From contig JAGRKN010000015.1 of assembly GCA_020442275.1 (NCBI GenBank), positions 11,369 through 75,368 on the forward strand: DNA of 64,000 bases, written 5' to 3'. How positions within the stretch are numbered: position 1 is the stretch's first letter; the number at the start of each line of letters is the position of its first letter. The notes beneath the pieces are model-generated. The model was not told the origin of the DNA. It did no database searches and saw only the letters and a list, made by a program, of their open reading frames with translations. The translations under genes and the position numbers were made by a program. This document shows positions 1 to 64,000 of this stretch, one piece after another. The DNA comes from Rhodoblastus sp. GTDB lineage: Bacteria; Pseudomonadota; Alphaproteobacteria; Rhizobiales; Beijerinckiaceae.

Positions 1-510
1 CGGACCGACGTCGGGGACGACAGCCTGCGCGCGGTGTTTTATTTGCATTGGATCGTGCTGGTCCGTCCGGTGATGATGTTGCTGTTCGCGGCGGCGGGCA
101 TGGCGATCGCATGGATCGTCGGCGCGATGCTTCTTGGTCCGGGCGGGACGGCAGGACTGTTGTTGCCGGCGTCGCTGGCGACCGCTGGTCTGCTCGTGAT
201 CCTGTCGGGACCGGCGTTGCAGGCGACGGTTCGGCGGGAAACGACGACGGTCGAAGTGTTCGACGATCACATCGTTCTGACGACCGGCTTGTTCCAGAAA
301 TTGCAGCGCTCGGTGCGGGCGTCGGAGATCGTCGGGGTCGATCTTTTTCAGGATTTCTCGCAGAGGCTTCTGGGCTGCGGAAATCTGCGGATCGACACGC
401 GCGGCGTCGACAGCATCGTTGTGGCTGATCTCGAGCAAGCCGAGACGGCGAAGCGCATTTGCCAGCAGGCGGTGGTCGATGCGCGGCCTGATCGATTTGC
501 GGGGCGCTGA
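1..510 (+). CDS. Membrane protein with bacterial PH (bPH_2/DUF304, YdbT-like) domain, probably 5'-truncated by the window edge
   Basis: The frame is open from base 1; the listed ORF starts at an internal GTG at 34. Two hydrophobic helices are followed by VEVFDDHIVLTTGLFQK..RASEIVGVDL..GNLRIDTRG, a pattern I associate with bacterial PH domains. Confidence 0.6.
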   Translation, partial: RTDVGDDSLRAVFYLHWIVLVRPVMMLLFAAAGMAIAWIVGAMLLGPGGTAGLLLPASLATAGLLVILSGPALQATVRRETTTVEVFDDHIVLTTGLFQKLQRSVRASEIVGVDLFQDFSQRLLGCGNLRIDTRGVDSIVVADLEQAETAKRICQQAVVDARPDRFAGR

Positions 511-512
511 AG

Positions 513-932
513 ATGGAATGGAAGGAAAAGGTCGGCCAGGTGGTCGCAGGATTTGTGCTGCTGTGCGTTGGCGCGGCGCTGGGACGCGTCGTGGTGCCGA
601 GCACCATCGACGACGCGCGGATGCGCGCGATCGCGGCTGCGGTCGTTGCGCCGGCCGCTGATCCGGTCGCGCAGGTGACGAGCGGCGATCCGACGGAATG
701 GCGCGCGCTGCGCGAGATGGACAAGGAATGGCCCGGCCATATCGACTGGGTGATCCGTTACAGCGATGAGGCGCGCACGCTGTTTGCGGCGAACGGTCAG
801 CAGAAATGTCCGGGGGCGGAGATCCTGCGCGGCGTGTCACGCTGCGTGTTCAACGCGCCGGCGCGGCCGTACACGATCCGTAAGGATCCGTCGTTGCCGC
901 CGGCGATCGCTGTTAACCGGGACCGCAAGTAG
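513..932 (+). CDS. Hypothetical membrane-anchored protein (139 aa)
   Basis: ATG lies 2 nt after the upstream stop. One N-terminal hydrophobic helix (VVAGFVLLCVGAALG). No recognisable domain. Confidence 0.5.
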   Translation: MEWKEKVGQVVAGFVLLCVGAALGRVVVPSTIDDARMRAIAAAVVAPAADPVAQVTSGDPTEWRALREMDKEWPGHIDWVIRYSDEARTLFAANGQQKCPGAEILRGVSRCVFNAPARPYTIRKDPSLPPAIAVNRDRK

Positions 933-970
933 GACTTGACGGAGCGATCGTCGGCGCTCACATCGGTAGA

Positions 971-2545
971 ATGGACGCATATCAGCGGCAGGCGGCGACT
1001 TCTTCGTGTGAGGCAACGCTCGTTCTGGCAGGGCCTGGCGCCGGCAAGACGACGATGCTTGCCGGCCGTGTCCGGTTTCTGCTCGAGAATGGCGAACAGC
1101 CGGAGCGCATTCTGTGCCTGACTTTCAGCCGCAAGGCGGCAGCCGCGATGCGCGCGAAGATCGCGACGCCGGGCGTTGTCGTTTCGACATTTCATGCCTT
1201 TTGCCTCGGCGTGCTGCGCGCGCGCCGCGACGTGTTCGGCGCGGTGGCCGACGGGCTCATCGATGATGCGGCCCGGGCCGCTTCGCTGGCGGAGCTGGTC
1301 GGCGATGGCGCATTGGAACGGTTGAACGAGGTCGACATTGCTCGCGAGCGTGGTTCGACGGGAGATCTGGCGCGCGAGTTCGACGCGGAGCTGGCGGCAT
1401 CGGGACGGATCGACTTCGCGGGCATGGCGCTGCGCGTCGTGGACGCCTGCCGGGCGGACGCGGAATTTGCGTCGTGGATCGGCGGCGGATTTTCGCAGGT
1501 GCTGGTCGACGAATACCAGGACGTGTCGCCGGTGCAGGAAGCACTGGTGCGCGTGTTCTTCGATCACGGCGCGACGATCTGGGCGGTCGGTGACGACGAC
1601 CAGTCGCTGTATGAATTTCGGGCAGCCGACGTGCGCCGCGTTCTTGATTTCACCAAAGCGTTTGCTGGCGCGGCGGTCATCTCGACCGCGGCAAATTATC
1701 GGTGTTCCGAGGCCGTGGTTGCGGCGGCGCGCAGCCTGATCGCGCATAACAAGGCGCGTGTCGGCAAGGCGGCGGAGGCGCGCTCGGGTGTCCAGGGGGT
1801 TGCTGTGACGCGCGGCTACGTCGATGATCGCGCGGAGGCGGCGGCGATCCGGCGCGCGGTGCAGCGCCTGCTTGCGGCCGAAGTGGAACCATCCGAGATC
1901 GCGATCCTCACGCGCAGCAATGCGCTGAGGGACTATATCGCGCGATTTGTCGGTCGAGCCGATGTCGTCGTGATGACGGCGCATGCGGCGAAAGGGCTGG
2001 AGTGGGACTACGTGTTCGTTGCCGGCTGTGAAGACGGCGTTTGGCCGTCGTCCGGCGCGCCGGTGGAGGAGGAGCGGCGGATTTTCTACGTGGCAGCGAC
2101 CCGCGCGCGGATCGGGGTGTCGTTTTCGTATGCGGTGAAGCGCTTTGAGCGCGAGGCGTTCCGGTCCGGGTTTCTCGACGAAGTCGGGGTCGAGGAGAGC
2201 GCAGGAGCGACGGCGACCCTCGATGACGGCGGCGCGGTGTCGGCGCCGGGTCGCCGGATGGCGAAATGGCTCGAGGTCGATCTCGACAAGTCGCGGTTCA
2301 GCGACACGGCGCGCGAGCTGCGAAACATGAAGCAGGGCCGGCCGGTGCGCAGCTGGACAAGCTGGTCGGATGCAGATGACGCGGGCCTGGAAGATCTCGT
2401 CGAGCGCAAGGTCGCGCCGGGCGAGATGGCGCGATTGCTGCAGCGGACGGTGCCGGAGGTGGTCGCGCGAGTCGGCTCGCGTGGGCTGATTTGCGGCGGC
2501 GACGTCGGGCGAATCCTGTTCGAGCGATCGCGGCGCGCGGGTTAA
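971..2545 (+). CDS. UvrD/Rep-family SF1 helicase, short form (524 aa), paralog 1 of 3
   Basis: Walker A LAGPGAGKTT, motif Ia CLTFSRKAA, motif II VLVDEYQDVSP, GDDDQSLYEFRAA, C-terminal FYVAATRAR. Shorter than canonical UvrD, with a non-helicase C-terminal tail. Confidence 0.85.
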   Translation: MDAYQRQAATSSCEATLVLAGPGAGKTTMLAGRVRFLLENGEQPERILCLTFSRKAAAAMRAKIATPGVVVSTFHAFCLGVLRARRDVFGAVADGLIDDAARAASLAELVGDGALERLNEVDIARERGSTGDLAREFDAELAASGRIDFAGMALRVVDACRADAEFASWIGGGFSQVLVDEYQDVSPVQEALVRVFFDHGATIWAVGDDDQSLYEFRAADVRRVLDFTKAFAGAAVISTAANYRCSEAVVAAARSLIAHNKARVGKAAEARSGVQGVAVTRGYVDDRAEAAAIRRAVQRLLAAEVEPSEIAILTRSNALRDYIARFVGRADVVVMTAHAAKGLEWDYVFVAGCEDGVWPSSGAPVEEERRIFYVAATRARIGVSFSYAVKRFEREAFRSGFLDEVGVEESAGATATLDDGGAVSAPGRRMAKWLEVDLDKSRFSDTARELRNMKQGRPVRSWTSWSDADDAGLEDLVERKVAPGEMARLLQRTVPEVVARVGSRGLICGGDVGRILFERSRRAG

Positions 2546-2557
2546 AAGATCCGGCAT

Positions 2558-2588
2558 AAAAAACGGCCCGCAGCAGAGCTGCGAGCCG
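2558..2588 (-). terminator. Rho-independent terminator candidate for the dnaN-containing minus-strand unit, between convergent genes
   Basis: Stem CGGCCCGCAG (2564-2573) pairs with CTGCGAGCCG (2579-2588): 10 bp, 1 mismatch, 5-nt loop. An A6 run at 2558-2563 on the plus strand gives a U-run after the stem on the minus strand. Confidence 0.5.
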
Positions 2589-2686
2589 TGGAGTCGAGGG
2601 AGGTATCGATCCGCGCTCTCACGGGAACGACGGAAGAATGATGCGAGACGCGGTGTGTGCGCGTCAAGGCTCAAACCGCCAGAGCC

Positions 2687-2989
2687 TTACCAGTCGAAGG
2701 CTTCGAGATGGGGGTGCTGGTCGGCGTCGCGGTCGATGAGTACCCAGGGGCAATCGATGGAACGCGCGAGTTCGTCGATCTTGGCCAGCGGGCCGGTCGC
2801 GGGAGTGTCCGGGGAGAGGTGGATCAGATAGCCGTAGGTCGCGTGCGGATAGATGATCGCATCCCATTTGAGGACAGATCGCTCGTCGGGACGGTCGGCG
2901 ATATCGGCGTCGAGTTCCTTGACGCTGTTATGCGTCAGGTGGGCGGTCGAGATGACGAGCATCTTCTCGATGAAGGAAGAACGTTTCAT
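2687..2989 (-). CDS. Small conserved-looking hypothetical protein (100 aa)
   Basis: Clean ORF directly downstream of dnaN. The ISTAHL motif is reminiscent of small DUF-type proteins seen on mobile elements. I cannot name the family with confidence. Confidence 0.6.
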   Translation of the reverse strand: MKRSSFIEKMLVISTAHLTHNSVKELDADIADRPDERSVLKWDAIIYPHATYGYLIHLSPDTPATGPLAKIDELARSIDCPWVLIDRDADQHPHLEAFDW

Positions 2990-3005
2990 TTGGGATTTTC
3001 CAGAG

Positions 3006-4124
3006 TCAGAGCCTCAAGGGCATCAAAATGTAGAGTGCGAAAGTGTTCGCGCGGTCCTGGATGATCGCGGGCGATCCGGCGTCGTTGAAGAGGATCAGGA
3101 GATCGTCGCCGTCGATGTTGTCGGCGATGTCGATGAGGTAGCGGGCATTGAAGCCGACATCGAGCGGCTCAGCGTCGTATTCGGCGTCCAATTGTTCCTT
3201 GGCGGTGCCGTGGTCCGGGCTCGTGACGGAAAAAGCGATATGATCGGTTGAAAGGTAGAGCGCGAGGGCCCGGCCGCGCTCGGTCGATATGGTGGAGACG
3301 CGGTCGACCGTGCGGCGGAACTCGTCGCGGGAGACGATGAGGCGCTTGTGATTGTCACGCGGGATGACCCGGGCGTAGTCCGGGAACGTGCCGTCAATGA
3401 GCTTCGAGGTCAGGATGACCGGGCCAATGGTGAGGCGGATCTTGGCCGAGGAAAGCTCGATCTGGACCTCGGCATTGTCGTCCTCGAGGAGCTTGAGCGT
3501 TTCGATCGCGGCTTTGCGAGGAAAGATCGAGGGCGACATGCCGGCGATGCCGGCGGGGCCAGGGACTTGGACCCGAGCAAGCCGGTGACCGTCGGTCGCG
3601 ACAGCGCGCAGGACGGACTGACCGTCATCTTCGGTAGGATGGAGGAAGATGCCGTTGAGATAGTAACGCGTCTCGTCGGACGCCATTGCGAACTGGGTCT
3701 TTTCGATGAGGGTCTTGAGGTGGCTGGCTGGCATCGAAAAGCGCGTCGGCATGTCGCCGGCCGCGATGTCCGGGAAGTCTGCGGCCGGCAGGCACTGAAG
3801 GGTGAAGCGCGAGCGTCCGGATTTGAGGGTCAGCGGCCCGTCCTTGGAGGTGGCGTCGAGCGAGACGAGCGCGCCGTCGGGCAGCTTCCGGACGATCTCG
3901 TGCAGCGTGTGGGCCGGAAGTGTGGTTGCGCCAGGCTGTGCGACATCGCAGGCGATCGTCTCGCTCATCTTTATGTCGAGGTCGGTTGCGCACATGCGCA
4001 ACGTCGCGCCGTCGGCCTCCAGCAGGACGTTGCTGAGAACCGGAATGGTATTGCGGCGCTCGACGACGCGATGCACGTGCATCAGGGCCTTGAGGAACAG
4101 GGCGCGTTCGACTGTGATTTTCAT
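3006..4124 (-). CDS. dnaN: DNA polymerase III beta subunit (sliding clamp)
   Basis: 372 aa. N-terminus MKITVERALFLKAL..VERRNTIPVLSNVLLEADG, then ETRYYLNGIF, ATDGHRLA, LIDGTFPDY, and the C-terminal MPLRL-type end typical of DnaN. Confidence 0.93.
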   Translation of the reverse strand: MKITVERALFLKALMHVHRVVERRNTIPVLSNVLLEADGATLRMCATDLDIKMSETIACDVAQPGATTLPAHTLHEIVRKLPDGALVSLDATSKDGPLTLKSGRSRFTLQCLPAADFPDIAAGDMPTRFSMPASHLKTLIEKTQFAMASDETRYYLNGIFLHPTEDDGQSVLRAVATDGHRLARVQVPGPAGIAGMSPSIFPRKAAIETLKLLEDDNAEVQIELSSAKIRLTIGPVILTSKLIDGTFPDYARVIPRDNHKRLIVSRDEFRRTVDRVSTISTERGRALALYLSTDHIAFSVTSPDHGTAKEQLDAEYDAEPLDVGFNARYLIDIADNIDGDDLLILFNDAGSPAIIQDRANTFALYILMPLRL

Positions 4125-4182
4125 GGGCTGTCCGGACGGATTGTTGAGAGGGAAGCGATTGACGGGAGTCTGCAGCTACGGG

Positions 4183-4524
4183 CTAGAAGACGCGCCTCCG
4201 GCGCGGTTGCGCAGGCCGATGTTTTTCGCGGATGAGATCGTGGGCTGATCTGAGCGCGAGGCGCTGGGCGTCGAACTCCTCGGCCAGCGCTTCGTGAGTG
4301 GTGCCGACCAGAGCTGCGAGTGCGTCGATGGCTTTGGACCGTTCGACGCCGCCGTATTCCGAGGCCATGGGGCAGCCGAAAAGATAGCGGGCGAGCATAC
4401 GCGCATCGTCAGTAAGGGCGCGGGCGGCCGGCGACGGAAAGCATTCGGGCGATACGCAGGGCCGGATGTAGCGGTCTGCTTTCCTGCGCGCTGCCTCGAT
4501 GTCGGCTGGGGTGATCTTTTTCAC
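4183..4524 (-). CDS. Hypothetical protein (113 aa)
   Basis: ORF upstream of dnaN on the same strand. No recognisable domain. Confidence 0.5.
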   Translation of the reverse strand: MKKITPADIEAARRKADRYIRPCVSPECFPSPAARALTDDARMLARYLFGCPMASEYGGVERSKAIDALAALVGTTHEALAEEFDAQRLALRSAHDLIREKHRPAQPRRRRVF

Positions 4525-4548
4525 GAGTGGCCTGTAATTGTGGGCTGT

Positions 4549-5661
4549 TCAGCTTCGCTTCCAGACGAAGAACGAGCTGAGGGTGAAGTTCCAGATCGAG
4601 CCCATGACGACGCCGGCGATGGCGGGGGCAAGCCATCGTCCGGTCATGTCGTAGAGGGATGTAGCAACGGAAACATTGGCGACGGCGCCGAGCGCGCAGA
4701 CGAGATGGAAGGCGAGCAGGGCGCGCAGAAGGTGCGGCGCGCCCTGGATGCGCGAGTCGCGGTAGGTCACGGCATTGTTGACGAAGAAATTCGTCGTCAT
4801 GGCGACGAAGGTCGCCGCCGCCTGAGACGCCGCGAAAACGTCGCGGTGATAGGAAAGCGGGGCGGTAAGGGCCAGGCGCGCGATTTGTAGCGCGACGAGG
4901 TGGACGAGGACGCCGCTCGCGCCGACGAGGGCGAAGGAAGCAAAGCGGACGGGGATTCGTCCGTTGCTGAGCTTGTTGATGAGGAGGCCGAGAAAATCGA
5001 GGACGATGCGTGCGTCGAATTTCGATTGGCCAGCGCGGCGGGGGCGGAACTCGAACCCGAATTCGGCGATGCGAAGAGGACGGCTGCTGGACGCGAGGAT
5101 ATCAGCGAGGATCTTGTAGCCGCTCTCGGCCAGTCTTGGCGCGAGCGGATCGAAAATGTCACGGCGCAGCATGAAAAATCCGCTCATCGGGTCGGTGCAT
5201 GTGATGCCGAGGATGCGCTTGGCAAGAGCCGTGCCGCACCGGCTGATGCGTGCGCGGAGACTGGAAAATCCGGTTGCGACGGCGTTTCCGGTCGAATATC
5301 GGCTGCCGACGGCGATGTCGGCGGCGCCAGAGCGCACCGAGCGATACATCGGCAGCAAGAGCGTTTCGTCATGCTGCAGATCGGCGTCCATGACGGCGAC
5401 AAACGGTGCGGAGGACGACAGGATGCCTTCGACGCAAGCGCCGGATAGGCCGCGGCGGTTGACGCGGCGGATGCAGCGGACGCGACCGTCGTGGCGTGCA
5501 ATCGCCTTTGCGACGTCGGCGGTGCCGTCGGGACTGTCGTCGTCGACGACGATCATTTCCCAAGAGAGGCCTTCAAGGGCGATTGAGACGCGTTCGATCA
5601 GCGCCTCTATGTTGGCGCTTTCGTTGAAGGTCGGAACGACAATGGAGAGGTCGGCGGTCAA
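4549..5661 (-). CDS. Family 2 glycosyltransferase (Dpm1-like polyprenol-phosphate glycosyltransferase) fused to a C-terminal GtrA-like membrane domain
   Basis: N-terminus LSIVVPTFNE..MIVVDDDSPDGT..VMDADLQHDE (GT2 DxD region). The C-terminal roughly 130 aa has four hydrophobic helices (GtrA-like). Confidence 0.85.
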   Translation of the reverse strand: MTADLSIVVPTFNESANIEALIERVSIALEGLSWEMIVVDDDSPDGTADVAKAIARHDGRVRCIRRVNRRGLSGACVEGILSSSAPFVAVMDADLQHDETLLLPMYRSVRSGAADIAVGSRYSTGNAVATGFSSLRARISRCGTALAKRILGITCTDPMSGFFMLRRDIFDPLAPRLAESGYKILADILASSSRPLRIAEFGFEFRPRRAGQSKFDARIVLDFLGLLINKLSNGRIPVRFASFALVGASGVLVHLVALQIARLALTAPLSYHRDVFAASQAAATFVAMTTNFFVNNAVTYRDSRIQGAPHLLRALLAFHLVCALGAVANVSVATSLYDMTGRWLAPAIAGVVMGSIWNFTLSSFFVWKRS

Positions 5662-5694
5662 TGACTATCGCGCTGTTCGTGGCGGAGGCTGCGG

Positions 5695-5937
5695 TCAGCC
5701 CATTCCGAGCGCGGAAAGATAGAGATCGAGGATCTCTTCCTCTTCCTTGCGCTTATGCGTGTCCTGCCGGCGCAGTGACACGATCTTGCGCATGACCTTG
5801 ACGTCGTAGCCGGTGCCTTTGGCCTCGGCGTAGACGTCTTTGATGTCTTCGGCGAGGGCCTTCTTTTCCTCCTCGAGGCGTTCGATCCGCTCGATGAAGG
5901 ACTTGAGGTGGCCAGAGTCGATGGAGTTGCTGCTCAC
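5695..5937 (-). CDS. gapR: DUF2312/UPF0335 family nucleoid-associated protein (GapR-like)
   Basis: 80 aa. LKSFIERIERLEEEKKALAEDIKDVYAEAKGTGYDVKVMRKIVSLRRQD...ILDLYLSALG closely follows the Caulobacter GapR pattern. GTG start preceded by AAGGA. Confidence 0.85.
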   Translation of the reverse strand: MSSNSIDSGHLKSFIERIERLEEEKKALAEDIKDVYAEAKGTGYDVKVMRKIVSLRRQDTHKRKEEEEILDLYLSALGMG

Positions 5938-6041
5938 GGAATAATCCTTGAAGACGTGAGGCGGAAGGCGTGCTGAGCGTTCTTCCGTCGTGTGGCGTCG
6001 AGTCTGCGGAACGAGAGACGCGAGTGCAAGCGCCCGGAGGC

Positions 6042-6242
6042 TCAGTAGGGCAGACCTTCTGTGCCCGGCAGGGTGCTGCGCGGGTATGGGCTGTATACGG
6101 ACGCGAGCGACGAGAGCGTCGAGATGAAGCTGATTGCGCCGAGCGTGGCGGTCGGATCGTAGACCGTTCCGTCGCCGAAGGTTGTCTTGTGAGGAAGGAG
6201 GCGAGGGGGTTGAGGCGGATGCTCGGGTGACGACTCAGTCAT
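6042..6242 (-). CDS. Possible small ORF (66 aa), uncertain
   Basis: ATG overlaps the stop of the upstream small membrane gene by 8 nt. Third codon positions are mostly G/C. No similarity recognised. Confidence 0.3.
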   Translation of the reverse strand: MTESSPEHPPQPPRLLPHKTTFGDGTVYDPTATLGAISFISTLSSLASVYSPYPRSTLPGTEGLPY

Positions 6243-6492
6243 GGGAATGGTCCGGCATGTCGGGTGGAGAGCGGATTTCTTCCGCTGCAGCGGAGTTGCG
6301 GCGCTGTCTCAGGCGCGATCGCAGTGTTCGTTGGAAAAGCCAGGCGGTGACGAACATCAGAAATGCGCCGCCGTAAGCCCATTCAATCGGGAAGTAGCTG
6401 GGCACTCCAAGTCGTGGAAAGGCGATGAGAAGCATGAGTGCGCCGACGACGAAGAAATAGAGTTCCATGAAGACCTCGAAAAATATGGACAT
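6235..6492 (-). CDS. Small membrane protein (85 aa, two predicted TM helices)
   Basis: Hydrophobic segments LYFFVVGALMLLIAF and GGAFLMFVTAWLF. Confidence 0.5.
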   Translation of the reverse strand: MSIFFEVFMELYFFVVGALMLLIAFPRLGVPSYFPIEWAYGGAFLMFVTAWLFQRTLRSRLRQRRNSAAAEEIRSPPDMPDHSHD

Positions 6493-6504
6493 TTTGGCGG
6501 ACCT

Positions 6505-6708
6505 TCAGTGGATCGTGGCAAACAGCGCGCCGAAGATGATCAGGAGAACGCCGAGGTAGCCTCCAAGATCGTCCTCCGGGCGCACGTGATATCGGAGGTG
6601 GTGAGAGAGACTTTGTGCGATCAGGAATATTCCGAGCGCGCAAAGGGATATGGCGATGATGCGGGCGCCTTTGGCGACCTTATGTGAAAACGACGGGTGT
6701 TCGTCCAT
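6505..6708 (-). CDS. Small membrane protein (67 aa, two predicted TM helices)
   Basis: Hydrophobic segments IIAISLCALGIFLIA and LGVLLIIFGALFA. Confidence 0.5.
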   Translation of the reverse strand: MDEHPSFSHKVAKGARIIAISLCALGIFLIAQSLSHHLRYHVRPEDDLGGYLGVLLIIFGALFATIH

Positions 6709-6760
6709 GGTTCGACAGTTGGGCTGCGGTGGATGTGTTTGAAGGGCGGTATTCGCGTGC

Positions 6761-8062
6761 TCAGCGGTCGCGCGAAACGGCGAGTGCGGCGACCATCGCG
6801 AGTAACATCGGAAGATCCTTGGTGTATGCGCCGAGGGGATCGAGCCATAGATGCGGCGACAGTAATGAGCCGAAGAGAAGATAGACGAGCGTGAGCGCGA
6901 TGCCGCTGATGAGCCCGGCTTGGCTCGTGCGCGCGACAGCGATGGCGCAACCCAGTGAGATGTCGAGCAGTGACGTCAGCGTCGCAAGCGCGCCGGCAGA
7001 GAGGCCGGCGGGCACGGCTTGCTGCATCAGGTCGACGGACTGTTCGCGTGCGGCCGTGAGCGCAATTAGACCGGTCGCGATCCAGAACAGCGCCAGCACG
7101 GCGACCGCCGTGCCCTTCCACAGATAGAGCCGCGCAAACCATCTGTCTTGCGGCGCTGCAGTCACGTCCAGCATCGCGTTGCGCAGGCTGCGCGGCGTCA
7201 GCCCGGAGTCGCGCATCCAGGTTTCGGGCTTGCCGCTTATGCCGCGGCGCAACTCCTCGACAGCGGTCGTACGCGTGGGCGGCCGCCAGCCGAGAAGGCC
7301 GGCAAAATCGCCCGCCAGCGCGCCTACAGAGACAGCGATGTGAGGCAGGCGAAGCCAGATCGGCGGGCCGGCGAGGCGCGCCCGAAATGCATCGAGTAGA
7401 TCATTGGCGCACAACGGTTCTGGTGACATGACGTCCCAATCGAATTGCATCCCGCGTTCACCCGCGCGCCAGCGGCGCGCGAGTGTGGCGACGGTCGCGG
7501 CTATATCGGCGACGGCCGTCGTCATGAGCGGTGCCGCGCCGAATGACGTCGGGAGGCCGAGCCCCGTCGCCGCGAGGGCGCGCATCAAAGCGCTGCCGCC
7601 ATAGGCCGTTTGCGCAACGACGAAGCCAGGCCTGAGGACCGCGCGATCGACATCCGACGCGGCTAGTGCCGCTTCGGCGGCGGCCTTGGTGCGGCTGAAG
7701 TCGGTTGTGCCTTGCGCCGGGTTTGGGATCGAGAGGTGAATCAGCAGGCGTCCGTGGCAGGCTTGCGAGAGGCGCGCCGCGAAACCAACATGCGCCTCGT
7801 AGCTGGCGGTGCCTTGGAGAACGCCGACGCAGTTCACGACGACGTCCGCTTCAGCGGCCGCTAGCAGGTTCGCAAGCGTCGTCACATCCATCCCGATGAA
7901 CGGGATTTCGTGGCGCGTGTGGCGAGATCCTGCCCCGCCGTGCGCGAACCGGCGCGCCACGGCGAGAATGTCGAACCCGTCCGCCGCGAGCCGCTCGGCG
8001 AGCTCGCCGCCGATCAACCCGGAGGCGCCGAAGATCGCGATCCGCGCCATACGCATTATCAC
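6761..8062 (-). CDS. NAD(P)-binding SDR/epimerase-like domain fused to a C-terminal DoxX-like membrane domain
   Basis: Rossmann motif IAIFGASGLIGGEL at the N-terminus. The C-terminal roughly 130 aa has four hydrophobic helices. Confidence 0.8.
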   Translation of the reverse strand: MIMRMARIAIFGASGLIGGELAERLAADGFDILAVARRFAHGGAGSRHTRHEIPFIGMDVTTLANLLAAAEADVVVNCVGVLQGTASYEAHVGFAARLSQACHGRLLIHLSIPNPAQGTTDFSRTKAAAEAALAASDVDRAVLRPGFVVAQTAYGGSALMRALAATGLGLPTSFGAAPLMTTAVADIAATVATLARRWRAGERGMQFDWDVMSPEPLCANDLLDAFRARLAGPPIWLRLPHIAVSVGALAGDFAGLLGWRPPTRTTAVEELRRGISGKPETWMRDSGLTPRSLRNAMLDVTAAPQDRWFARLYLWKGTAVAVLALFWIATGLIALTAAREQSVDLMQQAVPAGLSAGALATLTSLLDISLGCAIAVARTSQAGLISGIALTLVYLLFGSLLSPHLWLDPLGAYTKDLPMLLAMVAALAVSRDR

Positions 8063-8526
8063 TCGGGTTTGGCGATCATCAGCCAGATGATCGCCATGAC
8101 CGAGCCGAATCCGGGAAAGCCGAAGGCGAACCAGATGCGGAACAGGCGGGCGTAGGCGTCAGGAAGCGGCTTGCCATCGTGCATCGCGGCGCGCGCCAGG
8201 TCGCGCATCCGCATCTGGATCCATACGACAGGCAGCCAGAAGACGCCGGCGAGGAGATAGAGCGCGAGGCTCGCGGCGATCCAGGATTGCGTGAGCGGAA
8301 GTCCGAGTTCGCGCACGAGTAGGTATCCGGTCACCGGCTGCGCGACGACGGCTGTCGCCGTAAACAGGAAGTCAGCGAGCACGACAGTCTCGGCTGTGCG
8401 CGTGACGTGGGCAGCATCGCTAATTCGATGTGCGATCAACATGAAGAAAGCGATCGCGCTGCCGGCGCCGAGCAGGGCGGCGGCGCCGATCACGTGGAGA
8501 TACTTGAGAACGAAATAAGTGCTCAT
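8059..8526 (-). CDS. DUF2269-like integral membrane protein
   Basis: 155 aa with four TM helices. N-terminus FVLKYLHVIGAAALLGAG. ATGA overlap with the downstream SDR gene. Confidence 0.75.
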   Translation of the reverse strand: MSTYFVLKYLHVIGAAALLGAGSAIAFFMLIAHRISDAAHVTRTAETVVLADFLFTATAVVAQPVTGYLLVRELGLPLTQSWIAASLALYLLAGVFWLPVVWIQMRMRDLARAAMHDGKPLPDAYARLFRIWFAFGFPGFGSVMAIIWLMIAKPE

Positions 8527-8582
8527 TGGGCCGCCATGTTGCGTCCGCGCCGGTGGTGATACTCCTCCTCAGGCGTGAGCTT

Positions 8583-11500
8583 CTAACCGCAGCCGCCGGA
8601 CGAAGCATGGCAATCGGAGCACGTTTCGCACGTGCCGGTTCGGATCATTCGCGTCGAGCCGCATGCGGAGCAGATGCTGCCGCTGTAGGAGGCCTCTGGC
8701 TTCGGCGGCGGCGCCTTGCGAGGCGCGGCGGCCGGGGCTGGCGCGGGCAATGCGGGCTCGGGCTTGTTGGGAACGCCGAGCCCGGTATGGCCGTTGTCAT
8801 TCTCGTCCGGCTTGACGTTCGCGAGGTCGAAGCGATCGAGGTAATTGATCGCGAGATCGCGGAACACGAAGTCGAGGAGCGAGCGCGTCATCTTGATGTG
8901 ATCGTGATCGCGGACGAGGCCGGCCGGCTCGAAGCGGGTGTCGACGTATGCGTCGACGTATTCCTCGAGCGGCACGCCGTACTGCAGGCCGATCGAGATC
9001 GCCATCGCGAAATTGTTCATCAGCGAGCGGAAGGCGGAGCCTTCCTTGTGCATGTCGAGGAAGATCTCGCCGAGCGAGCCGTCGGCGTAATTGCCGGTGC
9101 GAAGATAGATCTTGTGGCCGCCGACATTTGCCTTCTGCGTGTAGCCGAGACGCTTGGCGGGCAGCTTGCGGCGTCCGTGCACGACGGCGTCGGCCATGAG
9201 GGCGGCGACCGTCTGGACGTCGACCTTGTCGGCGGCGACGCCGGCGGCGGCGAGCAGGGAGGCGGTCAGCGGTTGCGAGAGCTTGGAGCCGTCGCGATAC
9301 AGCGCGATCGCCTTCAGGCCGAGGCGCGCGCCGTACTCATAGGCGAGCTGGCAGTCGCGCACCGTGGCCTCGCGCGGCATGTTAATCGTCTTGGAGATCG
9401 CGCCCGACAGGAACGGCTGGCAGGCAGCCATCATCTGGAGGTGCGCCTGCCATTTGAGCGCGCGGCCGGTCGGTCCGACCGGATTCGCGCAATCGAAGAC
9501 GGTGCAGTGCTCGTCCTTGAGGTACGGCGCGTTTTCGACCGAGCCGGTGCCGCCGTAATAGACGTCGATCTGGGCGATGTCCTCGTCGGTGAGGCCGAGG
9601 TGAGTGGCGAGGCCAAGGCCGATTTCGCGAGTCGTGCCGACGGCCGACAGATCCTCGGTCGCGAAATCCTCGGCCGACAGGGCGCGCTTGAGGCCGAGGC
9701 CGGCCTTCATGCGGGAGGCGATGGTCGCGAGCATGGCGTCGGAGACGCCGCGGCTGTGGAGGTGCTCGATGGCGGAGGCCGGCAGGTCGCCGTGACCAAT
9801 GATGTGGGCGACGATTTCCGTCTTCTGCGCGTCGGGATAGCCGAGCGCGTCGAGGGCGGGCGCGATGGAGTCCGAGCAGATGCGCAGGAAGCCGCCGCCG
9901 GCGAGCGTCTTGTACTTGATGAGCGAATAATCGGGCTCGATGCCGGTGGTGTCGCAGTCCATTGCGAAGGAGATCGTGCCGGTCGGCGCGAGAACGGTCA
10001 CTTGCGCGTTGCGGAAGCCATAGGTCTCGCCGTCCGCGACGGCACGCGCCCAGTAGCGGTCGGACAGCGTGACGAGCTCGGTGTAGCTCGTCGGCATGGA
10101 GGCGCGGTCGAGCGGACGCGGCGCGTTCGTGATGCCGATGTACTTGCCTTGGAGCGCACCGGCGGCGATCGCGTGGTTGCGGATGACCTCGTTCATGCGG
10201 CCGTTCGGCATGTAGCCGGCAAACGCGCCCTTTTCGGCGGCCATTTCGGCCGAGGTCGCGTAGGCGACGGCGGTCATGAGGGACGTCAGCGCGCCGGCGA
10301 CCGCGCGCCCGGGCGCGGAATCGTAGCCGAAGCCCATGCGCATAAGCAGCGAGCCGAGGTTGGCGTAGCCGAGGCCCAGCGTCCGGTACATCCAGGAGAG
10401 TTCGGCGATCTTCGGCGATGGGAACTGCGCCATGACGACCGAGATCTCGAGGACGAGCGTCCAGAGGCGGCAGGCATGCGCGTAGCCCGTCGCGTCGAAA
10501 TGACCCTGGCCGTCGTAGAAGGCGACGAGGTTCAGCGACGCGAGATTGCAGGCGGTGTCGTCGATGAACATGTATTCCGAGCAGGGATTTGAGCCCCGGA
10601 TCGGCCCGGCATGCGGGCAGGTGTGCCAGTCGTTGATCGTCGTCTTGAGGTGGATGCCGGGGTCGGCGCACTGCCAGGCGCGATGCGCGACCGTGTTCCA
10701 GAGCGTGCGCGCATGAATGGTCTTGGCGATCTTGCCGTCGGTGCGGCGGATCAGGTTCCAGTCCTCGTCCTTGGCGACGGCGCGCAGGAAGGCGGCCGGG
10801 AGCGCGATGGTGTTGTTGGAATTCTGGCCGGAGACGGTGCGGTAGGCCTCCGAATCCCAGTTGGCGACGAAGGTCGGGAAGTCGATCGCGATGCCCTGCT
10901 GGGCTTCGCGGATCGCGCGATCGATGAGGCCGTCCGGGACGAGATCCTTGCGCGCAGCGCCGATTGCGCCCGCAAGCGTCGAATTGGTGGATGGGTCGGC
11001 GCCATTGGCGGCGGCGTCGGCGATGGCGCTGACATGGCGGAAGCACAGGTGCGAGCCGGCAATGAGCGCGGCGACCTTGTTTTCTTCCTGGGCCTTCCAG
11101 TCGACGAAGGCTTCGATGTCCGGATGGTCGGCGTCGACGATGACCATCTTGGCGGCGCGGCGGGTCGTGCCGCCGGACTTGATTGAGCCGGCGGCGGCGT
11201 CGCCGATCTTGAGGAAGGACATTAGGCCGGAGGACTTGCCGCCGCCGGAAAGCTTCTCGTTCTCGCCGCGCAGCGTCGAGAAATTGGTGCCGGTGCCCGA
11301 GCCGTACTTGAAGATGCGCGCTTCGCGCATCCACAGATCCATGATGCCGCCGTCGTTGACGAGGTCGTCGTCGATCGACTGGATGAAGCACGCGTGCGGC
11401 TGAGGTCTCTCGTAGGCCGAAGACGAGGGGATCGGCTCGCCGCTCTCCGGGTCGGGGTAGTAATGGCCCTGGGCCGGGCCGTTGATGCCGTAGGCCCAAT

Positions 11501-11945
11501 GGAGGCCGGTGTTGAACCACTGGGGCGAATTCGGAGCGGCCATCTGGCGCTCCAGCATCGCGATGATCTCGCGATGGAAGTTGCGGGCGTCGTCTTCGGC
11601 GTCGAAATAGCCGAATTTCCAGCCCCAGTAGGTCCAGCAGCCGGCCATGCGGCCGAGCGCCTGGGCGATCGAGGTCTCGCCACCGAAAGAGGCGTCGGGC
11701 GCGGGCTCGCGGCGCTGGATCCATTCGGGCACGCCGTCTTCGTGAATCGGCACCGTCTTGTCGGGAACGCCGGCGCGGCGCAGGTATTTCTGGGCGACGA
11801 TGTCGATCGCCGACTGCGACCAGGTGGCGGGCGCCTCGATGTTGCTGTGCTCGAAGATTACGGCGCCGTCGGCGGCGGTGATCTTGGAATGCGCGATGCA
11901 GTACGCCGGATTGTGGTCGATGGCGTAACGCTGCTCGATTTTCAT
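8583..11945 (-). CDS. nrdJ: Adenosylcobalamin-dependent (class II) ribonucleotide reductase with C-terminal Cys-rich tail
   Basis: 1120 aa. Contains [41 protein letters not shown]. The tail is [29 protein letters not shown] after a P/A-rich linker. Confidence 0.93.
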
Positions 11946-12217
11946 GCGAGGACTCCGGTTGGATTTTGTGTGTTATGACGGATAAATCTGGCGCGGACGG
12001 AAAATCCGTGCGGGAAAGGGATGGCGATCATCGTGGACCGCGTGTTCTGGTGCAAGTGGGCGGGCCGGATCGTAGGGAAAACCGGCGGGCGGCATTTGCG
12101 GGGTTCGGAAAGTGGGATGCCGAAATGCCGGTGGAAGAAGATGAAAAGGCTGTCGGTGGACGGAATGACGAGGGATCGGGTATTGTGGTGGGCCGCTCGA
12201 ACGGAAGAACGGAGCTC

Positions 12218-13159
12218 ATGACGGATCGACGGAATTTCTTGGGAGGTCTTGCGGCCGCCAGCTGTCTTGCGCTGGCGGGCTGCGGGACCGAGTACGTCGA
12301 CTTTTCCAATCCGCAGAGCATCGGAAGTTCGGCCGGGGCGATCGCGAAGCGGCTGGAGGCCGAGAAGGCGGGGCGCGGCGTGATGTTTGCGCGGGCGCTC
12401 TATCGAGCGGCGACGCCGGTCGGCTGGCGCGCGCCGGCCGACGACTTTGACCCGAAGGACGTCTTGCGGCTCGTGACGGACCGAGGCGCCGAGCCAGAAT
12501 TGCTGGGGCCGGATTTTTGTCAGGCGGTCATGGCTGGCGCCGCGCGGCTCGGCGGGGCTGACGTGAAGACGATTTCGTCGATCTATTGCGCAGACGATGG
12601 CGCAGCGCTCGGCCTGCAATGGGATTGGGCAAAAGGCTTCGGTGAACGCATCAAGCGGCGGATTGCGACGCTCGCGTTCGACGAGCAGCGGCGCAAGGGG
12701 ATCATCGAGCGCGTGACGCCGCGCAAGGCCGGGTATCGTTGGACGTCGGGCAGCCGGCGCGTGCCGGTGGTCGACGTCGAGATGTTCAATCCGATCGACC
12801 GGCCGCTGACCGGCATCGAATTCGCGGTCGATCTCATCGACCCGGGCGGCCAGGTCGTGGCGTCGGCGGTGATGCCGTTCAGTCCGACAGTCGCTTTGCA
12901 GCCGGGGGTGTTCGGGCAGTACGCGGTCGATGTGGGCCAATACAAAGGCTTCAACGATCCGGCCTATCGGGATCTGCGCGATCCCGTGCGCGTATCGATG
13001 AAGGTGCGCGACATATTCGTCGACGACCACCAGTCGGTGCTGCAGGCCAGGGACGATTCTCGCAACGACGACGCGCGACGCATTGCGATCGGGCGGCTCA
13101 TCTCGGAGATAGTGGATGCGAGGAACAATCTCGCCAAATATCGCGCTGCTTTTGGCTAG
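12218..13159 (+). CDS. Tat-signal lipoprotein, function unknown
   Basis: Internal ATG at 12218 gives MTDRRNFLGGLAAASCLALAGC (twin-arginine motif plus lipobox LAGC). The longer listed ORF (11966) has a junk-like N-terminus. Confidence 0.65.
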   Translation: MTDRRNFLGGLAAASCLALAGCGTEYVDFSNPQSIGSSAGAIAKRLEAEKAGRGVMFARALYRAATPVGWRAPADDFDPKDVLRLVTDRGAEPELLGPDFCQAVMAGAARLGGADVKTISSIYCADDGAALGLQWDWAKGFGERIKRRIATLAFDEQRRKGIIERVTPRKAGYRWTSGSRRVPVVDVEMFNPIDRPLTGIEFAVDLIDPGGQVVASAVMPFSPTVALQPGVFGQYAVDVGQYKGFNDPAYRDLRDPVRVSMKVRDIFVDDHQSVLQARDDSRNDDARRIAIGRLISEIVDARNNLAKYRAAFG

Positions 13160-13931
13160 TGTCGTCGTCGCTGGAGCCGCCGGCGCGGCCGATTACGGCG
13201 CGCCTGGCGTGTTCGACAAGGCGTGGTTCGAACAGCTGAACGAGGCGGCCGGGTCGCCGACTGACAAGCTCGTGAAGGCCTATGCCGCAATGAAGGGGCC
13301 GGGCGGCGGTAAGGTCGTGCAGGAGGACGGATGCGGCTGTGCCGTCGACGCGAGCGGCCGCATCGCCGATCCGATCAGCTGTGCCCCGGTGTTTCGCAGT
13401 GGGCGCGAGGAACTCGCGCGCGCGGTGGCGGTCGAGATTGTTCCGCCGTCGAGCTGGGCTTCGGGGCTTGCGTGTTATTCGGCGGGGGCGCCGTCGTGTC
13501 GCGGTGTGAAGGGTGCCCCGGTGGTCGGCGAATCGTGCTGCGAGATGGCCGACCGGAGCTATGCGAAAATCCGCAATGACGCGAATTTGTATGTGCTGAT
13601 CGCAGCGCCGCTCGCCGAGCAGCTCGGCGGATATTCCTTCGGAGTGACGCGGTCGGGCGAAAAGCTCAGCGCATCGTGTCGCATCGAGATCGACCGCGAG
13701 CGGCGTGTCTGGTCGTTGGGCGCGCGCTCGGAAGGGTTTGCGGCGCGCGCCTGGTTGTATGCCACCCGGCACTATGGCGCGCGTTCGCCGGAGCCGATTG
13801 GCGCATTGTTGCGGATGTCGGCCGATCAGCCGCCGGGGCCTGGCGAGGTCGCCCGCGCCAAGGCGATCGGGCTTGTACAGAACGGCCGCGGGCAGGATGT
13901 GACCATCGAAGCGGCGGAGGGAAGGAAGTGA
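13116..13931 (+). CDS. Secreted hypothetical protein (271 aa)
   Basis: N-terminal signal peptide IALLLASVVVAGAAGAAD. Several Cys residues. Overlaps the upstream gene by 44 nt. Confidence 0.55.
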   Translation: MRGTISPNIALLLASVVVAGAAGAADYGAPGVFDKAWFEQLNEAAGSPTDKLVKAYAAMKGPGGGKVVQEDGCGCAVDASGRIADPISCAPVFRSGREELARAVAVEIVPPSSWASGLACYSAGAPSCRGVKGAPVVGESCCEMADRSYAKIRNDANLYVLIAAPLAEQLGGYSFGVTRSGEKLSASCRIEIDRERRVWSLGARSEGFAARAWLYATRHYGARSPEPIGALLRMSADQPPGPGEVARAKAIGLVQNGRGQDVTIEAAEGRK

Positions 13932-14578
13932 TGACGGACGCAACGGGACCGCAAGAGACGCAAGTCGTAGCCGGATTGTCGGATGACGACGCCAGGGCGC
14001 GTCCGGCCGGTAATCGCCGGCCGAAGCCCGTAATCGTCGAGAAGGAAGAAGCGGCGGATGGGTTGGATGTGACCGCCGCTGAATATGAGGCGTCGGTTGG
14101 TGAAGGCGCGGCGGGCTCAGCGGAAGAGGGTGCAACCACGGAAGCGAATTCAGAGGCGGGCGAGGAAGGTGAGCCTGTCGGCGCCGATCCTGGCGTCGTC
14201 GATCAGCAAGAGATTGGGACGAACGAAACAGTGGAGGCGGTCGCGGAAGCGGAGGGCGTCGATTTTGAGGACGTTCGTACGGATTACTTCGATCCGGAAT
14301 TCACGACGCCGAAAGAAATATCGACAATGGCGTGCAATTTGGGAACGCAGATTTATCTGTCGCGATGGCAGAAGAAGCAGGACACGCCGATCCGGGCTGG
14401 TGTTGAGGATGCTGCGAAGATGATTACGTTTGCGTTCGACCATGAGCTGATCATGGAAACCTTCGACCGCGCGACGGAAGCGGCGAACGCCAATCGGAAT
14501 TTCCTCGAGACGTCGCGGCGCCGGATGAAGGCGCACATGGATGCAGCGGCGGAACAGCAGCAGGGTGGAGAGCAATGA
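13931..14578 (+). CDS. Acidic hypothetical protein (215 aa)
   Basis: ATG at 13931 shares one base with the upstream TGA (TGATG). The N-terminal half is E/D/A-rich. The longer listed ORF (13676) overlaps the previous gene. Confidence 0.5.
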   Translation: MTDATGPQETQVVAGLSDDDARARPAGNRRPKPVIVEKEEAADGLDVTAAEYEASVGEGAAGSAEEGATTEANSEAGEEGEPVGADPGVVDQQEIGTNETVEAVAEAEGVDFEDVRTDYFDPEFTTPKEISTMACNLGTQIYLSRWQKKQDTPIRAGVEDAAKMITFAFDHELIMETFDRATEAANANRNFLETSRRRMKAHMDAAAEQQQGGEQ

Positions 14579-15330
14579 AACGCATCGGAGTGATCGCAGC
14601 GGCGGTGTTGGCCGCCTTCATTGGTAGCGCCGCGGCGGCGGAGCCGCTGGCGACGAGGCCTGAAATGACGCCGCAGAGCGCGTCGGAAGAACGTCCGGCC
14701 GAGATTTTTGTCCGGGCGCTGCGGGCGATCGAGGCGCAGGAGGAGGCGTCGGTGCGCCTGCACGATGCGCTGCTCGAGTATTTTGCGATCCGGCTGACGG
14801 AAATGCCGCATGCGGTGTGGATCGGCGATACCAAGGCGGAGAGGACGGCGTTCGTCTTCGTCGATTACAGCGCGCCTTTTGCGTTCCGGTTTTTGCACGC
14901 GGTCGAGCAGTTCGCGGCGAAGGCGAAGGTGCGCTGCATCGTGCTGCCGGGGAGCATCGATACCGATCAGCAGCCGGTCGCCCGTTTCGTGGCCGGCGTG
15001 ACCGTGATCGGCGAGTTTCCGGCGCTGTTCGAGAAAGGCGTGTCGCTCGGCGACAAGTTCGATGGCGATGTCGTGAGGCTGGTTCCCGAGCAAAAGGGCA
15101 TGAAGGCGACCGAGGCCGGCGGAAAGGCCGAGGCGCTCGATCAGGCGGCGCTGGCCCGCCTGGTGCTTCTGGGTCTCGGCGCCAAGCATCCGACGCTATT
15201 GCGGCTGGACGGCAAGAGCTATGCGGGGTCGCTGGTCGATCCCGAGGAAATGGCCGCATTCTTCTCACAGCGTTCGTCCGCCGCCGATGCTTCGGTGAAG
15301 GCGTTCGAGGAGAAGATCGGCGGCCGCTAG
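14575..15330 (+). CDS. Secreted hypothetical protein (251 aa)
   Basis: ATGA overlap with the upstream gene. Signal peptide MKRIGVIAAAVLAAFIGSAAAAEP. Confidence 0.6.
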   Translation: MKRIGVIAAAVLAAFIGSAAAAEPLATRPEMTPQSASEERPAEIFVRALRAIEAQEEASVRLHDALLEYFAIRLTEMPHAVWIGDTKAERTAFVFVDYSAPFAFRFLHAVEQFAAKAKVRCIVLPGSIDTDQQPVARFVAGVTVIGEFPALFEKGVSLGDKFDGDVVRLVPEQKGMKATEAGGKAEALDQAALARLVLLGLGAKHPTLLRLDGKSYAGSLVDPEEMAAFFSQRSSAADASVKAFEEKIGGR

Positions 15331-15656
15331 ATCGCGATTTGCGTCACGCCGGGGATCTGGACGATCTCGTCGGTGAAAGTTTCGTCGGGCTGGAACTTTC
15401 GGAGGTTGAGGGCGATCTCGACCTCCGAGTTGTAGCTCGCCATTTCCAGCACGATGACGAGGCGGCGATTGTCGCCGATGCCGGACCGGCCGTAGGCGAG
15501 GTAGGCGGCGCGGATGGCGTCGAGCGCTGTGACGCCGGCAGCCTCCTGGACGTGGATGCGGACGGGGTGGCCGGGTGATGCCGGGACGACAACGGCTCGT
15601 TGCGCGAGGCGCGGCGCTTCGTCGACAAGGGCGAGATCGAAATCGAGATTGCTCAT
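15327..15656 (-). CDS. Hypothetical protein (109 aa) translationally coupled to dnaE
   Basis: ATG at 15656 (MSNLDFDLALV...) overlaps the dnaE stop as ATGA. Its stop overlaps the stop of the convergent plus-strand gene (CTAG). Confidence 0.55.
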   Translation of the reverse strand: MSNLDFDLALVDEAPRLAQRAVVVPASPGHPVRIHVQEAAGVTALDAIRAAYLAYGRSGIGDNRRLVIVLEMASYNSEVEIALNLRKFQPDETFTDEIVQIPGVTQIAI

Positions 15657-18600
15657 GCGACCTTCGCTTTCGCGCGCGCGAGCTTGCGCGCGCTGTAGGC
15701 GGCGGCCGGCGTCCATTCGAGAATGGTGCGCTGTGCGCCGATGCGCACGACGTAGACGCCTGGGCCGTCACGGGTGGGTGGAGGCGGCAGGAGGCCGCCT
15801 TTCATGACGGCGCGCAGGGTCGTTTGTCCGTCATCGAGGACGACGGCGATGCGCGAATCCTGCTCCTCGATCTGGGCGAAGACGGCGAGCGCTTCGGTCG
15901 AGACCGTCTTGGACGCCTTTCCGGCGGCGGCCAGCGTATGGACGCGGACGTTGTCGACCAGATGGGCGAATTGATCCGTCGGATGGCGCGTGAGCGAGAA
16001 GCCGTAGGCCGAGGCCTCCATCGCCGCCATTTCGGCGCGGGTAAGCGGCGTGATGCCGCGGACGTGCGGCGAGGCGGCGAAGAGCTGGGGCCCGGAAGGC
16101 GCGTCGCCGCTCTCCAGCTCGGTGAGATAGAGCTGGCGCGAGGTTTCTGGAGGGATGGTCGCATCGAGGGTGTCGAAAGCGCCGGCGCGGATGAGAAGCT
16201 CCATCGTGTGCTTCTTGACGACGGCCGACATCCGCTTGCGGAACTCGACGAAATCGAAAAAGGGGCCGTTGGCTTCGCGCTCGAGACGGATGGCGCGCGC
16301 GACGTCGTGACCGACGCCTTTGATACCGGAGAGCGCGTAGACGATGGAGTTGGCTTCGCCGTTGGTTTCGAGCGTGATGTCGAAGAGTTCGCCTGAAAGA
16401 TTGACGTCAGCCGGTGTGATCGGGACGCCGAGGCGACGGATTTCGGCGACGTCGATTTCGAGGCGGCCGGTGGAATTGGCGTCCTGGTCCATGCAGGCCG
16501 CCATGTAGGCCTGATAGTGATGGGCCTTGAGCCAGGCCGTGACCGAGGTGATGCGGGCATAGGCCGCCGCGTGCGAGCGGTTGAAGCCGTAACCGGCGAA
16601 TTTCGCGACCATGGCGAAGATGTCGCGCGCCTGTGCTTCCGTCATGCGCGGTTCGAGCGTAGCGTTGGCGACGCAGCCTTCGATGAAGGACTTTTCGAGC
16701 GCGGCCATTTCTTCCGGGATCTTTTTGCCCATGGCGCGGCGCAGGAGATCGGCTTCCGCCAGGCTGTAGCCGGCCAGGCGACGGGCCAGATCCATGATCT
16801 GTTCCTGGTAGATCGGAATCCCGTAGGTCGAATGGAGAACCGCGGCCAGCGCCGGATGCGGGTAAGCGATCGGCGCATAGCCTTTCTTGCGGGCGGCGTA
16901 GATGGGGATCTGGTCCATCGGGCCGGGGCGATAGAGCGAGATCAGCGCGACGATATCTTCGAAGCTCGAGATGCCGACGCGCGAGATCGCCCGCTTCATG
17001 CCGGTCGATTCCAGCTGGAAGACGTTGATGGTCCAGCCCTGGCGGAGCATGTCGAAGACGGTTGCGTCTTCGTAGGGCGTCTTCCACGGATCGAAGATTG
17101 CTCCGGTCTTGGCGGCCAGTTCGCGCGCACGGTCGATGATGGTCAGGGTCTTGAGGCCGAGGAGGTCGAACTTCAGCAGGCCCTGGTTGTCGATCGACTT
17201 CATGTCGAACTGGGTTGCCGGGATGCCGGCCGGCGCGCCTTCGTTGTCGGAGAGCGGCGTGATCGATTCCAGCGGATCGTCGGCGAGCACGACGCCGGCG
17301 GGATGGCGCGTCTTGTGAGCGACGACGCCTTCGATCTTGATGGCCGACTGCATTGCCTCGGCGCATTCGACGTCGGAGCCGAGCGCTTCGCGCAGCGCCG
17401 GGCTTTCGGTCAGCGCGGCCTCGAGCGAGTCGACCTTGTCCGGGATGAGGTCGGCGATGCGCTTTTGCTGTCCGGGCGTCAGGCCGAGCGCGCGGCCGGC
17501 GGTGCGCCAGGCGGCCTTCGGCTGCAGGGTTTGCCAGGCGCCGATCTGGGCTACGTGGTCGAGCCCGTAGCGATCGACGATATAGGCGACGACGCGGTCG
17601 CGGCGGCGCTCGCAGAAGTCGATGTCGAAGTCGGGCGGCGAGACGCGCGAGGGGTTGATGAAGCGCTCGAAGAAGAGGCCGAGCTCGATCGGATCGAGAT
17701 CGGTAATGCCGAGGCACCATGCGATGAGCGATCCCGCGCCGGAGCCGCGGCCAGGGCCGACCGGAATGCCGGAGGCTTTTGCAGCATTGACGAAGTCGGC
17801 GACGATCAGGAAGTAGCCGGCAAAGCCGAGCTTGATGATGATCTCGATTTCCATCGCGTAGCGCGCGTCATAGGCGGCGCGGTCGCTGATGCCGTGTTCG
17901 GAAAGACGCTTTTCGAGCCCTTGCGCCGAGACGGTCCGCAGGGTCGCCTTCTCGTCGACGCCCTTGAATGTCGGCATCGACGGCTTGTTCTGGGTGAGCG
18001 CAAAATTGCAGCGGGTGGCGAGCGCGATGGCGTTGTCGGTCGCTCCGGGCAGATCGGCGTAGAGCTCGCGGATTTCTCCGTCGGACAGGTAGTGGGCGAC
18101 CGGCCAGCGCGGCTTCTGGTCTTCGCCGAGAATGTTGATGATGTCGGTGTCGACGGATTCCGCGACGACCGGGATCGGCGCGGCGATCGAGGGGATCGAG
18201 AGCGATGCGGCCTTGCGCGCGACGGCGCGCCCCTGGAGGCCGCCGGCCGAGCGTGCGATGGCGAAGGCGAGCCGATCGGCGGGCAGCCCGGCGATGAGGG
18301 CGGCGATCGCTTCGTGATCGGTGGCAGCCCATGCGGTCGCGGCTGGGCAGCCGGCGTCGATCGAGATGAACAGGGGCGCCGCGGCAAGGGCGGCGATGAG
18401 CTGGGCAAGGTTGAATTGCTTCAGGCGCAGCTCGTTCGAGATGCGGCAGAGCGCCGGCCAGCCCGGGGCGTCCTCGATGTGGACCGCGATTTCGAGGTCG
18501 TCGAGGACGAGACGCGTCCCCAGAACGGCTTTGAGGCCCTTTTTCTTGGCCTCGAGCGATAGTTCGTAGGCGCCGGCGAGGGCCTGGTCGTCGCAGAGCG

Positions 18601-18706
18601 AGGCGACGCCCGACGTTTTGGCGAGCGCGACGATCTTCTTCGGGCTGAGCAGGGAGCGGCCGGTCGTGTAATGACTGGCGGCGTAGAGGAGCGGGATCGC
18701 GCTCAT
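15653..18706 (-). CDS. dnaE: C-family DNA polymerase (Pol III alpha-like), short form with degenerate PHP domain
   Basis: 1017 aa from ATG 18706 (MSAIPLLYAASHYTTG), overlapping the dnaQ stop as ATGA. Hallmarks: PPDFDIDF, GLLKFDLLGLKTLT, FNRSHAAAYA, HhH IKGVGHDVARAI, QLF clamp-binding-like motif at 16079-16087, and an OB fold at the C-terminus. There is no tau-binding tail. The listed 1351-aa ORF N-terminus is R/P-rich junk overlapping dnaQ. Confidence 0.9.
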   Translation of the reverse strand: MSAIPLLYAASHYTTGRSLLSPKKIVALAKTSGVASLCDDQALAGAYELSLEAKKKGLKAVLGTRLVLDDLEIAVHIEDAPGWPALCRISNELRLKQFNLAQLIAALAAAPLFISIDAGCPAATAWAATDHEAIAALIAGLPADRLAFAIARSAGGLQGRAVARKAASLSIPSIAAPIPVVAESVDTDIINILGEDQKPRWPVAHYLSDGEIRELYADLPGATDNAIALATRCNFALTQNKPSMPTFKGVDEKATLRTVSAQGLEKRLSEHGISDRAAYDARYAMEIEIIIKLGFAGYFLIVADFVNAAKASGIPVGPGRGSGAGSLIAWCLGITDLDPIELGLFFERFINPSRVSPPDFDIDFCERRRDRVVAYIVDRYGLDHVAQIGAWQTLQPKAAWRTAGRALGLTPGQQKRIADLIPDKVDSLEAALTESPALREALGSDVECAEAMQSAIKIEGVVAHKTRHPAGVVLADDPLESITPLSDNEGAPAGIPATQFDMKSIDNQGLLKFDLLGLKTLTIIDRARELAAKTGAIFDPWKTPYEDATVFDMLRQGWTINVFQLESTGMKRAISRVGISSFEDIVALISLYRPGPMDQIPIYAARKKGYAPIAYPHPALAAVLHSTYGIPIYQEQIMDLARRLAGYSLAEADLLRRAMGKKIPEEMAALEKSFIEGCVANATLEPRMTEAQARDIFAMVAKFAGYGFNRSHAAAYARITSVTAWLKAHHYQAYMAACMDQDANSTGRLEIDVAEIRRLGVPITPADVNLSGELFDITLETNGEANSIVYALSGIKGVGHDVARAIRLEREANGPFFDFVEFRKRMSAVVKKHTMELLIRAGAFDTLDATIPPETSRQLYLTELESGDAPSGPQLFAASPHVRGITPLTRAEMAAMEASAYGFSLTRHPTDQFAHLVDNVRVHTLAAAGKASKTVSTEALAVFAQIEEQDSRIAVVLDDGQTTLRAVMKGGLLPPPPTRDGPGVYVVRIGAQRTILEWTPAAAYSARKLARAKAKVA

Positions 18707-19350
18707 GGGGCGGGTTCCCTGTGCTGCGGCGCGAGGAGGGGAATCTGGATCGGGGTGCGGTCGGTTTCCTCGGTTTGCGCGAGGAGCGCATCGAGGAAAT
18801 CGCCCTGCGTGCGCGGCGTGTCGAGCATGACGCGCATGCGGCAATAGGCGGTGGCGAGCAACTCGCAGTCGACGAGAGCCTCGTGGTAGGTCGAGCGCGC
18901 GTCGGTCGAAATGTTGAGACGGCGGCATACGGCGTCGAGCGAGACGGGTTTGCCTGGCCATAGCCGCTTGGCGATGTTGATCGAATCCTCGACCGGAACG
19001 GCGAGCGTGATGTCGGGAAAGCCGACGCGCAGGCATTCGGCGGACAGGAAGCGCATGTCGAATGGCGCGTTGTGCGCGATGAGGCGGGAATCGCCGATGA
19101 ATTCGGCAATCGGAGGCCAAGCGTCCTGGAATAGGGGCGCGGTCGCGAGATCGTCGTCCTTGATGCCGTGGACGAGGAACGAGGACCATTGGACAGGGAC
19201 GCCCTCGGGATTGACGCGTCGTTTGATCGAACGGCCCGTCGGTCGCAGATCGATGATCTCGACGGCGGCTATCTCGATGACGCGATGGCCGGCGTCGGGA
19301 TCGAGGCCGGTCGTTTCGGTGTCGATGACGCAGGCGCGGGTTGGCGACAT
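18703..19350 (-). CDS. dnaQ: DnaQ-like 3'-5' proofreading exonuclease (Pol III epsilon family)
   Basis: Exo I VIDTETTGLD, Exo II LIAHNAPFDMRFL, Exo III YHEALVDCELL. ATG 19350 is preferred over the listed TTG 19377, which lies inside the terminator U-run. Confidence 0.88.
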   Translation of the reverse strand: MSPTRACVIDTETTGLDPDAGHRVIEIAAVEIIDLRPTGRSIKRRVNPEGVPVQWSSFLVHGIKDDDLATAPLFQDAWPPIAEFIGDSRLIAHNAPFDMRFLSAECLRVGFPDITLAVPVEDSINIAKRLWPGKPVSLDAVCRRLNISTDARSTYHEALVDCELLATAYCRMRVMLDTPRTQGDFLDALLAQTEETDRTPIQIPLLAPQHREPAP

Positions 19351-19375
19351 TGGTTTTCGGGTTGCCGGATGGTCC

Positions 19376-19418
19376 AAAAGACGGCGCCGGCGTCACTTCG
19401 GGAGAAGTCGCCGGCGCC
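19376..19418 (-). terminator. Strong hairpin (terminator or attenuator candidate) between the DUF736-like gene and dnaQ
   Basis: GGCGCCGGCG (19383-19392) pairs with CGCCGGCGCC (19409-19418), extended by ACTTC/GAAGT around a GGGA loop. On the minus strand it is followed 3 nt later by UUUU (19376-19379). Confidence 0.45.
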
Positions 19419-19439
19419 GAGGGTGCGAGGAACTGACGA

Positions 19440-19859
19440 TCAGTTCTTCTGGGACGGCTTGTCGTTGCCGAGCGAGTAGAAGGGGCTCTTGGCCGGCGAG
19501 CCGTCGGACTTCTTGTCCTTGTAGAAGCCGACGACATTGAAGGTGGCGCGTGCGCCGTTGTAGTCGTGCTCGAAGCTGAAGCGGATCGCGCCCTTGCCGA
19601 TCTGGCCGAAGAAGCGGGTCTTGAACATCGCGCCGCTGAACGCGGGCTCGGACGAGGTCTGGCCGTTTTCGCGGCGGGCGGCCGAGAAACGGTAGTACTC
19701 GGAATCATTCTTCGACTTCTGCGGCGTCGGATCGATCGTCATGGCGTATTCGACGTTGTCGATCTTGATCGTGCCGGAGATGGCGTTGTTGTCGCCGGTG
19801 AACAGGCTGCCGACGATCTTCGCGTCGAGGGCGACCGGCGGCTTGGCGTATTCTGTCAT
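19440..19859 (-). CDS. Hypothetical protein (139 aa), possibly DUF736-like
   Basis: SGTIKIDNVEYAMTIDPTPQKSKNDSEYYRFSA loosely resembles the DUF736 pattern (TGTI.TL....v.i.P........PD.R) common on alphaproteobacterial conjugative elements. The family call is tentative. Confidence 0.6.
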   Translation of the reverse strand: MTEYAKPPVALDAKIVGSLFTGDNNAISGTIKIDNVEYAMTIDPTPQKSKNDSEYYRFSAARRENGQTSSEPAFSGAMFKTRFFGQIGKGAIRFSFEHDYNGARATFNVVGFYKDKKSDGSPAKSPFYSLGNDKPSQKN

Positions 19860-19908
19860 GTTCAGTCCTTTTCTGGGGATGGTAGAGAGGGAAACGGTAA
19901 CGGATGAA

Positions 19909-22251
19909 TCAGGCGGCCCGTTTGGTCTGCTGCAGGACGTCGGAGACGATCTGCGTCAGAAGGATCGGGAGTTCTGACGTGTCACGGATATTTCTCCAGC
20001 CGGGAATCTTCATCGTCGGGGCGTTCGGACCAATGCCGATGCCGACGAGGTAGACGCCGGATCTGATTATTCCGTTGGCGGCGCTGAGCGTGCGTTTTCG
20101 ATCGCTGGCTTCTCCGTCCGTGATGAGGAAAAGGATTTTACGCTTCTCCGAGCGCAAGCGAAGCGCCTTTTGCGCTTCGAGCAAACCGAAATGGGTCGGG
20201 GTGCCGCCGTTTTCGCCGTCGGCCGGAATTGCGCCGATGGCGCTCTTGAGAGCGCTGGGGGCGTCGGTGAACCGCTTGATCCATTTGATCAGGTGGGAGG
20301 CTGGCGCGCTGGTGTAGGTCAGCGCCGCCGTGTGCACGTCGCGGTCGGTTCCGATCGCAGAAGCGAGCGCTGCTGTCGCTTCGGCGAGATGATCGAGGCG
20401 GGTTTTTCCGGAGCGATCTTTTTCGCGCATCGAGGCCGAGAGGTCGAGGCAGAAGACGACGGATGCCGCGCGATCCTTGCGGGCGTCGCGACGGGAATAG
20501 ATGTCGGACGACCCGGTCGAGATGCCGATCAGGTTGCTGAGATCGAGATCGCCATCCTCGAGCTGGAAGCGTTCGCGGCGGTAGGTTTCCGACGTGAGCA
20601 GCTTGCGCGCGGCCTGGGCGACGCGCGCGGCCGATGCGCCGCCCTTTTGGAGCAGGCGATGGTAATTGGGCATGTCGCGATCGTCGCTGATGCGGATCTC
20701 GATGCGCGACAGGTCGTGTTCGTCGGCGCCGGCGCCGGTCGCCTTGACGATGGCTGCGATCACGTCGCTGACGTCGAGCGCAGTTGTCGGAATGGCGTCG
20801 CTATCAGCAGTCGGCGAGAGCGGCGCGGCGCCGCCCGAACTGGCGCCTTGCTGCGACGGGCTGCCGGAACCGGCGGTCACGCCGCCGCCGGCCTGGCCGT
20901 GCGATGCCTGCTGCTGCGGCTGCTGGCCCTGTGGACCGGCGGATTGTGATGTGCCGCCGGGCGCCGCGCCGCTTTGCGGCGGCGAGCCCGAGCTGGAGGA
21001 ACCAGGCTGGGCGTCATGATCGGCGCCTTGAGCAAGTTTCGACGGATCGCCGGTATTGTCCTGCTGGGGCGCCGGCGCGTGCTGATCGGAAGCGCCGGCG
21101 CCTTGGCCGTCGGCCGTATTGTTGTTCTTCTGGTCGTTGGATTGGCCGCCGGAGCCGCCTTGAGGTTGGTTCTGGTCCGACGGAGAGGTTCCGTCAGCGC
21201 CGGTGGGCGGGTTGGCGTCGGATTTGGTGTCCTTGGGGTCGCCAGATGGGTCGGAGTTCGTGGCGTCGGGTTTGGTTTGGGGCTGAGCGCCCGACGAAGG
21301 GTCGGCCTGATCGTCCGTCTTGCTTGAATTGGAGTCGGATCGATCGGAGCCGTCGTTGCCCTTGCCAGCGCCGGGCTGCGACGAAGGCTGATTCTGCTGG
21401 GGTGAGTTCTGCGGCTGCTGTTGCTGCTGGGCCTGCTGCTGCGGAGGCGGCGGCGGGGGATCCTTCTTGAAATATTTGTTGGCGCATTCGACAGCGATGT
21501 CGAAAGCGAGCTCCATGACCTCTCGATGGGAGCCGAGCTGAAGAATGGCTGGCCAATAGGCGTCGAGCATCTGACGCCCGTCCGGGCAGAGCGCGCTGGC
21601 GCGGTCGAGATTGGCTTTGGCGATTGCGGCGCAGGGGTAGGCGTTGTCGATGCAGCCTGCCCAGGTGATCATGGCGCCGAGCGCGTTCGGCATGGGCATT
21701 TCGGTGACGCCGGCCAGCTCGGCGGCCTGGCGCTCATTCACGTGGAGGCGCGTTTTGGCGATGTTCAGGAACGAGCCGGGATAAGCGCGCTTGATCGCGC
21801 GCTCGATGCGCCAGTCCTCGATGGTGTTGTCGATGTACTGCGAAGTGCGCCAGATCCAGTATTCCTTTTCGTCGATGCCGAGCGCTGCACGCTGTTCGGG
21901 CGTGTCGATCTTTTCTCTGGAGTTCGGCGCGCCAAGGATCTTGCCGAGGACGGCGGAGAGTTTGCGCTTGGCGAACGTCCAGACGTAGGGGATCTCGCTG
22001 TAGAGGACGTGCGCGCATTCGTGGTTGGAGTAGCCACGCAGAACGAGCGCCTTGGATTCTGGATATTGCTCGGTCGAGGAAAGCTCGGGGATGCGGATCG
22101 TGGGTACAGCGGCCGGCGTCGTGTAGGCGACATAGGCCTGCGCGCCGGCGAATTCGACCGGAATCTTGGCGCCGGTGAGCGCGGAAATCGTGCTTTCGAT
22201 TTCTCCGCGCAGAATGTACCCCGGAATGGTTTTCTCGATGGGCGACGACAT
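19909..22251 (-). CDS. CobT-like VWA protein with N-terminal HExxH motif and long disordered linker
   Basis: 780 aa from ATG 22251 (MSSPIEKTIPG). HECAH at residues 77-81 (22009-22023). P/Q/S/G/D-rich low-complexity region at residues about 263-485. C-terminal VWA with MIDAS DLSAS (603-607) and LFLITDGEASD. The listed 994-aa ORF N-terminus overlaps the upstream gene and looks non-coding. Confidence 0.8.
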   Translation of the reverse strand: MSSPIEKTIPGYILRGEIESTISALTGAKIPVEFAGAQAYVAYTTPAAVPTIRIPELSSTEQYPESKALVLRGYSNHECAHVLYSEIPYVWTFAKRKLSAVLGKILGAPNSREKIDTPEQRAALGIDEKEYWIWRTSQYIDNTIEDWRIERAIKRAYPGSFLNIAKTRLHVNERQAAELAGVTEMPMPNALGAMITWAGCIDNAYPCAAIAKANLDRASALCPDGRQMLDAYWPAILQLGSHREVMELAFDIAVECANKYFKKDPPPPPPQQQAQQQQQPQNSPQQNQPSSQPGAGKGNDGSDRSDSNSSKTDDQADPSSGAQPQTKPDATNSDPSGDPKDTKSDANPPTGADGTSPSDQNQPQGGSGGQSNDQKNNNTADGQGAGASDQHAPAPQQDNTGDPSKLAQGADHDAQPGSSSSGSPPQSGAAPGGTSQSAGPQGQQPQQQASHGQAGGGVTAGSGSPSQQGASSGGAAPLSPTADSDAIPTTALDVSDVIAAIVKATGAGADEHDLSRIEIRISDDRDMPNYHRLLQKGGASAARVAQAARKLLTSETYRRERFQLEDGDLDLSNLIGISTGSSDIYSRRDARKDRAASVVFCLDLSASMREKDRSGKTRLDHLAEATAALASAIGTDRDVHTAALTYTSAPASHLIKWIKRFTDAPSALKSAIGAIPADGENGGTPTHFGLLEAQKALRLRSEKRKILFLITDGEASDRKRTLSAANGIIRSGVYLVGIGIGPNAPTMKIPGWRNIRDTSELPILLTQIVSDVLQQTKRAA
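21409..21459 (-). repeat. Trinucleotide (CCG)n-(CAG)n coding tract
   Basis: The plus strand reads ctgcggctgctgttgctgctgggcctgctgctgcggaggcggcggcggggg and encodes PPPPPPQQQAQQQQQPQ inside the CobT-like linker. Confidence 0.6.
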
Positions 22252-22280
22252 CGTCGCCGCCCCGGCGGTCGATGCGCGGG

Positions 22281-23897
22281 TCACTTCCAGTCGTCTCCGT
22301 AGATTTGCCTGCCGAATTCCTCCGCCGCGCTGACGTCGGAGGCGAGCGGGACGCGGTTGATGAGGATCGTGCGGATCGCTTCGACCTCCGCGGCCTTGCG
22401 TTCGAGCGGGTCGCGCGGATTGAGGCCTTCGATCCAGTTGGCGACCGCCGTGAGCTGACGATAGGAGCATGTGGTCGAAAGGCGGTTGGAGACGAAGGCG
22501 CTGCGCATCAGGTTGGCGTAGCTGATGCAGCGCTGGGCGCTGTCGCGCGGCAGGCCGGGGCAGTCGGCCAGGATGGTGGCGAGCTCCTGGTCCTCGGGCA
22601 TGTATTTGCAGTCGATCCAGAGCGGAAAGCGGTCGCGCGTGGCTTCCGACATTTCCTGCCGCAGGCCGTAGGGGTTCTCGCCGTCGTCGCGACCCTTGGT
22701 GTTTGCGGTCGCGAGAATCGCGTGATCGGGATGCGGCGCGATGAACCGGCCGCCGTCGTCGAGAATGGTGATGCCTTTGCGTTCGTAGGCCTGGTGGGCG
22801 ACGTACTGCAGGTCGGGGTCGGCGCGGTCGATTTCGTCCATGTCGATGATGGACGGCATCGAGATCGCCTTGGTGAGCAGGCCATCGAACCATTGCGTTT
22901 CCGAGCCGCGCTCGGTCGTGATCTGCTTGAAGCCGCCGATCATGTCGCGCTTGCGCATTTCGCCATGGACGGGGATGCGGAAGAAGGGGCGGCCGAGGTG
23001 CGCGGCCAGGGCTTCAGCCATGGTCGTCTTGCCGCAGCCGGTCGGCCCGACGAGAACGGAGTTCAGACCCTTGGCGATGCCCCATAGCGCCTGACGCAGC
23101 GAGACCGGATCGAAAGCGTAATTGGGGTTCGCGATCGGCACGTAGGGGTGGGGCGCATCCCAGGTGTAGACAGGGATGTCGAAGGTGAAGCGATGGGCGT
23201 GTTCCGGCGGGATTTTCGTCGCGAACACGGAAGCGGCCGGCAGCATGCGCATCGTGCCCGACGGCAGCGGCCCCTCGGCCGGAATGGGCGTGACCGCCTT
23301 GCGCGCGTGCATGCCGCCCTTGGCGAGAATCTTCTGGGCGTTGTCGAGGGATTCGATGATCTGGAAGACGCTGCGCACGGAGCCGTTGGTCGCCTGTGCG
23401 ACGATGCGATCGGCGGTCGACAGCAGGGAGCGGTCGATTTTCGGGATCGCGAGCGGCGTGTAGGTCGGCGTGGCTGTGTCGTCGGCCGCAGGCGCCGCCG
23501 CCGCGGATGCGTCGCCGCCAGCGGGCGCGACGGGCGGTTCGAGATCGCGCAGGAGGTCGCGCATCTCGGGATCCTTCAGCTTCGTCATTTCTTGGACGAA
23601 GCTGCGAAGGTCGGCATTGGTTGTGAGCTTCTGGATGCGCTCGTTCTGGGTGAGCGCCGGATCGGTGAAGTCGGGAACATACGGCGTGATCTCGGCGAGG
23701 GTCGCCGTCAGGGCTCCGGCGATCGCGTCGGTCCACAGGGCCGGATCCTGACTGGCGTCGGCCATCAGGCTCGTAAACAGCGCGCGGTGCGGATGATCGG
23801 CGGCTGTGACGTCGAAGCGCGATGCGCCGGCAGGCAGGAGCTTCTTGATGAGATAGAGCGCGATCATGCGGAGCGCGATCTGGCTGGATTTCGTCAT
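22281..23897 (-). CDS. CobS-like AAA+ ATPase (AAA_5/MoxR-related) with roughly 220-aa N-terminal extension
   Basis: 538 aa from ATG 23897 (MTKSSQIALRM). The CobS-like pre-ATPase segment is FDIPVYTWDAPHPYVPIANPNYAFDPVSL. Walker A VGPTGCGKTT, Walker B IIDMDEIDRADPD, then PHPDHAILATANTKGRDDGENPYGLRQEMSEATRDRF. Confidence 0.85.
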   Translation of the reverse strand: MTKSSQIALRMIALYLIKKLLPAGASRFDVTAADHPHRALFTSLMADASQDPALWTDAIAGALTATLAEITPYVPDFTDPALTQNERIQKLTTNADLRSFVQEMTKLKDPEMRDLLRDLEPPVAPAGGDASAAAAPAADDTATPTYTPLAIPKIDRSLLSTADRIVAQATNGSVRSVFQIIESLDNAQKILAKGGMHARKAVTPIPAEGPLPSGTMRMLPAASVFATKIPPEHAHRFTFDIPVYTWDAPHPYVPIANPNYAFDPVSLRQALWGIAKGLNSVLVGPTGCGKTTMAEALAAHLGRPFFRIPVHGEMRKRDMIGGFKQITTERGSETQWFDGLLTKAISMPSIIDMDEIDRADPDLQYVAHQAYERKGITILDDGGRFIAPHPDHAILATANTKGRDDGENPYGLRQEMSEATRDRFPLWIDCKYMPEDQELATILADCPGLPRDSAQRCISYANLMRSAFVSNRLSTTCSYRQLTAVANWIEGLNPRDPLERKAAEVEAIRTILINRVPLASDVSAAEEFGRQIYGDDWK

Positions 23898-24000
23898 TTT
23901 CGGGGGCTCATCGGAGGAAGGAATGCGGAAGGATGGAAGCAATGGGAAGGCGGGGCGGGCGCGGTCGCGACCACCGAACAACGTCGGAACTCCGTGGAGA

Positions 24001-25587
24001 TCAGCGGGAAAGGCTGGCGCGCTCGCGCGGTTGGGAAATCGCCTGTTCGCCGGAGAATATCTTCAGCATGTTCTGCGACTCCGCGAAGCTGCGCTTCACG
24101 ATCTCGTGGTGATCGGAACCCTTCGGTCGCGATTCGAGCGTCGTGAATACGTCGAAGCGCTTGGCGACGGCTTGACGGCCGTATTCGATGATTTCGTCCG
24201 GCGTGAAGGTCTTCGGCGATATCGGCTTGACGAGGCGCGTTGTGGCTTTGTTGCGGCCAAAGCAGATTTCATTCTTCTGCAGCAGGAGAAAGCGTTTCGA
24301 GTTGCGCGGGCGCACGGCGAAGACGGTGCGCAGCCCATCGTGCAGGCCGTAGATCTTGATGTTGTGAGGCTGGCCTGCGGAGAGGTCTTTCCAGGGGCGA
24401 TATTTGGTCGTCGGAGTTTCCGGACCCTTGGCGATGAAATTCTCGATCTTGCGGTACTTGTCCATGCTGCCGTGCATGTAGGTCGATGCGCCCATATCGA
24501 TCACGGTGTAGGCCTGCTTGTCGAAGCCGGCTTCGGTGTGGGCGCGCGCGCCGCGGCCGTTGATCTGGATCCACTCGGAACGTGAAGTCGTTTCTTTCAG
24601 GCAAAGTAGACTTTGCGTGCGCGTCACATCGACGCCCTCCGTCAACATGTTGACGCTGCTCAGCACCTGGACGCGTCCGGCGCGATAGTCGGCGAAAGCC
24701 TTTTCGCGGAGGGCCGGCGAGAGGTCGGAATGGACGACTGCGGCCTTGATGCCGGCCTCTTGGAAGGCCGCGCACAAGAGATCGGCGTCCTTGATCGTGT
24801 TGGTGTAGGCGAAGGTTGGAACGGGCGTGCCGTTGTTCGCTTTCAGCCAGGCGCGGATCGAGGTGTCGAAGAAATCGTGGGGACGACTTGTGGCGAGCGC
24901 CTTCTGGATGCCGACCGCTGGTACGGACGGGTCGTTGGGATCGAGGATCTCGTCGACGGTTTCGGCGACGGTCTTGCCGTTCGAAAGCCGGTATTCGGGG
25001 CAGGTCACTTTTGGGGGCACGATTGCGCCGCAGCCGGCAGCCTCTTCGTAAGTGACATGAAAACGCTCGCCGTTGCAGAGCGCTGGATGGAGTTTGGCCT
25101 TGTCGGAGCGCTCGAGCGTCGCGCTCGTGCCCATGACGACGGCATTGGGATTGATCTTGAGGACGGCGTTGATGATTGCTGAATGCTGTGCCTCTTCGTC
25201 GGCCGTCGCGTGGTGGCATTCGTCGATCCATACGGCGTCGCGGTGGCCGATCGCATGACGATTGGCGTACAACGTCTTGGTTATTCCGTAAGCGGCCTGG
25301 CCGGACGGGTCGAATTCTCCGTTGATCGAGAGACTGGCGTCTTTGACGCCAAGTGAATTGGCCCTGGCTATGTTCTGCGCGCCGATTGCCTGGCGATCCT
25401 GGACGACGAGGACACGGAAATCGGGTCTTTCGGCGATGAGACGCTGAAAGACGTCGATGGCCATGTTGGTTTTCCCGAAGCCGGTTGGCGCGGAAATGAC
25501 GATGTTTTTGCCGGAAAGGAGGGCGGCGGCGGCAGCCGTCGTCACCTGTTCCTGCAGTTCAGTGCGGCGGGCTAAATCGACAGCCAT
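24001..25587 (-). CDS. SF2 helicase (ResIII/DEAD-like N-lobe plus Helicase_C)
   Basis: Motif I SAPTGFGKT, motif II VWIDECHH, motif III-like GTSATL, and C-lobe VLSSVNMLTEGVDV...INGRGAR. Confidence 0.85.
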   Translation of the reverse strand: MAVDLARRTELQEQVTTAAAAALLSGKNIVISAPTGFGKTNMAIDVFQRLIAERPDFRVLVVQDRQAIGAQNIARANSLGVKDASLSINGEFDPSGQAAYGITKTLYANRHAIGHRDAVWIDECHHATADEEAQHSAIINAVLKINPNAVVMGTSATLERSDKAKLHPALCNGERFHVTYEEAAGCGAIVPPKVTCPEYRLSNGKTVAETVDEILDPNDPSVPAVGIQKALATSRPHDFFDTSIRAWLKANNGTPVPTFAYTNTIKDADLLCAAFQEAGIKAAVVHSDLSPALREKAFADYRAGRVQVLSSVNMLTEGVDVTRTQSLLCLKETTSRSEWIQINGRGARAHTEAGFDKQAYTVIDMGASTYMHGSMDKYRKIENFIAKGPETPTTKYRPWKDLSAGQPHNIKIYGLHDGLRTVFAVRPRNSKRFLLLQKNEICFGRNKATTRLVKPISPKTFTPDEIIEYGRQAVAKRFDVFTTLESRPKGSDHHEIVKRSFAESQNMLKIFSGEQAISQPRERASLSR

Positions 25588-25673
25588 GACGGAATTTCCT
25601 GCGACGCGGATATTTTAACGAAGTCGCGGCCGGTCTACAATGACGGACGAAAATCATTGCAACGGAGAAATCC
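25588..25673. promoter_or_regulatory. AT-rich divergent control region (SF2-helicase operon leftward, orf554 rightward)
   Basis: Minus-strand GTTAAAAT (hexamer 25612-25617) lies 25 nt upstream of the helicase ATG. Three ACGGA copies (25589-93, 25643-47, 25662-66). SD GGAG lies before ATG 25674. Confidence 0.4.
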
Positions 25674-27338
25674 ATGGCGGCGCTGTCGAGCTTTCTGACA
25701 CGATCCGGGCGTGTTGCCGGACGTGGCGCGAAAGAAGCGGAGAAGATCGAGGAGCATGCGCCGGCTGGGTTTTTGAGCCGGGCCCGGCGATCGGCGGAAA
25801 GCGCCGTCGGCGTCGGCGGCGACGTTGCGTCAGGCCTTCTCGGGGGCGGCGCGGGCCTTGGGCGTCTCGGGAGGATCGGAGTTGGGATCGGCGCTTTGGG
25901 CGTCGCTGCAGCCGAGATGGAAGAGATCATCCGGCTCGTGAAGTTTGTCGGGGAGTTCGTGCACGATCCGAAGGGCGCGCTGACGCATCTTTTCGGCGGG
26001 CAGACGGAGGGCGACAAGCAGCATGCGATTCAGGCCGCGAAGGCTGCAACCGGTGGAGCGCCGAACAAGGCCGCTGCGATGCTTTCGTCGTTGGCGCCGG
26101 GCGGGGGCGCGAAGGTGGACATGCCGTCGTTCGACGCGACGCGCGTTGCGATTCATGAGCCAGGTCGGGCGAAGGAGCATGGCGCGCGGGCGGCCATGCA
26201 GATGGGGCCGCATGGCGGGCCGCGCACGATCGAGGAAGCCTATTTGCGGTCGGTGGAGATGGCGGAGAAGAATGGCCAGCCGATCAAGCCGGGCTCGATC
26301 GTCGAAATGGAATTCGTTCAGAATGGCAGGAAGAGCCATGTCAACGTCGAAGCGGTCGACGGCAAGAGCTTTCTGCCGATCGCCGGCGAGAACGGCCGGT
26401 CGCAGCTGATCCTGCCGCGTGGCTTCGAGACGGCGGATTACGCGAAGGAAGCGGGCAAGCGGCTGGAAGCGGCGAGCGGCATCGCGATCGATGCGCGCGC
26501 CGGCGTTCCGGGACGCGAGGGCGGCTTCGCGACGATCGGGCCGGCGCTGATGGCGTCGGGACGTGCGGACGGGCAGAGCGCGGAAGCGATCAAGCTCGCC
26601 GGCATGGGCATGGGTATCGGCGGTATCGGCGCGACGCAGGAGGTCGCCGGGCGGCGGATTGGCGCGCCTGACGATTCCGTCGCGATGTTCGCAAGCCGTG
26701 GGACCGCCGATGGCGGCCGGGCGTTGCGGTACGAGGGCGCGCTGATCGATGGCGGCCGCGCATCGCTGGTTCTGTCGACCAGCGGCCAGGGCGAGGCGCA
26801 GAAGACGGTGATGTCCGCGAAATCCGAGCGTCCCGGGCTCAACCGGATGGCGGTGGTGACCGGCTCGAGCACGGGGCTCGGCGGCGTTGGCGCCGACGGC
26901 AAGATCGCATTGTCGCGTGAAGGCCGTGAGTCCGTTCATGCGCTCGGCGAGGCCGCGGGGCGCAAGATCGACGTGCTGCTGGCCGGCACGGAGAAAATGG
27001 GCGCGAAGCGGGACTCGGCGGTCGTGATCGATCGCGACTCTGGTCGTGCGGTCGAAAGCGTGTGGAGCGGCAATCGCATGGTGACCGTCAGCGACGGCCG
27101 CATCGATCTTGTGACCAAAGGCGCGGACGGCAAGCTGAGCGTGAAGTCGATCGAGGACCGTGAGGTGTCGGTCAATGCGAAGACTGGCACGACGCGCCTG
27201 TCGACGGCGGCGCTGACCGCTGTGTCGGAGTTTTCGCGCGCGCCGGCGTCGGGCGGCGCGGCGATCGAGGCCAAGGATTTCATGGCGAGCCTGCCGGTGC
27301 GCGCGCCGCGCAGCGGCGGCGTCGGCGTCGGCGACTGA
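25674..27338 (+). CDS. Hypothetical protein (554 aa), G/A-rich
   Basis: Long ORF with a good SD (ACGGAGAAATCCATG). One hydrophobic G/A-rich segment near residue 45-75. No recognised domain. Confidence 0.6.
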   Translation: MAALSSFLTRSGRVAGRGAKEAEKIEEHAPAGFLSRARRSAESAVGVGGDVASGLLGGGAGLGRLGRIGVGIGALGVAAAEMEEIIRLVKFVGEFVHDPKGALTHLFGGQTEGDKQHAIQAAKAATGGAPNKAAAMLSSLAPGGGAKVDMPSFDATRVAIHEPGRAKEHGARAAMQMGPHGGPRTIEEAYLRSVEMAEKNGQPIKPGSIVEMEFVQNGRKSHVNVEAVDGKSFLPIAGENGRSQLILPRGFETADYAKEAGKRLEAASGIAIDARAGVPGREGGFATIGPALMASGRADGQSAEAIKLAGMGMGIGGIGATQEVAGRRIGAPDDSVAMFASRGTADGGRALRYEGALIDGGRASLVLSTSGQGEAQKTVMSAKSERPGLNRMAVVTGSSTGLGGVGADGKIALSREGRESVHALGEAAGRKIDVLLAGTEKMGAKRDSAVVIDRDSGRAVESVWSGNRMVTVSDGRIDLVTKGADGKLSVKSIEDREVSVNAKTGTTRLSTAALTAVSEFSRAPASGGAAIEAKDFMASLPVRAPRSGGVGVGD

Positions 27339-27349
27339 GGAGAGTTGAA

Positions 27350-27619
27350 ATGAACGGAATAAAGTCTGGCGCGGCTCTCGTCGCCGCATTGATTTTCGTG
27401 GGTCCGGCGGCGGCGGCGACCCTGACGATACAGGATACGTTCAACCAAGGCTCGAACGGATCCCCGATGACGGATCCGAGCAATTCGTGGGCGAACATTC
27501 ACGGCAGCCCGTTGAATGCGACGCCAACGGGGCCGACGACCCAGGCGACGACGACGCCGGGGAATGGTTCAGGAGCGACCTCGCCGACGACGTCGGGCGG
27601 AGGATCGACGCCGAAGTGA
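27350..27619 (+). CDS. Small secreted protein (89 aa) with T/S/G/P-rich tail
   Basis: Signal peptide AALVAALIFVGPAAAATL. C-terminus TGPTTQATTTPGNGSGATSPTTSGGGSTPK. SD GGAGAG lies upstream. Confidence 0.55.
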   Translation: MNGIKSGAALVAALIFVGPAAAATLTIQDTFNQGSNGSPMTDPSNSWANIHGSPLNATPTGPTTQATTTPGNGSGATSPTTSGGGSTPK

Positions 27620-27627
27620 TCGGGTGA

Positions 27628-28374
27628 TCAGAGCTCGTCGTCCAGCGCCTTGGCGGCAGCGATCGATTTTGCTTCGATGGTTGCCCGGAGCTCGATGAGA
27701 GTTTGTTTCAAGGCAAGCAGGTTGGCGGCACGCGCGGCGAGAAGGCGTTCGTTTTCCGCCGCCAGAATGGCGTCGTCGTTGGCGTCGAGTTCAGGTTGTG
27801 GTTGGCCGCGGTAGTAAGTTTCGCATTTGCGGACCCATTTGGTCAGCCTGCTGTGTGTCTTTTCACCGATTCCCTCAAGGTCGGTCGGGAGGCCTCTCTG
27901 ATATATGTCGGCGGCGGTCTTGTAGCCGTGATTGTGAAGCGTTTGTTTGACCGAGCGCCGCAGCGTGAAACTGTGGATTATCGTTGGATTGGTTTCTTCG
28001 ATGGGCTGACGCTTCAATCGCTCGATGAGCCAGGCCTTGCGCTTCGCGTCAAGGTAAGCCGTCCGGCGGGAAGCTGCGCCGACGGTCGAATCGTGCCGGT
28101 AAGCGGCGAGTTCGACGGCGATCGTCGCCTTGCATTTGTCGAAAGCGGTGATGTCGCGGCTTTCTATGTAGCCGTGTTCGACGACTTTAATCCGCTCGCG
28201 AGAGGACGGCTGCTCTCCGAAAAAGAGGCGCAAGAGACGCGAGAGGAGGCCGCGCGGCTTGGGTATGGGCGAGCGCTCGGCGATGTAATCGCGCGTGTGC
28301 TGATCGATGGGCGCAGGCGGATAGTGGATTGCGGCGATTTCGCCTTCGAATGTGTCGATATTGAAAGGGGGCAT
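27628..28374 (-). CDS. Hypothetical protein (248 aa) with helix-hairpin-helix-like motif
   Basis: GYKTAADIYQRGLPTDLEGIGEKTHSRL resembles an HhH DNA-binding motif. Coiled-coil-like C-terminus. Confidence 0.55.
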   Translation of the reverse strand: MPPFNIDTFEGEIAAIHYPPAPIDQHTRDYIAERSPIPKPRGLLSRLLRLFFGEQPSSRERIKVVEHGYIESRDITAFDKCKATIAVELAAYRHDSTVGAASRRTAYLDAKRKAWLIERLKRQPIEETNPTIIHSFTLRRSVKQTLHNHGYKTAADIYQRGLPTDLEGIGEKTHSRLTKWVRKCETYYRGQPQPELDANDDAILAAENERLLAARAANLLALKQTLIELRATIEAKSIAAAKALDDEL

Positions 28375-28537
28375 GATGCGGGGCGGCTCGGGAGAATGGA
28401 ATGGCGATGAGTTTGGCGAAGTCTGCGGGCCGGTAAAGGCAAACCAGCGGGTGCAAAGAGACTATTTGGGGATCAATGATCGAGTAGGGATGTGCGAGCC
28501 GATGGGCATCGGCTCGCGTCGGGATATTGACGCTTGG

Positions 28538-31500
28538 TCAGGCTGCGAGCAACGACCAGTCCGGCGCGTCATCGATGCGCGCGACGGAGAAACGCGTCGT
28601 CAGAATGGCGAGCGCCTTGTTGCGCTTGCCGGGTTCCTTCGGAAGGAAGAACCGCGGTCCGGCGGCGCCTGGCACTGCGAGCTGGATCAGGCCGATGTCG
28701 CGAGCGACGCCGGCAGCGAGCTTGGTGTCGCGCAGCGTCGGGAAGATCTCGGTCTTCGTTTCGGCGAGAACCAGCTGATTGGCGATCATCCAGTTGTTCG
28801 ACAGGACGAGGGTCTTGTTGGCGTCCAGGCTGGTGTTCAGCGACGACATGTCGAGGCGGCCGGTCGTCGGGTTGTAGCGGGGATCGCTCTTGACCGCCGC
28901 GATGAGCGTGTCGCCTTCGTCTGCTCCCATTATGAGGCCCATGACGCGGCGGCCGTCGGTCGTATCGGCGACGACGGCATGCTGGCGCGAATGGGCCTTC
29001 AGCGTCTCCTGGATGGTCGGAAGCGCGCCGGAAAGGATGACGGTCGGACGCGACATCATCTCGGTGATCTTGGCGACGCGATCCTGCCAGATGGCGCGCG
29101 CCTGCTCGTCGGTCTTGAACGTCGGGATGCGCTCGGCGGTGTAGATCAGCTGCGAGTTGTAGTCGATGATCGTCGACCGGTTCGGCTCGATGATCCGCAC
29201 GCGCGTAGGCTCGGCCAGGATATTCTTGGAGCGCTCGGCGACGATCTGGATCCAGATCTGGTTGGTGACGGGCGACCACCAGACAGTGGGCGGCTGAGCG
29301 TCCGAATTGAAGAGCTCGGCCTCCATCATGGCCGAGTCGTAGTCCTTCATGTCCGGCGGCTTGGCGCCGGAGACGCGGAAGGCGCGGACTTCCGCGCCGG
29401 TCGAGGTGTCCTTGTGGATGACCTCCTCGGACTCGATCTTGAGCTGCTGCTCGATCGGCTCGGGGCCGGAATCGTAGCTGCGGTCGACCAGCGAGTTTTC
29501 GATGGCGATTTCGAGCTCCCGGTCGACGTGGGTGAAGACGCGCGTCTGGAAATTGATCGGCGTACGCGCGATGCGCTTCATGATGCGGCGGATCGTGTGC
29601 TCGTCGCTGGTGAACGTCGGCTTCTTGTCTTCGCCGAGCAGGCGGAAGGACGTCATCTGCTCGAAGTCGGTGCGCACGACGTCGGGATATTTGTCGCCGA
29701 TGACGCCCTGCAGGAAGCGTATGAACGCCATGCGGGCATAGCTGTTCTCATAAGAATGGCGCATCGCGAACGGGCCGGTGACGGCGTCGCGGTGGCCCTG
29801 GCCCGACGCGCCGAGGCGGCGAATGCGGGCGAGCGTCTGGGACAGGTAGGCGCGTTCGGCCGGCAGGTCGGTCGAGACGAGCACGACTTCCGGCGCGTGG
29901 CGCTGGTTCGAGCGGTGCGTGCGGCCGATGCCCTGAACGGCCTGGTCGGCGCGCTGGCCGGGCTGAAGCACGTAGTGGCGGCGCGGCTTCTGGTTCCGCG
30001 CGTCGAGGGCGGCGTGATAATCCATGCTGGCTCCGCCGGCGCCGACGCTGAACGCCAGGATCGACTTGCGCGCGCCCATGAAGGCGGCGAGATCGGCGCG
30101 CACGTCCTGCTCGGTGCGCTTTTCGAGGGTTGGAGCGCCCGTTTTCGGATCGGGAATGTAGCGCTGCGACCGGCCGGTGATTTCGGCGACCTGTTCGGCG
30201 CCGAAGGCGGCGAAGATCTGGTCGAGCGGCGTCGGATGCTCCGGGATGAGGGTGAGGCGCTGGAGGAGGTCGTCCTTGAGCGCCTGGTTGCCGGCAAGCG
30301 GCACGACGGCGCCGGCCTTGTCGCGCGCGGGCTTGTAGCTCGTCATGTAGCGCGTCGAGCTGCCCTTGATGAGCGTCATGCGGACGGTGGGGATGAAATC
30401 TTCGATGAGGCGACGCAGGTTGCGCGCGGCCGTGGCGTCGGCAGCGCCGGCGTCCGCTTCGTAGGTGTTCATGAGCTGGACGACCGGCGCCTTGCCCTCG
30501 GCGAGGGCCTGGCGCATGTCCTCGATCATCGTCGGGGTCTTGAGCGAGACCAGCATCATTTCGGAGATGCGGCGGGCGGCCGCCTCGAAGTGCGAGAACA
30601 TTTCCTTCGGGATCGTGCTGTTGGCCGGCAAAGCTGCTTTCCAGGCCTGTTCGAGGGCCTCGCGGACCTCGAGCACGATTTTCATCGTGTCATCCCAGGC
30701 GCGGCGTTCGCTGGCATTGAGCGTATGGAAGAGCGAAGCGGCGGTGACGCCTTCGAGCGACAGCGTGCGGGTGATCATCAGGCCGGATGCGACGAGATGG
30801 GCCGAGATGATCTCGAGACCGGTCAGGCCGAGCTGCTCGATCGCGCCGAGGCAGTCCTTGCGGCTGGCATAGGGGCAGCCGTCGCCCCACAGGCCGAGGC
30901 GCGACATGTAGGCAAGGTTGTTGAAGTTCGAAATGCCGGTCGCCGTGGCATAGACGATGCGGGCGCGCGGGAGCTTTTCCTGGATGATGAGCCCGGCAAG
31001 GCCCTGGCGGGACGACGCCATCGTGCCGAAGAAACCCTCTTCGCCGACGGCGTTGCGCAGGTTGTGGGCCTCGTCGAAGATGATGACGCCTTCGAAATCG
31101 GCGCCGAGATGCTCGACGAGCTGTTCGATGCGCGGGAAATGGTGGGGATCATCGCCCTCGCGCAGGGTCGCATAGGTCATGAACAGCAGGTGGTTGCGCG
31201 CCGGCAGGGGATCGTCGGCCCGGTAGGCGGCGACGTCGGTGAGGTCGGAGCGCGGGCAGCCGAGCATCATGAGCGCCTTTTCGACGTTGTCACGGTGACG
31301 GGATTTTTCCGTCACGTAGACGGCGCGGCCGCGGCCTTCGGCGCGGTTGGCGAGGACGAGCGCGATCTGCTCGTTCGTCTTGCCGACGCCAGTGCCGTCG
31401 GCGAGCACCACGCCGTAGCGTTCGCCGGTCGGCATGATCTTTTCGTGTGCGCTCATCATGGCGACGACGGCTTCGAACTGCGCGTCGGAGATCGCGCCCT

Positions 31501-32344
31501 TGGCGAGCAGATCGGGATTGAGGCGGGGCTTGGCGGTGTAGAGCGGCGGCTCGATCGAATCGAGCGTCTTGGGCACGATCAAGCGGGTCGGATGGGCCAT
31601 GGCGATGTCGCTGACGGCAAGCCGCGGCTTGTAGGCGTCGTAGATCGCAGTGACCGTTTCGCGTTCGCCGGTTGGCGCGCGCGTATAGCCGATCGGCTCG
31701 AAAACGACTGGCCCTTTCGGCGGTGCCTTGGAGACGGCGCCGGTGCGACGCGGGATCGCGTCGATGGCGGCGACGCTGGCCGGCGTCGCGATATCGACGA
31801 CAATGTCGGCGATCGGCTCGATTTCCGCCTGAAACAGGTCGACGCAGAAGAAGCGGCCGACGGCGATGGTGCAGAAGCGCGGCAGGCCGGCAAGCGCCTC
31901 GGTCCGGCTGGCGTCGGCGGCGCGGATCAGCGCCAGACGGCATTCGTCCGTCGGGGCGAGGCCGGCAAGCGCATCGGCCGACGTGATGATTGCGGTCGAG
32001 ACGGTCGCGCCGGTCTCGATCTCGCCGCCGAGGGCGGCGGCGAATTCTTTCGGCTGAACGGCGTCGGTGACAAGGGCCTCTCCGGGACGGGGAAAGGCGG
32101 CGCGGGCGGCGATCCACCAGGTTTCGGCGACGGCGGGGGTCTCGATGCAGCAGCGTTTGCGCAGCATGCCGGCGTTGAGGAAAGCCATCGGGGCGGCGTC
32201 GAGCAGGGGGCTGACGAAGTTCGCCATGGCCTTGAGGCCGGCAAGGAACACGGCGAGGCGCTCGTCCTCGGGCAGTTCGAGGGCGTTGCCGGACTGGATG
32301 GCCGAGATGTGGCGGGCGATGTCGTGCGGATCGAGCGGCGTCAT
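28538..32344 (-). CDS. Strawberry-notch (Sbno)-like SF2 helicase/NTPase, very large (1268 aa)
   Basis: VLADGTGVGKTNEQIA, IIFDEAHNLRN, RIVYATATGISNFNNLAYMSRLGLWG, GGASMDYHA, QAVQGIGRTHRSNQ. ATG 32344 is preferred because the listed TTG 32365 lies at the terminator U-run. Confidence 0.88.
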   Translation of the reverse strand: MTPLDPHDIARHISAIQSGNALELPEDERLAVFLAGLKAMANFVSPLLDAAPMAFLNAGMLRKRCCIETPAVAETWWIAARAAFPRPGEALVTDAVQPKEFAAALGGEIETGATVSTAIITSADALAGLAPTDECRLALIRAADASRTEALAGLPRFCTIAVGRFFCVDLFQAEIEPIADIVVDIATPASVAAIDAIPRRTGAVSKAPPKGPVVFEPIGYTRAPTGERETVTAIYDAYKPRLAVSDIAMAHPTRLIVPKTLDSIEPPLYTAKPRLNPDLLAKGAISDAQFEAVVAMMSAHEKIMPTGERYGVVLADGTGVGKTNEQIALVLANRAEGRGRAVYVTEKSRHRDNVEKALMMLGCPRSDLTDVAAYRADDPLPARNHLLFMTYATLREGDDPHHFPRIEQLVEHLGADFEGVIIFDEAHNLRNAVGEEGFFGTMASSRQGLAGLIIQEKLPRARIVYATATGISNFNNLAYMSRLGLWGDGCPYASRKDCLGAIEQLGLTGLEIISAHLVASGLMITRTLSLEGVTAASLFHTLNASERRAWDDTMKIVLEVREALEQAWKAALPANSTIPKEMFSHFEAAARRISEMMLVSLKTPTMIEDMRQALAEGKAPVVQLMNTYEADAGAADATAARNLRRLIEDFIPTVRMTLIKGSSTRYMTSYKPARDKAGAVVPLAGNQALKDDLLQRLTLIPEHPTPLDQIFAAFGAEQVAEITGRSQRYIPDPKTGAPTLEKRTEQDVRADLAAFMGARKSILAFSVGAGGASMDYHAALDARNQKPRRHYVLQPGQRADQAVQGIGRTHRSNQRHAPEVVLVSTDLPAERAYLSQTLARIRRLGASGQGHRDAVTGPFAMRHSYENSYARMAFIRFLQGVIGDKYPDVVRTDFEQMTSFRLLGEDKKPTFTSDEHTIRRIMKRIARTPINFQTRVFTHVDRELEIAIENSLVDRSYDSGPEPIEQQLKIESEEVIHKDTSTGAEVRAFRVSGAKPPDMKDYDSAMMEAELFNSDAQPPTVWWSPVTNQIWIQIVAERSKNILAEPTRVRIIEPNRSTIIDYNSQLIYTAERIPTFKTDEQARAIWQDRVAKITEMMSRPTVILSGALPTIQETLKAHSRQHAVVADTTDGRRVMGLIMGADEGDTLIAAVKSDPRYNPTTGRLDMSSLNTSLDANKTLVLSNNWMIANQLVLAETKTEIFPTLRDTKLAAGVARDIGLIQLAVPGAAGPRFFLPKEPGKRNKALAILTTRFSVARIDDAPDWSLLAA

Positions 32345-32366
32345 GATGGTCCTGTCCGTGCGCAAG

Positions 32367-32394
32367 AAAAAAGCCCGACGCGGGTGCGCCGGGC
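32367..32394 (-). terminator. Rho-independent terminator between the ParB-like gene and the Sbno-like gene
   Basis: The minus strand reads GCCCGGCGCACCCGCGUCGGGC followed by UUUUUU. On the plus strand the hairpin is at 32373-32394 and the A6 run at 32367-32372. Confidence 0.65.
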
Positions 32395-32421
32395 GTCAGG
32401 TATCGGAGCGGGGAAGCCGGT

Positions 32422-34173
32422 TTAGAGGTAGGCCGGCCACCAAGCGTTGAGGCGGAAGGCGATCTCGTGGTGAAGGTTCGGATCGCCGTTGGCGGCCTCG
32501 CGGAAGCGGTCGGAGATCAGCGTGACGATGTCATTCTTCGGCGCGCTCTCGGCGTATTTGGCGTCGGCTTCGCTCAGAAGCTCGGCGGTGAGGTTGCGCA
32601 GCTCTTCGATATTCATGAGCTTGAAGAACGCTTCGTTCGGCAGGTAATCGCCGCGGCCGCCGTTCGGCACATTGGCGCGCAGAATGTCGCGCACGAGCGC
32701 ATCCTCGGGAAAGAGGATTTCCGGGCCGCGCTGGTTTTCGAGGCGCATCGCGACCGCGATGGCGTTGAGGGTGCGGACTTCGGCGATCGGCAGCGACAGC
32801 GCGCAATCGAGTGGCCTGGCGGCATTCGCCTTGGCCGTCTGCGCGAACAGGGTGAACTGGTCGGTGATCAGCCCGGTCGCGTCGCAAAGCGGATCGGCGT
32901 CGATCTGGGGGCGTTCCGGCGTCGCGCGCAGGCGGTCGTCGCCGAGAAACGAAGCGAGCAGCAGGCGCTCGGCGTATTCGGAATTCTGGATCACGCAGAG
33001 CGCGGCGCGGTCGACGCGCATGCGTGCGAGAGCAGCCTTGGCCGCCTTGGCGGACGGGGGATGGTTGGTGATCGTGCGAACCGGTTCGGGCGCAGCAGGC
33101 GCAACTGCCGCAACGTCCGGATCGGTGGCAAAGCCCATGTTCTGGGCGGTGGCGTGATCCTCGCTGTCGTGCGCGATCTGGACGCCGTCGGGTTCGGAGG
33201 CCGGCAACAGCTTGTCGTGGACGGTGATCGCGCCGTCGTCGGCTACGACGATGAACGCATTGGCGTTGCGCGGCGAGTCGGTCGAGCGCCAGAGCTGTGC
33301 GAGGAAGGGCTTGGAACGCAGCACTTCGACCTTCTGGCCGGTGCGCTCGAGTTCGACGACGCGTTCCTGGATGGCGAGGTTCTGGCGGTCCCAGAACGCC
33401 TGACGGTCCTCGAACCAGTCGTGGTCGGGGTCCATCATGTCGCTGACGGTCGCGAGACCGGAGGAGGCGACGTCGAAGATCGCGTTGCGGACCGGGATCT
33501 TGTCCTGGCGAGCGAGGTCGTTGAGGTCGCGCACGGTGCGGTACATGCCGGGATTGCGGTCGATTTCGGCATGAACGCGATGCTGGTCGCTTTTCGACAG
33601 CAGCGAAAAGCGACCGACCCAGGCGATCGTGCGGTCGCCGTTGGCGACGTAGAGGCGGATCTTCTCGTCGGCGCGCGTGACGGCGATGCGGTCGTTGATC
33701 TCGCCGGGCTTGAGGCCGGTTTCGCGCGACAGCTCGCGGATCGAGACGCCGTTGGCGAGCGCATCGGCGACGGCGGCGCACTCCTGCAGCGGCGGCATGT
33801 CGCGACGCACGACGTTCTCGGCGATGGCCATGATGTAGGCCTCGCGGTCGTCGACCTCGTAGATCATGATGTCGGCTTCGTGGTCGAGCGTGATCTTGCC
33901 CGTCTTGACCATGGCGTTGAAGCCGGCGAGGCGCGTATGGCCGATGAAGACCTCGAAGACGTCTGGGGTCGAGGTCGGGCGCGCAGCCATCGGCTGGAGC
34001 TGTACGGTGTCGGTCATCTGCTCGCCGATGGTGATGACGAAGTCTTCGTCCATCGTCTTGCGCGGATTGATCTTCGAGGGAACAAGATTGCCGATGCGGA
34101 CGCGGGCGTGGACGCCTTTGCGTTCGGTGGCGGCGGCAGGCGAAGCAGGGACGCGTTTTTTGGCGGCGGCCAT
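32422..34173 (-). CDS. ParB/Srx-fold N-terminal nuclease-domain protein (583 aa)
   Basis: The N-terminus has VRIGNLVPSKINPRK ... VFIGHTRLAGF (ParB N-domain GxxR-type box). Long non-conserved C-terminal region. This protein type is typical of conjugative elements. Confidence 0.85.
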   Translation of the reverse strand: MAAAKKRVPASPAAATERKGVHARVRIGNLVPSKINPRKTMDEDFVITIGEQMTDTVQLQPMAARPTSTPDVFEVFIGHTRLAGFNAMVKTGKITLDHEADIMIYEVDDREAYIMAIAENVVRRDMPPLQECAAVADALANGVSIRELSRETGLKPGEINDRIAVTRADEKIRLYVANGDRTIAWVGRFSLLSKSDQHRVHAEIDRNPGMYRTVRDLNDLARQDKIPVRNAIFDVASSGLATVSDMMDPDHDWFEDRQAFWDRQNLAIQERVVELERTGQKVEVLRSKPFLAQLWRSTDSPRNANAFIVVADDGAITVHDKLLPASEPDGVQIAHDSEDHATAQNMGFATDPDVAAVAPAAPEPVRTITNHPPSAKAAKAALARMRVDRAALCVIQNSEYAERLLLASFLGDDRLRATPERPQIDADPLCDATGLITDQFTLFAQTAKANAARPLDCALSLPIAEVRTLNAIAVAMRLENQRGPEILFPEDALVRDILRANVPNGGRGDYLPNEAFFKLMNIEELRNLTAELLSEADAKYAESAPKNDIVTLISDRFREAANGDPNLHHEIAFRLNAWWPAYL

Positions 34174-34242
34174 TTGGGTCTCCGTTGGAAAGAAAACAGG
34201 CGGGGGCGTTTTTGGGATTCGGAAAATCGGGGGCCGAAAACG

Positions 34243-34854
34243 TCAGGCGGAAAATGCGATGCGGAGGTCGTCCTCGATCTGCTTCACGATGGCGTCGTCG
34301 TTGCGATGGAGGGCGAAGGCTGTGTGGAACGTCGGAAAAACCGGAGCGGCCGACAGGGAAGTCGACAGGATCTTCCCGCGGTTCTGCTTGATCCGGTCCT
34401 GGCCGGTGAGAGCCCAGAGCGCGATCGAGCCCATGGCGACGATGCGCTTGGGCGCGGTCGATTTCACGAGGTCACGGAAAAACGCGATGTCGGCGGCGTG
34501 CGAGGTATGGAGCGAGCGGCCGTGATAGGGCGAGACGCCTTGGGCCGCCTGCGACGGGTCGTCGGTGAAGAAGGTCGAGATGTCGTTGGAGCGGCGCTTG
34601 CCGTCTGCTGTTGCGGTCCAGGTCGGCTGGAAGCGGAAGACATTGGCGATGAGCGTGGCGTCGCGCTCGACGTTGAGCGTGCGGAGCGCCTGCGTCAGCA
34701 GAAGGCCTGCAGGTCCGACGAAGGGCTTGCCGAGGATCGCCTCGGTCGCGCCAGGCGCCTCGCCAACGATAAGGAATCCATTGAACGGAAGTTTCGGGCG
34801 CGCCGGCTCGACCGGGCCGGCGATTGCGCCCTGGGGCAAAGCGGAAGTGGTCAT
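34243..34854 (-). CDS. Uracil-DNA glycosylase superfamily protein (family 4-like, no Cys cluster)
   Basis: Motif A FLIVGEAPGATEAILGKPFVGPAG, then ANVFRFQP and a late His (FPTFHTAF). The 203-aa protein has no cysteine at all, so it cannot carry the 4Fe-4S cluster of classical family 4. Confidence 0.8.
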   Translation of the reverse strand: MTTSALPQGAIAGPVEPARPKLPFNGFLIVGEAPGATEAILGKPFVGPAGLLLTQALRTLNVERDATLIANVFRFQPTWTATADGKRRSNDISTFFTDDPSQAAQGVSPYHGRSLHTSHAADIAFFRDLVKSTAPKRIVAMGSIALWALTGQDRIKQNRGKILSTSLSAAPVFPTFHTAFALHRNDDAIVKQIEDDLRIAFSA

Positions 34855-35306
34855 CTCTTGGTCCGGGATTTCTTGGGCTGCGGGGCGCGAGCGAAGGTGA
34901 CGAGGATTTTCGCGTGCGGCATCATGATTGCGAGGACGGCGCGCTTGAGCTGGCTCAGTTTTGTATCCGTGCCCTTCCAGTCTTCAACGCAATAGATGCC
35001 GGTTTCGACGTCGTCGTAGGTGTAATCGGCGATATAGGTCGCATGCGTTTTGCGGCCGAGCGCGCTCTCGATCATGAGAGGCTGTTCGCCGCAATAGAGC
35101 GGAAATCGCGTTTGGCGTTGGAGGTTGCGGATCGCGCCGGCCGTCTGAAGCATCGAGAGGGCGGCGAAACGGTTGTGCTCGCCCCTGGAATCGAAAGTGC
35201 CGAGCGCGCTGGTCGTGCGGACCGCGCCGAATTTGTTGCGCGGATTTTTCTTCCTGGCGGTGAGATCGCGGAATTCGGCGGCGCTCATGCGCTCCTGTGT
35301 GGTCAT
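34851..35306 (-). CDS. DUF1064-like protein (phage-type putative nuclease/resolvase), 151 aa
   Basis: ATG 35306 (MTTQERMSAAEF) overlaps the upstream stop as ATGA. The pattern NKFGAVRT..FDSRGEHNRF..L....GAIRNLQRQ..F.L...........YIADY matches my memory of DUF1064. The listed 430-aa ORF N-terminus is junk overlapping two genes. Confidence 0.7.
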   Translation of the reverse strand: MTTQERMSAAEFRDLTARKKNPRNKFGAVRTTSALGTFDSRGEHNRFAALSMLQTAGAIRNLQRQTRFPLYCGEQPLMIESALGRKTHATYIADYTYDDVETGIYCVEDWKGTDTKLSQLKRAVLAIMMPHAKILVTFARAPQPKKSRTKR

Positions 35307-35923
35307 CGCGCGTCGCGTTCCTTGAACAGCTTGCGACGATAGGCGCGCATGAGTTCTTCGGCGCGGTCGGCGGCAAGCGTGTCGTGCAGGATGTCGGAAC
35401 GCGAATTCGCGCGGATGTGGCGCAAGATGACTTCGATTGCCGCGAATTCGACGTCCTTCGGGTCGGCCCGTTCGCATTCGTCGATCAGCGCGCCGTCTTC
35501 GAGCGTGCGCAGATGGTCGATGAAGACGGGATCGCGGGTCAGCACGACCATGCGGCGCAGGACCTTCATCCGTTCTTCCGGGGTGACCGGAACGGTGGCG
35601 GTCGCGGAGTAGGGCGCAGGCTCGATGTCGATCGAGAAGGTTTCGCCATTCTTGGCGTAGGCGATCTCGTTGGGCAGGTCGCCCGGATTGATGAGAAGCT
35701 GGAGACCGATCTTTCCGGTGCCTCGGTCGAGGATCAGCATGCGCGTTGCGCGCAGCACGGCCGGTGGGCGGGAAGCGGTTTCGTGGACCGTGATGACGAA
35801 AGGCGTCTTGATCGGGCTCTTGATGAATTCTTCGGGCGGATCGGCTGGGTCGCATTCCCAGAGGAGTTGCTGGACGCCAGCGCCGATATCTTTGGTCTGA
35901 CGCTTGGTGACGGAGAAAGGCAT
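35303..35923 (-). CDS. Hypothetical protein (206 aa)
   Basis: Clean ORF, coupled on both sides (TAATG upstream, ATGA downstream). No recognised domain. Confidence 0.6.
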   Translation of the reverse strand: MPFSVTKRQTKDIGAGVQQLLWECDPADPPEEFIKSPIKTPFVITVHETASRPPAVLRATRMLILDRGTGKIGLQLLINPGDLPNEIAYAKNGETFSIDIEPAPYSATATVPVTPEERMKVLRRMVVLTRDPVFIDHLRTLEDGALIDECERADPKDVEFAAIEVILRHIRANSRSDILHDTLAADRAEELMRAYRRKLFKERDAR

Positions 35924-36426
35924 TACGTGAGCCTTCGGCGTAGGAAGGGAGGCAGCTCTTTTGGGGGCTGATGTGCAGGAGCAGGCTCAGAGGTCGGATA
36001 GAAAACAGATTGCGTGAAGATCGCGAGGTCCGGGTCGAAGGCCATCTCGGCAGGCTGAAGGGCGTCGGTGAGGTAGACGGTGGGACGCGTGATCCGGCAA
36101 TGTAGGACGGGGCGGCAGCCGTCGAGTTCCTCGACATCGGCATTCCACAGAAAGACGAAATCGGCTGGGCTCATCGGACCGAAGAAATCGCCTTTCGAAG
36201 ACGGGCGCCGCCACAGGCAAGCCCAGGTGGAATAATCGGGAAGAGCCGGCGCTGCGTGCGGGTTGGGATTTTCGAAAAGCAGAAGCTCCAGCTCGCTGGC
36301 GACTGGTTCGTCGTCGATCACGGCGCGCAAGGGGCCACAGAAGGCAAGATCGCGAATGGTCGAAACGCCACAGAGAAGACGCGCTTCGGGTATGCGACGA
36401 AACGAGAGTGGGATGTCGATGTTCAT
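35923..36426 (-). CDS. Hypothetical protein (167 aa)
   Basis: Coupled ORF (ATGA with the upstream gene). No recognised domain. Confidence 0.55.
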   Translation of the reverse strand: MNIDIPLSFRRIPEARLLCGVSTIRDLAFCGPLRAVIDDEPVASELELLLFENPNPHAAPALPDYSTWACLWRRPSSKGDFFGPMSPADFVFLWNADVEELDGCRPVLHCRITRPTVYLTDALQPAEMAFDPDLAIFTQSVFYPTSEPAPAHQPPKELPPFLRRRLT

Positions 36427-37157
36427 GTCAGCTCAATTCCGTTTGAGGCGGCGCGCGGCGAAGCAGGTCTGACATCCCGCGAATTTTGGATGGCCAGAGC
36501 GCCGAGGATGTCGAGCTGGCTCGGGCTTTGGCTACCGCTGATGAGCGAGGCGAGACGCATCTGTGAGGCGTTGGCGCGCTCTGGAGTAATCGCGCCTTCG
36601 ACTTGGTCGACGCGTGCGCTGGCCTCGGCAAGCGAGAGGGTGGGGCCGTCGACCGCGGGAGCGGCGATCTTTTTCGCGTCTGTGGGGGAGAGCGGCCTGA
36701 CGTCGGTCGACGGCAGGTCGCGGTCGGCGACCGGCTGGGTTTTCGTCTTAGCGAGAGACGGCGTGGCGTCGCGGTTCGGGCCGGCTGCGGGCGAAGCGTT
36801 TTCGCCCATGACGAAGTAGCGGGCGTCGTTGGATACGAAGGCGGCTGCCTTGTTCATGCCGGCGAAGGAAAGGACTGCCGAGACGCCCGTGAAAGCGGCG
36901 TTGGCGGTCTTGGCGGCGACGCTGTCGACGGCGTCGGTGTATTTGGTGGCGACGCCGCCAATGCGGGTGTCCGCGAATTTCTCGCCGGTGACGGTTTCGT
37001 AGACCGAGCCGCCGAGCGAGATGCCGTCGTAGGCAAGGAGTGCCCAGCCGGCGCCCGGTACAAGGCGCGACGCGATGCGGGTTCCCCAATGCGTTGCGAG
37101 CTGAGCGGCGCCGGCCTGCGCGGCGGCGCCGACGAGTTCCTGAGAGACGGTCGACAT
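36423..37157 (-). CDS. Hypothetical A/G/S-rich protein (244 aa)
   Basis: ORF in the same chain. Low-complexity composition with no domain recognised. Confidence 0.5.
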   Translation of the reverse strand: MSTVSQELVGAAAQAGAAQLATHWGTRIASRLVPGAGWALLAYDGISLGGSVYETVTGEKFADTRIGGVATKYTDAVDSVAAKTANAAFTGVSAVLSFAGMNKAAAFVSNDARYFVMGENASPAAGPNRDATPSLAKTKTQPVADRDLPSTDVRPLSPTDAKKIAAPAVDGPTLSLAEASARVDQVEGAITPERANASQMRLASLISGSQSPSQLDILGALAIQNSRDVRPASPRAASNGIELT

Positions 37158-37163
37158 TGGAGA

Positions 37164-37844
37164 TCAGCCTCGCTCGACGCCGGTGTCGCGTTTCAAGGGG
37201 ACGGAGGGAACGGCGCTGCGGGCGGCGTTCTGGACGTCGGACGCGGTCTTGCCGAGCTGGTCACGCGCCGTGGTTTCGGCATGCGCGGCCGGCGTGGCGC
37301 CGCCGAAGATCGGCTTCCTGGCGGCGCCTCCTGGCGCGCCGCCGGTCGGCGCGGGATGCGGCGAGCCGTGGCCGGAAGCGGGGGCGTTTGGATGCGGGCC
37401 GTGCGATGCGGCAGGCGAGGCGCCGGAACGGGCGGATCCCTTGCGGGAGAAGCCGTGATTGACGGCTCCGGCGAGGGCGTCGCCAACGTGGGTCTTCGCC
37501 ATATTGCCGACGGTTCTCGCGGCGCCAACCGTTTCGGAGGCGACCGAAGCGACGCTATAGGGATCTTGATTGTGCAGTCCGCCGGCGGCGAGCGCCTGGG
37601 AGCCTTTTGTGAGGCCGCCCATTGCTTCGCGCGCCGCATTGCCGATCCCGCTGTTGGCGAGCGGCCTTCTCGTGCGCTGGGCGGCCCAGTTTTCGACAAC
37701 GTCGGAGGCATTTTCGAGCGCGCGCTTGCCGTAGCTAGGCTTGGCAGGTGCGCCGGCAGGCGCGTGCGGGTCTGGGTGAGCGCCAGCGGCTCCCGAATGA
37801 GGAGCCTGTTGAGGGGGATGCGACGGATGAACGGGACGCGCCAT
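37164..37844 (-). CDS. Hypothetical H/P/A/G-rich protein (226 aa)
   Basis: ORF in the same chain. Strongly low-complexity, so coding status is less certain. Confidence 0.45.
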   Translation of the reverse strand: MARPVHPSHPPQQAPHSGAAGAHPDPHAPAGAPAKPSYGKRALENASDVVENWAAQRTRRPLANSGIGNAAREAMGGLTKGSQALAAGGLHNQDPYSVASVASETVGAARTVGNMAKTHVGDALAGAVNHGFSRKGSARSGASPAASHGPHPNAPASGHGSPHPAPTGGAPGGAARKPIFGGATPAAHAETTARDQLGKTASDVQNAARSAVPSVPLKRDTGVERG

Positions 37845-37897
37845 GGAAGCCTCCGTGGAAGAACGGAATTATATAGGAGGCCGAGGGGATTTCGTAG

Positions 37898-39658
37898 CTA
37901 GGGAAGCGGACTTTCGCCGCGCAGGAGGCGAGGCAGGAGCGTGTGGCGCGGCGAGGTCCGGTATCTGGTCAGCGCGCGGGCGAGCTGATTGGTTTGGTCG
38001 ATCAGCGTGCAATGGGTTTTGGCGCGCGTGATGCCGACGTTGACGAGGCTTCTCGTCAGCATGCGCTTGCCGGACGGGTGCAGGACGTTGATGACATACG
38101 GGTACTCGAGGCCCTGCGCTTTGTGAGCGGTGATGCAATAGGCCTTAGAAAGGGTCGAGGGCTGGAGCGAGGAATATTCGACGGTAGATCCGGCGTCGGT
38201 GACGACGGTCAGGCCGGAGGCGCCGATTTCGACGACGCGCCCGAGTTCGCCGTTCATGTAGTCGGAGACGCGGTCGTTGCGCATCTGCATGACGCGATCG
38301 CCGACGGCGTAGTCCGGGCGGCCGGTGATGGCGTCGTTGATCGCTTTGGCGCCGCCGGGCCCTTTGTGGGTGGCGGTGAGCACCTGGACATTGTCCGAAC
38401 CAACGAGCGAGACCGCCTTGCGCCAGGTCTCGAGCACGGCGCGCAGGGTTTCAGGCGTCGTCGTCGTCGGGACGTGGCTGAGATCTGAGCCGAAGATCGG
38501 CATTAGTCCGTCGAGGGCGCGACGTCCGGAGAGCGGAATGGTGCTGCCCGGGCCAGAGCGGTGGTTCGTCGCGAGGTGCGCGCGCGGGAAGGCGTCGGCG
38601 TCGAGCAGGCTGTGGATCGGCATGCCGCGGCCGATCGGCTCGAGTTGGCCGGGATCGCCGATTATGACGAGGCGGGTGGTTTGCGGCAGCGCCTCCAGGA
38701 GGGCGTGGAACAGCATGTTGTCGATCATGAAGGCTTCCTCGAGAAAGACGAGGTCGGCTTCGAAGGGATTGCTGGCGTCGTGGGTAAAGACGCCGTCGCG
38801 CCAGTCGAGAAACTTGTGGATCGTGTCGGCGGCGAGACCCGTTCGCGCATTGATGGCGCGTGCGATGCGGGCGGCGAGCGAGATGCAGACGACGTTCGCC
38901 TGATCGTTTGCGTCGAGGGTGAGAGAGGCAATGGCGGACAGGATAGAGGTTTTGCCGGAACCGGGGCCCCCGGTGACCAACGATGTCGGATTGGAAATAG
39001 CGGTGCGGACTGCTGCGATCTGGGAGGGATCGGGTGTGGTGCAGCCGGCGCGCGCGAGGGCAGCGATGATTTCGGCGTCCGAGGCGGTCAGCGGCGGAAT
39101 TATCGTCGAACGGCGGCGCGCGACAAGATCGGCGATACGCTGTTCTTCGCGCGCATGACGGCCAAGCGTGAGGCGCGGGATCGAGTCGACGGTGAATTCG
39201 ATGATGTCCTGCTGTGACAGCATGGTGCGGCAGGCAGCCTCGACGAGATCGAGGGGCAAGGTGGAGATCGCCCGGGCGCGGTGCACGGCGAGTCTTCGCT
39301 CGCAATAGAGGCTGCCGGAACGCGCTTCATCCTGAAGCACCTTGAGCAGCGCGGCCGACGCAAGGGTCGAGCGGTCTTTTTGTTGGCAGCGACGGAATAA
39401 AAAGACAGCTTGGTCGAAGGTGACGAGGTTCGTGTCCAGATAGAGCTTGAACGGATTGGTGGTCAAAATCCGGTTCAGGCTCGTTGGATATTCTTCCGTC
39501 AGGCGGGCGTGCGCGGCGGAGCCGAGGCCGGCGGCGAATAGCAGGATCGGGCGAACGTTTTCCGCAATCCAGGCGTCGGAGGGCCGCGTCCTGACGATGC
39601 CTCCGTGGGCATGGCGCCAATAAGCGTCGATGTCGCGGGGATCGAGACGGACGGTCAT
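37898..39658 (-). CDS. RecD/TraA-like SF1 helicase (AAA_30 plus UvrD_C_2-type C-terminus)
   Basis: Walker A TGGPGSGKTS, FLEEAFMIDN, RLVIIGDPGQLEPIG, ATNHRS, AYCITAHKAQGLEYPYV, VGITRAK. Confidence 0.85.
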   Translation of the reverse strand: MTVRLDPRDIDAYWRHAHGGIVRTRPSDAWIAENVRPILLFAAGLGSAAHARLTEEYPTSLNRILTTNPFKLYLDTNLVTFDQAVFLFRRCQQKDRSTLASAALLKVLQDEARSGSLYCERRLAVHRARAISTLPLDLVEAACRTMLSQQDIIEFTVDSIPRLTLGRHAREEQRIADLVARRRSTIIPPLTASDAEIIAALARAGCTTPDPSQIAAVRTAISNPTSLVTGGPGSGKTSILSAIASLTLDANDQANVVCISLAARIARAINARTGLAADTIHKFLDWRDGVFTHDASNPFEADLVFLEEAFMIDNMLFHALLEALPQTTRLVIIGDPGQLEPIGRGMPIHSLLDADAFPRAHLATNHRSGPGSTIPLSGRRALDGLMPIFGSDLSHVPTTTTPETLRAVLETWRKAVSLVGSDNVQVLTATHKGPGGAKAINDAITGRPDYAVGDRVMQMRNDRVSDYMNGELGRVVEIGASGLTVVTDAGSTVEYSSLQPSTLSKAYCITAHKAQGLEYPYVINVLHPSGKRMLTRSLVNVGITRAKTHCTLIDQTNQLARALTRYRTSPRHTLLPRLLRGESPLP

Positions 39659-39732
39659 GACGGAAATTCTATTCCTTTTGTCGGGGTGTGCCGTATCATC
39701 ATCCGATCAACGGAAGAAATGGGACCTCCCCA

Positions 39733-40014
39733 ATGACGGAGAAATCCGTGGACGAATACGTGGACATTGCGATCCGCTTTCAGCGGGATCAGGACTTCAG
39801 GCTGTACATCGTGCACATGAAGGCGAAGAAGAGCGAGATCGGCACGGAAAAGATGTTCGATCTGGTGCTGGCCGCGCTGGGCGCGTTCGAGAATTACGAG
39901 CAGCTGAGCAACGTCGACACGCAGCTCGATCGGCCGACGATCCTGGTCACGGGCGAGATGCTGCGGAATTTCGTTTTTCGTACATTGCATCCCGAGCTCG
40001 TGGGGGCCGCGTGA
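39733..40014 (+). CDS. Hypothetical protein (about 93 aa; start uncertain: 39688, 39733 or GTG 39745)
   Basis: Protein-like sequence begins at MTEKSVDEYVDIAIRF. The SD-like GGAG context is ACGGAGAAATCCGTG. Confidence 0.5.
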   Translation: MTEKSVDEYVDIAIRFQRDQDFRLYIVHMKAKKSEIGTEKMFDLVLAALGAFENYEQLSNVDTQLDRPTILVTGEMLRNFVFRTLHPELVGAA

Positions 40015-40328
40015 GCGGGCGCGGCAAGATAGGCGAGATCGCGCGGACGCTTCTGCCGGGTTCGCTGACGGACAAGCGTCAGTTCAAGGACGCGGTCGCG
40101 TTGGCGGTCGTCGCCGGCGTCGCGTTCGTTGCGTTTGAGGTGACGCGGTGGATCGGCATACGCGTCATGTTCTGGATCTGTGTTGTCGGCGTCGTGCTGA
40201 TCGGGTTGGGGCTTGCTGGCGCCCTGTTCGTTCAGATGGCGAATCCGGAGGCGCGCGAAGGGTTTGCGGCGTCCTGGCGAGCCTATAGGCGGGCGCGTCG
40301 TGGCGAGACGTCGTCCGACGACGTTTGA
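40011..40328 (+). CDS. Possible small membrane protein (105 aa, GTG start)
   Basis: GTGA overlap with the upstream gene. Two hydrophobic helices (AVALAVVAGVAFVAF, VMFWICVVGVVLIGLGLAGALFV). The listed 232-aa ORF (39630) has a junk-like N-terminus. Confidence 0.4.
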   Translation: MSGRGKIGEIARTLLPGSLTDKRQFKDAVALAVVAGVAFVAFEVTRWIGIRVMFWICVVGVVLIGLGLAGALFVQMANPEAREGFAASWRAYRRARRGETSSDDV

Positions 40329-40342
40329 GGGGTCATTGACCG

Positions 40343-40382
40343 AAAAAGAAAGAGCCCCGCTGCAGGGATGCGGCGGGGCTCT
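40343..40382. terminator. Bidirectional terminator hairpin between convergent genes
   Basis: AGAGCCCCGCTGCA (40351-40364) pairs with TGCGGCGGGGCTCT (40369-40382): 14 bp, 1 mismatch, GGGA loop. GAAAAAGAA precedes it on the plus strand, giving a U-rich tract for the minus-strand transcript. Confidence 0.6.
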
Positions 40383-40404
40383 CGTTGTTCGTGACGCTGT
40401 GCGT

Positions 40405-40791
40405 CTAGGTCGCCGGCTTGGCGGCGCGGCGACGGAACAGCGTGAAGAGAATGCCGGAAGCAGCGGCGATCGCGAGGCCGGCATGGGCGTTCCAGTGTCC
40501 CGTATTCCAGTGCTGGGGGACGGCGCCGGAGGCGAGGATGTAGCCGGCGAGCGTGATCAGGAAAGTGGTCGTGAAGGTCGCGATGCTGCCCGGGCACATG
40601 AAGCGCGGATTGGGAAGCGCGTTCAGGAGGTAGTACGTCGCCGCGGATGCCGCGATCGCCAGAAGCAGCGCCATCCAGTGGCGCTCGACGAAGTCGTAGC
40701 TGCCATAGAGGGCAAGCGCCGCGAAGGCGACGCCGACCAGTGCGGCGAAGGGATTGAAGATGAGGAGAAGCAAGAAACGCATAGGAGACAC
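40405..40791 (-). CDS. Integral membrane protein (128 aa, about 4 TM helices)
   Basis: Hydrophobic throughout. Lies downstream of the VirB6-like gene. Confidence 0.5.
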   Translation of the reverse strand: MSPMRFLLLLIFNPFAALVGVAFAALALYGSYDFVERHWMALLLAIAASAATYYLLNALPNPRFMCPGSIATFTTTFLITLAGYILASGAVPQHWNTGHWNAHAGLAIAAASGILFTLFRRRAAKPAT

Positions 40792-40798
40792 CGGTTGG

Positions 40799-41062
40799 TC
40801 AGGCGTGCGTCGCGAGCGCGAGCACGATCAGGGGGACGACGACGATGGCGATCTTCTTGAAGCGGTCCCAGGAAGCGCCAGGGGCGTTGATCGCGATGTA
40901 GGCGATGGCGGCGACGGCGAAGACCGAGAAGGGCGAGAAGGCGCCGGGATCGGCGAGGAGGTTGGCGAGCGTGTGAGGCAGGCCGGTGACGGTCGCGAGG
41001 ATCCAGCCGGGGAGGAGCTTGAGGGAGATCCAGGTGAGGAAAGCGTAGGCGATGATGTTCAT
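40799..41062 (-). CDS. Small integral membrane protein (87 aa, about 3 TM helices)
   Basis: Hydrophobic throughout. Preceded by an AT-richer 166-bp spacer. Confidence 0.5.
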   Translation of the reverse strand: MNIIAYAFLTWISLKLLPGWILATVTGLPHTLANLLADPGAFSPFSVFAVAAIAYIAINAPGASWDRFKKIAIVVVPLIVLALATHA

Positions 41063-41228
41063 GGTACCGACCCTTAGCAGGTTCTTCTTATCATTAGCCT
41101 AGCGTCGGCGAAGCGATGCTGGCTTGGCTTTGTTCTTGGCGCGGAGCGCTGATTTTTGCCGATCTTTTGGGAATCGACAGGCCAAAGGCCTAACGAAAAG
41201 TAAAGAAGACAGAATACGGAAAGGGGCG

Positions 41229-42242
41229 TCAGTGCGGCGACGGAGGCGACGCGTGATCGCCGTTTGAAGAGGCAGGGGAAGAAATTGGAGAATCCGGAGG
41301 TGTAGGCTTGAGCGCCTGCTTGATGAGGCCGGCGGCGCCGATCCACATGCCGACATTCGCGACGCTTGCGGCGCCGGGGATTTTGCTGAGAGGCGTGTTC
41401 TTCCAAAGGTTGTTGGTGCCGCGGAAGGCGGCGATGCCGCCACGCAGGACGGCGGGCGCGGCGAGAGCGCCGACCATCGCTGTCGCGATGACGGTACGGG
41501 TGAAGGTGGCGAGCGACGTCATGCCGCCGGCGGCGACGCCGAGGTTGGCGTAGGCGTAAGCCGAGAGTTCGGCGGCCGCGGTCGAGGCGGCGGTCATGAT
41601 GCGGCCGATCATCATGCCGGTGACGAAGGCGATGCCGGCGTAGGAGATCGCTTGAGCGACGCTTTCGGAGGAGACGGCGGTGGACATGCCGTCGATCGTG
41701 TTGGCGAGGCTGCCGACGGCGTCGGTGCAGAGCTTGGCGATCATCAGTCCTGCGGCGAGGAATGCGCCGAGCAGGGTGAATTTGATCGTCGCGTAGATGT
41801 AGCCCTTGATCGCGTTGTCGAAGATATGGCGGGTGTTCGGATAGACCGCACAATAGATGATGAAGGGGGCGAGCGCCGTGTAGATCGCCAGTCGAACGAT
41901 GACTTCGAAGACCTGCATGGCGACGACGATCATCGCGTAGGAAAAGACGAGAAGCGCGATCCAGGCGATGATTTTGACGGCGTAGGACACGGTGTAGGAG
42001 CGGGTCTCGTTGCCGCCGGCCTTCGTGTCGCCGATCTTCTTGAGTTTGGCGACCATCACGTAAATTTGGGTGTGGACCTTGCAGATCATCTGCACGACCT
42101 GCTGCTCGCCTTGTTGGACAAGCCCCGTCGCGCCGGTGATCGGCACGTTGCATTGCGAGGATGCCTGCGCGGCAGCGCTGGTCGTGGCGAGGAACGTCAG
42201 TCCGAAGACGAGCGCGATGATGACGGCGAGACGGTGCAGCAT
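41229..42242 (-). CDS. VirB6/TrbL-like T4SS inner-membrane protein
   Basis: Signal peptide, then multiple TM helices. The segment LAPFIIYCAVYPNTRHIFDNAIKGYIYATIK resembles the conserved VirB6/TrbL core (LaP.F......F..T...F..W). G/A-rich C-terminus. Confidence 0.6.
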   Translation of the reverse strand: MLHRLAVIIALVFGLTFLATTSAAAQASSQCNVPITGATGLVQQGEQQVVQMICKVHTQIYVMVAKLKKIGDTKAGGNETRSYTVSYAVKIIAWIALLVFSYAMIVVAMQVFEVIVRLAIYTALAPFIIYCAVYPNTRHIFDNAIKGYIYATIKFTLLGAFLAAGLMIAKLCTDAVGSLANTIDGMSTAVSSESVAQAISYAGIAFVTGMMIGRIMTAASTAAAELSAYAYANLGVAAGGMTSLATFTRTVIATAMVGALAAPAVLRGGIAAFRGTNNLWKNTPLSKIPGAASVANVGMWIGAAGLIKQALKPTPPDSPISSPASSNGDHASPPSPH

Positions 42243-42310
42243 GACGCGATGGTAGGAGCGCCGCGTCGATCGGTCTAGCTGCTACGGAGGAATAGCTGAC
42301 GGAAAATCCG

Positions 42311-43321
42311 TCAGCTGACGCCGAAGGCGCTCATCGCGATGGTCATGATCTGGTTGCCGAGATAGCCGCCGAGGCCGAGGGCCGGTCCGAGGGCATATTC
42401 CTGAATGATCGTCGTGTAGAGCGAACCGATCGATATGACCGACATGGCGATCGCGAAGCGAACCCACAGGGAGACGATCTGCTGCAGGCCGCCGTGCTGG
42501 GGAAGGAACAGCATGTGCTTGGTGGTCTGGATCGCCATGACGACCGCGAAGATTGCGGCGAACAGGCCGGCGACCTTGGTCGCGAGCTGGTCGGGGATGG
42601 CTGTGAACAGGCCGTTGATGAGCGAGAAGCCCTGTCCGACGGCGGTGCAGGCCCAGCACAGGTCGCCGATGTCGGGCTGGTCCATCGTGGTCTGGCCGGA
42701 GGCGCCGGCATTGGGGTTGGACGGATTGTTGGTTGGATTGTTGGTCTTCTGGCCTTCCTTGGTCTGGCTGCCGTTGCGAATTTTGTTGGCCATGTCGCAG
42801 ATCGACGTGCCATTGGAATCCTGGAAGCCCGAGCAGGAGCCGGAATTCAGCATCTTTTGGCAATTTCCGGTGCCGAGCTGGATGCAGGCTTCGATCATGG
42901 CGGAGTCGACGGGCTGGCCGTCGAATTTCTGGCCGCTCGCCTGCATTTGCTCGAGCTGCTTGACGGAGCCTGCGCCAGCGGCGCTGTTCGTGACGTTGAC
43001 CCAGACTTGAGCCTGCTCGTCGAGGCTCATGTTGGCATACTGGGAGGGCGTGAGCCCGTAGGACGCCAGATTGCTCTTGTTGATCTGAAATATCCCGGTG
43101 CAACAAGTGTCGTTGTAGATGCCGGAATTGCCTGAGCTCTCGAACATGCCGAGATTGCCGGCCTGGCTCATGATCGAGCCATTGTAGCCATTGGCGCGCT
43201 CGACTGCGGCCTGGATCTGGTCGGCGGTGTAGTTGGTGCGTGGCCCGAGCTGGCTCGCAAAGGCGGCCGGCGCGGAAAGCAGCGCCAGCAGGACGAAGAC
43301 GAATGCAAAAATGCGGCGCAC
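42311..43321 (-). CDS. Lytic transglycosylase (SLT/VirB1-like) domain fused to a C-terminal multi-TM domain
   Basis: Signal peptide, catalytic-Glu context MFESSGNSG, then CCTGIFQINKSNL and SQY. The central linker is N/P/T-rich and the last roughly 120 aa are hydrophobic. GTG start with a GGAG SD. Confidence 0.7.
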   Translation of the reverse strand: MRRIFAFVFVLLALLSAPAAFASQLGPRTNYTADQIQAAVERANGYNGSIMSQAGNLGMFESSGNSGIYNDTCCTGIFQINKSNLASYGLTPSQYANMSLDEQAQVWVNVTNSAAGAGSVKQLEQMQASGQKFDGQPVDSAMIEACIQLGTGNCQKMLNSGSCSGFQDSNGTSICDMANKIRNGSQTKEGQKTNNPTNNPSNPNAGASGQTTMDQPDIGDLCWACTAVGQGFSLINGLFTAIPDQLATKVAGLFAAIFAVVMAIQTTKHMLFLPQHGGLQQIVSLWVRFAIAMSVISIGSLYTTIIQEYALGPALGLGGYLGNQIMTIAMSAFGVS

Positions 43322-43367
43322 GGAAATCTCCGCGATAACGGAAGAACCGCGGGGTGGCGCGGAAGCG

Positions 43368-43937
43368 CTATCGTGGAATCGGAACCGCGACGGTGCAATC
43401 CTTTACGCCGGAAAAATCGCCGGCGAGCGGAACATTGTCTTTGGCGCCGGCGATGAAGACCTGGCGGCGATCGGAAGAGAGAACCGCGACGGTCTGGTAG
43501 GCGGGATCGCGGTCGTGCATGAGCGACGAGATGCAGACCTTCGGGATGTCGGCGACGGCGACGATGGTCTGGTCGCGAAACAGCGCGATCTTGCCGGGGC
43601 AGACGACCGGCTGTTCGATCGCGTTCTTGCCGTTCGGGCCCATGTCGCAGCCGACGCCGTTCGAAAAGAGCGCGGAAACGCCGACCATGGTGCGGTCGTC
43701 GATCTGAAGGGCGGCGTTGAAGGTGATCGCATTGACGGCCGGCGCTTGATCCCAGACGGATTTTGTCGGGCCGGCCGGACGGCGGATCTTGGCGAAAGTC
43801 TCGGCCCAGATTTGTTCGAGGGTCGGATTGGACGGCGTGAGACCGACGGGATGCGCTGAGAGCGGCGTCTGCGCCTGCGCGAGCGACGAAATTGCGATGA
43901 ATGCGGCTGCAAGGAGCGGCGTACGAAAAATGGTCAT
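43368..43937 (-). CDS. Secreted hypothetical protein (189 aa)
   Basis: Signal peptide LLAAAFIAISSLAQAQ. Four Cys residues. ATGA overlap with the upstream UvrD-like gene. Confidence 0.6.
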   Translation of the reverse strand: MTIFRTPLLAAAFIAISSLAQAQTPLSAHPVGLTPSNPTLEQIWAETFAKIRRPAGPTKSVWDQAPAVNAITFNAALQIDDRTMVGVSALFSNGVGCDMGPNGKNAIEQPVVCPGKIALFRDQTIVAVADIPKVCISSLMHDRDPAYQTVAVLSSDRRQVFIAGAKDNVPLAGDFSGVKDCTVAVPIPR

Positions 43938-46033
43938 GCGGCGCGGTTTCCTTCGGCCTGGCTTTCGTCGAGCAGCTCGTCGATGAATTCGGACCGGTTA
44001 TACCGGGATTCCTTGACGAACGGGAGCGGCTCTTTGCGACGATCGCGGCGCTGCTGGATGTGCATACGGGGCTTCAGCGCGTGGCTGATGGTGACGGAGC
44101 GGCGCGCGCGGGTGATCGAGACATAGGCAAGGCGCCGTTCTTCCTCGATGTGTGCTTTCTGCTGCTCGTTCGACATTGCCGGGTATTCATTCGGGATCGA
44201 GGGAAAGAGTTCGGGCTCCCACGCCGGCAGGAAGACGTGGTCGAACTCGAGCCCCTTGGCGCCGTGGATCGTTCCGAGCCAGAGAGATTCGTCGGAATTC
44301 TCGTCGAAATCGTTCAGCGTCATCGCGTCGAGGAATTCGGCGAAGTCCTGTTGGTCTTGGGCTGCGGCATAGAAGTCGTCGAGGCGCTGGCGGATGGCCT
44401 TGGCCTTTTTCTCGAGCGTCCTGCGCTCGTGGGCGTCCTTGGTGAGAGCGGCCTTGTCGAGGATCGCCTGGATTTTGTCGCTCATGCCGATATCGTCTTC
44501 GATCATCTGCGTGATCGTCTTCACGGTGGCGCCGAGATCCCAGGCGTCGGTGAGCTGGGCGATGAAGCCGACGAAGGCGCGGATCTGGGTTTCCTTGTCG
44601 CCTTTGAACTTGCCGTCGTCGAGCCAACCCTCGAGGAGCGAGGTGTAAGGAAGTCCGGCAGCTTTGGCCGCCTCCATCATCTTGTCCTGGCTCGCCTTAC
44701 CGAACTTGCGGTTCTTGGCGTTGAGCGCGGTGATGAAGGCCTGGTCGTCCTGCGGGTTCATCATCAGGCGCAGGTGGGCGACGATCTGGCGGATTTCGTT
44801 GGTATCCGTGAACTTGCGGCCTGCGGTGACCGTGAACGGAATGCCGGCGGTGGCGAGCTTGTACTGGAATTTCTGGAGCGTGAGCGCGGTGCGGGAGATC
44901 ACGGCGATCTCGGCCGGCGGCACGCCTTTGGCGATGAGCTTCTGGATCTTGCCGACGATCGCGCCGCATTCCGCTTCGTCGTCGATTGGGGCGTGCGGCG
45001 TCGTAACGATCTGGACGCAGGAATCCTCGCGGCGCGTCGTAAACAGCGTCTTACCGTGGCGCGCGACGTTGTTGGCGATGATCCGGTTTGCGTGGTCGAG
45101 GATGTCCGACGAGGAGCGGAAATTCTGCTCGAGACGGATGATCGTGGCGGCCGGGCGCTTCTGGCCGAAATTCAGGATGTTCTCGACGTTGGCGGATCGG
45201 AAGGCGTAGATCGATTGATCGTCGTCGCCGACGCAGGTGATGTCGCAGCCGGCGTCTGGTGGCGACAGAAGGTCGAGCCAAGCCTCTTGCAGGGGGTTTG
45301 TGTCCTGATACTCGTCGACGAGGAGCGCGGGCCATGTGCGCTGGTGCCAGGCTGCGACGGGCGGCGCGTCGCGGAAGAGGCGCACCGTCATGGTGATGAT
45401 GTCGGTGTAATCGAGCGCGTTGGCGCGCTGGCAAGCCGCGATGTAAGCGTCGGCGATCTGGATGAAGGCGTCGTCGTACTTACCGATGATGTTCCAGGGG
45501 CCGTCGGCGAGGCATACGTCGGTCTTGTAGCGCTCGATGTCGCGAAGGATGTCGTTGGAGGCGTACTCGTTGTCGCCGATGATTTCCTTCAGGCAGTGCT
45601 TCTGGTCGTCGGCGTCGAAGACGGTGAAATGCGGATCGAGCGCCGCGAAATCGGCGTGCTGGCGGAGGATGCGCGCGCAGGTCGCGTGGAATGTGCCGAT
45701 ATCCATCGCCTGCGCGGTCGGGCCGATCATCTGCGCGAGGCGGCGCTTCATCTGGGAGGCGGCCTTGCGCGTGAAGGTCATGGCGAGGATCTGGCTCGGC
45801 AGTCGCTCGCCGGTGGCGATCTTGTAGGCGATGCGCGAGACGAGGCACTTTGTCTTTCCGGTTCCGGCGCCGGCGAGGATGAGGAGCGGCGCGGGGGGCG
45901 CGACGACAGCGGAACGCTGAACATCAGTCAGGCCCTCGAGCGCGAGGTCGAGGGCCTTATCGGGATTGAAACCGACCGCGTCCTTTTCGGATTCGAGGTC
46001 TGTCGAGGTCGTCTTTGAGAAATCGACCTTCAT
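43934..46033 (-). CDS. UvrD/Rep-family SF1 helicase, paralog 2 (699 aa)
   Basis: LILAGAGTGKTK, ILAMTFTRKAA, LLVDEYQDTNP, VGDDDQSIYAFRSA, QNFRSS, TIHGAKGLEFDHVFL, AYVSITRAR. Confidence 0.9.
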   Translation of the reverse strand: MKVDFSKTTSTDLESEKDAVGFNPDKALDLALEGLTDVQRSAVVAPPAPLLILAGAGTGKTKCLVSRIAYKIATGERLPSQILAMTFTRKAASQMKRRLAQMIGPTAQAMDIGTFHATCARILRQHADFAALDPHFTVFDADDQKHCLKEIIGDNEYASNDILRDIERYKTDVCLADGPWNIIGKYDDAFIQIADAYIAACQRANALDYTDIITMTVRLFRDAPPVAAWHQRTWPALLVDEYQDTNPLQEAWLDLLSPPDAGCDITCVGDDDQSIYAFRSANVENILNFGQKRPAATIIRLEQNFRSSSDILDHANRIIANNVARHGKTLFTTRREDSCVQIVTTPHAPIDDEAECGAIVGKIQKLIAKGVPPAEIAVISRTALTLQKFQYKLATAGIPFTVTAGRKFTDTNEIRQIVAHLRLMMNPQDDQAFITALNAKNRKFGKASQDKMMEAAKAAGLPYTSLLEGWLDDGKFKGDKETQIRAFVGFIAQLTDAWDLGATVKTITQMIEDDIGMSDKIQAILDKAALTKDAHERRTLEKKAKAIRQRLDDFYAAAQDQQDFAEFLDAMTLNDFDENSDESLWLGTIHGAKGLEFDHVFLPAWEPELFPSIPNEYPAMSNEQQKAHIEEERRLAYVSITRARRSVTISHALKPRMHIQQRRDRRKEPLPFVKESRYNRSEFIDELLDESQAEGNRAA

Positions 46034-46284
46034 GGGCCTGTCTTTTCTTGGGGGTGGAGGAGGAGGAATGGTCCTTTCTCGGTGATCCGTCCGTCTTGCA
46101 GGCGAGGGTCGTCGGCGAGCGTGAAATGGGTCCGCTCGATGTGGACGTAATGTCGGCCGTGATCGTCAATCTTGAGCATGCCGATCAGAGAGTCGGAACG
46201 ACGCCCATGGGTCATTGCATGAACGTCGTTCGTCTCGGGGTCGATATGGGCGATCAGGCCGCGCAGGCGGGCTGTCGAAGACAT
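46030..46284 (-). CDS. Hypothetical protein (84 aa)
   Basis: Coupled ORF (ATGA with uvrD paralog 2 downstream, one-base overlap upstream). Confidence 0.5.
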   Translation of the reverse strand: MSSTARLRGLIAHIDPETNDVHAMTHGRRSDSLIGMLKIDDHGRHYVHIERTHFTLADDPRLQDGRITEKGPFLLLHPQEKTGP

Positions 46285-46649
46285 CAGAGGTTAATCTGGC
46301 CTTTCTGGTAGCACGACACGAGCTGTGGCGAGAGGCGGGTGAGCGCCATCGGGTGGGCTTCGATCGTGATGGTGCAGACGATGGTCTGACGGTCGTAGAA
46401 GGTGATGCGGACGCTGCCTTCGTCCTTGCCGGGATGGACGAGCGCGTTGCGGAGATCGAGAGGCCGCATTCCAGTTTCGTCGAAGGTGATGATCGGCGCG
46501 TCGTCGCTCTCCGGCGCAAGCGCGACGCCCTTGAAGACGAGGCCGTCGGGAGTCTCGTGCTTGATGAGCAGCGCGGCGTCGGCCGGCGAGTCGGCGTTGA
46601 TCGAGCCTTCGCGCTCGAACTGGGCGGAATATGAGAAGGGCTGGGGCAT
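46284..46649 (-). CDS. Hypothetical protein (121 aa)
   Basis: Coupled ORF 2 nt downstream of ssb. No recognised domain. Confidence 0.55.
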   Translation of the reverse strand: MPQPFSYSAQFEREGSINADSPADAALLIKHETPDGLVFKGVALAPESDDAPIITFDETGMRPLDLRNALVHPGKDEGSVRITFYDRQTIVCTITIEAHPMALTRLSPQLVSCYQKGQINL

Positions 46650-46651
46650 TT

Positions 46652-47104
46652 TCAGGCGATGTCCTTGGCGGGGGCGGCGGAAGCCGAGTCCGGAATGGAA
46701 GCGTCGGCGGTCGTGTCGGCCTGCGGTTCTTCCGTCTGAAGGCGCTTCTTGGCGGCGTAGACGTTCAGAAGGTCGGAGGCAGAGACGGCGATGGAAGCCT
46801 TTTGGGATTTCCGGTCGGCGGCGTCACCATAGTATTCGATATGCCCCGTCAGGTGGACGAGATCGCCCTTGGCGATGCCCAGGTTCGTGAAACGCTGCAT
46901 CTGGCGCTCGGTGTAGACCGAGACGTTGTGCCAGCTCGTGTGGACTTCGGATTTTCCGTCGCGGCCGCGGACGTAGGAACGGGTGGCGAGGCGGAATTCG
47001 ATTTTCCGTCCAGCAGTGCTGTCGGAATTATCGTGGAACTCGATCAGTTCAGGCTGCGTAATGCGGCCGACGAGCTCCACGCGGTTGAGGCTGTGGTTGG
47101 GCAT
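46652..47104 (-). CDS. ssb: Single-stranded DNA-binding protein (OB fold), atypical C-terminal tip
   Basis: 150 aa from ATG 47104 (MPNHSLNRVELVGRITQPE...TSWHNVSVY...KGDLVHLTGHIEY). SD GGAGG lies 6 nt upstream. The C-terminus ends ...AAPAKDIA rather than the DDDIPF type. Confidence 0.85.
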   Translation of the reverse strand: MPNHSLNRVELVGRITQPELIEFHDNSDSTAGRKIEFRLATRSYVRGRDGKSEVHTSWHNVSVYTERQMQRFTNLGIAKGDLVHLTGHIEYYGDAADRKSQKASIAVSASDLLNVYAAKKRLQTEEPQADTTADASIPDSASAAPAKDIA

Positions 47105-47110
47105 GAAATT

Positions 47111-47150
47111 CCTCCGGGGCGGATTATTCCGTGAGAAGACGCCCCGGAGG
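47111..47150 (-). promoter_or_regulatory. RNA hairpin sequestering the ssb Shine-Dalgarno sequence
   Basis: Perfect 11-bp stem: CCTCCGGGGCG (47111-47121) with CGCCCCGGAGG (47140-47150), and an 18-nt loop. On the minus-strand mRNA the 3' arm contains the GGAGG SD located 6 nt before the ssb ATG. Confidence 0.5.
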
Positions 47151-47168
47151 ATACCTGCGGCCGGCCTT

Positions 47169-50100
47169 TTACGCAAAGGCCTCTCGGCCAGCGCCACGGG
47201 TGGTGACGCGAAAGTGTTTCGACAGGGCCTGGTGGATGGTGCTGGCCCGTTCAATGAGGGTCGGCGGTTCGTTGGATTCGAGAGCCGCGAACTTCTTCTC
47301 GTTCTCGGTCGGATGACGGACCGCGCCGGTCAGGAACGCGACGTCGGCGGCCGTCATGCCCTGACGGAATTTTCCGTGCATGGGTTCGGCCTTGCCCTCA
47401 GCGACGGCGGCGAGGAACGCCGTCGCCTGCTTGGCGTCGGCGATCGGCTTGGCCGGATTGACCCAGGAGGCGACCGCGCGGGACTGCATGCCGAAGAATT
47501 CCTGACCGCGTTCGCGGCCGGAACGGTCGGTCTCGCCGGTCTTGGAATCGACGAAACGGACGCCGACGGAGGCGTTCGTCATGATTGTCGAGTGGCCGGT
47601 GTCGATCATGACCGAGCGGTTCGGCTTGAGCAGCTCGGCGCCGCCTTGTTGGTCCGAGCGCAGCATGCGGGTGGGCGAGGCGGCGATGACGGCGACCGGC
47701 TTGCCGCCGATCGGCTCGATGCGCTTGTCCTGGCCGGCGCGGGCAGCGACGAACAGAGCCGGATCGTTGGCGCGCGCGGCGGCGACCGCCACCGCCTTCG
47801 CGGGGGCCACGGCGGTTTCGAGCGCACGGATGCGGCTCTGCGTCGCGGTGGCGGCGAAGCGCGCGTTCAGCGCGTTCCAGCGGTTCACGAGCTCGCCGTC
47901 GCGTTCCGCGCCGCGCTGGCCGAGGTCGACCATTGGGGGCAGCGAAGGCGCGACCTCGATCGCGCGGCCCTGAGAGATCATCTCGGTGAGGGCGGCGCGG
48001 CTCTCGGGCGAGAGCCCTGTCTTGGCGCTGGGATCGACGACGACCATGACCTTCGCGCCGCTGTTGCGGGCGGCGTTGATGACGACCTCGCCGGTCGGAT
48101 CGTTGGTGGTCGAGATCGTCTGGCCTTTTTCGCCGGCCGTCTGAACCAGGTCGGCGATGACCTTGGCCATCTTGTCGTCGGGCGTCGAGGTGGACGAACC
48201 GATGATTGCGACGTCGGGGCGGCCGAGCTTCTCGATGAGGTCGGGATGGCCCTGGATCGCGAGCGGCTGGTTGGCGGCCTCGACAAGCGGTCCGGTGATG
48301 GCGATCGTCGAATTCTCGCCGAGATAGGCGGGATTGGCCTTGTTCGTGCCGCCGACCGAAATGGTCGGGCTCATCTGGAGGACCGAGTCGATCGCGAACT
48401 GCATGCCGAAGCCGACCTTTTTCGCCGACTGGAAGGCGGCGCGGTCGCTGCCGATCGCGGCGACCAGATCCTTCATCACCGCGGCCTTCTGGGGGTCGAG
48501 CGCGCGGTACTTGTCGCCGGTGAGCGTCGCAGCGTCGACGAGGTCGCGGATCGAAATCGGAGTTTCGAGGCCGTGCTTGACGCGCAGCGCCTTGGCGGCG
48601 CCGGCGATGCGTTCGGCGTCCTTTGTGCTCGTCAGGAAGGCGAGGGCGAGGCGGCCGAGCTGGCTGGCGGCCGGCTTGGTCATCTGCTGTTCGACATCGC
48701 GGCCGAGGTAGATAGAGCGAGCCGATCCCTGGACGACGCTGTCGCGTGCCTTCGGAGCGCCGATACGCGCAAGCGCGTAGGCGCGGTCGGCGGCCATCGG
48801 CTTGCCGTCCTCGTCGTACACGGTGGTCTTCTTGTCGAAGTCCATCGAGCGGCGGGCCGCTTGGCAGGCGTTGAAGTCCTTGTCGGTGAGGCCGAAGACG
48901 GTCGTCTGGGTCGTCAGCGACTGGAGCGCCTGCCAGCTGATAGTGCGCTTCATGCGATCATATTGATCGGTGAGGCGCTGCTTCTGATCGGGGCTCTTGG
49001 CGGCCTCGATCTTGTTGAGGAGCGAGGACGGCGGCTTCGGATCGATGAGGAGCAGGCTGCCGGCCTTGTTCTGCTGCGCGAGGTATTTCGCGCGCGAGGA
49101 GTAGAGCGGGATCTTTTCGCCGTTCTCGGCGACGATGTTGTAGGCGAGCCAGCCGCGGTTGCTCTTGTCGTCGACGAGCGCGCCGCCGGCATTGAGACGC
49201 AGCATGTCCTTCGGATCGAGCGAAGCCTCGACGCGTAGGACCGACATGCCGGCGGCCTGGGCGGCGGCCAGGATGGCGGCCGCCGAGCGCGAGTGATCGT
49301 TCTTGTTGCCGGCGTTGGGATCGGCGATCGCGATCAGCGGCGTGCGATCCGAGGTCTTGACCTTGGCGTTCTGCGCCGCGACGTCCTTGACGGTGCTCGT
49401 GATGACGTCGGGGTGCTTGAAGTATTTCGCGCCCTCGAGGCCGATCGCGTCCATCTGGAGACGGGAAGCGTTCGGACCGAGGAAGGCGTGCGCGGTCACG
49501 GCGAGATAGCCCAGCGTCGGCGGCGCTTCGCGCAGGGAGACGCCGTTCTGGTCGCGCGGCGTCTGGCCGAAGGCGTTGAGGGCCTTGTCGGCGCGGTTCT
49601 TGCCGGCGCGGAAGGCCTCCCAGTAGGGGTGGATGCGGTCGGCGGTCTTGCCGTTCGGGCCTTCGGTGATGATGTAGCGCGGCGTCTCGAGCAGCGTGCG
49701 GGTCGGCATGCGCATGGTCTGGCTGTGCGACAGGGAAGTCTGCACGCCTTCGAGCAGGGCGCCGACGGTTTCGCGCGAAGGGACCTGATCGCCGCGGTTG
49801 ATCGCGACGAAATCGAGCAGGCGGGCGATGACGGTGGCCTCGGCGACCGAGCTGGCGACGATGTCGAGCTGGTCGAGGCCACGGATGCGGGTCGCATTGC
49901 CGCCGGAGAGCGCCTGGGCGATCTGGTCGGCGCGCTCGCGCGCCGTGGCGCCAGTGATCATGGCGCCGGCGACCGCCTTGTAGCGGGCGAATTCCGGCGA
50001 TTGGATGATCGCGTCGGCTTGATCCATCACGGAAGCGAAGCGCTTCGTGCGGTTGCGGTCGGCCTCGGACATTTCGACCGGGTGGCCGCTGGCGGCCGCG

Positions 50101-51074
50101 TCGATCTGGATCTGGATGATGCGGCGTTCGGCGGGCGTGAACTCGTAGTCGTTGATGAGCGCTGCGGTCGCCGCGCGCGTGACGACGAACTCGACGTCGC
50201 GGTCGCTGGAGGCGCGCTGAGGCGCATATTCGATCTGGGTGCCCGAGCGCAGGATCTGCATGGTGAGGCGGGCGCGCTCGGCCTCGGTGAGCTGCTCGGA
50301 ATCGAGCGCTTCGAGCTCGGCTTCGGCGGTTTCGAGGCGCTTGCGCTCGGCGTCGTTGAGGAGCGTAGGATCGGCGGCCGAAAGGCGGTTGAGTTCGGCG
50401 GCGACCGCTTCGCGACCGGCGGCCGCGTAGGAGAAGGCGAGGACGTCGGTGACCTTCGCCGTCTCGTTGTAGATGACGCGGACCGACTGGTCGTAGAGCG
50501 CCTGCAGCTCTTCGGCGCTGCGGTCGAAGAACGGCGTCGTGTCGCCGCCGGCGCGCTCGACGAGCGAGGCGATGGTGGCGCGGCGCTCGCCGCCGAGGCC
50601 GGTGGCCTGGTCGAGGGACTGCGTGCGCAGGTTTTCCAGCATCGCGTCGGGATTGATGGCGTTGTTGGAACGGGCAGCGTCGTTGAGGTACGAGCTGACC
50701 ATCGACTCGACGTGCGAGAAGGCGATGAGCGCGTCGGTCTGATTGTCCGTCATCGGATTGACGGAAGCGGCGCTGCGCGATTCCGTGCGCAGCGCGCCGC
50801 GAACGTCGGCGATGCGGTCCTGGCGGCGGATCGCGGCGGCGCCCTTCTCGACGATCTCATTGAGCGCGCTCCAGTAGAGAGCGCGGGCCTCGTTGTTCGG
50901 CGAGCCCAGCATGACTCCGGCGTCCCTCAGGTGGTCCTTCGCCAGATCCTTGGGTTCGCCGTGGCGCGGGCGGTCCGGATTGTGCAGGATGGAGTCATTG
51001 CCGATGAAGACAGGTACGCGGTCGGCGGCAGTGGTGAGATCGAGATAATCGAAATCGTAAGCGCGAGCTGGCAT
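47169..51074 (-). CDS. Very large multidomain (polyvalent-type) protein, 1301 aa, with a DprA/SLOG-like Rossmannoid segment
   Basis: Uninterrupted ORF with SD GGAGA. The segment VAIIGSSTSTPDDKMAKVIADLVQTAGEKGQTISTTNDPTGEVVINAARNSGAKVMVVVDPS resembles the DprA/SLOG nucleotide-binding fold. The rest is unrecognised, with coiled-coil-like stretches. Confidence 0.75.
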   Translation of the reverse strand: MPARAYDFDYLDLTTAADRVPVFIGNDSILHNPDRPRHGEPKDLAKDHLRDAGVMLGSPNNEARALYWSALNEIVEKGAAAIRRQDRIADVRGALRTESRSAASVNPMTDNQTDALIAFSHVESMVSSYLNDAARSNNAINPDAMLENLRTQSLDQATGLGGERRATIASLVERAGGDTTPFFDRSAEELQALYDQSVRVIYNETAKVTDVLAFSYAAAGREAVAAELNRLSAADPTLLNDAERKRLETAEAELEALDSEQLTEAERARLTMQILRSGTQIEYAPQRASSDRDVEFVVTRAATAALINDYEFTPAERRIIQIQIDAAASGHPVEMSEADRNRTKRFASVMDQADAIIQSPEFARYKAVAGAMITGATARERADQIAQALSGGNATRIRGLDQLDIVASSVAEATVIARLLDFVAINRGDQVPSRETVGALLEGVQTSLSHSQTMRMPTRTLLETPRYIITEGPNGKTADRIHPYWEAFRAGKNRADKALNAFGQTPRDQNGVSLREAPPTLGYLAVTAHAFLGPNASRLQMDAIGLEGAKYFKHPDVITSTVKDVAAQNAKVKTSDRTPLIAIADPNAGNKNDHSRSAAAILAAAQAAGMSVLRVEASLDPKDMLRLNAGGALVDDKSNRGWLAYNIVAENGEKIPLYSSRAKYLAQQNKAGSLLLIDPKPPSSLLNKIEAAKSPDQKQRLTDQYDRMKRTISWQALQSLTTQTTVFGLTDKDFNACQAARRSMDFDKKTTVYDEDGKPMAADRAYALARIGAPKARDSVVQGSARSIYLGRDVEQQMTKPAASQLGRLALAFLTSTKDAERIAGAAKALRVKHGLETPISIRDLVDAATLTGDKYRALDPQKAAVMKDLVAAIGSDRAAFQSAKKVGFGMQFAIDSVLQMSPTISVGGTNKANPAYLGENSTIAITGPLVEAANQPLAIQGHPDLIEKLGRPDVAIIGSSTSTPDDKMAKVIADLVQTAGEKGQTISTTNDPTGEVVINAARNSGAKVMVVVDPSAKTGLSPESRAALTEMISQGRAIEVAPSLPPMVDLGQRGAERDGELVNRWNALNARFAATATQSRIRALETAVAPAKAVAVAAARANDPALFVAARAGQDKRIEPIGGKPVAVIAASPTRMLRSDQQGGAELLKPNRSVMIDTGHSTIMTNASVGVRFVDSKTGETDRSGRERGQEFFGMQSRAVASWVNPAKPIADAKQATAFLAAVAEGKAEPMHGKFRQGMTAADVAFLTGAVRHPTENEKKFAALESNEPPTLIERASTIHQALSKHFRVTTRGAGREAFA

Positions 51075-51156
51075 TGGTCCGTCTCCTTTCGGGGTCCGAG
51101 AATTTTAACACGGACATTGTTCCGTGAAGAAACGGATTATTTTAAGTGGTCCTATT
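51075..51156 (-). promoter_or_regulatory. AT-rich promoter/operator candidate for the polyvalent-protein gene
   Basis: Minus-strand TGTTAAAAT (extended -10 type; hexamer at plus 51102-51107) lies 27 nt upstream of the ATG. Three ACGGA/TCCGT half-sites at 51110-14, 51121-25 and 51132-36 have 11-bp centre spacing. A second TTAAAAT lies at 51137-51145. Confidence 0.45.
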
Positions 51157-52122
51157 CTACCGTAGCTTGACGAGAGCGTGGCTCTGTGAGTCGAGAACGG
51201 TAGCGATGAACTGCGCCGGCGTGACGCCGCGTTCGTCGAGATTGCAGAGATCGTCGCCGAGTTGCGGAGAAAACGCGGAAGGGATGCGGAGCACCTCGAC
51301 GCTGGTTGCGGGTGAATAATCCGCGATGGAGGAGGCGTAGGCGAGGCCCGGGCCGTCCATGTCGGTGGCCACGACGACGCGGCGGCCGAGCAGCGGCGAG
51401 AGGTCGCTGCGCAAGACGGAGCTCCAAGCGCCGGTGGTCGTGCACCAGAAGCCGCGACCGAACCATTTCTTGGCGGTTTCGACGCTCTTTTCGCCCTCGA
51501 GCATCAGGATGTCGGGGGCGATGTCTTGCAGATGGAGATCGTAGAGAATCCGGGGAGTGGCGACAGCCTTCTGTTCCCAGGACTTTTTGCCATTCTCTTC
51601 CCAGACGCTCATCGGGATGAAGGTTTTTTCCGTCGGATCGTCGAGGCTGTCGAAACGGATGTTCCACATGAGGATTTCACCGGAGGCCGAGCGCCAGGCC
51701 CAGCGACCGGCTTCCTTCCAGCGTCCTGGGGGCGGACGGATCTGCCAGGCCTGTGGTGGATGCGGGAGACCGCAGCCGGCCCAGGTCATGCGGGGAGCTT
51801 CCGGCTCGTGGCGAGCGGACGAGGCGCTCGCGGCGGCAGACGATTTGGACGAGAGTCGCGATGCGTCCGACGAAACGTCGAAGCGTTTTGGCGTGGCGTC
51901 GTATTTGTTCTTGAGGGCGTCGATGACCTGCGTCTGGGAGCAGGCGGCATAGCAGTGAAAGACGACGGTCTTGTACCCATCCGCCACGAGCAGCGACGGA
52001 TTGTTCTTGTCGTCGTGGGCCGGGCAGAAGGTTTTGAACGTCGGCGTGGCGCGGCCGTGGATTTGGCATTGGCGGCCGCGCCCGAGCAGGCGGGCAAGGC
52101 CCGCCGCGTCGTAATCAGTCAT
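51157..52122 (-). CDS. Primase-like protein: CHC2-type zinc-binding N-terminus plus Toprim domain
   Basis: FCPAHDDKNNPSLLV...FHCYAACS (Zn-binding pattern). The C-terminal Toprim has LMLEGEKS ... VVVATDMDGPG. Confidence 0.7.
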   Translation of the reverse strand: MTDYDAAGLARLLGRGRQCQIHGRATPTFKTFCPAHDDKNNPSLLVADGYKTVVFHCYAACSQTQVIDALKNKYDATPKRFDVSSDASRLSSKSSAAASASSARHEPEAPRMTWAGCGLPHPPQAWQIRPPPGRWKEAGRWAWRSASGEILMWNIRFDSLDDPTEKTFIPMSVWEENGKKSWEQKAVATPRILYDLHLQDIAPDILMLEGEKSVETAKKWFGRGFWCTTTGAWSSVLRSDLSPLLGRRVVVATDMDGPGLAYASSIADYSPATSVEVLRIPSAFSPQLGDDLCNLDERGVTPAQFIATVLDSQSHALVKLR

Positions 52123-52125
52123 GGA

Positions 52126-53358
52126 TCAGTCCTGCGGCAGGCCGAAACCGGCGCGGCGGCGCTGCAGGCGCGCGATGACCGAGGCGTGGAAGGTCTGGAC
52201 CTCGGGGACGACCTTGGCGATGCCGAGCTTTTGGACGTGTTCGTCGGTCAAGGCGATGGCCTTGGCGATCGCGTCGATGTCCTTGGGTTCGGCGCAGCCG
52301 ATGGCGGAGGCGATGGTCGAGTAGAGCTCGTGCCACTGCTTGGCGGTGAAGGCCTCGGGCTTCGTCTCCATGATCTTGAATTCGGCGCGCAGGTCGTCGA
52401 GCGTCTTCTTGGCCTGGACGCCATGGCCGTTCGTCGCCGGCGGCGTGGCGGCCGGCGCGGCGCCGTTGCCGATCTTGCCGCCCGGCGCGAATTTCGCCGG
52501 TTGCGGGTTGGCTGGCGCAGACTTGGCGGGCTGGGGAGCAGGCTGGGCCTGCATAGGCGCAGCGGGCGGCGCGACGGGAGCAGCGGAGGTGGCCGGCGGC
52601 GGCGGCGCGACGGGAGCAGAGGAAGCCGGCGTTGCTGCGGGTGCAGCCGCCGGCGCTGCTGTGGCCTTCTGTTCCGCGACCGGCGGCGCCGGCAGCGGCA
52701 GGGCCGCGCGCGGGGCAGCGGGGCGGCCTTCGGAAGCGGCTGCATTGACGATGCCGCCATCGGCGGCTTCGATCTGGCGGGTCATGGTGTAGGCGTCGGC
52801 TTCTTCGAAGATGGCGTCAGAATAGTCGGGATTGAACAGCTGCGAGCCGTTGGTCTCGAGGCCGCGCCCGAAGATATTGCCGATCTGCGCCGCACAGCGT
52901 TTGTAGCCGTCGGTGACCGCGCCCTTGACCGCGATCATGTAGGCGGCGGGCTTGTCCTTCAGATCGACTTCGCGGACGTTTGTGCCGACGTCCTCGTAGA
53001 TCGCGGTGTGTCCGGCGTAGCGGATGGTGATGCGGCAGCGCGCGCGGGCGATGAGGCAATGGGGGTCGTAGTCGACCCATTCGTCCTTCTTGGTCGTCCA
53101 GTCTGTCACCTTCTTGCGCTTCGAGGCGCCGGTGAATTCGGCGACGATCGATTCCTCGAGGACTTCGCGGTCCCAGTTCATGGGGCCGTAGACTTCGTCG
53201 AGCTTGGTGAGGATGTAGTCGTCGGTGACGTACTTGATCTTGGTGTTTTTCGGGCCGTCGCGTTCCTTGAGCTTGGCTGCTGGAACGCGTTCCGCGAGTT
53301 TCTCGCGCAGGCGGCGCATGAGCTCTTCGTTCGGATGGGGACGGAGAATGCGGTTCAT
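52126..53358 (-). CDS. Rad52/22-family single-strand annealing protein with P/A-rich linker and extra C-terminal domain
   Basis: 410 aa from ATG 53358 (MNRILRPHP; SD GGAGG upstream). IKYVTDDYILTKLDEVYGPMNWDREV and KGAVTDGYKRCAAQIGNIFGRGL match the Rad52/Sak-type core. The listed 692-aa ORF N-terminus overlaps the YqaJ-like gene. Confidence 0.75.
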   Translation of the reverse strand: MNRILRPHPNEELMRRLREKLAERVPAAKLKERDGPKNTKIKYVTDDYILTKLDEVYGPMNWDREVLEESIVAEFTGASKRKKVTDWTTKKDEWVDYDPHCLIARARCRITIRYAGHTAIYEDVGTNVREVDLKDKPAAYMIAVKGAVTDGYKRCAAQIGNIFGRGLETNGSQLFNPDYSDAIFEEADAYTMTRQIEAADGGIVNAAASEGRPAAPRAALPLPAPPVAEQKATAAPAAAPAATPASSAPVAPPPPATSAAPVAPPAAPMQAQPAPQPAKSAPANPQPAKFAPGGKIGNGAAPAATPPATNGHGVQAKKTLDDLRAEFKIMETKPEAFTAKQWHELYSTIASAIGCAEPKDIDAIAKAIALTDEHVQKLGIAKVVPEVQTFHASVIARLQRRRAGFGLPQD

Positions 53359-53369
53359 GGCGTTGCCTC

Positions 53370-54278
53370 CTAGTTGAGCTGGCCGCCGGCCGGCTGGATA
53401 TCGATGCGCTGGTAGCTGCTGGGCGGCCGGCGCTGTTCCTTGACGTTGATCTGCTTGAAGGCGACCGACGAACCGTCGGACAGGATCGCGCTCGCGTGGT
53501 TGCCGAGGACGGATTTGAGCTGGGCCTTGCGCTCTTCGACCTCGGCGTCGATTTCCTTGCCGACACGCGAATGGGCCGACTTGCGGGAGACCGCGGTCGT
53601 GTAGTTGTCCTTGATCGCGGTGATCTCGGGGCGGTCGCGCAGATCGAGCGGCGGTGCGGCTATCGTCGGCAGATAGCGCGCTTCGAGCGCTTTCCAGTCG
53701 ACCTTGAAGTCGGGCGACGGCTCGTTGTTGTCGAGGATCGACTGGCGGAAGGCGTTGACGCGATCCGCGATGTCGGCGGCGAAGACCGGGTCGTAGGAGA
53801 GTTCGACCAGGCCTTCGTTTTCGCCGCCGCCGGCGAGAACGAAGATGGCGATCGCCTTGAGATTGTAGGCCTGCATGTAGAGCTGCGCCTTGGCGATATC
53901 GGCGAGCGGCGCCTCGATGCCGGCGGGGCGTTTCCAGACGGCATTGAAGACGTCGCCCGAAACCTGCTTGAGCAGGAGAGCGTCGCAGCGGCCGACGAGC
54001 GGCAGATCGCCTTGCGACGTGATCGTGAGGAGATCGTAGAGGCGGACGCAGGAGGCCGGCGGATCGACGGCCTCGGTCTTGGTCAGGGTGCAGCGATAGC
54101 GGCTCTGGATGCCTGCGACGGCTGCATCCTTCAGCATGCGCCGCCAGTCGGAGGCGGCGGAGAAACGCGGCGGTTCTTCGATATGGCCGGCGCAGATATT
54201 CCACAGTTCCCAGGGGGACGGATTGTTCGAGGAGCCGAGGATGGTCGGGACGTCGGACAAACGGATGTCACGGATCAT
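53370..54278 (-). CDS. YqaJ-like (lambda-exonuclease fold) viral recombinase exonuclease
   Basis: The N-terminus LSDVPTILGSSNNPSPWELW matches the YqaJ signature (GSD...ilG.SpW.tp..Lw). The size and its position next to an annealase fit. Confidence 0.75.
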   Translation of the reverse strand: MIRDIRLSDVPTILGSSNNPSPWELWNICAGHIEEPPRFSAASDWRRMLKDAAVAGIQSRYRCTLTKTEAVDPPASCVRLYDLLTITSQGDLPLVGRCDALLLKQVSGDVFNAVWKRPAGIEAPLADIAKAQLYMQAYNLKAIAIFVLAGGGENEGLVELSYDPVFAADIADRVNAFRQSILDNNEPSPDFKVDWKALEARYLPTIAAPPLDLRDRPEITAIKDNYTTAVSRKSAHSRVGKEIDAEVEERKAQLKSVLGNHASAILSDGSSVAFKQINVKEQRRPPSSYQRIDIQPAGGQLN

Positions 54279-54363
54279 GGCGGGTAGCTCTTTAGGGGTT
54301 TGACGGTGGAAGAACTTTCAATGGTCGGCGATAACCCCGGAAGAACATATAGCGAACGTGGGT

Positions 54364-56553
54364 TCAGGTGAACCCCTTCGCTCGGAACGGAGAAAGATCG
54401 GCGTTGGACGGAGCATACCATGTCTTGGCGTCGCTATCCCATTTTGCGCCGAGCGCCTTGGCCTCGTCCTTGCGGTCGAACGGAACTTTGAGCGCGGTGC
54501 CGAGGCGGGTCGTGGCAGAGGCAGCGGCTGGCCGCGGCGGCGCGGATGGCCGAGAGGGCGATGATGAAGGGGTTGGCCCTCGTGCTGCAGGAGCAGCAGG
54601 CTTGTGGGCTGGTCGCGCAGCAAGGCCGGGCTTTGGCGGTTTCGGGATGCGGGGAGCGAGCGAAGGCTTCGCGACCTGGCCAGGAAGCGAGGCGGCTTTC
54701 GGCCGCGCCGTCTTCGCATTGGCGATTTTCATCGTCTGGCCGGCCTTTTGAAGGGGCGGAATGAGCGCGCCGGCGGCTGTCGCGATTTCCGCGATGACTT
54801 GGTCGGCTGTCGCGCGGCCGAACATAACTTCGTCGAGGCGTTGCTCCATGCGCGCGGTGGCGCCGGGATCGACGAGGATCGGAGCGGCCTTGAGTAGAGT
54901 GTTGTAGAGCGAGAGGCCGGCCTCCGTGGGCACGATCAATTTTCCGTCGGAGGTGGGAGTCAGAAGATTCTGGCGCTTGAGGCCGTCGATCACGGTGTCG
55001 CGGGTCGCCGGCGTGCCGATGCCTTTGGCTTCCTTCAAGCGGTCGCGCTCGGCGGGATCGTCGAGGAACTTCCAGGCGTTCTGCATCGCGTCGATCAGGC
55101 TGCCTTCGCTGTAGCGCGGCGGCGGCTTGGTTTTTCGGGCTTCGACGGCCGCATCGGTCGCGCGGACGATCTCGCCGTTCTTGAGCGGCGGGACGGCGCC
55201 ATCCGGATCGTCGTCGTCATCGACGCCGGACAGGATCTGGGTGAAGCCGGGCGATAGCGTGACGGAGCCGGTCGTCTTGAAAAGGCACGGCGATGGCGCC
55301 GGCGTCGCGACGGTCGCGGAAATCGTCGTGTGGTCGTAGATCCGGTCCTCGCCGATGGCGGCGAGGAAACTGCGAGCGATCAGGTCGAACAGCTTCTTTT
55401 CATCGGCCGAGAGCTTCGGGACGACGGAGGCGAAGCCGCCTGGACAGTTGATGTTCGGGATGATCGCGTGATGGCTGATGCCCTCGAGCGCCTTGTCGCT
55501 CCAGACGCCCGACTTGCCGGTGCGGATTTCGGGCTTGGCGAGGCTGTAGGGCCGGTAATCCGGGAGTTGCTTGAGGAGGCCGAGCAGCGGGCCTGCGTCC
55601 GGGATCATGTTTTCGGGCAGGTAACGGGATTCGGCGCGCGGATAGGTGATGATCTTGTGGGTCGCGTAGAGTTCCTGCGCCGTATCGAGGGTCCGTTTCG
55701 CGGTCCAGCCAAACTTGGCGGCGCGTTTTTGTAGCGTCGGAAGATCCATTGGACGCGGAGGCGATTGTTTCTTGCGTTTGGTCTCGACGACGACGGGGCC
55801 GGTGAAGGCGCGCGCGGCGGCGACGATTGCCTCGGCGCGTTTGCGGTCAAGAATGCGGGCGTCTTCGGCCGGGGCGTGCAGGAGCTTGGCCTTGCCTGCG
55901 GCGCCCTGAACGACCATCGAGACCTCGAAATAATCCGTCTCCTTGAAGTTGCGGATTTCGAGCTCGCGCTTGCAGACGATGCCGAGGGTCGGCGTCTTGA
56001 CCCGGCCGATGCCGATGACGGGGTCGCCGAACTGCTTGCGCAGGTTGTTCGTGGCGACACGGGTGAGCGTCAGATTGTAGATCTGGTCGGCCTGGCTGCG
56101 CGCGACGGCCGCCTGGTAGAGGTTTTCGTACTTGGAATTGTCCTCGAGCTTGGCGAAGGCGGCCTGGAGGGACGTCGGATCCTGCGCGGTGAACATGGCG
56201 CGCTTGATGCGGCCCCTGAAGCCGAAGAAAAGCAACGCTGATTGGCCGATCGCCTGGCCCTCGCGATCGCAGTCGGTCGCAATCACGGCCTCGGTGGCGG
56301 TGCGGAGCGCATTCTTGATCGCATCGAGCCGTGGGCCTTTGCCGGAGCTCCGGTCGGGCACGAGCGCGTAGCGGCCGGACGGCGGCATGAGGAGATCGTC
56401 ATTCCATTTGGCCCATTCGGGCTTGATGGCGTCCGGTTCCTCGAGTGCGAGGAGATGACCCTGGGCGGCTAGGACAACTCCATAGGAGTTGCCGACGGCG
56501 GCAATGATGTCGCGCGCCTGCGACGGTTTTTCCGCGATGACGATGGCTGTCAT
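54364..56553 (-). CDS. topB: Type IA DNA topoisomerase (Topo III-like) with P/A-rich linker and small C-terminal DUF5710-like module
   Basis: Toprim AIVIAEKPSQARDI and IATDCDREGQAIG. Active-site context ITYPRAESRYL. The C-terminal module is LKVPFDRKDEAKALGAKWDSDAKTWYAP. Confidence 0.92.
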   Translation of the reverse strand: MTAIVIAEKPSQARDIIAAVGNSYGVVLAAQGHLLALEEPDAIKPEWAKWNDDLLMPPSGRYALVPDRSSGKGPRLDAIKNALRTATEAVIATDCDREGQAIGQSALLFFGFRGRIKRAMFTAQDPTSLQAAFAKLEDNSKYENLYQAAVARSQADQIYNLTLTRVATNNLRKQFGDPVIGIGRVKTPTLGIVCKRELEIRNFKETDYFEVSMVVQGAAGKAKLLHAPAEDARILDRKRAEAIVAAARAFTGPVVVETKRKKQSPPRPMDLPTLQKRAAKFGWTAKRTLDTAQELYATHKIITYPRAESRYLPENMIPDAGPLLGLLKQLPDYRPYSLAKPEIRTGKSGVWSDKALEGISHHAIIPNINCPGGFASVVPKLSADEKKLFDLIARSFLAAIGEDRIYDHTTISATVATPAPSPCLFKTTGSVTLSPGFTQILSGVDDDDDPDGAVPPLKNGEIVRATDAAVEARKTKPPPRYSEGSLIDAMQNAWKFLDDPAERDRLKEAKGIGTPATRDTVIDGLKRQNLLTPTSDGKLIVPTEAGLSLYNTLLKAAPILVDPGATARMEQRLDEVMFGRATADQVIAEIATAAGALIPPLQKAGQTMKIANAKTARPKAASLPGQVAKPSLAPRIPKPPKPGLAARPAHKPAAPAARGPTPSSSPSRPSAPPRPAAASATTRLGTALKVPFDRKDEAKALGAKWDSDAKTWYAPSNADLSPFRAKGFT

Positions 56554-56659
56554 GAATAATCCGTTTGTTGAAACGGATTTTCTTGAAAGTCCGTGGCCAT
56601 TGCAAGCGGTGTCGTGATAAAATCGCTGCGGTCAGGATCAAAGCACGGAGATCGTCAAA
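56554..56659. promoter_or_regulatory. Divergent control region (topB leftward, orf348 rightward) with perfect palindrome and extended -10 box
   Basis: AATCCGTTT-GTTG-AAACGGATT at 56558-56579 ends 4 nt from the topB ATG. The plus strand has TGATAAAAT (hexamer 56618-56623) 37 nt before ATG 56660. SD GGAG at 56647-50. Confidence 0.45.
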
Positions 56660-57706
56660 ATGGGCAAGGCAGCGCGCAAAGTGGCGTCGGCGGGTCAGTC
56701 GTTTCTCGGGGCGACGGTGTCGTTCTACGCGCCGAATGCGAAGGTCGATCAGATGCTGGCGCAGCTCGAGAAGGCCGGGGTCCGCGCGAAGTTCAATGCG
56801 AGGACGCGTGGCTGGGAAGCCCAAGCCTCGATGCTCAATTTCAAGGACAAGGCGGTGAATGACGCGATCGCCGAATATGGCGCGTTTTCCGAGAATTTCC
56901 GTGCGGCGCGCCAGGAGAAGGCGAGCGGCGCCGCCGATCTGAAGGCGGCCGTCGAGGCGGGGCCGAAGCTCGCGAAGACGAGCTTCACGATCAGTGTCGT
57001 CGAGAACGGCAAGGAGCGGCCGATCCGCAGCGGCGATCTCGAGACGGCGCCGCGTCGGTCGGTTCCGATGGCCGAGTCCGACGTTACGACCTATGCGGGG
57101 CGCCAGGCATGGGCGAAGGAGCAGGGACGCGAGTTCCTGGCCGCATATGTGCTCTACGGCATGTCGCTTGCCGGCGAGCGCGCGCCGGAGCGCCGTGCGC
57201 AGCAGATGGCGCAGCTGAAGGCGGCGCCGACAGAAGACATTCGCGAGGTCGCCAACCGCAATTCGCAGCGCTATGGCGAGCTCGCCGCGAAAGAGGATCG
57301 GGTGCGGTTCGAATACGTCGTGGCGCACGACGCTTTCTGGAAAGAGAAGGCCGAAGGCAAGAAGGATCCGGAAGGCCGCGAGGAGGTCTTCCAGGAGTTT
57401 GCGCGCCTCGATCACCACGAGAAGCGCGAGCTGGCGACGGTGGGCCGCAAGACGCCGATCGGGCTTTCGGAGGCCGACCGCGGTCTGATGGTGTCGCTGT
57501 CGAACGGCTGGCGGGCGATGCAGCAGGAATATTTCGATCGCACGAACGAGCGGTTTGCGCAGGGGATCGTCACGGCGGCGACACGTCGCAATTCGGTGAT
57601 CGACGCATCGGCCGGCTCGTTGCGCTCCGTCGTTGCAGAGACGAGCTCGATCGAGGGCAAGAAGGCGGCAGAACGTATTCGTGATGCCGTCGACCGCGAG
57701 CAGTGA
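56660..57706 (+). CDS. Hypothetical protein (348 aa)
   Basis: ORF with SD and its own terminator. K/E/A-rich. No recognised domain. Confidence 0.6.
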   Translation: MGKAARKVASAGQSFLGATVSFYAPNAKVDQMLAQLEKAGVRAKFNARTRGWEAQASMLNFKDKAVNDAIAEYGAFSENFRAARQEKASGAADLKAAVEAGPKLAKTSFTISVVENGKERPIRSGDLETAPRRSVPMAESDVTTYAGRQAWAKEQGREFLAAYVLYGMSLAGERAPERRAQQMAQLKAAPTEDIREVANRNSQRYGELAAKEDRVRFEYVVAHDAFWKEKAEGKKDPEGREEVFQEFARLDHHEKRELATVGRKTPIGLSEADRGLMVSLSNGWRAMQQEYFDRTNERFAQGIVTAATRRNSVIDASAGSLRSVVAETSSIEGKKAAERIRDAVDREQ

Positions 57707-57730
57707 GTGGTTGGACGATCGGGAAGAAAT

Positions 57731-57760
57731 AAGGCCGGGCCCTTTCGGGCTCGGCCTTTT
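57731..57760 (+). terminator. Rho-independent terminator after orf348 (likely bidirectional)
   Basis: AAGGCCGGGCCC (57731-42) pairs with GGGCTCGGCCTT (57747-58): 12 bp, 1 mismatch, TTTC loop. It runs into TTTT (57757-60). GAAGAAAT precedes it, giving a U-rich tract for the opposite strand. Confidence 0.7.
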
Positions 57761-57780
57761 GCTTGATGGCGGCGGGTCGC

Positions 57781-57984
57781 CTAATGAACCGTGAGATGGT
57801 CCCGCCAGAGGCTTTCGACGATCTGTTCGACGGCGCCCTCTGCGGTGACCGGAAGGCTGAAATCGGAGAGGGCGTTGAGAATGTGCTCGCTGCTCACGGT
57901 TTCGGCGAGAGGGTTGTCGGCGAACTGCAGGTTATAGGCCGCCTTGACGGCGGCCGCGATGCGGTCTGGATTGAAGAGCGTCAT
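57781..57984 (-). CDS. Hypothetical small protein (67 aa)
   Basis: ORF 18 nt downstream of UvrD paralog 3. No recognised domain. Confidence 0.45.
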   Translation of the reverse strand: MTLFNPDRIAAAVKAAYNLQFADNPLAETVSSEHILNALSDFSLPVTAEGAVEQIVESLWRDHLTVH

Positions 57985-58002
57985 GGAAATCGCTATTTGG
58001 TT

Positions 58003-59880
58003 TCAGGCGGCCGAGGAGATCGGCGCGCCGTCGGCCTGGACGAGGTTGAGTTCGGTGAGGAAGGGCGAAGGACCGTAGCTGCGATCGTAGAGCAGCCAGG
58101 CGTCGCCCGCCGCGCGTGTGATCGTGACAAAGGCGATCTTGCGTTCTTCCTCGAAATCGGCGGGCGAGACATTGCGGCCGGTGCGCGGGAACTTGCCTTT
58201 GTCCCAGCCCGGGCTGATCACGATTGGCGCCTGCAGTCCCTTCATTCCGTGCATGGTCGAGATCAGAACCGCGTCCGGCAGGTTGTCGGGATCGATCAGA
58301 TCGTTCTGGGCCATTTCGAGGACGACCTTGAGGTCGGGCTGCTGGCGGGCATGAAGGACGAGCGACTGGTAGAGGCGCCAGAACTTGGTTTTCGGCGCAG
58401 ACGGCAGGTTGTTGACCTGCTTCTCGATGTTCGTCTTGTCGATGACCATCTGGATGATTTCATCCGGCGCGAGGATTTTGGCCTCGGTGGTGATCGCGTC
58501 GACCATCGCGACGAACGCCTTGAGGTCGGGCGTCGCGTCGGGATAGCGCTGAACGTTGCGGATGGCGGTCGTCAGCATGGGCAGGTTCTGCATGCGTGCC
58601 TGCAGGTAGAGCGAGTTGACGACGTCGGTGCCCAGCATCCGGTCGGCGATGGTGATGAAGGCCGCGTCATCCCATGAATTGACGATCATGCGGATCCAGG
58701 CGACGAGGCGCTGGATGTATTCCGACGAATTGGCGTCGGGCATGAAAATGTGGACGGGGATGCTGGCGGCCGCGAGGTCGGCGGCGATCCGGTTGCACTC
58801 CTCGTTGGTGCGACCGAGGATCGCGACGGAATTCCAGGGCAGCTCGATGTCGCGAGAATAGATGATCTGCTCCATGGCGCGGCGCATGCCGATGGCGGCG
58901 TCGTAACCGACCGCGTGGAGCGCGCCGATCTTGTTGTTGACCGAGCGCAGGATCTTCTTGTGGCGGTTCTGGTTGTGCTCGATCATCCCAGCGGCGCGGT
59001 TGAGGACGTCCGCCGGGCAACGATAGTTTTCCTTGAGCGTGACGATCTCGGCGTTCGGCCAGGCGGTGCCGAAGGTGAGGATCGCTTCGACGCGTGCGCC
59101 ACGGAACGCATAAATCGACTGATCGTCGTCACCGACGCAGGTGAGCTGGCAGTTGGGGCCGACCATGAGTCGGATCCATTCCTGCTGCGCGCGATCGGTG
59201 TCCTGATATTCGTCGACCGTGATCAGGCGGAATTGGTCGCGGTACTTGGCGAGGACGTCGGGCTGCGTGCGCAGCATGTGGATGGTCTCGCAGATGAGGT
59301 CGCCATAGTCGTAGCAGTTCATGGCGGCGAGATCGCGCATGTAGGCGCGGATCAGCGCGAGATCGGAGGCCATCGGGCGAATGGCCGCGCGCGGCCAGTT
59401 GGCCGGGTCGTCGCTGATGAGCGCGCCGGAACCCTTGATCTGATCGATCGTGCGCAGGATCTGGCTGACGCGGCGGTCGTCGGGCGCGACGCGCTCGAGG
59501 CGCGCGATGACGCTCGACATCACGCGGCGGGCCTCTTCGGTCTGGATGACGGTGAATGTGTCGCGCAGCGCGTGATAGGAGGGGTTCTCGCGCAGAATAC
59601 GCGAGCAGATGGCGTGGAAGGTGCCGATCCAGAGCTTCGAGGGGTCGAGATCGGGACGCGCAAGCGCGGTCGAGATGCGCTGGCGCAGTTCGTTGGCGGC
59701 CTTGCGCGTGAAGGTGACGGAGAGCAACGCGTCGGGCTTGTAGCCAAGCGTGTCGCAGGCATAGACGGCCTTCGCCGTCAGGACGTGCGTTTTGCCGGTC
59801 CCGGCGGTCGAGAGGACCAGGACGGGACGGTCCATTGTCGTGACAGCTGTGAGTTGTTCGGGATTGAGGCTGTCGAGCAT
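58003..59880 (-). CDS. UvrD/Rep-family SF1 helicase, paralog 3 (625 aa)
   Basis: ATG 59880 (MLDSLNPEQLTAV). LVLSTAGTGKTH, LSVTFTRKAA, ITVDEYQDTDR, VGDDDQSIYAFRGA, ENYRC, TMHGMKGLQ, AFVTITRAA. Confidence 0.9.
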   Translation of the reverse strand: MLDSLNPEQLTAVTTMDRPVLVLSTAGTGKTHVLTAKAVYACDTLGYKPDALLSVTFTRKAANELRQRISTALARPDLDPSKLWIGTFHAICSRILRENPSYHALRDTFTVIQTEEARRVMSSVIARLERVAPDDRRVSQILRTIDQIKGSGALISDDPANWPRAAIRPMASDLALIRAYMRDLAAMNCYDYGDLICETIHMLRTQPDVLAKYRDQFRLITVDEYQDTDRAQQEWIRLMVGPNCQLTCVGDDDQSIYAFRGARVEAILTFGTAWPNAEIVTLKENYRCPADVLNRAAGMIEHNQNRHKKILRSVNNKIGALHAVGYDAAIGMRRAMEQIIYSRDIELPWNSVAILGRTNEECNRIAADLAAASIPVHIFMPDANSSEYIQRLVAWIRMIVNSWDDAAFITIADRMLGTDVVNSLYLQARMQNLPMLTTAIRNVQRYPDATPDLKAFVAMVDAITTEAKILAPDEIIQMVIDKTNIEKQVNNLPSAPKTKFWRLYQSLVLHARQQPDLKVVLEMAQNDLIDPDNLPDAVLISTMHGMKGLQAPIVISPGWDKGKFPRTGRNVSPADFEEERKIAFVTITRAAGDAWLLYDRSYGPSPFLTELNLVQADGAPISSAA

Positions 59881-59936
59881 GGGGCAAGCCTTTAGGGGTT
59901 GGCGACAGGAAGAAAAGCAAACTGGGTGGAAGGCTG

Positions 59937-59964
59937 AAAATGGAATGCGGCCGGAAGGCCGCAT
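59937..59964 (-). terminator. Weak terminator or hairpin after virD4
   Basis: Perfect 8-bp stem ATGCGGCC (59945-52) with GGCCGCAT (59957-64), GGAA loop. On the minus strand it is followed by UCCAUUUU. Confidence 0.4.
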
Positions 59965-59972
59965 TTATGGGG

Positions 59973-62900
59973 TCATGCATCTTCGAATTCGACCGCGGGC
60001 TCCTCGGTGACGATCTCGTAGGCCTGCTGGGGCGTTGGGTCGTGAACCGCGTCAGCGGCAGTGGCTTGGGCTCGTCGAGCCTCGGTTTGGGAAATATTGA
60101 ATTTGATTTCGTCGACTCGGCCCATGCGCTGGTGATCCGGGATGGTCTGACGCGCGACAGGGCCCTTGCCGCGCGAGCGCACGAGCGGTGCGATGAGCGG
60201 ATCGTTGAAGAAGAATGGCGCAAGCAGCTTCATCGGGCGGTTGAGGAAGCCCTGCACGAGCACGATGACCTGACCGGGCGGCAGCGCGGCGATGTCTTCG
60301 TGGCGGAGCATCTTCACTGCTTCGAGGTTTTCGGAGGAGCTCCACGCGAGCGGATTGGCGGCCTTCGAGAAGCCTTCTTGCGTCGATTTGGAATGACGCA
60401 TGATGGTCGTTTCGCCGACCATTTCGATGATTTGCTTCGTGGTGTCTGCATTGTTCTGCTGCAGAATGATCTTCACAGCCGTCGTGCTGTTGATCACGCT
60501 GACGTCGGCCTTCGAGTAGATGAGTTCGAGCTGCCCGTAGTCCTGCGCGTAAAAGGCGTAGGAGGTCTGCTTCGACCGGCCGAGGTCGGGGCCTCTGAGA
60601 ACCGATTCCGACTTTGGGAGCTTGGCGAACTCGTCGAGGACGAAGAGAACAGGGAAGGGACCGAGAATGCGGTCGGTCTTCTCGTTGTGTTCGTAAGGGC
60701 CGAACGAAATCAGAGAGTTCGAGAGGACTTCGTAGAGCAGCGCTGTGATGGTGGCGAATGCCGCCGCCTCGGCCTGGTTGACGCAGACGTAGAGCGTCAG
60801 CGGCAACCAGCTGTTGGGCTCGTAGAAAAGGCGCTCGAATTCTTCGGACGCCCATTTGAAATGCTCGAGGCCCTTGTCGTCGACGTAGCGCGTGCGTCCG
60901 GGATTGAGATAGTTCTGGTCGTTCGGGGGCAGGCGCGTGCGCGCGAGGATTTCCTGCTTGAGGACGCCACGCATGTCGTCGGGGGTGAAATCGGTTGCCG
61001 ACGTGCGCTGCTTGACGGCCTCGTTCTTGAAGGGCAGGAGCGCTTGGTCCATCGTGCCGAGCACGCCGGACCGTTCCTTGTCCGCCATGTTGACGAGGGA
61101 CGAAAGTTCGAGGAAGGCGCGCGGCGAGGCGAGCCTCTTGTTGTCTTCGCCGGGCTTGATGATTTCGCAGAGCTTGCGAATCCAGTCGCCGAGCCGGTCG
61201 GTCGAGGGCGGTGGTCCGCCGTAGGACTCCTGCTCTTGCTCGACGGGTTTAGTGTTTTCGAGCTGGGCGTAGGCGATCCAGTCCGACAGCATCGGCAGCG
61301 ACGGCTCTTTGCCGCGCCAGTCTTCGGGCAGTTCTTCCTGGAACTTCGTGTTGTCGGCGTTGTCGCCGAAGACGGTGATGAGGTAGTGGCAGAAGCCCGT
61401 AAAGGCGGCGCGGCCCTTATTGACGAAGTACGTGTCGCCGCCGCCCTTCGGGTCGGGGATCATCACCTTGGCGATCGAGTCGATGTAGGTGTCGCGATTG
61501 GGGCCCCGCGGAGGGACGAGGAGCGGCGACAGGAAGTTGAAGCGTGGATAAAATACAGAGCGCTCCGGATTTTGCTCATCGATAGTATCGACTTTTGACC
61601 AGTCAAGCATATATACAGATGAAACGGTCTCGCGGTGCGCGCCCGTGGCTGCTCTGATTTCAGGCTTGGGATCGTTGACTATAAGTGAGACGCGATCAGC
61701 AGTAATAATTGTCGGAATAACAAAAGCAGCGGTATTATGTGTTACCGTAAAATCATCGAGCAAGTACTGATGATCGCCGTCTATTATGATGCCGAAATAT
61801 GGGCCGTCGCCGATCGGCTCGATTTCGAAGCCGACGTTGGTGACGTCTTTATTGATCCGTCGCGACTCTGCGTGACGGCGGAAGAGTTTGACAGGTATGC
61901 GGTCGACGTCGCCGCTGATGAAAAGGCGCCAGTAGACCGTGTTCTTGATGATACGAGGGGTTGGGTAGGCGGCAAGGCCAAGGGACCGCGCGACGAACGC
62001 GATGTCATTGGCGAGCGTTTCGGAGGCCGTGCAGAAGTCGTATCCGCGACCTGCGGGGTCGTATGAGCCATCGGTGTCGATCAGGCCAGCCAAGAGGGCT
62101 AGGCGGTCATCGGCGCTGGCGGTCTTGTAATCATGCGGGATGAACTTTTGGCAGCAGGGCACGTCGAGGCCGTAATCGCGTAGCTCGGCTAGCAGACTGT
62201 TGGCGCGCCAACGCTCTCCGGGGGTCGCGTTGCCTGCGGTGACGAAATACGAGCCGGAGCGATTGCCTTCTTGATGTTCTTCGCGGATCTGGAGGCCGCG
62301 CGCCTCGGCCTCGGCGTAGATTTCGGCGACAAGTTCGTTGTCCGCGGTATGCAGACCGGCTTTTTTGTTAGTCGTTCCGTCGCCGAGCAGTAGGCCAAGG
62401 CGATAAGGATCGATCTTGAGGCAAGCGTTCGACTGGAAGTCGACGGCAGCGCGCCATTGCTTGTAGAGCGACTTCTGGGTTGGCGACCACGCGAGGTAGT
62501 CCTCGACGGAGGTGAATTTGATGTGACCGCGAAGTGGATTGCGAGCGCGTCGGCGCGGCTCTTTGGAATTGCGCAGCGAAAGGATGTGATAGCCGTTGCA
62601 AATCCAGGAGCGGCCCTTGTTGGGCGTTACGCGATAGAGGGGGCCGTAGCCAGTGCTGGTCGAGAGGATGCGGCGCGGCTTGCTGTCGGGGCCCATCAGA
62701 AGGTCGCCGACAACGAGAGCGCCGGTGCGCTTGGTCGTGCCGTCGAACATCAGGACGGGTTCGTCCGGATGGAGGCATTTTCCTGTGCCTGGTGGCGCGA
62801 GACACAAAGAAGAAAGCGTCTCGATCATCTGTACCATCTGGCCTTTACGCTCGCGACCCTGCCAGCGGCCAAGTGTCATCAAGCGTCCGCCAGCAATTCC

Positions 62901-63359
62901 GACTTGCTTTCTGGCCTCCATTTGCTTGAGCGCGTCGTCATCGCACCAGTCGGCATAGCCGGCCTTCAGGATGATCTTCTTGTGCTTGTTGAAGAACTGC
63001 GGCGTAAAACCGAGAAATGAGCCGAAAAGCAACCAACCCATCAGCTTGGTTATCGGCGTGACGTCGAAATTTCCATTCGCGAAGCCGGCGAAATAGCCGG
63101 ACGCGATGAACATGTCGTGGAAATTGAGCGTGACGACGTCCGTGTTGTAGCGGACGAGCAGAGCCCAGGCGCTCGACAGCGAGAAGCGGTGCGTGACGAT
63201 GCGATGGAAGAGCGCTTCGTTGAGCGGGGCGTACAGCGGAAAAAGAATGGCGAGGAGGAGCGCGAGCGACAGCGACAGGTACAGGATCCGGTAGTGCCGG
63301 TCCCGTTCCTCCGTCATATGGCTGGGCAGCGTCTCTCGCGAGAAGGCATTGAACGTCAT
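59973..63359 (-). CDS. virD4: Type IV coupling protein (VirD4/TraG family) interrupted in-frame by an intein
   Basis: Two N-terminal TM helices. The Walker A is split: LAPPGTGK | intein | TAAFVIPTII. Then SLIVNDPKPE, Walker B VLFVLDEFAKL, and AQDYGQLELIYSKADVSVINSTTAVKIILQQNNADTTKQIIEMVGETT. Confidence 0.9.
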   Translation of the reverse strand: MTFNAFSRETLPSHMTEERDRHYRILYLSLSLALLLAILFPLYAPLNEALFHRIVTHRFSLSSAWALLVRYNTDVVTLNFHDMFIASGYFAGFANGNFDVTPITKLMGWLLFGSFLGFTPQFFNKHKKIILKAGYADWCDDDALKQMEARKQVGIAGGRLMTLGRWQGRERKGQMVQMIETLSSLCLAPPGTGKCLHPDEPVLMFDGTTKRTGALVVGDLLMGPDSKPRRILSTSTGYGPLYRVTPNKGRSWICNGYHILSLRNSKEPRRRARNPLRGHIKFTSVEDYLAWSPTQKSLYKQWRAAVDFQSNACLKIDPYRLGLLLGDGTTNKKAGLHTADNELVAEIYAEAEARGLQIREEHQEGNRSGSYFVTAGNATPGERWRANSLLAELRDYGLDVPCCQKFIPHDYKTASADDRLALLAGLIDTDGSYDPAGRGYDFCTASETLANDIAFVARSLGLAAYPTPRIIKNTVYWRLFISGDVDRIPVKLFRRHAESRRINKDVTNVGFEIEPIGDGPYFGIIIDGDHQYLLDDFTVTHNTAAFVIPTIITADRVSLIVNDPKPEIRAATGAHRETVSSVYMLDWSKVDTIDEQNPERSVFYPRFNFLSPLLVPPRGPNRDTYIDSIAKVMIPDPKGGGDTYFVNKGRAAFTGFCHYLITVFGDNADNTKFQEELPEDWRGKEPSLPMLSDWIAYAQLENTKPVEQEQESYGGPPPSTDRLGDWIRKLCEIIKPGEDNKRLASPRAFLELSSLVNMADKERSGVLGTMDQALLPFKNEAVKQRTSATDFTPDDMRGVLKQEILARTRLPPNDQNYLNPGRTRYVDDKGLEHFKWASEEFERLFYEPNSWLPLTLYVCVNQAEAAAFATITALLYEVLSNSLISFGPYEHNEKTDRILGPFPVLFVLDEFAKLPKSESVLRGPDLGRSKQTSYAFYAQDYGQLELIYSKADVSVINSTTAVKIILQQNNADTTKQIIEMVGETTIMRHSKSTQEGFSKAANPLAWSSSENLEAVKMLRHEDIAALPPGQVIVLVQGFLNRPMKLLAPFFFNDPLIAPLVRSRGKGPVARQTIPDHQRMGRVDEIKFNISQTEARRAQATAADAVHDPTPQQAYEIVTEEPAVEFEDA
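61734..62777 (-). mobile_element. Class-1 intein (348 aa) with LAGLIDADG homing-endonuclease domain, inserted in the T4CP P-loop
   Basis: Residues 195-542 of the ORF. It starts CLHPDEPVLMFDG (Cys1). Block B-like ICNGYHIL. LAGLIDADG motifs LGLLLGDGTT and LLAGLIDTDGS. C-terminal YFGIIIDGDHQYLLDDFTVTHN is followed by Thr (+1). Confidence 0.85.
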
Positions 63360-63379
63360 GGGCGCCCTGCGTTTTTCCG

Positions 63380-64000
63380 TCAGAGGATTTCAGAGATGTA
63401 GCGGCCGCGGTCGTCCCGCTTGACCTGGATGACGCGAAGTTTCGCGAGCATCTGGGCGCGCAGCGCCTCGGGATCGACGTGCGAATTGATGCCGGCGTGG
63501 GCGTTGGCCATCTCGATGAGGCGGATGAAGGTGCCGATGGCCTCGTCGCCGCTTTCGGCGTGCACGGTGGTCATGAACGAGCCGTGGCCGCTGTTCATGA
63601 GATCCCAGACGATCGCGGCGTTTTGCGTGGAAAGCTCGCCGGCGAGCACGACGTCGGGCGTCATGCGCGTGATCATCTGGCGGACACCGGGGTAATCGAG
63701 CGCGTTACCTTGGTCCGTGCGGCTGAGAACGATGTGCACGCGGTTCGGGGCAGGAACGATCAGCTCGCGTGTGTCTTCCACTGTGACGAAGCGCTTGTGA
63801 TGGCTGATCGATTTGATCAGACGATTGATGAGCGTCGTCTTGCCGCTGCCGGTCGATCCGGAAACGAGGATGTGGTCGCCGCGCGTCAGCGAATTGGCGA
63901 CGCGCGCATAGGCGTCGTTCGGATCGGTTTCCTTCGTGAAAAGGCTCTGTAGCGGCGAGCGTAGCGCGACGCCGCGCTTGACGTCGTAGTCGGAGAGTTC
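63380..64000 (-). CDS. virB11: VirB11/TrbB-family T4SS ATPase, 5' end beyond the window
   Basis: The frame is open to base 64000; the listed ORF starts at an internal GTG 63781. My translation of 63782-64000 gives ...LTRGDHILVSGSTGSGKTTLINRLI..RFVTVEDTRELIV. Downstream are RMTPDVVLAGELS and NSGHGSFMTTVHA. Confidence 0.85.
   Translation of the reverse strand, partial: ELSDYDVKRGVALRSPLQSLFTKETDPNDAYARVANSLTRGDHILVSGSTGSGKTTLINRLIKSISHHKRFVTVEDTRELIVPAPNRVHIVLSRTDQGNALDYPGVRQMITRMTPDVVLAGELSTQNAAIVWDLMNSGHGSFMTTVHAESGDEAIGTFIRLIEMANAHAGINSHVDPEALRAQMLAKLRVIQVKRDDRGRYISEIL

Follow-up and report, generated by a model that had tools for sequence, protein, structure and literature searches.

The 64-kb window analysed here, meaning the whole stretch of 64,000 nucleotides, is best explained as an internal stretch of a large replicon, most likely a self-replicating conjugative plasmid from a Hyphomicrobiales host, a reading to which we give a probability of roughly three in four. 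The replicon is at least 155 kb and probably under 200 kb in size, and about 87 kb of its sequence was read in total. Judged by its sequence, it belongs to an alphaproteobacterial megaplasmid family with a conserved, almost one-directional backbone. An earlier reading of the letters alone (the sequence-only reading) had offered as its first alternative a large conjugative plasmid with its own replicative polymerase; the continuity of the type IV secretion system (T4SS), the synteny with plasmids and the relaxase found in relatives all bear this out. That reading could not place the element in a described family. We likewise found no description of this plasmid family in the literature, and it is apparently undescribed.

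The window holds 54 called genes, nine of them on the plus strand, at a coding density of 0.94. About 86% of the coding sequence lies on the minus strand, which is the C-rich strand, and GC content and skew are uniform along the window. In a sequenced relative, one GC-skew sign is kept round the whole circle. There were no matches to tRNA or Rfam models in the window, and profile searches found no integrase, relaxase, Rep, clamp loader or virion genes there, just as the sequence-only reading had listed. Of its gene calls, 21 of 25 were recovered by Pfam, NCBIfam or PHROGs; the YqaJ and SLT calls are weak, and two labels fell, DUF736-like for 19440-19859 (zero profile matches) and polyvalent for a 1301-aa protein (Pfam, PHROGs, NCBIfam and PDB all gave no domain). 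Several long open reading frames are high-GC artefacts; a 1351-aa frame at 15653-19708 is really DnaE (1017 aa) plus DnaQ. Genes described below lie on the minus strand unless marked otherwise.

The backbone order is found again, with proteins 25-61% identical, in two circular plasmids of complete sequence, pMVF16-3 of Microvirga sp. VF16 (NZ_CP069357.1, 731 kb, of which about 230 kb was sampled) and the plasmid of Erythrobacter aureus YH-07 (NZ_CP031358.1, 408 kb, about 270 kb sampled). It runs from the T4SS through VirD4, then TopB, Rad52, primase, giant protein and SSB, then helicases, ParB/Sbno and the CobS/CobT-like genes, to DnaQ-DnaE. Collinear homologs in pMVF16-3 were found for 23 window proteins (25-61% identity), including a gene on the opposite strand; the E. 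aureus plasmid keeps the same order, with ParB, Sbno, a ribonucleotide reductase (RNR) and DnaQ/DnaE, and several metagenome relatives share the T4SS-to-DnaE gene order. The plasmid of Sphingosinicella sp. BN140058 (NZ_CP035502.1) is, on sequence matches, probably also a close relative; VirB4 and CobS/T were the only matches seen. We found no publications on pMVF16-3 or the E. aureus plasmid, which are known as database records only.

Transfer genes occupy the right end of the window. The C-terminal 206 residues of a VirB11-type T4SS ATPase lie at 63380..64000 (Pfam T2SSE, 1.9e-24); the full 372-aa protein would end at about 64498 on contigs L086 and L088, whose sequence matches that of the window at 100% identity. 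Next comes a VirD4/TraG-type coupling protein of 1128 aa (59973..63359; Pfam T4SS-DNA_transf 1e-34, TraG-D_C, Hom_end_hint, LAGLIDADG_3), 54% identical to the VirD4 of pMVF16-3. Alignment with three intein-free relatives locates in it a 348-aa Hint/LAGLIDADG intein (61734..62777), whose site is the Walker A loop (…APPGTGK/C…THN/T…). The sequence-only reading had proposed searching the flanks for virB2-B10 and for a relaxase. Contigs 100% identical to window positions 44364-64000 extend rightward into a complete VirB2-VirB11 mating system, so that the remaining VirB-type T4SS stands directly right of the window in the order VirB11, VirB10, VirB9, VirB8, proteins of 58, 525 and 257 aa, VirB4, VirB3-like proteins and TrbC/VirB2. 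The relaxase search was negative within the window and positive in four relatives, where virB2 is immediately preceded by genes for a MobA/MobL relaxase, a small protein and a DnaB helicase; the VirB4 proteins of these four are 82%, 55%, 46% and 33% identical to that of the window's element. By analogy with them, a relaxase and DnaB would be expected upstream on the window's own element. MOB-suite classes both pMVF16-3 and the E. aureus plasmid as non-mobilizable.

A VirB6/TrbL-like membrane protein (41229..42242; Pfam TrbL 3.3e-7, 30.7 bits against a cutoff of 25.9) sits amid the replication genes of the window, and the E. aureus plasmid has a gene annotated as a type IV secretion system protein between UvrD and RecD. 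A 336-aa protein at 42311..43321, earlier called SLT/VirB1-like, is conserved (44% identical to its pMVF16-3 homolog); the SLT match is sub-threshold (E 0.087), and the protein is possibly a lytic transglycosylase.

Leftward of VirD4 follow a UvrD/Rep-family helicase of 625 aa (58003..59880; Pfam 1.8e-67), found as the exact protein in 118 assembly blocks and sharing 36% identity with its positional homolog in pMVF16-3; topoisomerase III (TopB, 729 aa, 54364..56553; Pfam Topoisom_bac 4e-91, Toprim, DUF5710), which shares 61% identity with its counterpart in pMVF16-3; a RecE/YqaJ-type recombination exonuclease (302 aa, 53370..54278), matched in PHROGs only (phrog_434, 6.6e-11), whose pMVF16-3 homolog adjoins Rad52; a Rad52-family single-strand annealing protein (410 aa, 52126..53358; Pfam Rad52_Rad22 3.4e-17); a Zn-ribbon/Toprim primase-like protein (321 aa, 51157..52122; phrog_6088 DNA primase 3e-15, weak Pfam CHC2), whose E. 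aureus homolog is annotated as a CHC2 zinc finger; and SSB (150 aa, 46652..47104; Pfam SSB 8.5e-10). Beyond these are a second UvrD-family helicase (699 aa, 43934..46033; Pfam 1.6e-68; 42% identical to its pMVF16-3 homolog), a RecD-like SF1 helicase (586 aa, 37898..39658; Pfam AAA_19/AAA_30/UvrD_C_2/SH3_13; 45% identical to pMVF16-3), a DUF1064 protein (34851..35306; Pfam) and a uracil-DNA glycosylase (UDG) family protein (34243..34854; Pfam; 47% identical to pMVF16-3). A ParB-N-domain protein (32422..34173; PRTRC_parB 2.5e-16) and a Strawberry-notch (Sbno) helicase (28538..32344; AAA_34 4.8e-74, Helicase_C_4) form a pair that the E. aureus plasmid has in the same order. An SF2 DEAD-box helicase (24001..25587), an AAA_5 MoxR/CobS-like ATPase (22281..23897) and a VWA CobT-like protein (19909..22284), all Pfam matches, are 44%, 47% and 32% identical to collinear pMVF16-3 genes, and the trio also occurs in the E. 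aureus plasmid and in L109.

The proofreading exonuclease DnaQ (215 aa, 18703..19350; TIGR01406 1.3e-48, RNase_T) is translationally coupled to DnaE, the Pol III alpha subunit (1017 aa, 15653..18706; DNA_pol3_alpha 1e-81), in which the PHP and OB-fold domains were unmatched. Among 185,579 species genomes, no DnaE exceeds 45% identity to this one. In a crude neighbour-joining tree, a phylogeny that had also been suggested, the window's DnaE clusters with the plasmid DnaEs and not with their chromosomal counterparts from Sphingomonadales or Methylobacterium. Farther left is a class II (B12-dependent) ribonucleotide reductase, NrdJ (8583..11945; Pfam Ribonuc_red_lgC 4e-114, Ribonuc_red_2_N), for which the sampled regions of pMVF16-3 gave no homolog; NrdJ is variable cargo, replaced by a class I RNR in E. 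aureus. The sliding clamp DnaN (372 aa, 3006..4124; three Pfam beta-clamp domains at about 1e-33 each) was found as the exact protein in 164 assembly blocks.

Other genes are particular to the family or uncharacterised. The 1301-aa protein (47169..51074) has positional homologs of 1120 aa in pMVF16-3 (25% identity) and 1398 aa in E. aureus; a set of 1.84 billion representative proteins contained just 10 relatives of it. A conserved 348-aa gene on the plus strand (56660..57706; called in L084 and L086, no domain match) has a homolog in pMVF16-3 that matches it in position and likewise lies on the opposite strand, and the E. aureus plasmid has a 375-aa opposite-strand gene at the matching position. 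Two genes of a four-gene plus-strand block called at 11975..15330 have pMVF16-3 homologs at 31.7-33.5 kb. The left end (1..2989), with a partial bPH_2 protein and a 139-aa gene (both plus strand), a UvrD-like helicase (971..2545, plus strand) and a DUF5983 protein (2687..2989), is still inside the element, and genes farther left (bPH_2, 422-aa, SNF2, M50) have pMVF16-3 homologs. There is no true left boundary at 15327, where one was formerly drawn; a single element extends over all of 1-64000.

It might be supposed that a T4SS island and a replication and nucleotide-metabolism island merely adjoin here, or that the DNA is chromosomal or chromid core. The housekeeping flavour of dnaN, nrdJ, GT2/GtrA, the epimerase and DUF2269, none with a homolog in the Microvirga regions sampled, would suit such a view; however, the T4SS-to-DnaE order is kept across two bacterial orders in relatives with VirB4 identity of only 33-55%, the VirB6-like gene is embedded among helicases, composition is uniform across the window, and DnaE has no close chromosomal relative. 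We consider this view scarcely credible and already largely refuted. In particular, two unrelated adjacent elements, the scenario under which the sequence-only reading would have failed, are ruled out by the collinearity in plasmids and metagenome relatives and by the relaxase upstream of virB2 in four relatives.

The other earlier alternative, a phage-plasmid hybrid, fails. A phage-plasmid or jumbo phage, with virion genes in the remaining part and the T4SS as an addition, would account for the large-phage-like content (DnaE/DnaQ, CobS/CobT-like, NrdJ, Rad52 with exonuclease, DUF1064, UDG, GapR), the near-total orientation of genes on one strand and the many small uncharacterised ORFs in relatives, and the sequence read falls short of the whole element by at least 68 kb. 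Yet the roughly 87 kb read contain no capsid, terminase, portal or tail family; DnaN and VirB11 have zero relatives in 2.9 million IMG/VR contigs; 50,697 phages gave no near DNA match; and phage records hold at most two of eight tested modules, at about 27% identity. The annotation tables of the sampled parts of both circular relatives list no virion genes, whereas they do list flagellar, Tad-pilus and Wadjet clusters. We regard a phage-plasmid as very improbable. The description "phage-style" holds for gene content and not for ancestry: plasmids hold the nearest homologs (CobS-like 47%, TopB 61%, both to pMVF16-3), and CobS/VWA pairs are common on plasmids.

An integrative conjugative element (ICE) or genomic island in a chromosome or larger plasmid would fit the binning of one carrier contig with a Beijerinckiaceae chromosome in a MAG labelled Beijerinckiaceae, the place of the Microvirga backbone in a 731-kb replicon together with RepC and IS elements, and sequence that stops short of the element's ends. 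We think it unlikely: no integrase, tRNA or att-like repeats occur in the window or flanks; exact window proteins recur in 102-164 assembly blocks with no contig over 200 kb, none entering housekeeping genes in the readable parts; and the two complete relatives are circular plasmids, with the same one-strand architecture in the parts sampled. The window's element is presumably extrachromosomal.

The family backbone starts with a small-ORF array, the MobA/MobL relaxase, a small protein and DnaB, continues through VirB2 to VirB11, VirD4, UvrD, TopB, exonuclease/Rad52, the primase-like protein, the giant protein, SSB, UvrD, the VirB6-like protein and RecD, and ends with UDG, ParB/Sbno, the SF2 helicase, the CobS/CobT-like proteins, DnaQ and DnaE. 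On the conjugative plasmid reading, the T4SS, coupling protein and relaxase would transfer one DNA strand to a new cell, where the plasmid's helicase, primase, SSB and Pol III alpha and epsilon subunits (here also the beta clamp), joined by topoisomerase III, the annealing/exonuclease pair and RNR, would convert and replicate it largely independently of the host's replisome. The host, or another part of the element, would provide the clamp loader and initiator. The replisome presumably serves the element's own replication; because RepC is present in pMVF16-3, it may not be the main means of replication but an auxiliary one.

SSU5/pHCM2-type phage-plasmids and large phages with C-family polymerases, among them the phiCbK-like Caulobacter phages, resemble the window's element in a self-encoded DnaE-type polymerase, nucleotide-metabolism genes, CobS/CobT-like and GapR-type proteins and one-strand gene orientation. 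They have capsids, terminases and tails and, to our knowledge, no T4SS, and the best phage matches to the window reach 27-43% identity and extend over no more than single modules. SXT/R391 ICEs and IncA/C plasmids have recombination genes of the Bet/Exo type, and SSB, TopB, helicase, ParB-nuclease and Sbno genes occur on further large conjugative megaplasmids. Shared with the window's element is the combination, on a conjugative element, of a single-strand-annealing protein with an exonuclease and accessory DNA-metabolism genes, but the annealing protein is of a different family; we know of no replicative polymerase core in any of these elements and detected no sequence relationship between them and the window. 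Classical VirB/D4 (MPF-T) plasmids with MOBQ-type relaxases (pTi-type, pKM101/R388-type, IncQ mobilisation modules) have the VirB2-B11 and VirD4 set in common with it; the MobA/MobL relaxase of its relatives is shared with MOBQ-type systems, and its position next to a DnaB-like helicase is reminiscent of mobA-repA in IncQ. The classical plasmids rely on host Pol III and, as far as we know, lack DnaE, DnaQ, DnaN, RNR and Rad52 as well as hundreds of kilobases of co-oriented genes. Compared with the window's element, pMVF16-3 and the E. aureus plasmid are two to five times larger, have VirD4 without an intein and carry Tad pilus, flagella, Wadjet, RecA, LigA and ThyA as cargo; TopB adjoins DnaE in pMVF16-3, and the E. 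aureus RNR is class I rather than NrdJ. Both are like the window in skew polarity and, in the sampled parts, one-strand gene orientation, and in both the relaxase and DnaB precede the VirB T4SS in the shared backbone.

Nearly all of the gene names proposed by the sequence-only reading were upheld by profile searches against Pfam, NCBIfam and PHROGs. In the window these searches recovered a VirB11 fragment, VirD4 with a Hint/LAGLIDADG insert, two UvrD-like helicases, TopB, a RecE/YqaJ-type exonuclease (by PHROG only), Rad52, a Zn-ribbon primase-like protein, SSB, a VirB6/TrbL-like protein, a RecD-like protein, DUF1064, UDG, a ParB-N protein, Sbno, an SF2 helicase, a pair of AAA_5 (CobS-like) and VWA (CobT-like) proteins, DnaQ, DnaE, NrdJ and DnaN. 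The label DUF736-like drew no profile matches, the label SLT/VirB1-like found a single sub-threshold match (E 0.087), and the 1301-aa protein described as polyvalent contained no domain from the four libraries searched. PDB sequence searches with this giant protein and with a 336-aa protein returned no match; the giant protein is specific to the family, having only 10 relatives among 1.84 billion representative proteins. The window has a G+C content of 64% and a + strand GC skew of about +0.17 that is uniform along its length, with about 86% of coding sequence on the - strand. No tRNA, Rfam RNA, iteron or tandem repeat was found in it.

Several very long ORFs (15653-19708, 19909-22893, 52126-54204 and 797-2674) proved to be high-GC artefacts that fuse or shadow true genes; among them is a shadow ORF opposite the + strand UvrD gene. 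The 1351-aa ORF at 15653-19708 was rejected as a single gene; it represents DnaE (1017 aa) and an overlapping DnaQ, a division backed by independent gene calls on contigs identical to the window. With its start corrected, a UvrD-like gene encodes 625 aa rather than the 653 aa of the ORF. The CobT-like VWA protein (19909-22284, - strand) carries a low-complexity linker of about 300 residues rich in Pro, Gln, Ser and Gly, and the tail of Rad52 is rich in Pro and Ala. NrdJ (8583-11945, - strand, 1120 aa) has a TSCPD domain at its C-terminus and a weak TACO1_YebC_N-like stretch within its barrel domain. A homolog of the GapR-type nucleoid-associated protein (5695-5937, - strand) and a DUF5983 protein (2687-2989, - strand) are both reported between nrdJ and dnaN; the GapR homolog points to an alphaproteobacterial host.

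To the right, contigs identical to the window run on, co-oriented with its genes, through VirB11 (372 aa), VirB10/TrbI, VirB9/CagX and VirB8, then proteins of 58, 525, 257 and 70 aa, VirB4 (845 aa), two VirB3-like proteins and TrbC/VirB2. The 257-aa protein weakly matches the Pfam family named T4SS (PF07996). The VirB4-family ATPase is an 845-aa CagE_TrbE_VirB protein on a contig both identical to and continuous with the right end of the window, and the coupling protein VirD4/TraG lies at 59973-63359 (T4SS-DNA_transf, 1e-34). With TrbC, VirB3, VirB8, CagX, TrbI and T2SSE in the metagenome stretches that extend the window rightward (L086, L088 and L089) and the TrbL/VirB6-like protein in the window itself, the mating-pair-formation set is present, and the mating apparatus from VirB2 to VirB11 is complete. 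The VirD4 insert (61734-62777, - strand), 348 aa with LAGLIDADG motifs, is placed precisely in the Walker A loop (APPGTGK/C...THN/T, slashes marking the junctions), and its canonical C...HN/T junctions predict an intein; VirD4 of three relatives has none. Several assemblies break inside this gene.

The left boundary that had been placed at 15327 is absent; composition is uniform across it, and the genes leftward have homologs on pMVF16-3, a plasmid of Microvirga sp. VF16 (NZ_CP069357.1). Homologs on that plasmid for genes left of 15327 or of the window include bPH_2, a 422-aa protein, an SNF2 helicase, an M50 protease and two + strand genes. The ENA contigs k141_237770 (106 kb) and k141_710780 (69.5 kb) are 100% identical to window positions 1-14124 and 44364-61388, and scaffold_182 is 100% identical to 52479-64000. 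DnaN, TopB, UvrD, the SF2 helicase and one T4SS protein recur as exact copies in 102-164 assembly blocks, one carrier being an NCBI MAG labelled Beijerinckiaceae. The longest carrying contig seen is 155 kb, and none among more than 100 assembly blocks exceeds 200 kb. At window position 52478, within the Pro/Ala-rich stretch of rad52, scaffold_182 switches to unrelated DNA with PTS-HPr genes (17403-18906 of L086) that appears compositionally different. The switch sits at a low-complexity stretch and most likely reflects a chimeric assembly; we rejected it as an integration site. Neither an integrase or recombinase nor att junctions with host DNA were found in the window or its readable flanks.

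Relatives are few; VirB4 has only about ten among 5.8 billion proteins. Plasmid relatives were found by a tblastn search of PLSDB, which linked DnaE to relatives of VirB4. One is pMVF16-3 (circular, 731 kb), with the order MobA/MobL relaxase, hypothetical protein, DnaB-like helicase, VirB2 through VirB11, VirD4, UvrD, exonuclease, Rad52, primase-like protein, 1120-aa protein, SSB, UvrD, RecD-like protein, UDG, DEAD helicase, MoxR, vWA, exonuclease and dnaE. Along it, 23 window proteins are collinear at 25-61% identity. The second, a circular 408 kb plasmid of Erythrobacter aureus YH-07 (NZ_CP031358.1), shares this gene order and has in addition ParB-N, Sbno, a class I RNR, ThyA/DHFR/MazG/Tmk, RecJ, RadA, LigA, RecA and a DnaQ-DnaE pair. 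The arrangement of T4SS with replication and recombination genes is kept across two alphaproteobacterial orders. The cargo of the two plasmids includes Tad-pilus or flagellar clusters, Wadjet, RecA, LigA, RadA, RecJ and ThyA/DHFR, and long arrays of small ORFs without assigned function lie upstream of the relaxase. An odd exception within the co-oriented replicon is a 348-aa gene with no assigned function at 56660-57706 on the + strand of the window; pMVF16-3 has it in the same place and likewise in opposite orientation, and the E. aureus plasmid has at this spot a 375-aa gene that also lies on the opposite strand.

Metagenome relatives with VirB4 sequences 82% and 55% identical show relaxase, small protein, DnaB and virB2; in another, with VirB4 at 52% (L095), no relaxase was found within 10 kb upstream. 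A further metagenome stretch (L109) encodes at 10001-13918 a DnaQ-DnaE fusion of about 1300 aa, 37% identical to the window DnaE, in a module ordered SF2 helicase, CobS, CobT, polymerase, DsbA and pilus genes. Because the fused form occurs in the same module order, the superfamily is wider. A literature search returned no description of the plasmid family or of the two sequenced plasmids.

The replication, recombination and nucleotide-metabolism genes had been likened to the repertoire of large phages, and a phage-plasmid hybrid had been considered. In all the proteins called across the window and flanks, about 87 kb, Pfam and PHROGs revealed no capsid, terminase, portal or tail family. Megablast with a 24-kb portion of the window matched nothing in PLSDB or among phage records (50,697 phages), IMG/VR scans with VirB11 and DnaN found no relatives, and in JGI metagenomes the VirB11 fragment drew a single weak, unrelated match. 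When eight of the phage-style proteins were searched as a concatenated query, the best phage held CobS and CobT only, at 27% identity; thousands of plasmids also have AAA/VWA pairs. In the plasmid relatives the phage-style modules are 30-47% identical. The gene set is therefore the conserved backbone of a plasmid family. Its recent acquisition from a phage or a chromosome was rejected, as was a chance juxtaposition. We consider the element a conjugative megaplasmid, with a probability of roughly three in four.

Within the window the replisome genes encode alpha, epsilon and beta, SSB and the primase-like protein, while DnaB was seen in relatives only and a clamp loader in none of the regions examined. 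No DnaE from 185,579 species genomes exceeds 45% identity to the window DnaE. Because the GTDB genome scan matched chromosomal DnaE only, at 36-45% identity, the element is present in no species-representative genome. A crude neighbor-joining tree with long branches suggests that the window DnaE pairs with that of the Microvirga plasmid, apart from chromosomal DnaE of Sphingomonadales and Methylobacterium. E. coli DnaE carries the PHP motif H-x-H, at the place of which the N-terminus of the window protein reads YAAS. Neither a PHP nor a C-terminal OB-fold match was detectable in DnaE (15653-18706).

Strand composition bears on how such a replicon is copied. At four-fold degenerate sites, sense-strand GC skew is -0.37 in - strand genes and +0.21 in + strand genes, so that GC and AT skew track the DNA strand and not transcription, and the majority of genes lie on the C/A-rich strand. 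In ordinary bacterial replicons the relation of genes to skew is the opposite. Polarity is the same in all relatives compared (L090, L094, L095 and stretches L091-L093 of pMVF16-3 and L100-L108 of the E. aureus plasmid). In the E. aureus plasmid nearly all genes lie on a single strand at each sampled position, and + strand skew keeps a constant sign, +0.08 to +0.13 in 22 of 22 windows around the circle. Skew of one sign is at odds with the ordinary bidirectional theta mode in a replicon of co-oriented genes; replication in one direction, or a G/T-rich strand that repeatedly becomes single-stranded, would fit.

A MobA/MobL relaxase occupies the position homologous to that upstream of virB2 in four relatives, and in all four a MOBQ-like motif, GTG[CG]NNC[CT]T, a pattern defined post hoc, is found upstream of the relaxase: at about 3600-3900 in L094 and 3580-4620 in L090 (metagenome relatives), 15780-16400 in L091 (pMVF16-3) and 43560-44130 in L100 (E. 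aureus plasmid). It always lies opposite the relaxase sense strand, on the G/T-rich strand; an 8-bp inverted repeat precedes it in L090, and the background frequency of the pattern is 0.05-0.19 per kb per strand. As a nic motif and oriT it is only suggestive. Were nicking to occur there, transfer would begin with the small-ORF array that lies upstream of the relaxase and end with the T4SS, and the transferred strand would be the template for nearly all genes.

These features also bear on a different reading, in which the elements belong to a lineage, so far undescribed, of virus-like conjugative replicons that are giant in size (about 0.15-0.73 Mb) and are copied by a Pol III core, DnaB and primase of their own, through unidirectional or displacement/rolling-circle-type replication tied to the relaxase-DnaB module. 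The transferred strand, from which about 90% of genes are transcribed, would on this view be repeatedly single-stranded, and this exposure would account for the one-sign GC and AT skew with genes on the C-rich strand. We regard this reading as unlikely. For the conjugative megaplasmid, the proposed working is that a relaxase would nick an oriT upstream of virB2 and one strand would be transferred; the plasmid SSB, primase, DnaB, Pol III alpha, epsilon and beta, TopB, Rad52/exonuclease and RNR would then establish and replicate the transferred DNA, with less reliance on the host. No initiator was seen in the regions read.

Family members have gone unrecognised in public genomes. MOB-suite types both pMVF16-3 and the E. 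aureus plasmid as non-mobilizable, although each has a relaxase and a full VirB/D4 set, and plasmid-mobility censuses therefore miss the family. As E. aureus YH-07 and Microvirga VF16 are cultured strains, transfer, direction of replication and dependence on the plasmid polymerase are directly testable. A one-sign skew combined with genes on the C-rich strand is an anomaly both concrete and measurable. Replisome independence could account for a broad host range. The conjugative megaplasmid is a known kind of element; new are a Pol III core encoded by the plasmid itself together with clamp, helicase and dNTP supply, the single orientation of genes throughout the replicon, and the skew of one sign. 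Plasmids are normally defined by reliance on the host replisome, and mating-competent plasmids with their own polymerase core, clamp, helicase, primase, recombination and dNTP-supply genes blur the line between plasmids and large viruses.

Follow-up and report, generated by a model that had tools for sequence, protein, structure and literature searches.

Organization of the dnaQ-dnaE-orf109 cassette

The window analysed here, a 64,000-nucleotide stretch of Rhodoblastus sp. contig JAGRKN010000015.1, contains three overlapping genes on the minus strand. The first, dnaQ (18703..19350, with an ATG start at 19350), encodes an epsilon-type DEDDh 3'-5' exonuclease of 215 aa. It is followed by dnaE (15653..18706), whose product was assigned by sequence as a DnaE1-derived DNA polymerase III (Pol III) alpha subunit with a decayed PHP domain and no C-terminal domain (CTD), and by orf109 (15327..15656), which abuts dnaE and encodes a protein of 109 aa. 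The alpha length of 1017 aa given in the first-pass annotation agrees with the dnaE span (18706-15653), and both reported ATGA overlaps were recovered: the TGA of dnaQ overlaps the ATG of dnaE at 18706-18703, and the TGA of dnaE overlaps the ATG of orf109 at 15656-15653.

Overlaps of four nucleotides are routine in the window. Six other minus-strand genes sampled had [AG]TGA at the stop codon, and for at least four of them an ORF start was listed at the same position, so the cassette is not special on that count. Its status as a conserved, tight unit was established by gene order: small ORF, dnaQ, dnaE, small ORF was found in four branches of the element family that have diverged from one another.

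Upstream of dnaQ, also on the minus strand, lies orf139 (19440..19859), a conserved small gene with no match in Pfam, NCBIfam or PHROG. It is syntenic in related loci L001, L005, L010, L013 and L025-27. A four-sequence orf139 probe gave no match among 185,579 GTDB species genomes and found a single 2-kb contig in metagenomes. This gene is possibly part of the polymerase module.

The element carrying the cassette

The cassette forms the polymerase module of a large alphaproteobacterial conjugative element that is rich in genes for replication and repair. Among them is dnaN (3006..4124, minus strand), encoding a beta sliding clamp in which all three Pfam DNA_pol3_beta domains matched (1e-33 to 8e-29); dnaN was also found in L001 and L005. 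No DnaX-like clamp loader was detected by tblastn in the window or in the fetched related loci. The earlier description of the polymerase core as self-contained was thus overstated.

Megablast of 20 kb gave no match among phages and only short RNR and dnaE stretches among plasmids; the element is not a catalogued replicon. The element family is rare, with about 12 protein clusters, and no report of it was found in the literature.

Sequence features and phylogenetic position of DnaE and DnaQ

According to Pfam, DnaE contains the Pol3 core (PF07733, 1e-81), the fingers (PF17657, 1e-54) and HHH_6 (PF14579, 1e-19). The catalytic residues D359, D361 and D514 are kept and align with D401, D403 and D555 of E. 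coli alpha. Having the Pol3 palm/thumb/fingers core, the three aspartates and the (HhH)2 region expected of DnaE1, the protein is predicted to be a catalytically competent DnaE1-type alpha subunit.

No PHP family was recognised in DnaE by Pfam. The N-terminus reads MSAIPLLYAASHYTTGRS, and the loss of the PHP metal ligands held on proper alignment with E. coli alpha: none of the nine was kept, the corresponding positions (taken from Barros et al. 2013, PMC3666897) being Y8, A10, R17, D40, R65, a gap, D117, I178 and V180. This decay is not distinctive, because the nearest chromosomal DnaE1s, of which the named ones are mostly from Sphingomonadales, keep only 0-2 of the nine ligands, all with a Pfam PHP match.

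The typical DnaE1 architecture in one chain is PHP-Pol3-(HhH)2-OB-CTD (Timinskas 2014, PMC3919608), and the window DnaE departs from it. As the first-pass annotation had noted, the protein ends after the OB region; in the alignment the chain runs approximately 24 residues beyond the OB/CTD boundary of E. coli alpha (1078/1079). The OB region itself was placed by position only and is not recognised by profiles. The internal clamp-binding-like motif QLF (DnaE aa 874-876; 16079..16087 on the minus strand, nt 16087-16079) is present as described. It is found where DnaE1 has its internal beta-clamp-binding motif, aligning with QADMF (920-924) of E. coli alpha and with SGQxxLF of alphaproteobacterial DnaE1s. 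Within the close family LF is conserved and Q is not (M in P0007).

The NCBIfam model for DnaE1 (PRK05673) scored 798 bits, under its cut-off of 1002, and that for DnaE2 (PRK05672) scored 450 bits. In the NJ tree, which provided the phylogenetic placement proposed earlier, the DnaE2 clade was separated from the window DnaE in 200/200 bootstraps, and the window protein was sister to DnaEs of sphingomonad megaplasmids. The best homologues listed were full-length DnaE1s, save for a few PHP-less mobile-element relatives; the named full-length ones were alphaproteobacterial, mostly from Sphingomonadales. In the reference DnaE2 cassettes (L020-L022) imuA/imuB lie immediately upstream of dnaE2, whereas the upstream neighbours of the window dnaE are dnaQ, orf139, VWA and AAA5. 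No Y-family polymerase (ImuB-type) domain was found among the window ORFs scanned. Model scores, tree and neighbours all agree that the polymerase is not ImuC/DnaE2, and its sequence assigns it to a DnaE1-derived mobile-element clade.

DnaQ matched Pfam RNase_T (1.6e-28) and TIGR00573 (104 bits, over the cut-off of 71.5); equivalog models stayed below their cut-offs (TIGR01406, 165.6 bits against 222.7). The DEDDh site is intact: alignment with E. coli DnaQ shows D10, E12, D98, H156 and D161 to be invariant. The sequence Q-G-D-F-L takes the place of QTSMAF in E. coli epsilon, and the tail, approximately 40 aa compared to about 60 in E. coli, is not alignable past this site. The clamp motifs of both DnaE and DnaQ probably have the element-encoded DnaN as their partner.

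orf109 probably encodes a detached alpha C-terminal domain

Comparison with homologues sharing 80% and 61% identity gave dN/dS values of 0.17-0.27, which marks orf109 as a real gene. It had no curated family match in Pfam, NCBIfam or PHROG. A 12-sequence profile of the small ORFs was compared by hhalign with an alignment of 103 full-length DnaE1s, and the single best match fell at columns 1097-1156 of 1170 (P = 2.5e-5, probability 75%). In 60 column shuffles the score did not exceed 26.2 compared to the real 41.5, and none of the ten best-scoring shuffles matched at the DnaE1 C-terminus. Taken separately, the orf109 family (P = 6.8e-4) and the L013 family (P = 2e-3) each matched the same DnaE1 C-terminal columns. 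All nine small ORFs tested, representing three subfamilies, had their best HMM match, a weak one, within positions 1076-1142 of 1156. Scores of the small-ORF HMM against DnaE1 C-terminal sequences were at most 12 bits, and single-sequence hhalign of the last 85-95 aa of P0016, P0008 and the window DnaE gave signals too weak to inform.

The AF2 model of orf109 (trimmed query, 12 sequences; pLDDT 89, pTM 0.80) has a predicted beta-alpha-beta-beta-alpha-beta fold, an order that is common in small domains. The top Foldseek match of this model among 350,542 PDB chains was 2hpi, Taq/Thermus Pol III alpha (probability 0.89, TM 0.53, rmsd 3.3 Å over 75 columns), at an E-value of 0.18, which is not significant, and with the aligned part of 2hpi unreported. 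Other alpha structures followed at ranks 3 and 5 (4iqj) and 30 (5fkv). An initial model built from 6 sequences (pLDDT 78) gave no meaningful fold match, with 2hpi at rank 16, and no match for the orf109 model was found in the BFVD viral fold library.

Sequence and fold thus point to the alpha CTD (E. coli ~1079-1160) at a level below database-wide significance: the homology is remote (~19% identity), and no single test is conventionally significant against a database. The combined length of the two proteins (1017 + 109 = 1126 aa) comes close to that of a complete DnaE1 (1147-1160 aa). On the evidence of profile, fold and position, orf109 is probably a detached copy of the alpha CTD, the domain established as tau-binding in E. 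coli and Thermus (PMC4703070, PMC3919608). The earlier statement that the polymerase has no tau-binding tail is therefore correct for the DnaE chain, but the tail is probably encoded by orf109.

Two other identities were considered and rejected. Theta (HolE) is a small all-alpha three-helix bundle, and the theta-like identity suggested for orf109 in the first-pass annotation does not fit the predicted fold; neither theta nor HOT structures appeared among the best 50 rows of either PDB fold search with the orf109 models. A BMC shell protein (PF00936) was suggested by matches to CcmK1/2 only: the small-ORF profile scored 21 bits (E = 0.002) against these proteins, above the scores for DnaE1 C-termini. 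Against EutM/EutK it gave P = 0.011-0.65 and at most 5.5 bits, no member of the small-ORF family had a Pfam BMC match, and no BMC structure was present in the Foldseek top 50 for the orf109 model.

Distribution of orf109 and variants of the module

Homologues of orf109 form about 12 clusters among 5.8 billion proteins. An exhaustive profile search of 1.84 billion representatives returned only family members and three repetitive proteins, which were rejected as homologues on account of 5-6 matched stretches in each. No tblastn match to orf109 was found in plasmids. On every contig long enough, orf109 homologues lie directly after a dnaE of the same kind, which bears out the linkage to dnaE, and the orf109 family keeps a strict 4-nt overlap with it.

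Three arrangements can be distinguished among the relatives. In L010, as in the window, DnaE has no CTD and the small ORF is present. In the L013 type, DnaE has apparently retained a CTD of its own with the small ORF still present; consequently, the small ORF is not simply a fission product and may do more than replace the tail. The L012 DnaE exceeds that of L013 by 131 aa and lacks a stand-alone small ORF beside it; the profile of the small ORFs matches its final 95 aa (P = 0.0011), so that fusion of the CTD-like module to DnaE is probable. Judged from these sequences, the relatives represent all stages: a probably CTD-bearing DnaE with a small ORF, a CTD-less DnaE with a small ORF, and an apparent fusion.

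Comparison with known polymerase systems

The cassette shares several features with the E. coli Pol III core of alpha (DnaE1), epsilon (DnaQ) and theta: a C-family polymerase with the catalytic aspartates, (HhH)2 (Pfam HHH_6) and a site for the internal clamp motif, a PHP that is inactive and accompanied by a DEDDh epsilon on a chain of its own, and a clamp-motif-like peptide in epsilon after the exonuclease domain. In contrast to that core, the window has an alpha chain that goes no further than the OB, with the CTD-like module on a 109-aa protein of its own. Further differences are the absence of theta from the cassette, a PHP under the Pfam threshold, a much shorter C-terminal tail of epsilon, and location on a conjugative element with dnaN and without dnaX.

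DnaE2/ImuC polymerases resemble the window DnaE in their size of about 1000-1100 aa, inactive PHP, lack of a CTD in the chain and frequent plasmid location. However, the window dnaE lies beside dnaQ rather than imuA/imuB and is followed by a CTD-like gene, and both the tree and the model scores set its product apart. Parallels are also found on Sphingomonadales megaplasmids (Erythrobacter aureus NZ_CP031358 and Sphingosinicella NZ_CP035502), mobile replicons carrying a DnaE1-like polymerase of the sister clade with dnaQ nearby. T2SS/Tad-like genes are also close by in these replicons, and VWA in the Sphingosinicella plasmid only. Their DnaEs are full length (1160-1174 aa), as expected with the CTD in the chain; a nucleotide kinase gene separates dnaQ from dnaE, and no small CTD-like ORF follows dnaE.

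Cyanobacterial split dnaE (DnaE-n/DnaE-c) likewise encodes Pol III alpha as two pieces. In that case the polymerase core itself is interrupted, the two parts are encoded at distant loci, and a split intein joins them by protein trans-splicing. The window break differs in falling at the OB/CTD boundary, between overlapping genes and with no intein at the junction.

Proposed model and alternative explanations

We favour, with moderate confidence, a split alpha subunit that receives its tail in trans from orf109. Alpha would be made as two pieces, alpha(PHP*-Pol-HhH-OB) and the CTD. Having lost all metal ligands, the PHP domain probably has no function beyond scaffolding and the docking of epsilon, and DnaQ, judging from the alignment, would act as an active DEDDh proofreader with a clamp-motif-like peptide at the site known from E. 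coli epsilon. The ATGA overlap would let ribosomes reinitiate on orf109, so that its translation roughly keeps pace with that of dnaE. The most likely role of orf109 is that of an in-trans tail linking the element polymerase to a clamp-loader/replisome partner. CTD homology suggests that it may bind tau, presumably that of the host, since no dnaX was seen on the element. The strong divergence of the CTD-like module from host-type CTDs sits uneasily with host tau binding.

A different use of the same domain is conceivable. Free CTD-like orf109 might act as a decoy that takes the place of host Pol III alpha on host tau, interfering rather than completing an enzyme, while the tail-less element polymerase has no need of tau, for instance when the complementary strand is made after transfer. 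As a separate polypeptide orf109 is free to diffuse, no dnaX was seen on the element, and retention of the small ORF beside the L013 DnaE, which probably has its own CTD, speaks for a role beyond tail replacement. We nevertheless regard this scenario as unlikely: the probable L012 fusion argues for action in cis with the polymerase, the strict overlap with dnaE suggests matched production, and the module is strongly diverged from host CTDs. Programmed -1 frameshifting near the end of dnaE, yielding short and full-length alpha in the manner of dnaX gamma/tau, is highly improbable. The orf109 frame is indeed -1 relative to dnaE and open for 37 codons upstream in the window, and a natural fused form seems to exist in L012. 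However, no slippery heptamer was seen on inspection, the upstream open stretch in relatives is only 9-15 codons and not conserved in sequence, and the ATG and M-S start are conserved exactly at the overlap.

The remaining alternatives deny the relationship to alpha. The CTD likeness could be spurious, with orf109 an unrelated small alpha/beta protein, BMC-like or other, travelling in the operon. Every line of CTD evidence is sub-threshold in database terms, the fold order is widespread, and the CcmK1/2 score is the higher one; yet three independent lines converge on one target, namely profile matches from two subfamilies, the top structural match, and a position and length that complement the truncated DnaE. 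The BMC signal is confined to CcmK1/2. We consider a chance resemblance quite unlikely. Less credible again is the first-pass proposal of a three-protein core in which orf109 has no kinship with alpha and binds epsilon or alpha as a theta-like or other new accessory subunit. Tight, co-oriented and conserved linkage to dnaQ-dnaE and the lack of a curated family match are compatible with it, but the predicted fold is unlike theta, and the only consistent relative by profile and fold is the Pol III alpha CTD, which makes this proposal very unlikely.

Implications

The CTDs of Pol III alpha have been described as in-chain or absent (PMC3919608, PMC12926913), and no report of a separately encoded, translationally linked alpha CTD was found in the literature searched. 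In surveys of polymerases, a DnaE scored as "truncated after OB" should not be called tau-independent until the region downstream has been examined for a CTD-like ORF. If orf109 binds tau, the cassette would represent a natural dissection of the alpha-tau link and a handle on the ways in which large conjugative elements equipped with a DnaE, DnaQ and DnaN of their own join the host replisome or compete with it. It is a tentative and rather doubtful suggestion that orf109 either plugs the tail-less polymerase into the host clamp-loader/helicase hub or evicts the host polymerase; if true, this would be a previously undescribed takeover of the host replisome by a conjugative element.

Organization of the polymerase cassette

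The cassette lies on the minus strand, and rechecking of the window sequence bore out all coordinates of the first-pass annotation. dnaQ runs from ATG at 19350 to TGA at 18705–18703, dnaE (1017 aa) from ATG at 18706 to TGA at 15655–15653, and orf109 from ATG at 15656 to TAG at 15329–15327, with ATGA at both the dnaQ/dnaE and dnaE/orf109 junctions. In Pfam searches, DnaQ matched RNase_T (1.6e-28) and DnaE the Pol3 core (1e-81), fingers (1e-54) and HHH_6 (1e-19) domains; orf109 is under purifying selection (dN/dS 0.17–0.27 against homologues at 80% and 61% identity). Judged by sequence, all three ORFs are real genes. A 4-nt overlap is nothing unusual in the window: for six other minus-strand genes sampled, the stop codon also falls within [AG]TGA, and in at least four of the six a listed ORF start coincides with it.

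Just upstream of dnaQ is a 139-aa ORF (19440–19859, minus strand) without a match in Pfam, NCBIfam or PHROG. Its position is kept in four of five element-family branches examined (124–144 aa) and it is absent in locus L012; it may also belong to the polymerase module. On the other side, four plus-strand genes (11966–15330) converge on orf109, the last overlapping its stop by 4 nt. Three of them have signal-peptide-like or Tat/lipobox-like N-termini, no family match was found for any of the four, and the block is kept in related loci L001, L005 and L014.

Characteristics of DnaE and DnaQ

The window DnaE retains its catalytic aspartates (D359, D361, D514). Among NCBIfam models, it scored 798 bits with DnaE1 (PRK05673, below the 1002 cut-off) versus 450 bits with error-prone DnaE2. 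In a search covering 5.8 billion proteins, the 120 best homologues listed were, with the exception of a few mobile-element relatives lacking PHP, full-length DnaE1s with 38–46% identity; those with named sources were alphaproteobacterial, mostly Sphingomonadales. In a neighbor-joining tree (955 columns, 200 bootstraps), the window DnaE and five relatives formed one clade (200/200), with DnaEs from sphingomonad megaplasmids as its sister. The clade fell on the DnaE1 side, apart from three DnaE2 references drawn from cassettes with imuA and imuB (200/200), in agreement with the earlier view that the polymerase is not of the DnaE2/ImuC type. No Y-family (ImuB-type) polymerase domain was present among the window ORFs scanned.

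The N-terminus of DnaE reads MSAIPLLYAASHYTTGRS, and no Pfam PHP match was obtained for the protein. At the nine positions that Barros et al. 2013 (PMC3666897) list as metal ligands, it carries Y8, A10, R17, D40, R65, a gap, D117, I178 and V180, so that none of the nine ligands is kept and the PHP domain, described as degenerate in the first-pass annotation, is still so on proper alignment. Such decay is expected, because the nearest chromosomal DnaE1s keep only 0–2 of the nine and ligand loss has been reported to correlate with the presence of epsilon; the PHP domain of the window DnaE has diverged further than that of its relatives. The protein is truncated at the other end, stopping ~24 residues beyond where the alignment places the E. 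coli OB/CTD boundary (1078/1079; domain limits from PMC4703070). A QLF motif lies at aa 874–876 (nt 16087–16079).

The DEDDh residues of DnaQ are intact (D10, E12, D98, H156, D161). Where E. coli epsilon has its clamp-binding QTSMAF, the window DnaQ has QGDFL and relatives have QANFL, QSGSLF or QSELL. The C-terminal tail is short and cannot be aligned with the helix by which E. coli epsilon binds alpha.

Probable relationship of orf109 to the C-terminal domain of alpha

Together, DnaE and orf109 amount to 1126 aa (1017 + 109), near a full DnaE1. Compared with an alignment of 103 full-length DnaE1s, a 12-sequence profile of orf109 and its counterparts gave one match, at columns 1097–1156 of 1170 (P = 2.5e-5, probability 75%). 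Taken separately, the orf109 family (P = 6.8e-4) and the L013 family (P = 2e-3) each matched the same C-terminal columns, and the weak best match of all nine small ORFs tested, from three subfamilies, to the DnaE1 HMM fell at positions 1076–1142 of 1156. An AlphaFold2 model of orf109 (residues 21–109, 12 sequences) had a pLDDT of 89, a pTM of 0.80 and a beta-alpha-beta-beta-alpha-beta topology. Among 350,542 PDB chains, Foldseek ranked Thermus Pol III alpha (2hpi) first (probability 0.89, TM 0.53, rmsd 3.3 Å over 75 columns of an unreported part of alpha), with 4iqj chains ranked third and fifth and 5fkv (E. coli alpha) thirtieth.

The alternative is that the resemblance is spurious. The Foldseek E-values were not significant (0.18 and above); on the other side, 60 column-shuffled profiles scored at most 26.2 versus 41.5 for the real one, none of the ten best-scoring shuffles matched at the C-terminus, and the reversed profile scored 15.6. 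A homologous relationship between orf109 and the CTD of alpha is supported.

The small-ORF profile (15330–15596, minus strand) also matched the carboxysome shell proteins CcmK1/CcmK2 among PDB sequences (21 bits, E = 0.002). Kinship with BMC shell proteins was rejected: the signal is not common to the BMC proteins EutM and EutK, no family member matches Pfam BMC, and no BMC structure appeared among the fold matches. We judge this resemblance a local sequence coincidence, which shows that sequence evidence at such distance is fragile.

Distribution and evolution of the small ORF

orf109 is rare: word-indexed and exhaustive searches recovered about 12 clusters. Homologues never linked to dnaE would have spoken against the first-pass annotation; on every long-enough contig, the orf109-type gene follows a dnaE of the window clade and overlaps its 3′ end. 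The cassette sought elsewhere recurs in related elements in the order DEAD helicase, AAA5, VWA, small ORF, dnaQ, dnaE, small ORF. In the distant L010 and L013 branches, ORFs of 84–90 aa are colinear with orf109 (P = 3.9e-3 for L010, P = 3.6e-4 for L013). The N-terminal leader of orf109 is variable except for a family-wide conserved peptide, M-S-x-x-D-F-[DE]-[LI] (15597–15656, minus strand); this peptide, which the shorter ORFs lack, could be a short binding motif.

The alignment of the L013-type DnaE (1092 aa) with DnaE1 extends all the way to the C-terminus, and this protein probably keeps its own CTD; an 84-aa ORF then follows. The L012 DnaE (L012:8168–11839) has 1223 aa and is followed by the same topoisomerase gene without a separate small ORF in between. 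A match of its final 95 aa to the small-ORF profile (P = 0.0011) makes a fusion probable; its C-terminus apparently holds two tandem CTD-like modules, the last one orf109-like. The window and L010 types combine a tail-less DnaE with a small ORF. Given these arrangements, the module is best seen as a CTD copy, fused or free, and the sole CTD left in the window lineage.

Genomic context

The window has a G+C content of 59–67%, with most genes on the minus strand. Transfer functions comprise a type IV coupling protein with a Hint/LAGLIDADG intein (59973–63359, minus strand), a VirB11-like ATPase fragment and a TrbL/VirB6-like protein. Replication and repair are represented by topoisomerase III, five helicases (two UvrD-like, one RecD-like, one Strawberry-notch-type, one DEAD-box), a Rad52/22-family annealing protein (52126–53400), a primase-like protein matched in PHROG only (51157–52122) and a uracil-DNA glycosylase family protein (34243–34854), these last three on the minus strand, together with class II ribonucleotide reductase and DnaN. 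A ParB-like protein and an AAA5 ATPase with a VWA partner are also encoded. The window thus belongs to a large conjugative element that brings its own genes for replication and repair; it matched no catalogued phage or plasmid, and we found no report of the element family in the literature searched.

In relatives, the polymerase genes always come after the DEAD-box helicase, AAA5 (MoxR/CbbQ-like) ATPase and VWA protein (19909–25587, minus strand); the VWA protein has a long stretch of low complexity rich in Q/P/S/G. In L001, inteins occupy the AAA5 ATPase and the ribonucleotide reductase (L001:834–3491 and L001:13728–18017) instead of the coupling protein. Tad/Flp-pilus-type genes (RcpC, secretin, CpaD, CpaF-like ATPase, TadB/C-like) adjoin the dnaE-topoisomerase block in distant relatives (L012:15949–21827, L013:16356–23279, L027:9127–12288); in the sphingomonad megaplasmids with dnaQ/dnaE (L008, L009), genes of the T2SS/T4P-type ATPase and F-family kinds are likewise found close by. 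Every 2-kb bin of the window (1–64000) shows a strongly positive GC skew (+0.13 to +0.25), and AT skew is mostly negative. The sign stays constant across plus-strand gene blocks (about 12–15.3 kb and 25.7–27.3 kb), so the skew seems tied to the DNA strand itself rather than to codon usage, e.g., through unidirectional replication or repeated single-stranded exposure.

Proposed role of orf109

In cellular DnaE1, the C-terminal tail binds tau (PMC3919608, PMC4703070). Presumably made by coupled translation, orf109 would supply this tail in trans and would connect the alpha, epsilon and beta of the element with a clamp loader that the element apparently does not encode; tblastn with E. coli DnaX found no clamp-loader homologue in the window or six related loci. 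A CTD-like protein might alternatively act as a tau decoy, or orf109 might be an unrelated accessory protein. A frameshift fusion of dnaE and orf109 is a further alternative, but neither a slippery site nor a conserved upstream frame supports it. In surveys of C-family polymerases (PMC3919608, PMC12926913), the CTD is either part of the chain, missing or replaced. A separately encoded alpha CTD, for which we found no previous report in the literature searched, would be a variant on the known architecture of Pol III alpha.

Follow-up and report, generated by a model that had tools for sequence, protein, structure and literature searches.

A CobS/CobT-like AAA+/VWA gene pair with a conserved HExxH N-domain in the DNA-replication operon of a conjugative element

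The window (the whole 64,000-nucleotide stretch of DNA analysed here) contains a tight, same-strand gene cluster that encodes, in order, an SF2 helicase, an AAA+ ATPase, a VWA protein, a small open reading frame (ORF), DnaQ and DnaE. The cluster genes and their surroundings are as follows.

25588-25673, no strand: divergent intergenic region (86 bp) between the helicase start at 25587 and the gene at 25674-27338 (+), putative promoter region of the cluster
24001-25587, minus: SF2 (DEAD/ResIII) helicase, first gene of the cluster (Pfam ResIII 1.3e-15, Helicase_C 4.2e-12)
22281-23897, minus: CobS-like MoxR-class AAA+ ATPase, 538 aa (ATG at 23897)
19909-22251, minus: CobT-like protein, 780 aa (N-domain, linker and VWA domain)
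19440-19859, minus: small conserved ORF, 139 aa, between the VWA gene and dnaQ
18703-19377, minus: DnaQ-like 3'-5' exonuclease (RNase_T 1.8e-28)
15653-18706, minus: DnaE (Pol III alpha), ca. 1018 aa (DNA_pol3_alpha 1.8e-81, with finger and HHH_6 domains)
8583-11945, minus: NrdJ, 8 kb from the pair

Intergenic gaps within the helicase-to-DnaE cluster are 29-103 nt, and no terminator-like site was found on the minus strand between the genes, which bears out the shared operon with the polymerase that had been proposed from the letters alone (hereafter the sequence-only reading). The same reading placed the promoter near 25.6 kb; the 86-bp divergent gap fits this proposal, but a scan of 25588-25673 for the sigma-70 consensus gave no match, and the region is put forward here as the likely promoter on the basis of its position. 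The divergent gene at 25674-27338 (+) was judged to be real from its GC3 of 0.82, versus 0.69 for the antisense ORF. The start of dnaE abuts the stop of dnaQ; in the metagenomic contig L001, which encodes a DnaE 81% identical to that of the window, the corresponding start overlaps dnaQ by 4 bp. The 1351-aa 'DnaE' ORF proved to be an over-extended frame. The product of the small ORF is 68% identical in L001, and ORFs of similar size occupy the same position in the loci L002, L003 and L008; it was earlier called DUF736-like, but neither DUF736 nor any other Pfam family matches it at E<=1, and nor does any PHROG. The window also contains a VirD4-type coupling protein, ParB and a Strawberry-notch-like helicase, while virion proteins were found in none of the 14 window ORFs scanned against PHROGs. 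The pair sits in a DNA-replication operon of a conjugative element.

In the cobalt chelatase of vitamin-B12 synthesis, CobS and CobT are the two small subunits. The description of the two genes as a CobS/CobT-like AAA+/VWA pair was correct in its coordinates and lengths, and the ATPase and the N-domain of its partner match solved CobS and solved CobT, respectively. The catalytic motifs of the ATPase are intact, and the following features were located in it.

23184-23897, minus: N-terminal extension (aa 1-238), comprising a helical domain, a disordered stretch and a second helical region (AF2)
23025-23048, minus: Walker A GPTGCGKT (aa 284-291; G284, G287, G289, K290 and T291 invariant in 14 homologues)
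22821-22850, minus: Walker B region IIDMDEIDRA (aa 350-359; D354 and E355 invariant)
22626-22712, minus: ATANTKGR (sensor-1 region) and the arginine-rich, family-specific EMSEATRDRF (aa 396-424; alignment A3)

The ATPase matches Pfam AAA_5 (4.8e-19, aa 280-424) and the CobS family phrog_249 of PHROGs (8e-46), and its residues 239-489 align with residues 26-277 of solved CobS (PDB 9ujv, 1e-28), followed among solved relatives by NorQ (2.8e-17) and CbbQ (1.2e-16). The top NCBIfam match is also CobS (TIGR01650), at 95.7 bits versus a cut-off of 558.55 bits, which places the protein about six-fold under the equivalog threshold; identity is 27-31% to canonical CobS and 25-30% to the phage CobS-like ATPases. 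Residues 237-264 read FTFDIPVYTWDAPHPYVPIANPNYAFDP. Since the alignment with solved CobS starts at residue 239, the N-terminal extension amounts to ca. 238 residues, close to the ca. 220 noted earlier. This extension is weakly conserved among homologues, has no fold match in the PDB and no Pfam match, and is predicted by AF2 with a mean pLDDT of 70 (80-89 for aa 1-120, below 50 for aa 125-152). Alignment A3 shows no variation from T397 to G402 or from M416 to R423, and ATANTKGR and EMSEATRDRF were used as family-specific patterns in the search for relatives; by analogy with other AAA+ proteins, the former may act as sensor 1 and the latter may supply an arginine finger.

The CobT-like partner contains the following features.

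21460-22251, minus: CobT-type N-domain (aa 1-264) with a zincin-like motif set (AF2 pLDDT 97.1)
22009-22023, minus: HECAH (aa 77-81) in predicted helix 65-84, invariant in alignments A1 and A2
21802-21828, minus: NTIEDWRIE (aa 142-150) in helix 128-156, candidate third metal ligand(s) (alignment A2)
20788-21459, minus: low-complexity linker (aa 265-488), rich in Q/S/G/P/A/D by composition
19912-20607, minus: C-terminal VWA domain (aa ca. 549-780; Pfam)
20431-20445, minus: MIDAS motif DLSAS (aa 603-607), the rest of the site being T684-P-T686 (20191-20208) and T711-D-G713 (20104-20124)

The VWA domain matches Pfam VWA_2 (2.5e-12, aa 598-714) and VWA (1.5e-09), with VWA_CoxE (2.9e-4) under its family cut-off. 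Its MIDAS is complete, with D603, S605, S607, T684, T686 and D712 invariant in alignment A1. The linker (214-224 residues by composition, in line with the disordered stretch of ca. 220 residues described before) is almost devoid of hydrophobic residues and is placed as is the acidic linker of the relatives and of CobT. The window protein has no CobT_C match and falls short of the Pfam CobT threshold (14.6 versus 26.1 bits). A profile of the N-domain, in comparison, finds solved CobT (9uka_G) at E=4.6e-7, Pfam CobT (PF06213) is matched by 19 of 24 family members, and Foldseek matches the domain to phage 'CobT' proteins (TMq up to 0.65, probability 1.0). Judged by these profile and structure matches, the HExxH N-domain is the CobT N-domain (PF06213), a form of it lost from canonical CobT; this identification goes beyond the sequence-only reading, as does the finding that the architecture is known from phages.

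The HECAH motif and the DLSAS MIDAS lie exactly where they had been reported. By chance alone, about 0.02 HExxH motifs would be expected in 780 residues, and a lone occurrence in a protein of this length is weak evidence by itself, so that the case is carried by conservation. H77, E78 and H81 are invariant in six syntenic homologues (23-60% identity) and across the 24-sequence N-domain alignment; HExxH is present in 44/44 N-terminus-bearing representative homologues from a search of 1.84 billion proteins, and 42 of 43 CobT-N ORFs of viral origin have it. This degree of conservation indicates that the motif is under selection. None of the five canonical CobT sequences checked contains it, and it has been lost in two phage lineages, nickie and BUCTxx99, which retain the same gene order, so that proteolysis cannot be the universal core activity of the family. 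A backing helix and four short strands precede the HECAH helix in the AF2 model, and a later helix bears the conserved E/D residues; there N142, D146 and E150 do not vary and E145 is at least 90% conserved (alignment A2, 24 sequences), and the segment NTIEDWRIE, aligned to AVEQARVE of solved CobT, may provide the third metal ligand(s). An HExxH motif with a downstream acidic helix is a classic peptidase signature and is not that of any known metallochaperone. The HExxH...EDxRIE site is probably metal-binding and a candidate zincin, but the zincin fold looked for in the predicted N-domain did not emerge: Foldseek against the PDB returned no significant zincin (best E 0.47, with M3 and M32 peptidases reaching no more than TMq 0.24), and no Pfam peptidase family is matched by members of the N-domain family.

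The helicase-AAA-VWA-small ORF-DnaQ-DnaE order recurs in contig L001, in six Microvirga loci (two of them from one plasmid), in Bosea and in a metagenome-assembled genome labelled Stutzerimonas, at 30-45% identity, and alphaproteobacterial megaplasmids keep it down to 30-39% identity. In all megaplasmid-type relatives with sequence available the AAA gene directly follows the helicase gene, and in Sphingosinicella p1 DnaQ and DnaE follow 8-11 kb downstream of the pair on the same strand. In ca. 110-kb phages and phage-plasmids the pair also lies upstream of DnaE, in the order ligase, CobT-like, CobS-like, one or two ORFs and DnaE in SSU5, nickie and BUCTxx99, and just upstream of DnaE in V1VFA-S and the phage-plasmid pCP102. 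On other viral contigs the pair is one gene away from PolA, adjoins class I NrdAB (L150), or lies between gp46/47-like genes and a gp44-type (T4-type) clamp loader. DnaE was found within 10 kb in 0/80 diverse IMG/VR loci, which points to a link with replication modules generally and not with DnaE specifically. NrdJ is not a consistent companion of the pair: among the Microvirga, Sphingosinicella, Erythrobacter and Enterobacter plasmids that carry the pair, it was found only on Microvirga pMVF16-3, 150 kb from the pair. All occurrences of the pair are on mobile elements, whether megaplasmids, phages or phage-plasmids.

Since the CobT-like partner keeps a protease-like metal site that the true chelatase has lost, the two proteins probably act on some replication-related protein, by remodelling or cleaving it, rather than in B12 synthesis. 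The specific reading that we favour, tentatively and at slightly less than an even chance, is that of a CobS/CobT-lineage, MoxR-class AAA+/VWA remodelling machine belonging to the replication module, which of the functions suggested earlier fits the conserved synteny best. The ATPase would form a ring, as do CobS, NorQ and CbbQ, onto which the N-domain would dock the CobT-like partner; the MIDAS-bearing VWA domain, on its flexible tether of ca. 220 residues, would grip a client protein by an acidic residue or peptide, and the client would be remodelled upon ATP hydrolysis and, in this clade, probably cleaved at the putative metal-binding site of the N-domain. The client would most likely be a replication-associated protein, either a part of the element's own DnaE/DnaQ replicase in need of assembly or activation, or a host replisome or DNA-bound protein displaced so that the element can replicate. 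The adjacency may, however, reflect only the co-regulation of early 'DNA metabolism' genes, ribonucleotide reductase (RNR) included. In the window, NrdJ lies only 8 kb from the pair. Iyer et al. (2021; PMC7824862) independently described the phage version as a MoxR-vWA pair with an N-terminal metallopeptidase, and this architecture is already on record for phages (PMC7824862; PMC8651126); what is new is its non-viral, replication-operon setting.

A functional CobS/CobT that joins a host CobN as cobaltochelatase and raises the cobalamin available to the element's B12-dependent NrdJ is the standard hypothesis for viral cobST, proposed by Liu et al. (2021; PMC8651126), and had also been offered for this locus. 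CobS as the closest single-domain relative of the ATPase, the CobT identity of the N-domain and NrdJ on the same strand all speak for it. In the relatives' alphaproteobacterial hosts the aerobic CobN route is the usual one; such hosts, however, already possess their own cobST. Both proteins fall below the canonical CobS and CobT thresholds, the conserved HExxH is foreign to canonical CobT, and CobN or Mg-chelatase families were found in none of the 38 window ORFs scanned against Pfam, in agreement with the CobN-less pair first described. NrdJ was not found on the pair-bearing Sphingosinicella, Erythrobacter and Enterobacter plasmids, the RNR beside viral relatives is class I NrdAB, and SSU5-type copies occur on plasmids of 252 E. 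coli genomes, a host not known to make the corrin ring or to have CobN; we regard this explanation as unlikely. Equally unlikely is a metallocofactor-insertion chaperone for the element's RNR or polymerase, like NorQ/NorD, CoxD/CoxE or CbbQ/CbbO, in which HExxH would hold or hand over metal. Most characterised MoxR/VWA pairs do mature metalloenzymes, the ATPase has NorQ and CbbQ as next-best solved relatives, and RNR genes are found repeatedly close by (NrdJ in the window, NrdAB in L150), but the RNR class varies, most plasmid loci lack an adjacent RNR, no one metalloenzyme is consistently adjacent across lineages, and the HExxH with its acidic helix points to a peptidase. Canonical-type cobS-cobT pairs, for their part, adjoin urease accessory genes or genes for a GTP-binding protein and an amidohydrolase, which accords with metallocofactor insertion.

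Less likely still is a conflict module for anti-defence or host takeover, as the sequence-only reading had also envisaged. Such a module would target a host immunity or stress protein for degradation after capture, and only timing would account for its place in the early replication operon. Some vWA-MoxR systems, those with peptidase effectors, are on record as conflict systems (PMC7159879), the pair is confined to mobile elements, and ParB and the Strawberry-notch-like helicase form part of the polyvalent, anti-restriction gene milieu seen in conjugative elements (PMC5512222). PADLOC, however, returned nothing for the VWA protein and P-loop-level matches only for the ATPase, there is neither a ternary VMAP component nor any of the effector domains known from the described systems, and the order and position among replication genes are kept over long evolutionary distances, unlike typical fast-shuffling defence and anti-defence cargo. 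A virion-assembly chaperone with processing protease, proposed by Iyer et al. (2021; PMC7824862) for the same architecture in group 2.2 jumbo phages with the MoxR/VWA pair of ATV tail development as analogy, is very improbable here: the window has a conjugative coupling protein and no virion genes were seen in it, relatives reside on plasmids of 347-731 kb, and the phage copies lie in replication modules rather than structural modules.

The earlier, more speculative idea that the pair compensates for a missing clamp loader found no support; the ATPase is AAA_5/MoxR-class, no clamp-loader Pfam family matches it at E<=0.01, and PHROG 'clamp loader' matches (2.4e-10) are far weaker than that to the CobS PHROG. 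In a homologue 96% identical to the ATPase, an intein is inserted after K290 in the P-loop; inteins are typically found at conserved positions in replication and nucleotide-metabolism proteins that are indispensable.

The sequence-only reading had placed a CobS/CobT-like pair carrying an HECAH motif beside the polymerase genes of the window, and the coordinates of the pair and of its motifs are all confirmed:

22281-23897, minus strand: CobS-like ATPase, 538 aa, with an AAA_5 module at aa 280-424 (4.8e-19)
23025-23048: Walker A motif of the ATPase, GPTGCGKT, invariant in 14 homologues
19909-22251, minus strand: CobT-like VWA protein, 780 aa, starting 29 nt downstream of the ATPase gene
22009-22023: HECAH, within the N-domain (first 264 aa) of the CobT-like protein
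CobT-like protein, between N-domain and VWA domain: linker of 224 residues, rich in Q, S, G, P, A and D
CobT-like protein, C-terminal: VWA domain (VWA_2, 2.5e-12) with a complete MIDAS (DLSAS, TPT, TDG)

With an AAA_5 ATPase gene 29 nt from the gene of a VWA protein whose MIDAS is complete, the two form a MoxR-class AAA+/VWA pair. The best curated family for the ATPase is CobS (TIGR01650; 95.7 bits, E=2.8e-27, aa 240-488), although the score lies below the equivalog cut-off of 558.55 bits, and the best phage family in PHROG is phrog_249 ('porphyrin biosynthesis', CobS; 8e-46). Residues 26-277 of the solved CobS structure 9ujv_A align with aa 239-489 of the ATPase (E=1.1e-28), and the CobS-type pre-ATPase segment, which can be aligned to 9ujv, is present in addition to the AAA_5 core. 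NorQ and CbbQ are significant solved relatives that score below CobS, while the top-scoring solved match to the core, Midasin/Rea1 (1.4e-37), owes its high score to summation over repeated AAA_5 modules. The 14 homologues also share Walker B (DEID) and two family-specific motifs, ATANTKGR and EMSEATRDRF, without variation. The CobS/CobT-like identity proposed from the sequence alone is upheld at the superfamily level, but not as orthology to the chelatase subunits.

The first ca. 238 residues of the ATPase form an N-terminal extension that is not found in CobS and that is predicted by AlphaFold2 with moderate confidence (pLDDT 70). This extension gave no match in a PDB fold search or in Pfam, and it does not resemble the additional 230-aa ORF found ahead of the ATPase gene in the clade-B plasmids. 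A 96%-identical homologue of the ATPase (P0003, 885 aa) contains a 347-aa intein inside the Walker A loop (GPTGCGK/intein/T), which the window copy lacks.

The VWA domain of the partner matches only the generic VWA_2, VWA and VWA_CoxE models and not the CobT_C-type VWA model (PF11775), against which a relative scores 14.5 bits, below threshold; its MIDAS residues (D603, S605, S607, T684, T686 and D712) are invariant among the aligned homologues. At the other end of the protein, the CobT model PF06213 scores 14.6 bits (E=0.024), below its gathering score of 26.1 bits. The same model is matched by 19 of 24 members of the N-domain family at E<=1 (best E=3.8e-19) and reaches 48.7 bits in a syntenic homologue, and a profile of the 24 N-domains matches the N-terminal domain of the solved CobT 9uka_G (E=4.6e-7). 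These profile comparisons support, at the level of the family, homology between the N-domain and that of CobT.

When 1.84 billion representative proteins were searched exhaustively, only 47 relatives of the N-domain came up; all of those that retain the N-terminus (44/44) contain HExxH, most have an EDxRIE motif 30-70 residues further on, and nearly all that reach the C-terminus have DxSxS there. A word-indexed homologue search with the N-domain alone, and then with its alignment, returned the window's own protein only. In the alignment of 24 N-domains, H77, E78, H81, N142, D146 and E150 are invariant and E145 is at least 90% conserved. Within the solved CobT 9uka_G the HExxH stretch is missing and AVEQARVE occupies the position of the family's NAIEDxRIE, and HExxH is absent from four plasmid-encoded, canonical-type CobT or 'cobalt chelatase' proteins, each encoded beside a cobS-type ATPase gene.

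The AlphaFold2 model of the N-domain is very confident (pLDDT 97.1) and comprises a helix, four short strands, a helix (65-84) that carries HExxH and, later, a long helix (128-156) with the conserved acidic residues, an order of elements as in gluzincins. Residues N142, E145, D146 and E150, on the long predicted helix, are candidate third metal ligands. In favor of a zincin site at HECAH, the motif is conserved across homologues and lies on a confidently predicted helix (pLDDT ~97), but the zincin fold is not confirmed because Foldseek gave no significant match in the PDB (best E 0.47; the M3 and M32 peptidases reached a TMq of only 0.24). No Pfam peptidase family recurs among the 24 N-domains, the PDB profile search returned CobT only, and a DUF2201_N-type metallopeptidase assignment fails, with no match to PF13203 or PF09967 at E<=1 for the window protein or the 24 N-domains. 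Among predicted viral structures (BFVD), the N-domain model superposes on phage 'CobT'/VWFA proteins with a TMq of up to 0.65 and a probability of 1.0, the matches including proteins of haloarchaeal tailed viruses.

The window has 64% G+C. Its real genes are almost all on the minus strand, where the pair sits in the order SF2 helicase (25587-24001), AAA, VWA, 139-aa ORF, DnaQ, DnaE. From the helicase to DnaE, the intergenic gaps are 29-103 nt and no terminator-like sites were found on the minus strand between the genes; upstream of the helicase cluster, a gap of 86 bp is followed by a divergent gene. The 139-aa ORF, formerly described as 'DUF736-like', has no Pfam or PHROG match. Also encoded are a VirD4/TraG-type coupling protein (intein-containing), ParB, a Strawberry-notch-like helicase, UDG, RecD-like and UvrD helicases, Rad52, topoisomerase IA, a primase-like protein, DnaN and NrdJ. 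In view of the coupling protein and this gene content, and as none of the 14 window ORFs scanned against PHROGs matches a virion protein, the window belongs to a conjugative plasmid or ICE that brings a replication/repair module of its own, and not to a phage. No tRNA genes were found in it, and near-identical DNA was not found in the phage collection and was limited in the plasmid collection to one 251-bp dnaE match.

Two gene models of this region need comment. The divergent gene (25674-27338, plus strand; 554 aa, function unassigned) is, from codon-position G+C, the real one rather than the antisense 519-aa ORF, and an oppositely oriented gene is called at its position in three related loci (L001, a metagenomic contig with the same gene order, L002 and L003). 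The 1351-aa 'DnaE' ORF (15653-19708, minus strand) is a frame extended too far, overlapping both dnaQ and the small ORF; the true DnaE has ca. 1018 aa, as in L001, and no PHP-domain Pfam match, whereas the Microvirga and L003 DnaE proteins have one.

The order helicase-AAA-VWA-small ORF-DnaQ-DnaE recurs in relatives at 30-45% protein identity, namely in six Microvirga loci (two from the 731-kb plasmid pMVF16-3), in Bosea and in a MAG labelled Stutzerimonas, as well as in a metagenomic relative with a 72%-identical ATPase. A second, more distant clade comprises Erythrobacter aureus (408-kb plasmid), Sphingosinicella p1 (347 kb), two metagenomic contigs with one protein in common, and a MAG labelled Mycobacterium. 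Its order is Strawberry-notch-like helicase, SF2 helicase, one ORF, AAA, VWA, one ORF and DNA methyltransferases, which are followed in L005, L006 and L007 by ThyA-DHFR; Sphingosinicella also has DnaQ and DnaE, 8-11 kb further along the same strand.

A tblastn search with the phage-type N-domain located the pair in phages and phage-plasmids of ~85-122 kb, with Rhizobium, Pseudomonas, Salmonella, Klebsiella, Escherichia and Stenotrophomonas as hosts. DnaB, primase and ligase (the last unannotated in BUCTxx99) are followed in SSU5, nickie and BUCTxx99 by CobT-like, CobS-like, one or two small ORFs and DnaE, and in V1VFA-S and the phage-plasmid pCP102 the pair again lies just upstream of DnaE. 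HExxH is kept in SSU5, V1VFA-S and pCP102, and is lost, with the gene order kept, in nickie (L029 9983-12067, DSEISK) and BUCTxx99 (L031 9983-11968, DREVST). The SSU5-type pair occurs in 252 of 5,426 complete E. coli genomes, always on plasmids. In pCP102, an Enterobacter plasmid, the DnaE-matching region (L010 12752-16351) is unannotated in PLSDB and split into ORFs of 785 and 397 aa. The phage-type CobS-like ATPases have in common an N-terminal Cys/His motif in which C18, H26 and H31 are invariant, pointing to a small zinc-binding domain, which the window protein lacks; they are encoded at:

L029 (Pseudomonas phage nickie), 12158-13384
L030 (related locus), 12414-13649
L031 (Stenotrophomonas phage BUCTxx99), 11975-13159
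L011 (related locus), 11432-12727
L010 (pCP102), 11354-12577

A viral scan with phage-type ATPases returned 80 near-identical SSU5-like loci, useless for statistics, while an IMG/VR scan with the ATPase alignment gave a diverse sample of 80 loci with CobS-like ATPases. Linkage to DnaE as a general rule is rejected by this sample, none of whose 80 loci has DnaE in the fetched locus (within 10 kb). An adjacent CobT-N ORF is present in 43 of the 80 loci, with HExxH in 42/43 and the MIDAS in 43/43, and in 22 loci a DnaB-like helicase is encoded a few kb upstream. In three representative loci, the pair lies one gene from PolA, a few genes downstream of class I NrdA/NrdB, and between gp46/47-like genes and a gp44-type clamp loader, respectively. 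From these varied viral settings, the common setting of the pair is therefore a replication/DNA-metabolism module rather than the neighborhood of one polymerase family.

Compared with CobS and CobT of CobNST (9ujv, 9uka), the pair has an ATPase core that aligns over nearly the whole of CobS, a partner with the PF06213-type N-domain, a long flexible linker and a MIDAS-bearing VWA domain, and the adjacent, S-then-T gene order of canonical cobS-cobT. It differs in scoring below the CobS equivalog cut-off and the Pfam CobT threshold, without a CobT_C match, in the extra extension of the ATPase, in its place within the replication operon of a conjugative element, and in an intact HExxH and EDxRIE where canonical CobT has no HExxH and an AVEQARVE-type sequence. 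The architecture of the pair and the HExxH were already known in viruses (Iyer et al.; Liu et al., PMC8651126), and the pair, real and correctly located, is a variant of what had been noted in phages. The viral forms, of the MoxR plus (metallopeptidase-vWA) type, include the 'porphyrin biosynthesis proteins' of SSU5, the cobS and 'peptidase' of cyanophages, and the genes of group 2.2 jumbo phages and haloarchaeal tailed viruses. They have the same partner architecture, HExxH included, and belong to replication modules; in the ~110-kb siphophages the pair immediately precedes DnaE. However, the viral ATPases are only 25-30% identical to that of the window and the N-domains about 25%, the DnaE phages have the T-S order as against S-T in the window, and an orphan helical domain takes the place of the Cys/His motif in the window ATPase, which is encoded by a conjugative plasmid or ICE with megaplasmid relatives rather than by a virus. 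The window version is thus distinguished by its non-viral element, its N-terminal extension and its fixed place in the helicase-DnaQ-DnaE operon. The literature yielded nothing linking cobST-like pairs to DnaE/replicase genes or conjugative megaplasmids, and nothing describing the solved CobS/CobT structures.

In the MoxR/VWA chaperone pairs, too, an AAA_5-class ATPase is encoded beside a MIDAS VWA partner (CbbQ/CbbO, NorQ/NorD, CoxD/CoxE, RavA/ViaA, ATV p618/p892), but those partners lack the CobT-type N-domain and HExxH, the pairs act on metabolic enzymes or virion parts, and no such pair forms part of a replication operon. DUF2201_N (PF13203)/DUF2201 (PF09967) proteins, which are paired with a MoxR ATPase, resemble the CobT-like protein in having an N-terminal HExxH domain and a C-terminal VWA-like domain; L005, a second-clade relative, encodes a protein of this type ~9 kb upstream of its pair. 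Midasin/Rea1, whose MIDAS domain serves to strip assembly factors from a large complex, is a eukaryotic single chain with six AAA modules and no CobT-type domain.

Viral 'cobS/cobT' genes are among the commonest 'auxiliary metabolic genes' in phage and virome annotation and are routinely read as B12 boosters; we know of no demonstrated function for them. Alphaproteobacteria with the aerobic pathway have their own cobST, and E. coli, as is well established, has neither corrin-ring synthesis nor CobN. The B12 reading of viral cobST (Liu et al., 2021; PMC8651126) would find in the window an NrdJ gene 8 kb from the pair, but among the pair-bearing plasmids NrdJ was found only in Microvirga pMVF16-3, ~150 kb away, the SSU5-like elements carry nrdAB (PMC3999498), and the reading, though conceivable for the window, does not explain the whole family. 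For mobile elements in general the B12 annotation is probably wrong, because a position among replication genes is the feature most consistently common to the plasmids, phage-plasmids and phages that carry the pair, because HExxH is almost always kept in their versions and lost in real CobT, and because the pair thrives in E. coli, a host unable to use a cobaltochelatase. A CobN-dependent chelatase, for which the relationship to CobS and CobT might speak, is less consistent with the data, and none of the 38 window ORFs scanned against Pfam matches a CobN/Mg-chelatase family. Less consistent, too, is a metallocofactor chaperone for the RNR or polymerase, whose genes accompany the pair in the window.

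The possibility that the ATPase compensates for a missing clamp loader, raised in the sequence-only reading, is rejected on family assignment. The ATPase has no DNA_pol3_delta2, Rad17 or Gp44_lid match in Pfam at E<=0.01 and its PHROG 'clamp loader' match (2.4e-10) is weak beside the CobS one (8e-46), whereas the real gp44-type loader in the related locus L141 matches all three Pfam families. A peptidase-coupled conflict system, also considered in the sequence-only reading, receives no support from PADLOC, where the VWA protein has no match and the ATPase only P-loop matches of ~30 residues; an anti-defence module is likewise less consistent with the data. Virion assembly, in which the known MoxR/VWA pairs with virion clients would offer a precedent, fits the data less well and, alone among these rivals, is close to excluded for the window element.

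On the best-supported reading, the pair acts for the replication module of the element as a MoxR-class remodeller within the CobS/CobT lineage. Its motor would be a ring of the CobS-like ATPase; the CobT-like adaptor, once docked, would reach a client by means of its tethered MIDAS domain, and in the window's clade that client would probably be cleaved at the conserved metal site of the N-domain. The sequence relationships, the intact motifs, their conservation and the synteny are established, while ring, docking, cleavage and client are inferences. Since HExxH is gone from some lineages, remodelling has to be the core activity common to all, with proteolysis either ancestral or accessory. We regard as rather improbable the bolder proposal that the pair is a widespread but unrecognised replisome accessory of mobile elements, an ATP-driven, MIDAS-guided protease/unfoldase that strips or cleaves a host replisome component or a DNA-bound roadblock to let the element's own DnaE, PolA or PolB, according to the element, take over, and that cellular CobS/CobT are a derived branch that lost the peptidase site and was recruited to drive CobN. 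If the client were a replisome or DNA-bound protein, the pair would represent a previously undescribed type of accessory factor in replication and would hint at the origin of the chelatase motor. A cobST-like machine in a non-viral conjugative element, within a helicase-DnaQ-DnaE operon, is of value mainly in undercutting the routine reading of mobile-element cobST as a 'B12 auxiliary metabolic gene', and the tractable SSU5-type phage-plasmids open the role of the pair to direct experiment.

Canonical-type cobS-cobT genes were also seen directly after ureG on a Pandoraea plasmid (L035 3386-6830) and beside genes for a GTP-binding protein and an amidohydrolase on a Caballeronia plasmid (L034 3973-7580), which hints at uses with other metalloenzymes. 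Elsewhere in the window, Hint and LAGLIDADG domains at about aa 199-483 mark the intein of the coupling protein (59973-63359, minus strand; 1128 aa). A 1301-aa ORF between the UvrD-like and primase-like genes (47169-51074, minus strand) has no Pfam or PHROG match, and a 321-aa ORF (51157-52122, minus strand) matches the phage primase phrog_6088 (3.1e-15) and no Pfam family at the threshold used. NrdJ (8583-11945, minus strand) is long, at 1120 aa, with a C-terminal TSCPD domain and a barrel-domain match split into two stretches, which may reflect an insertion. Throughout the window the plus strand has a GC skew of +0.12 to +0.25, and codon position 3 shows a strong excess of C on the coding strand (about -0.3 in all genes tested), a bias that has the same sign, and is weaker, in the related loci.
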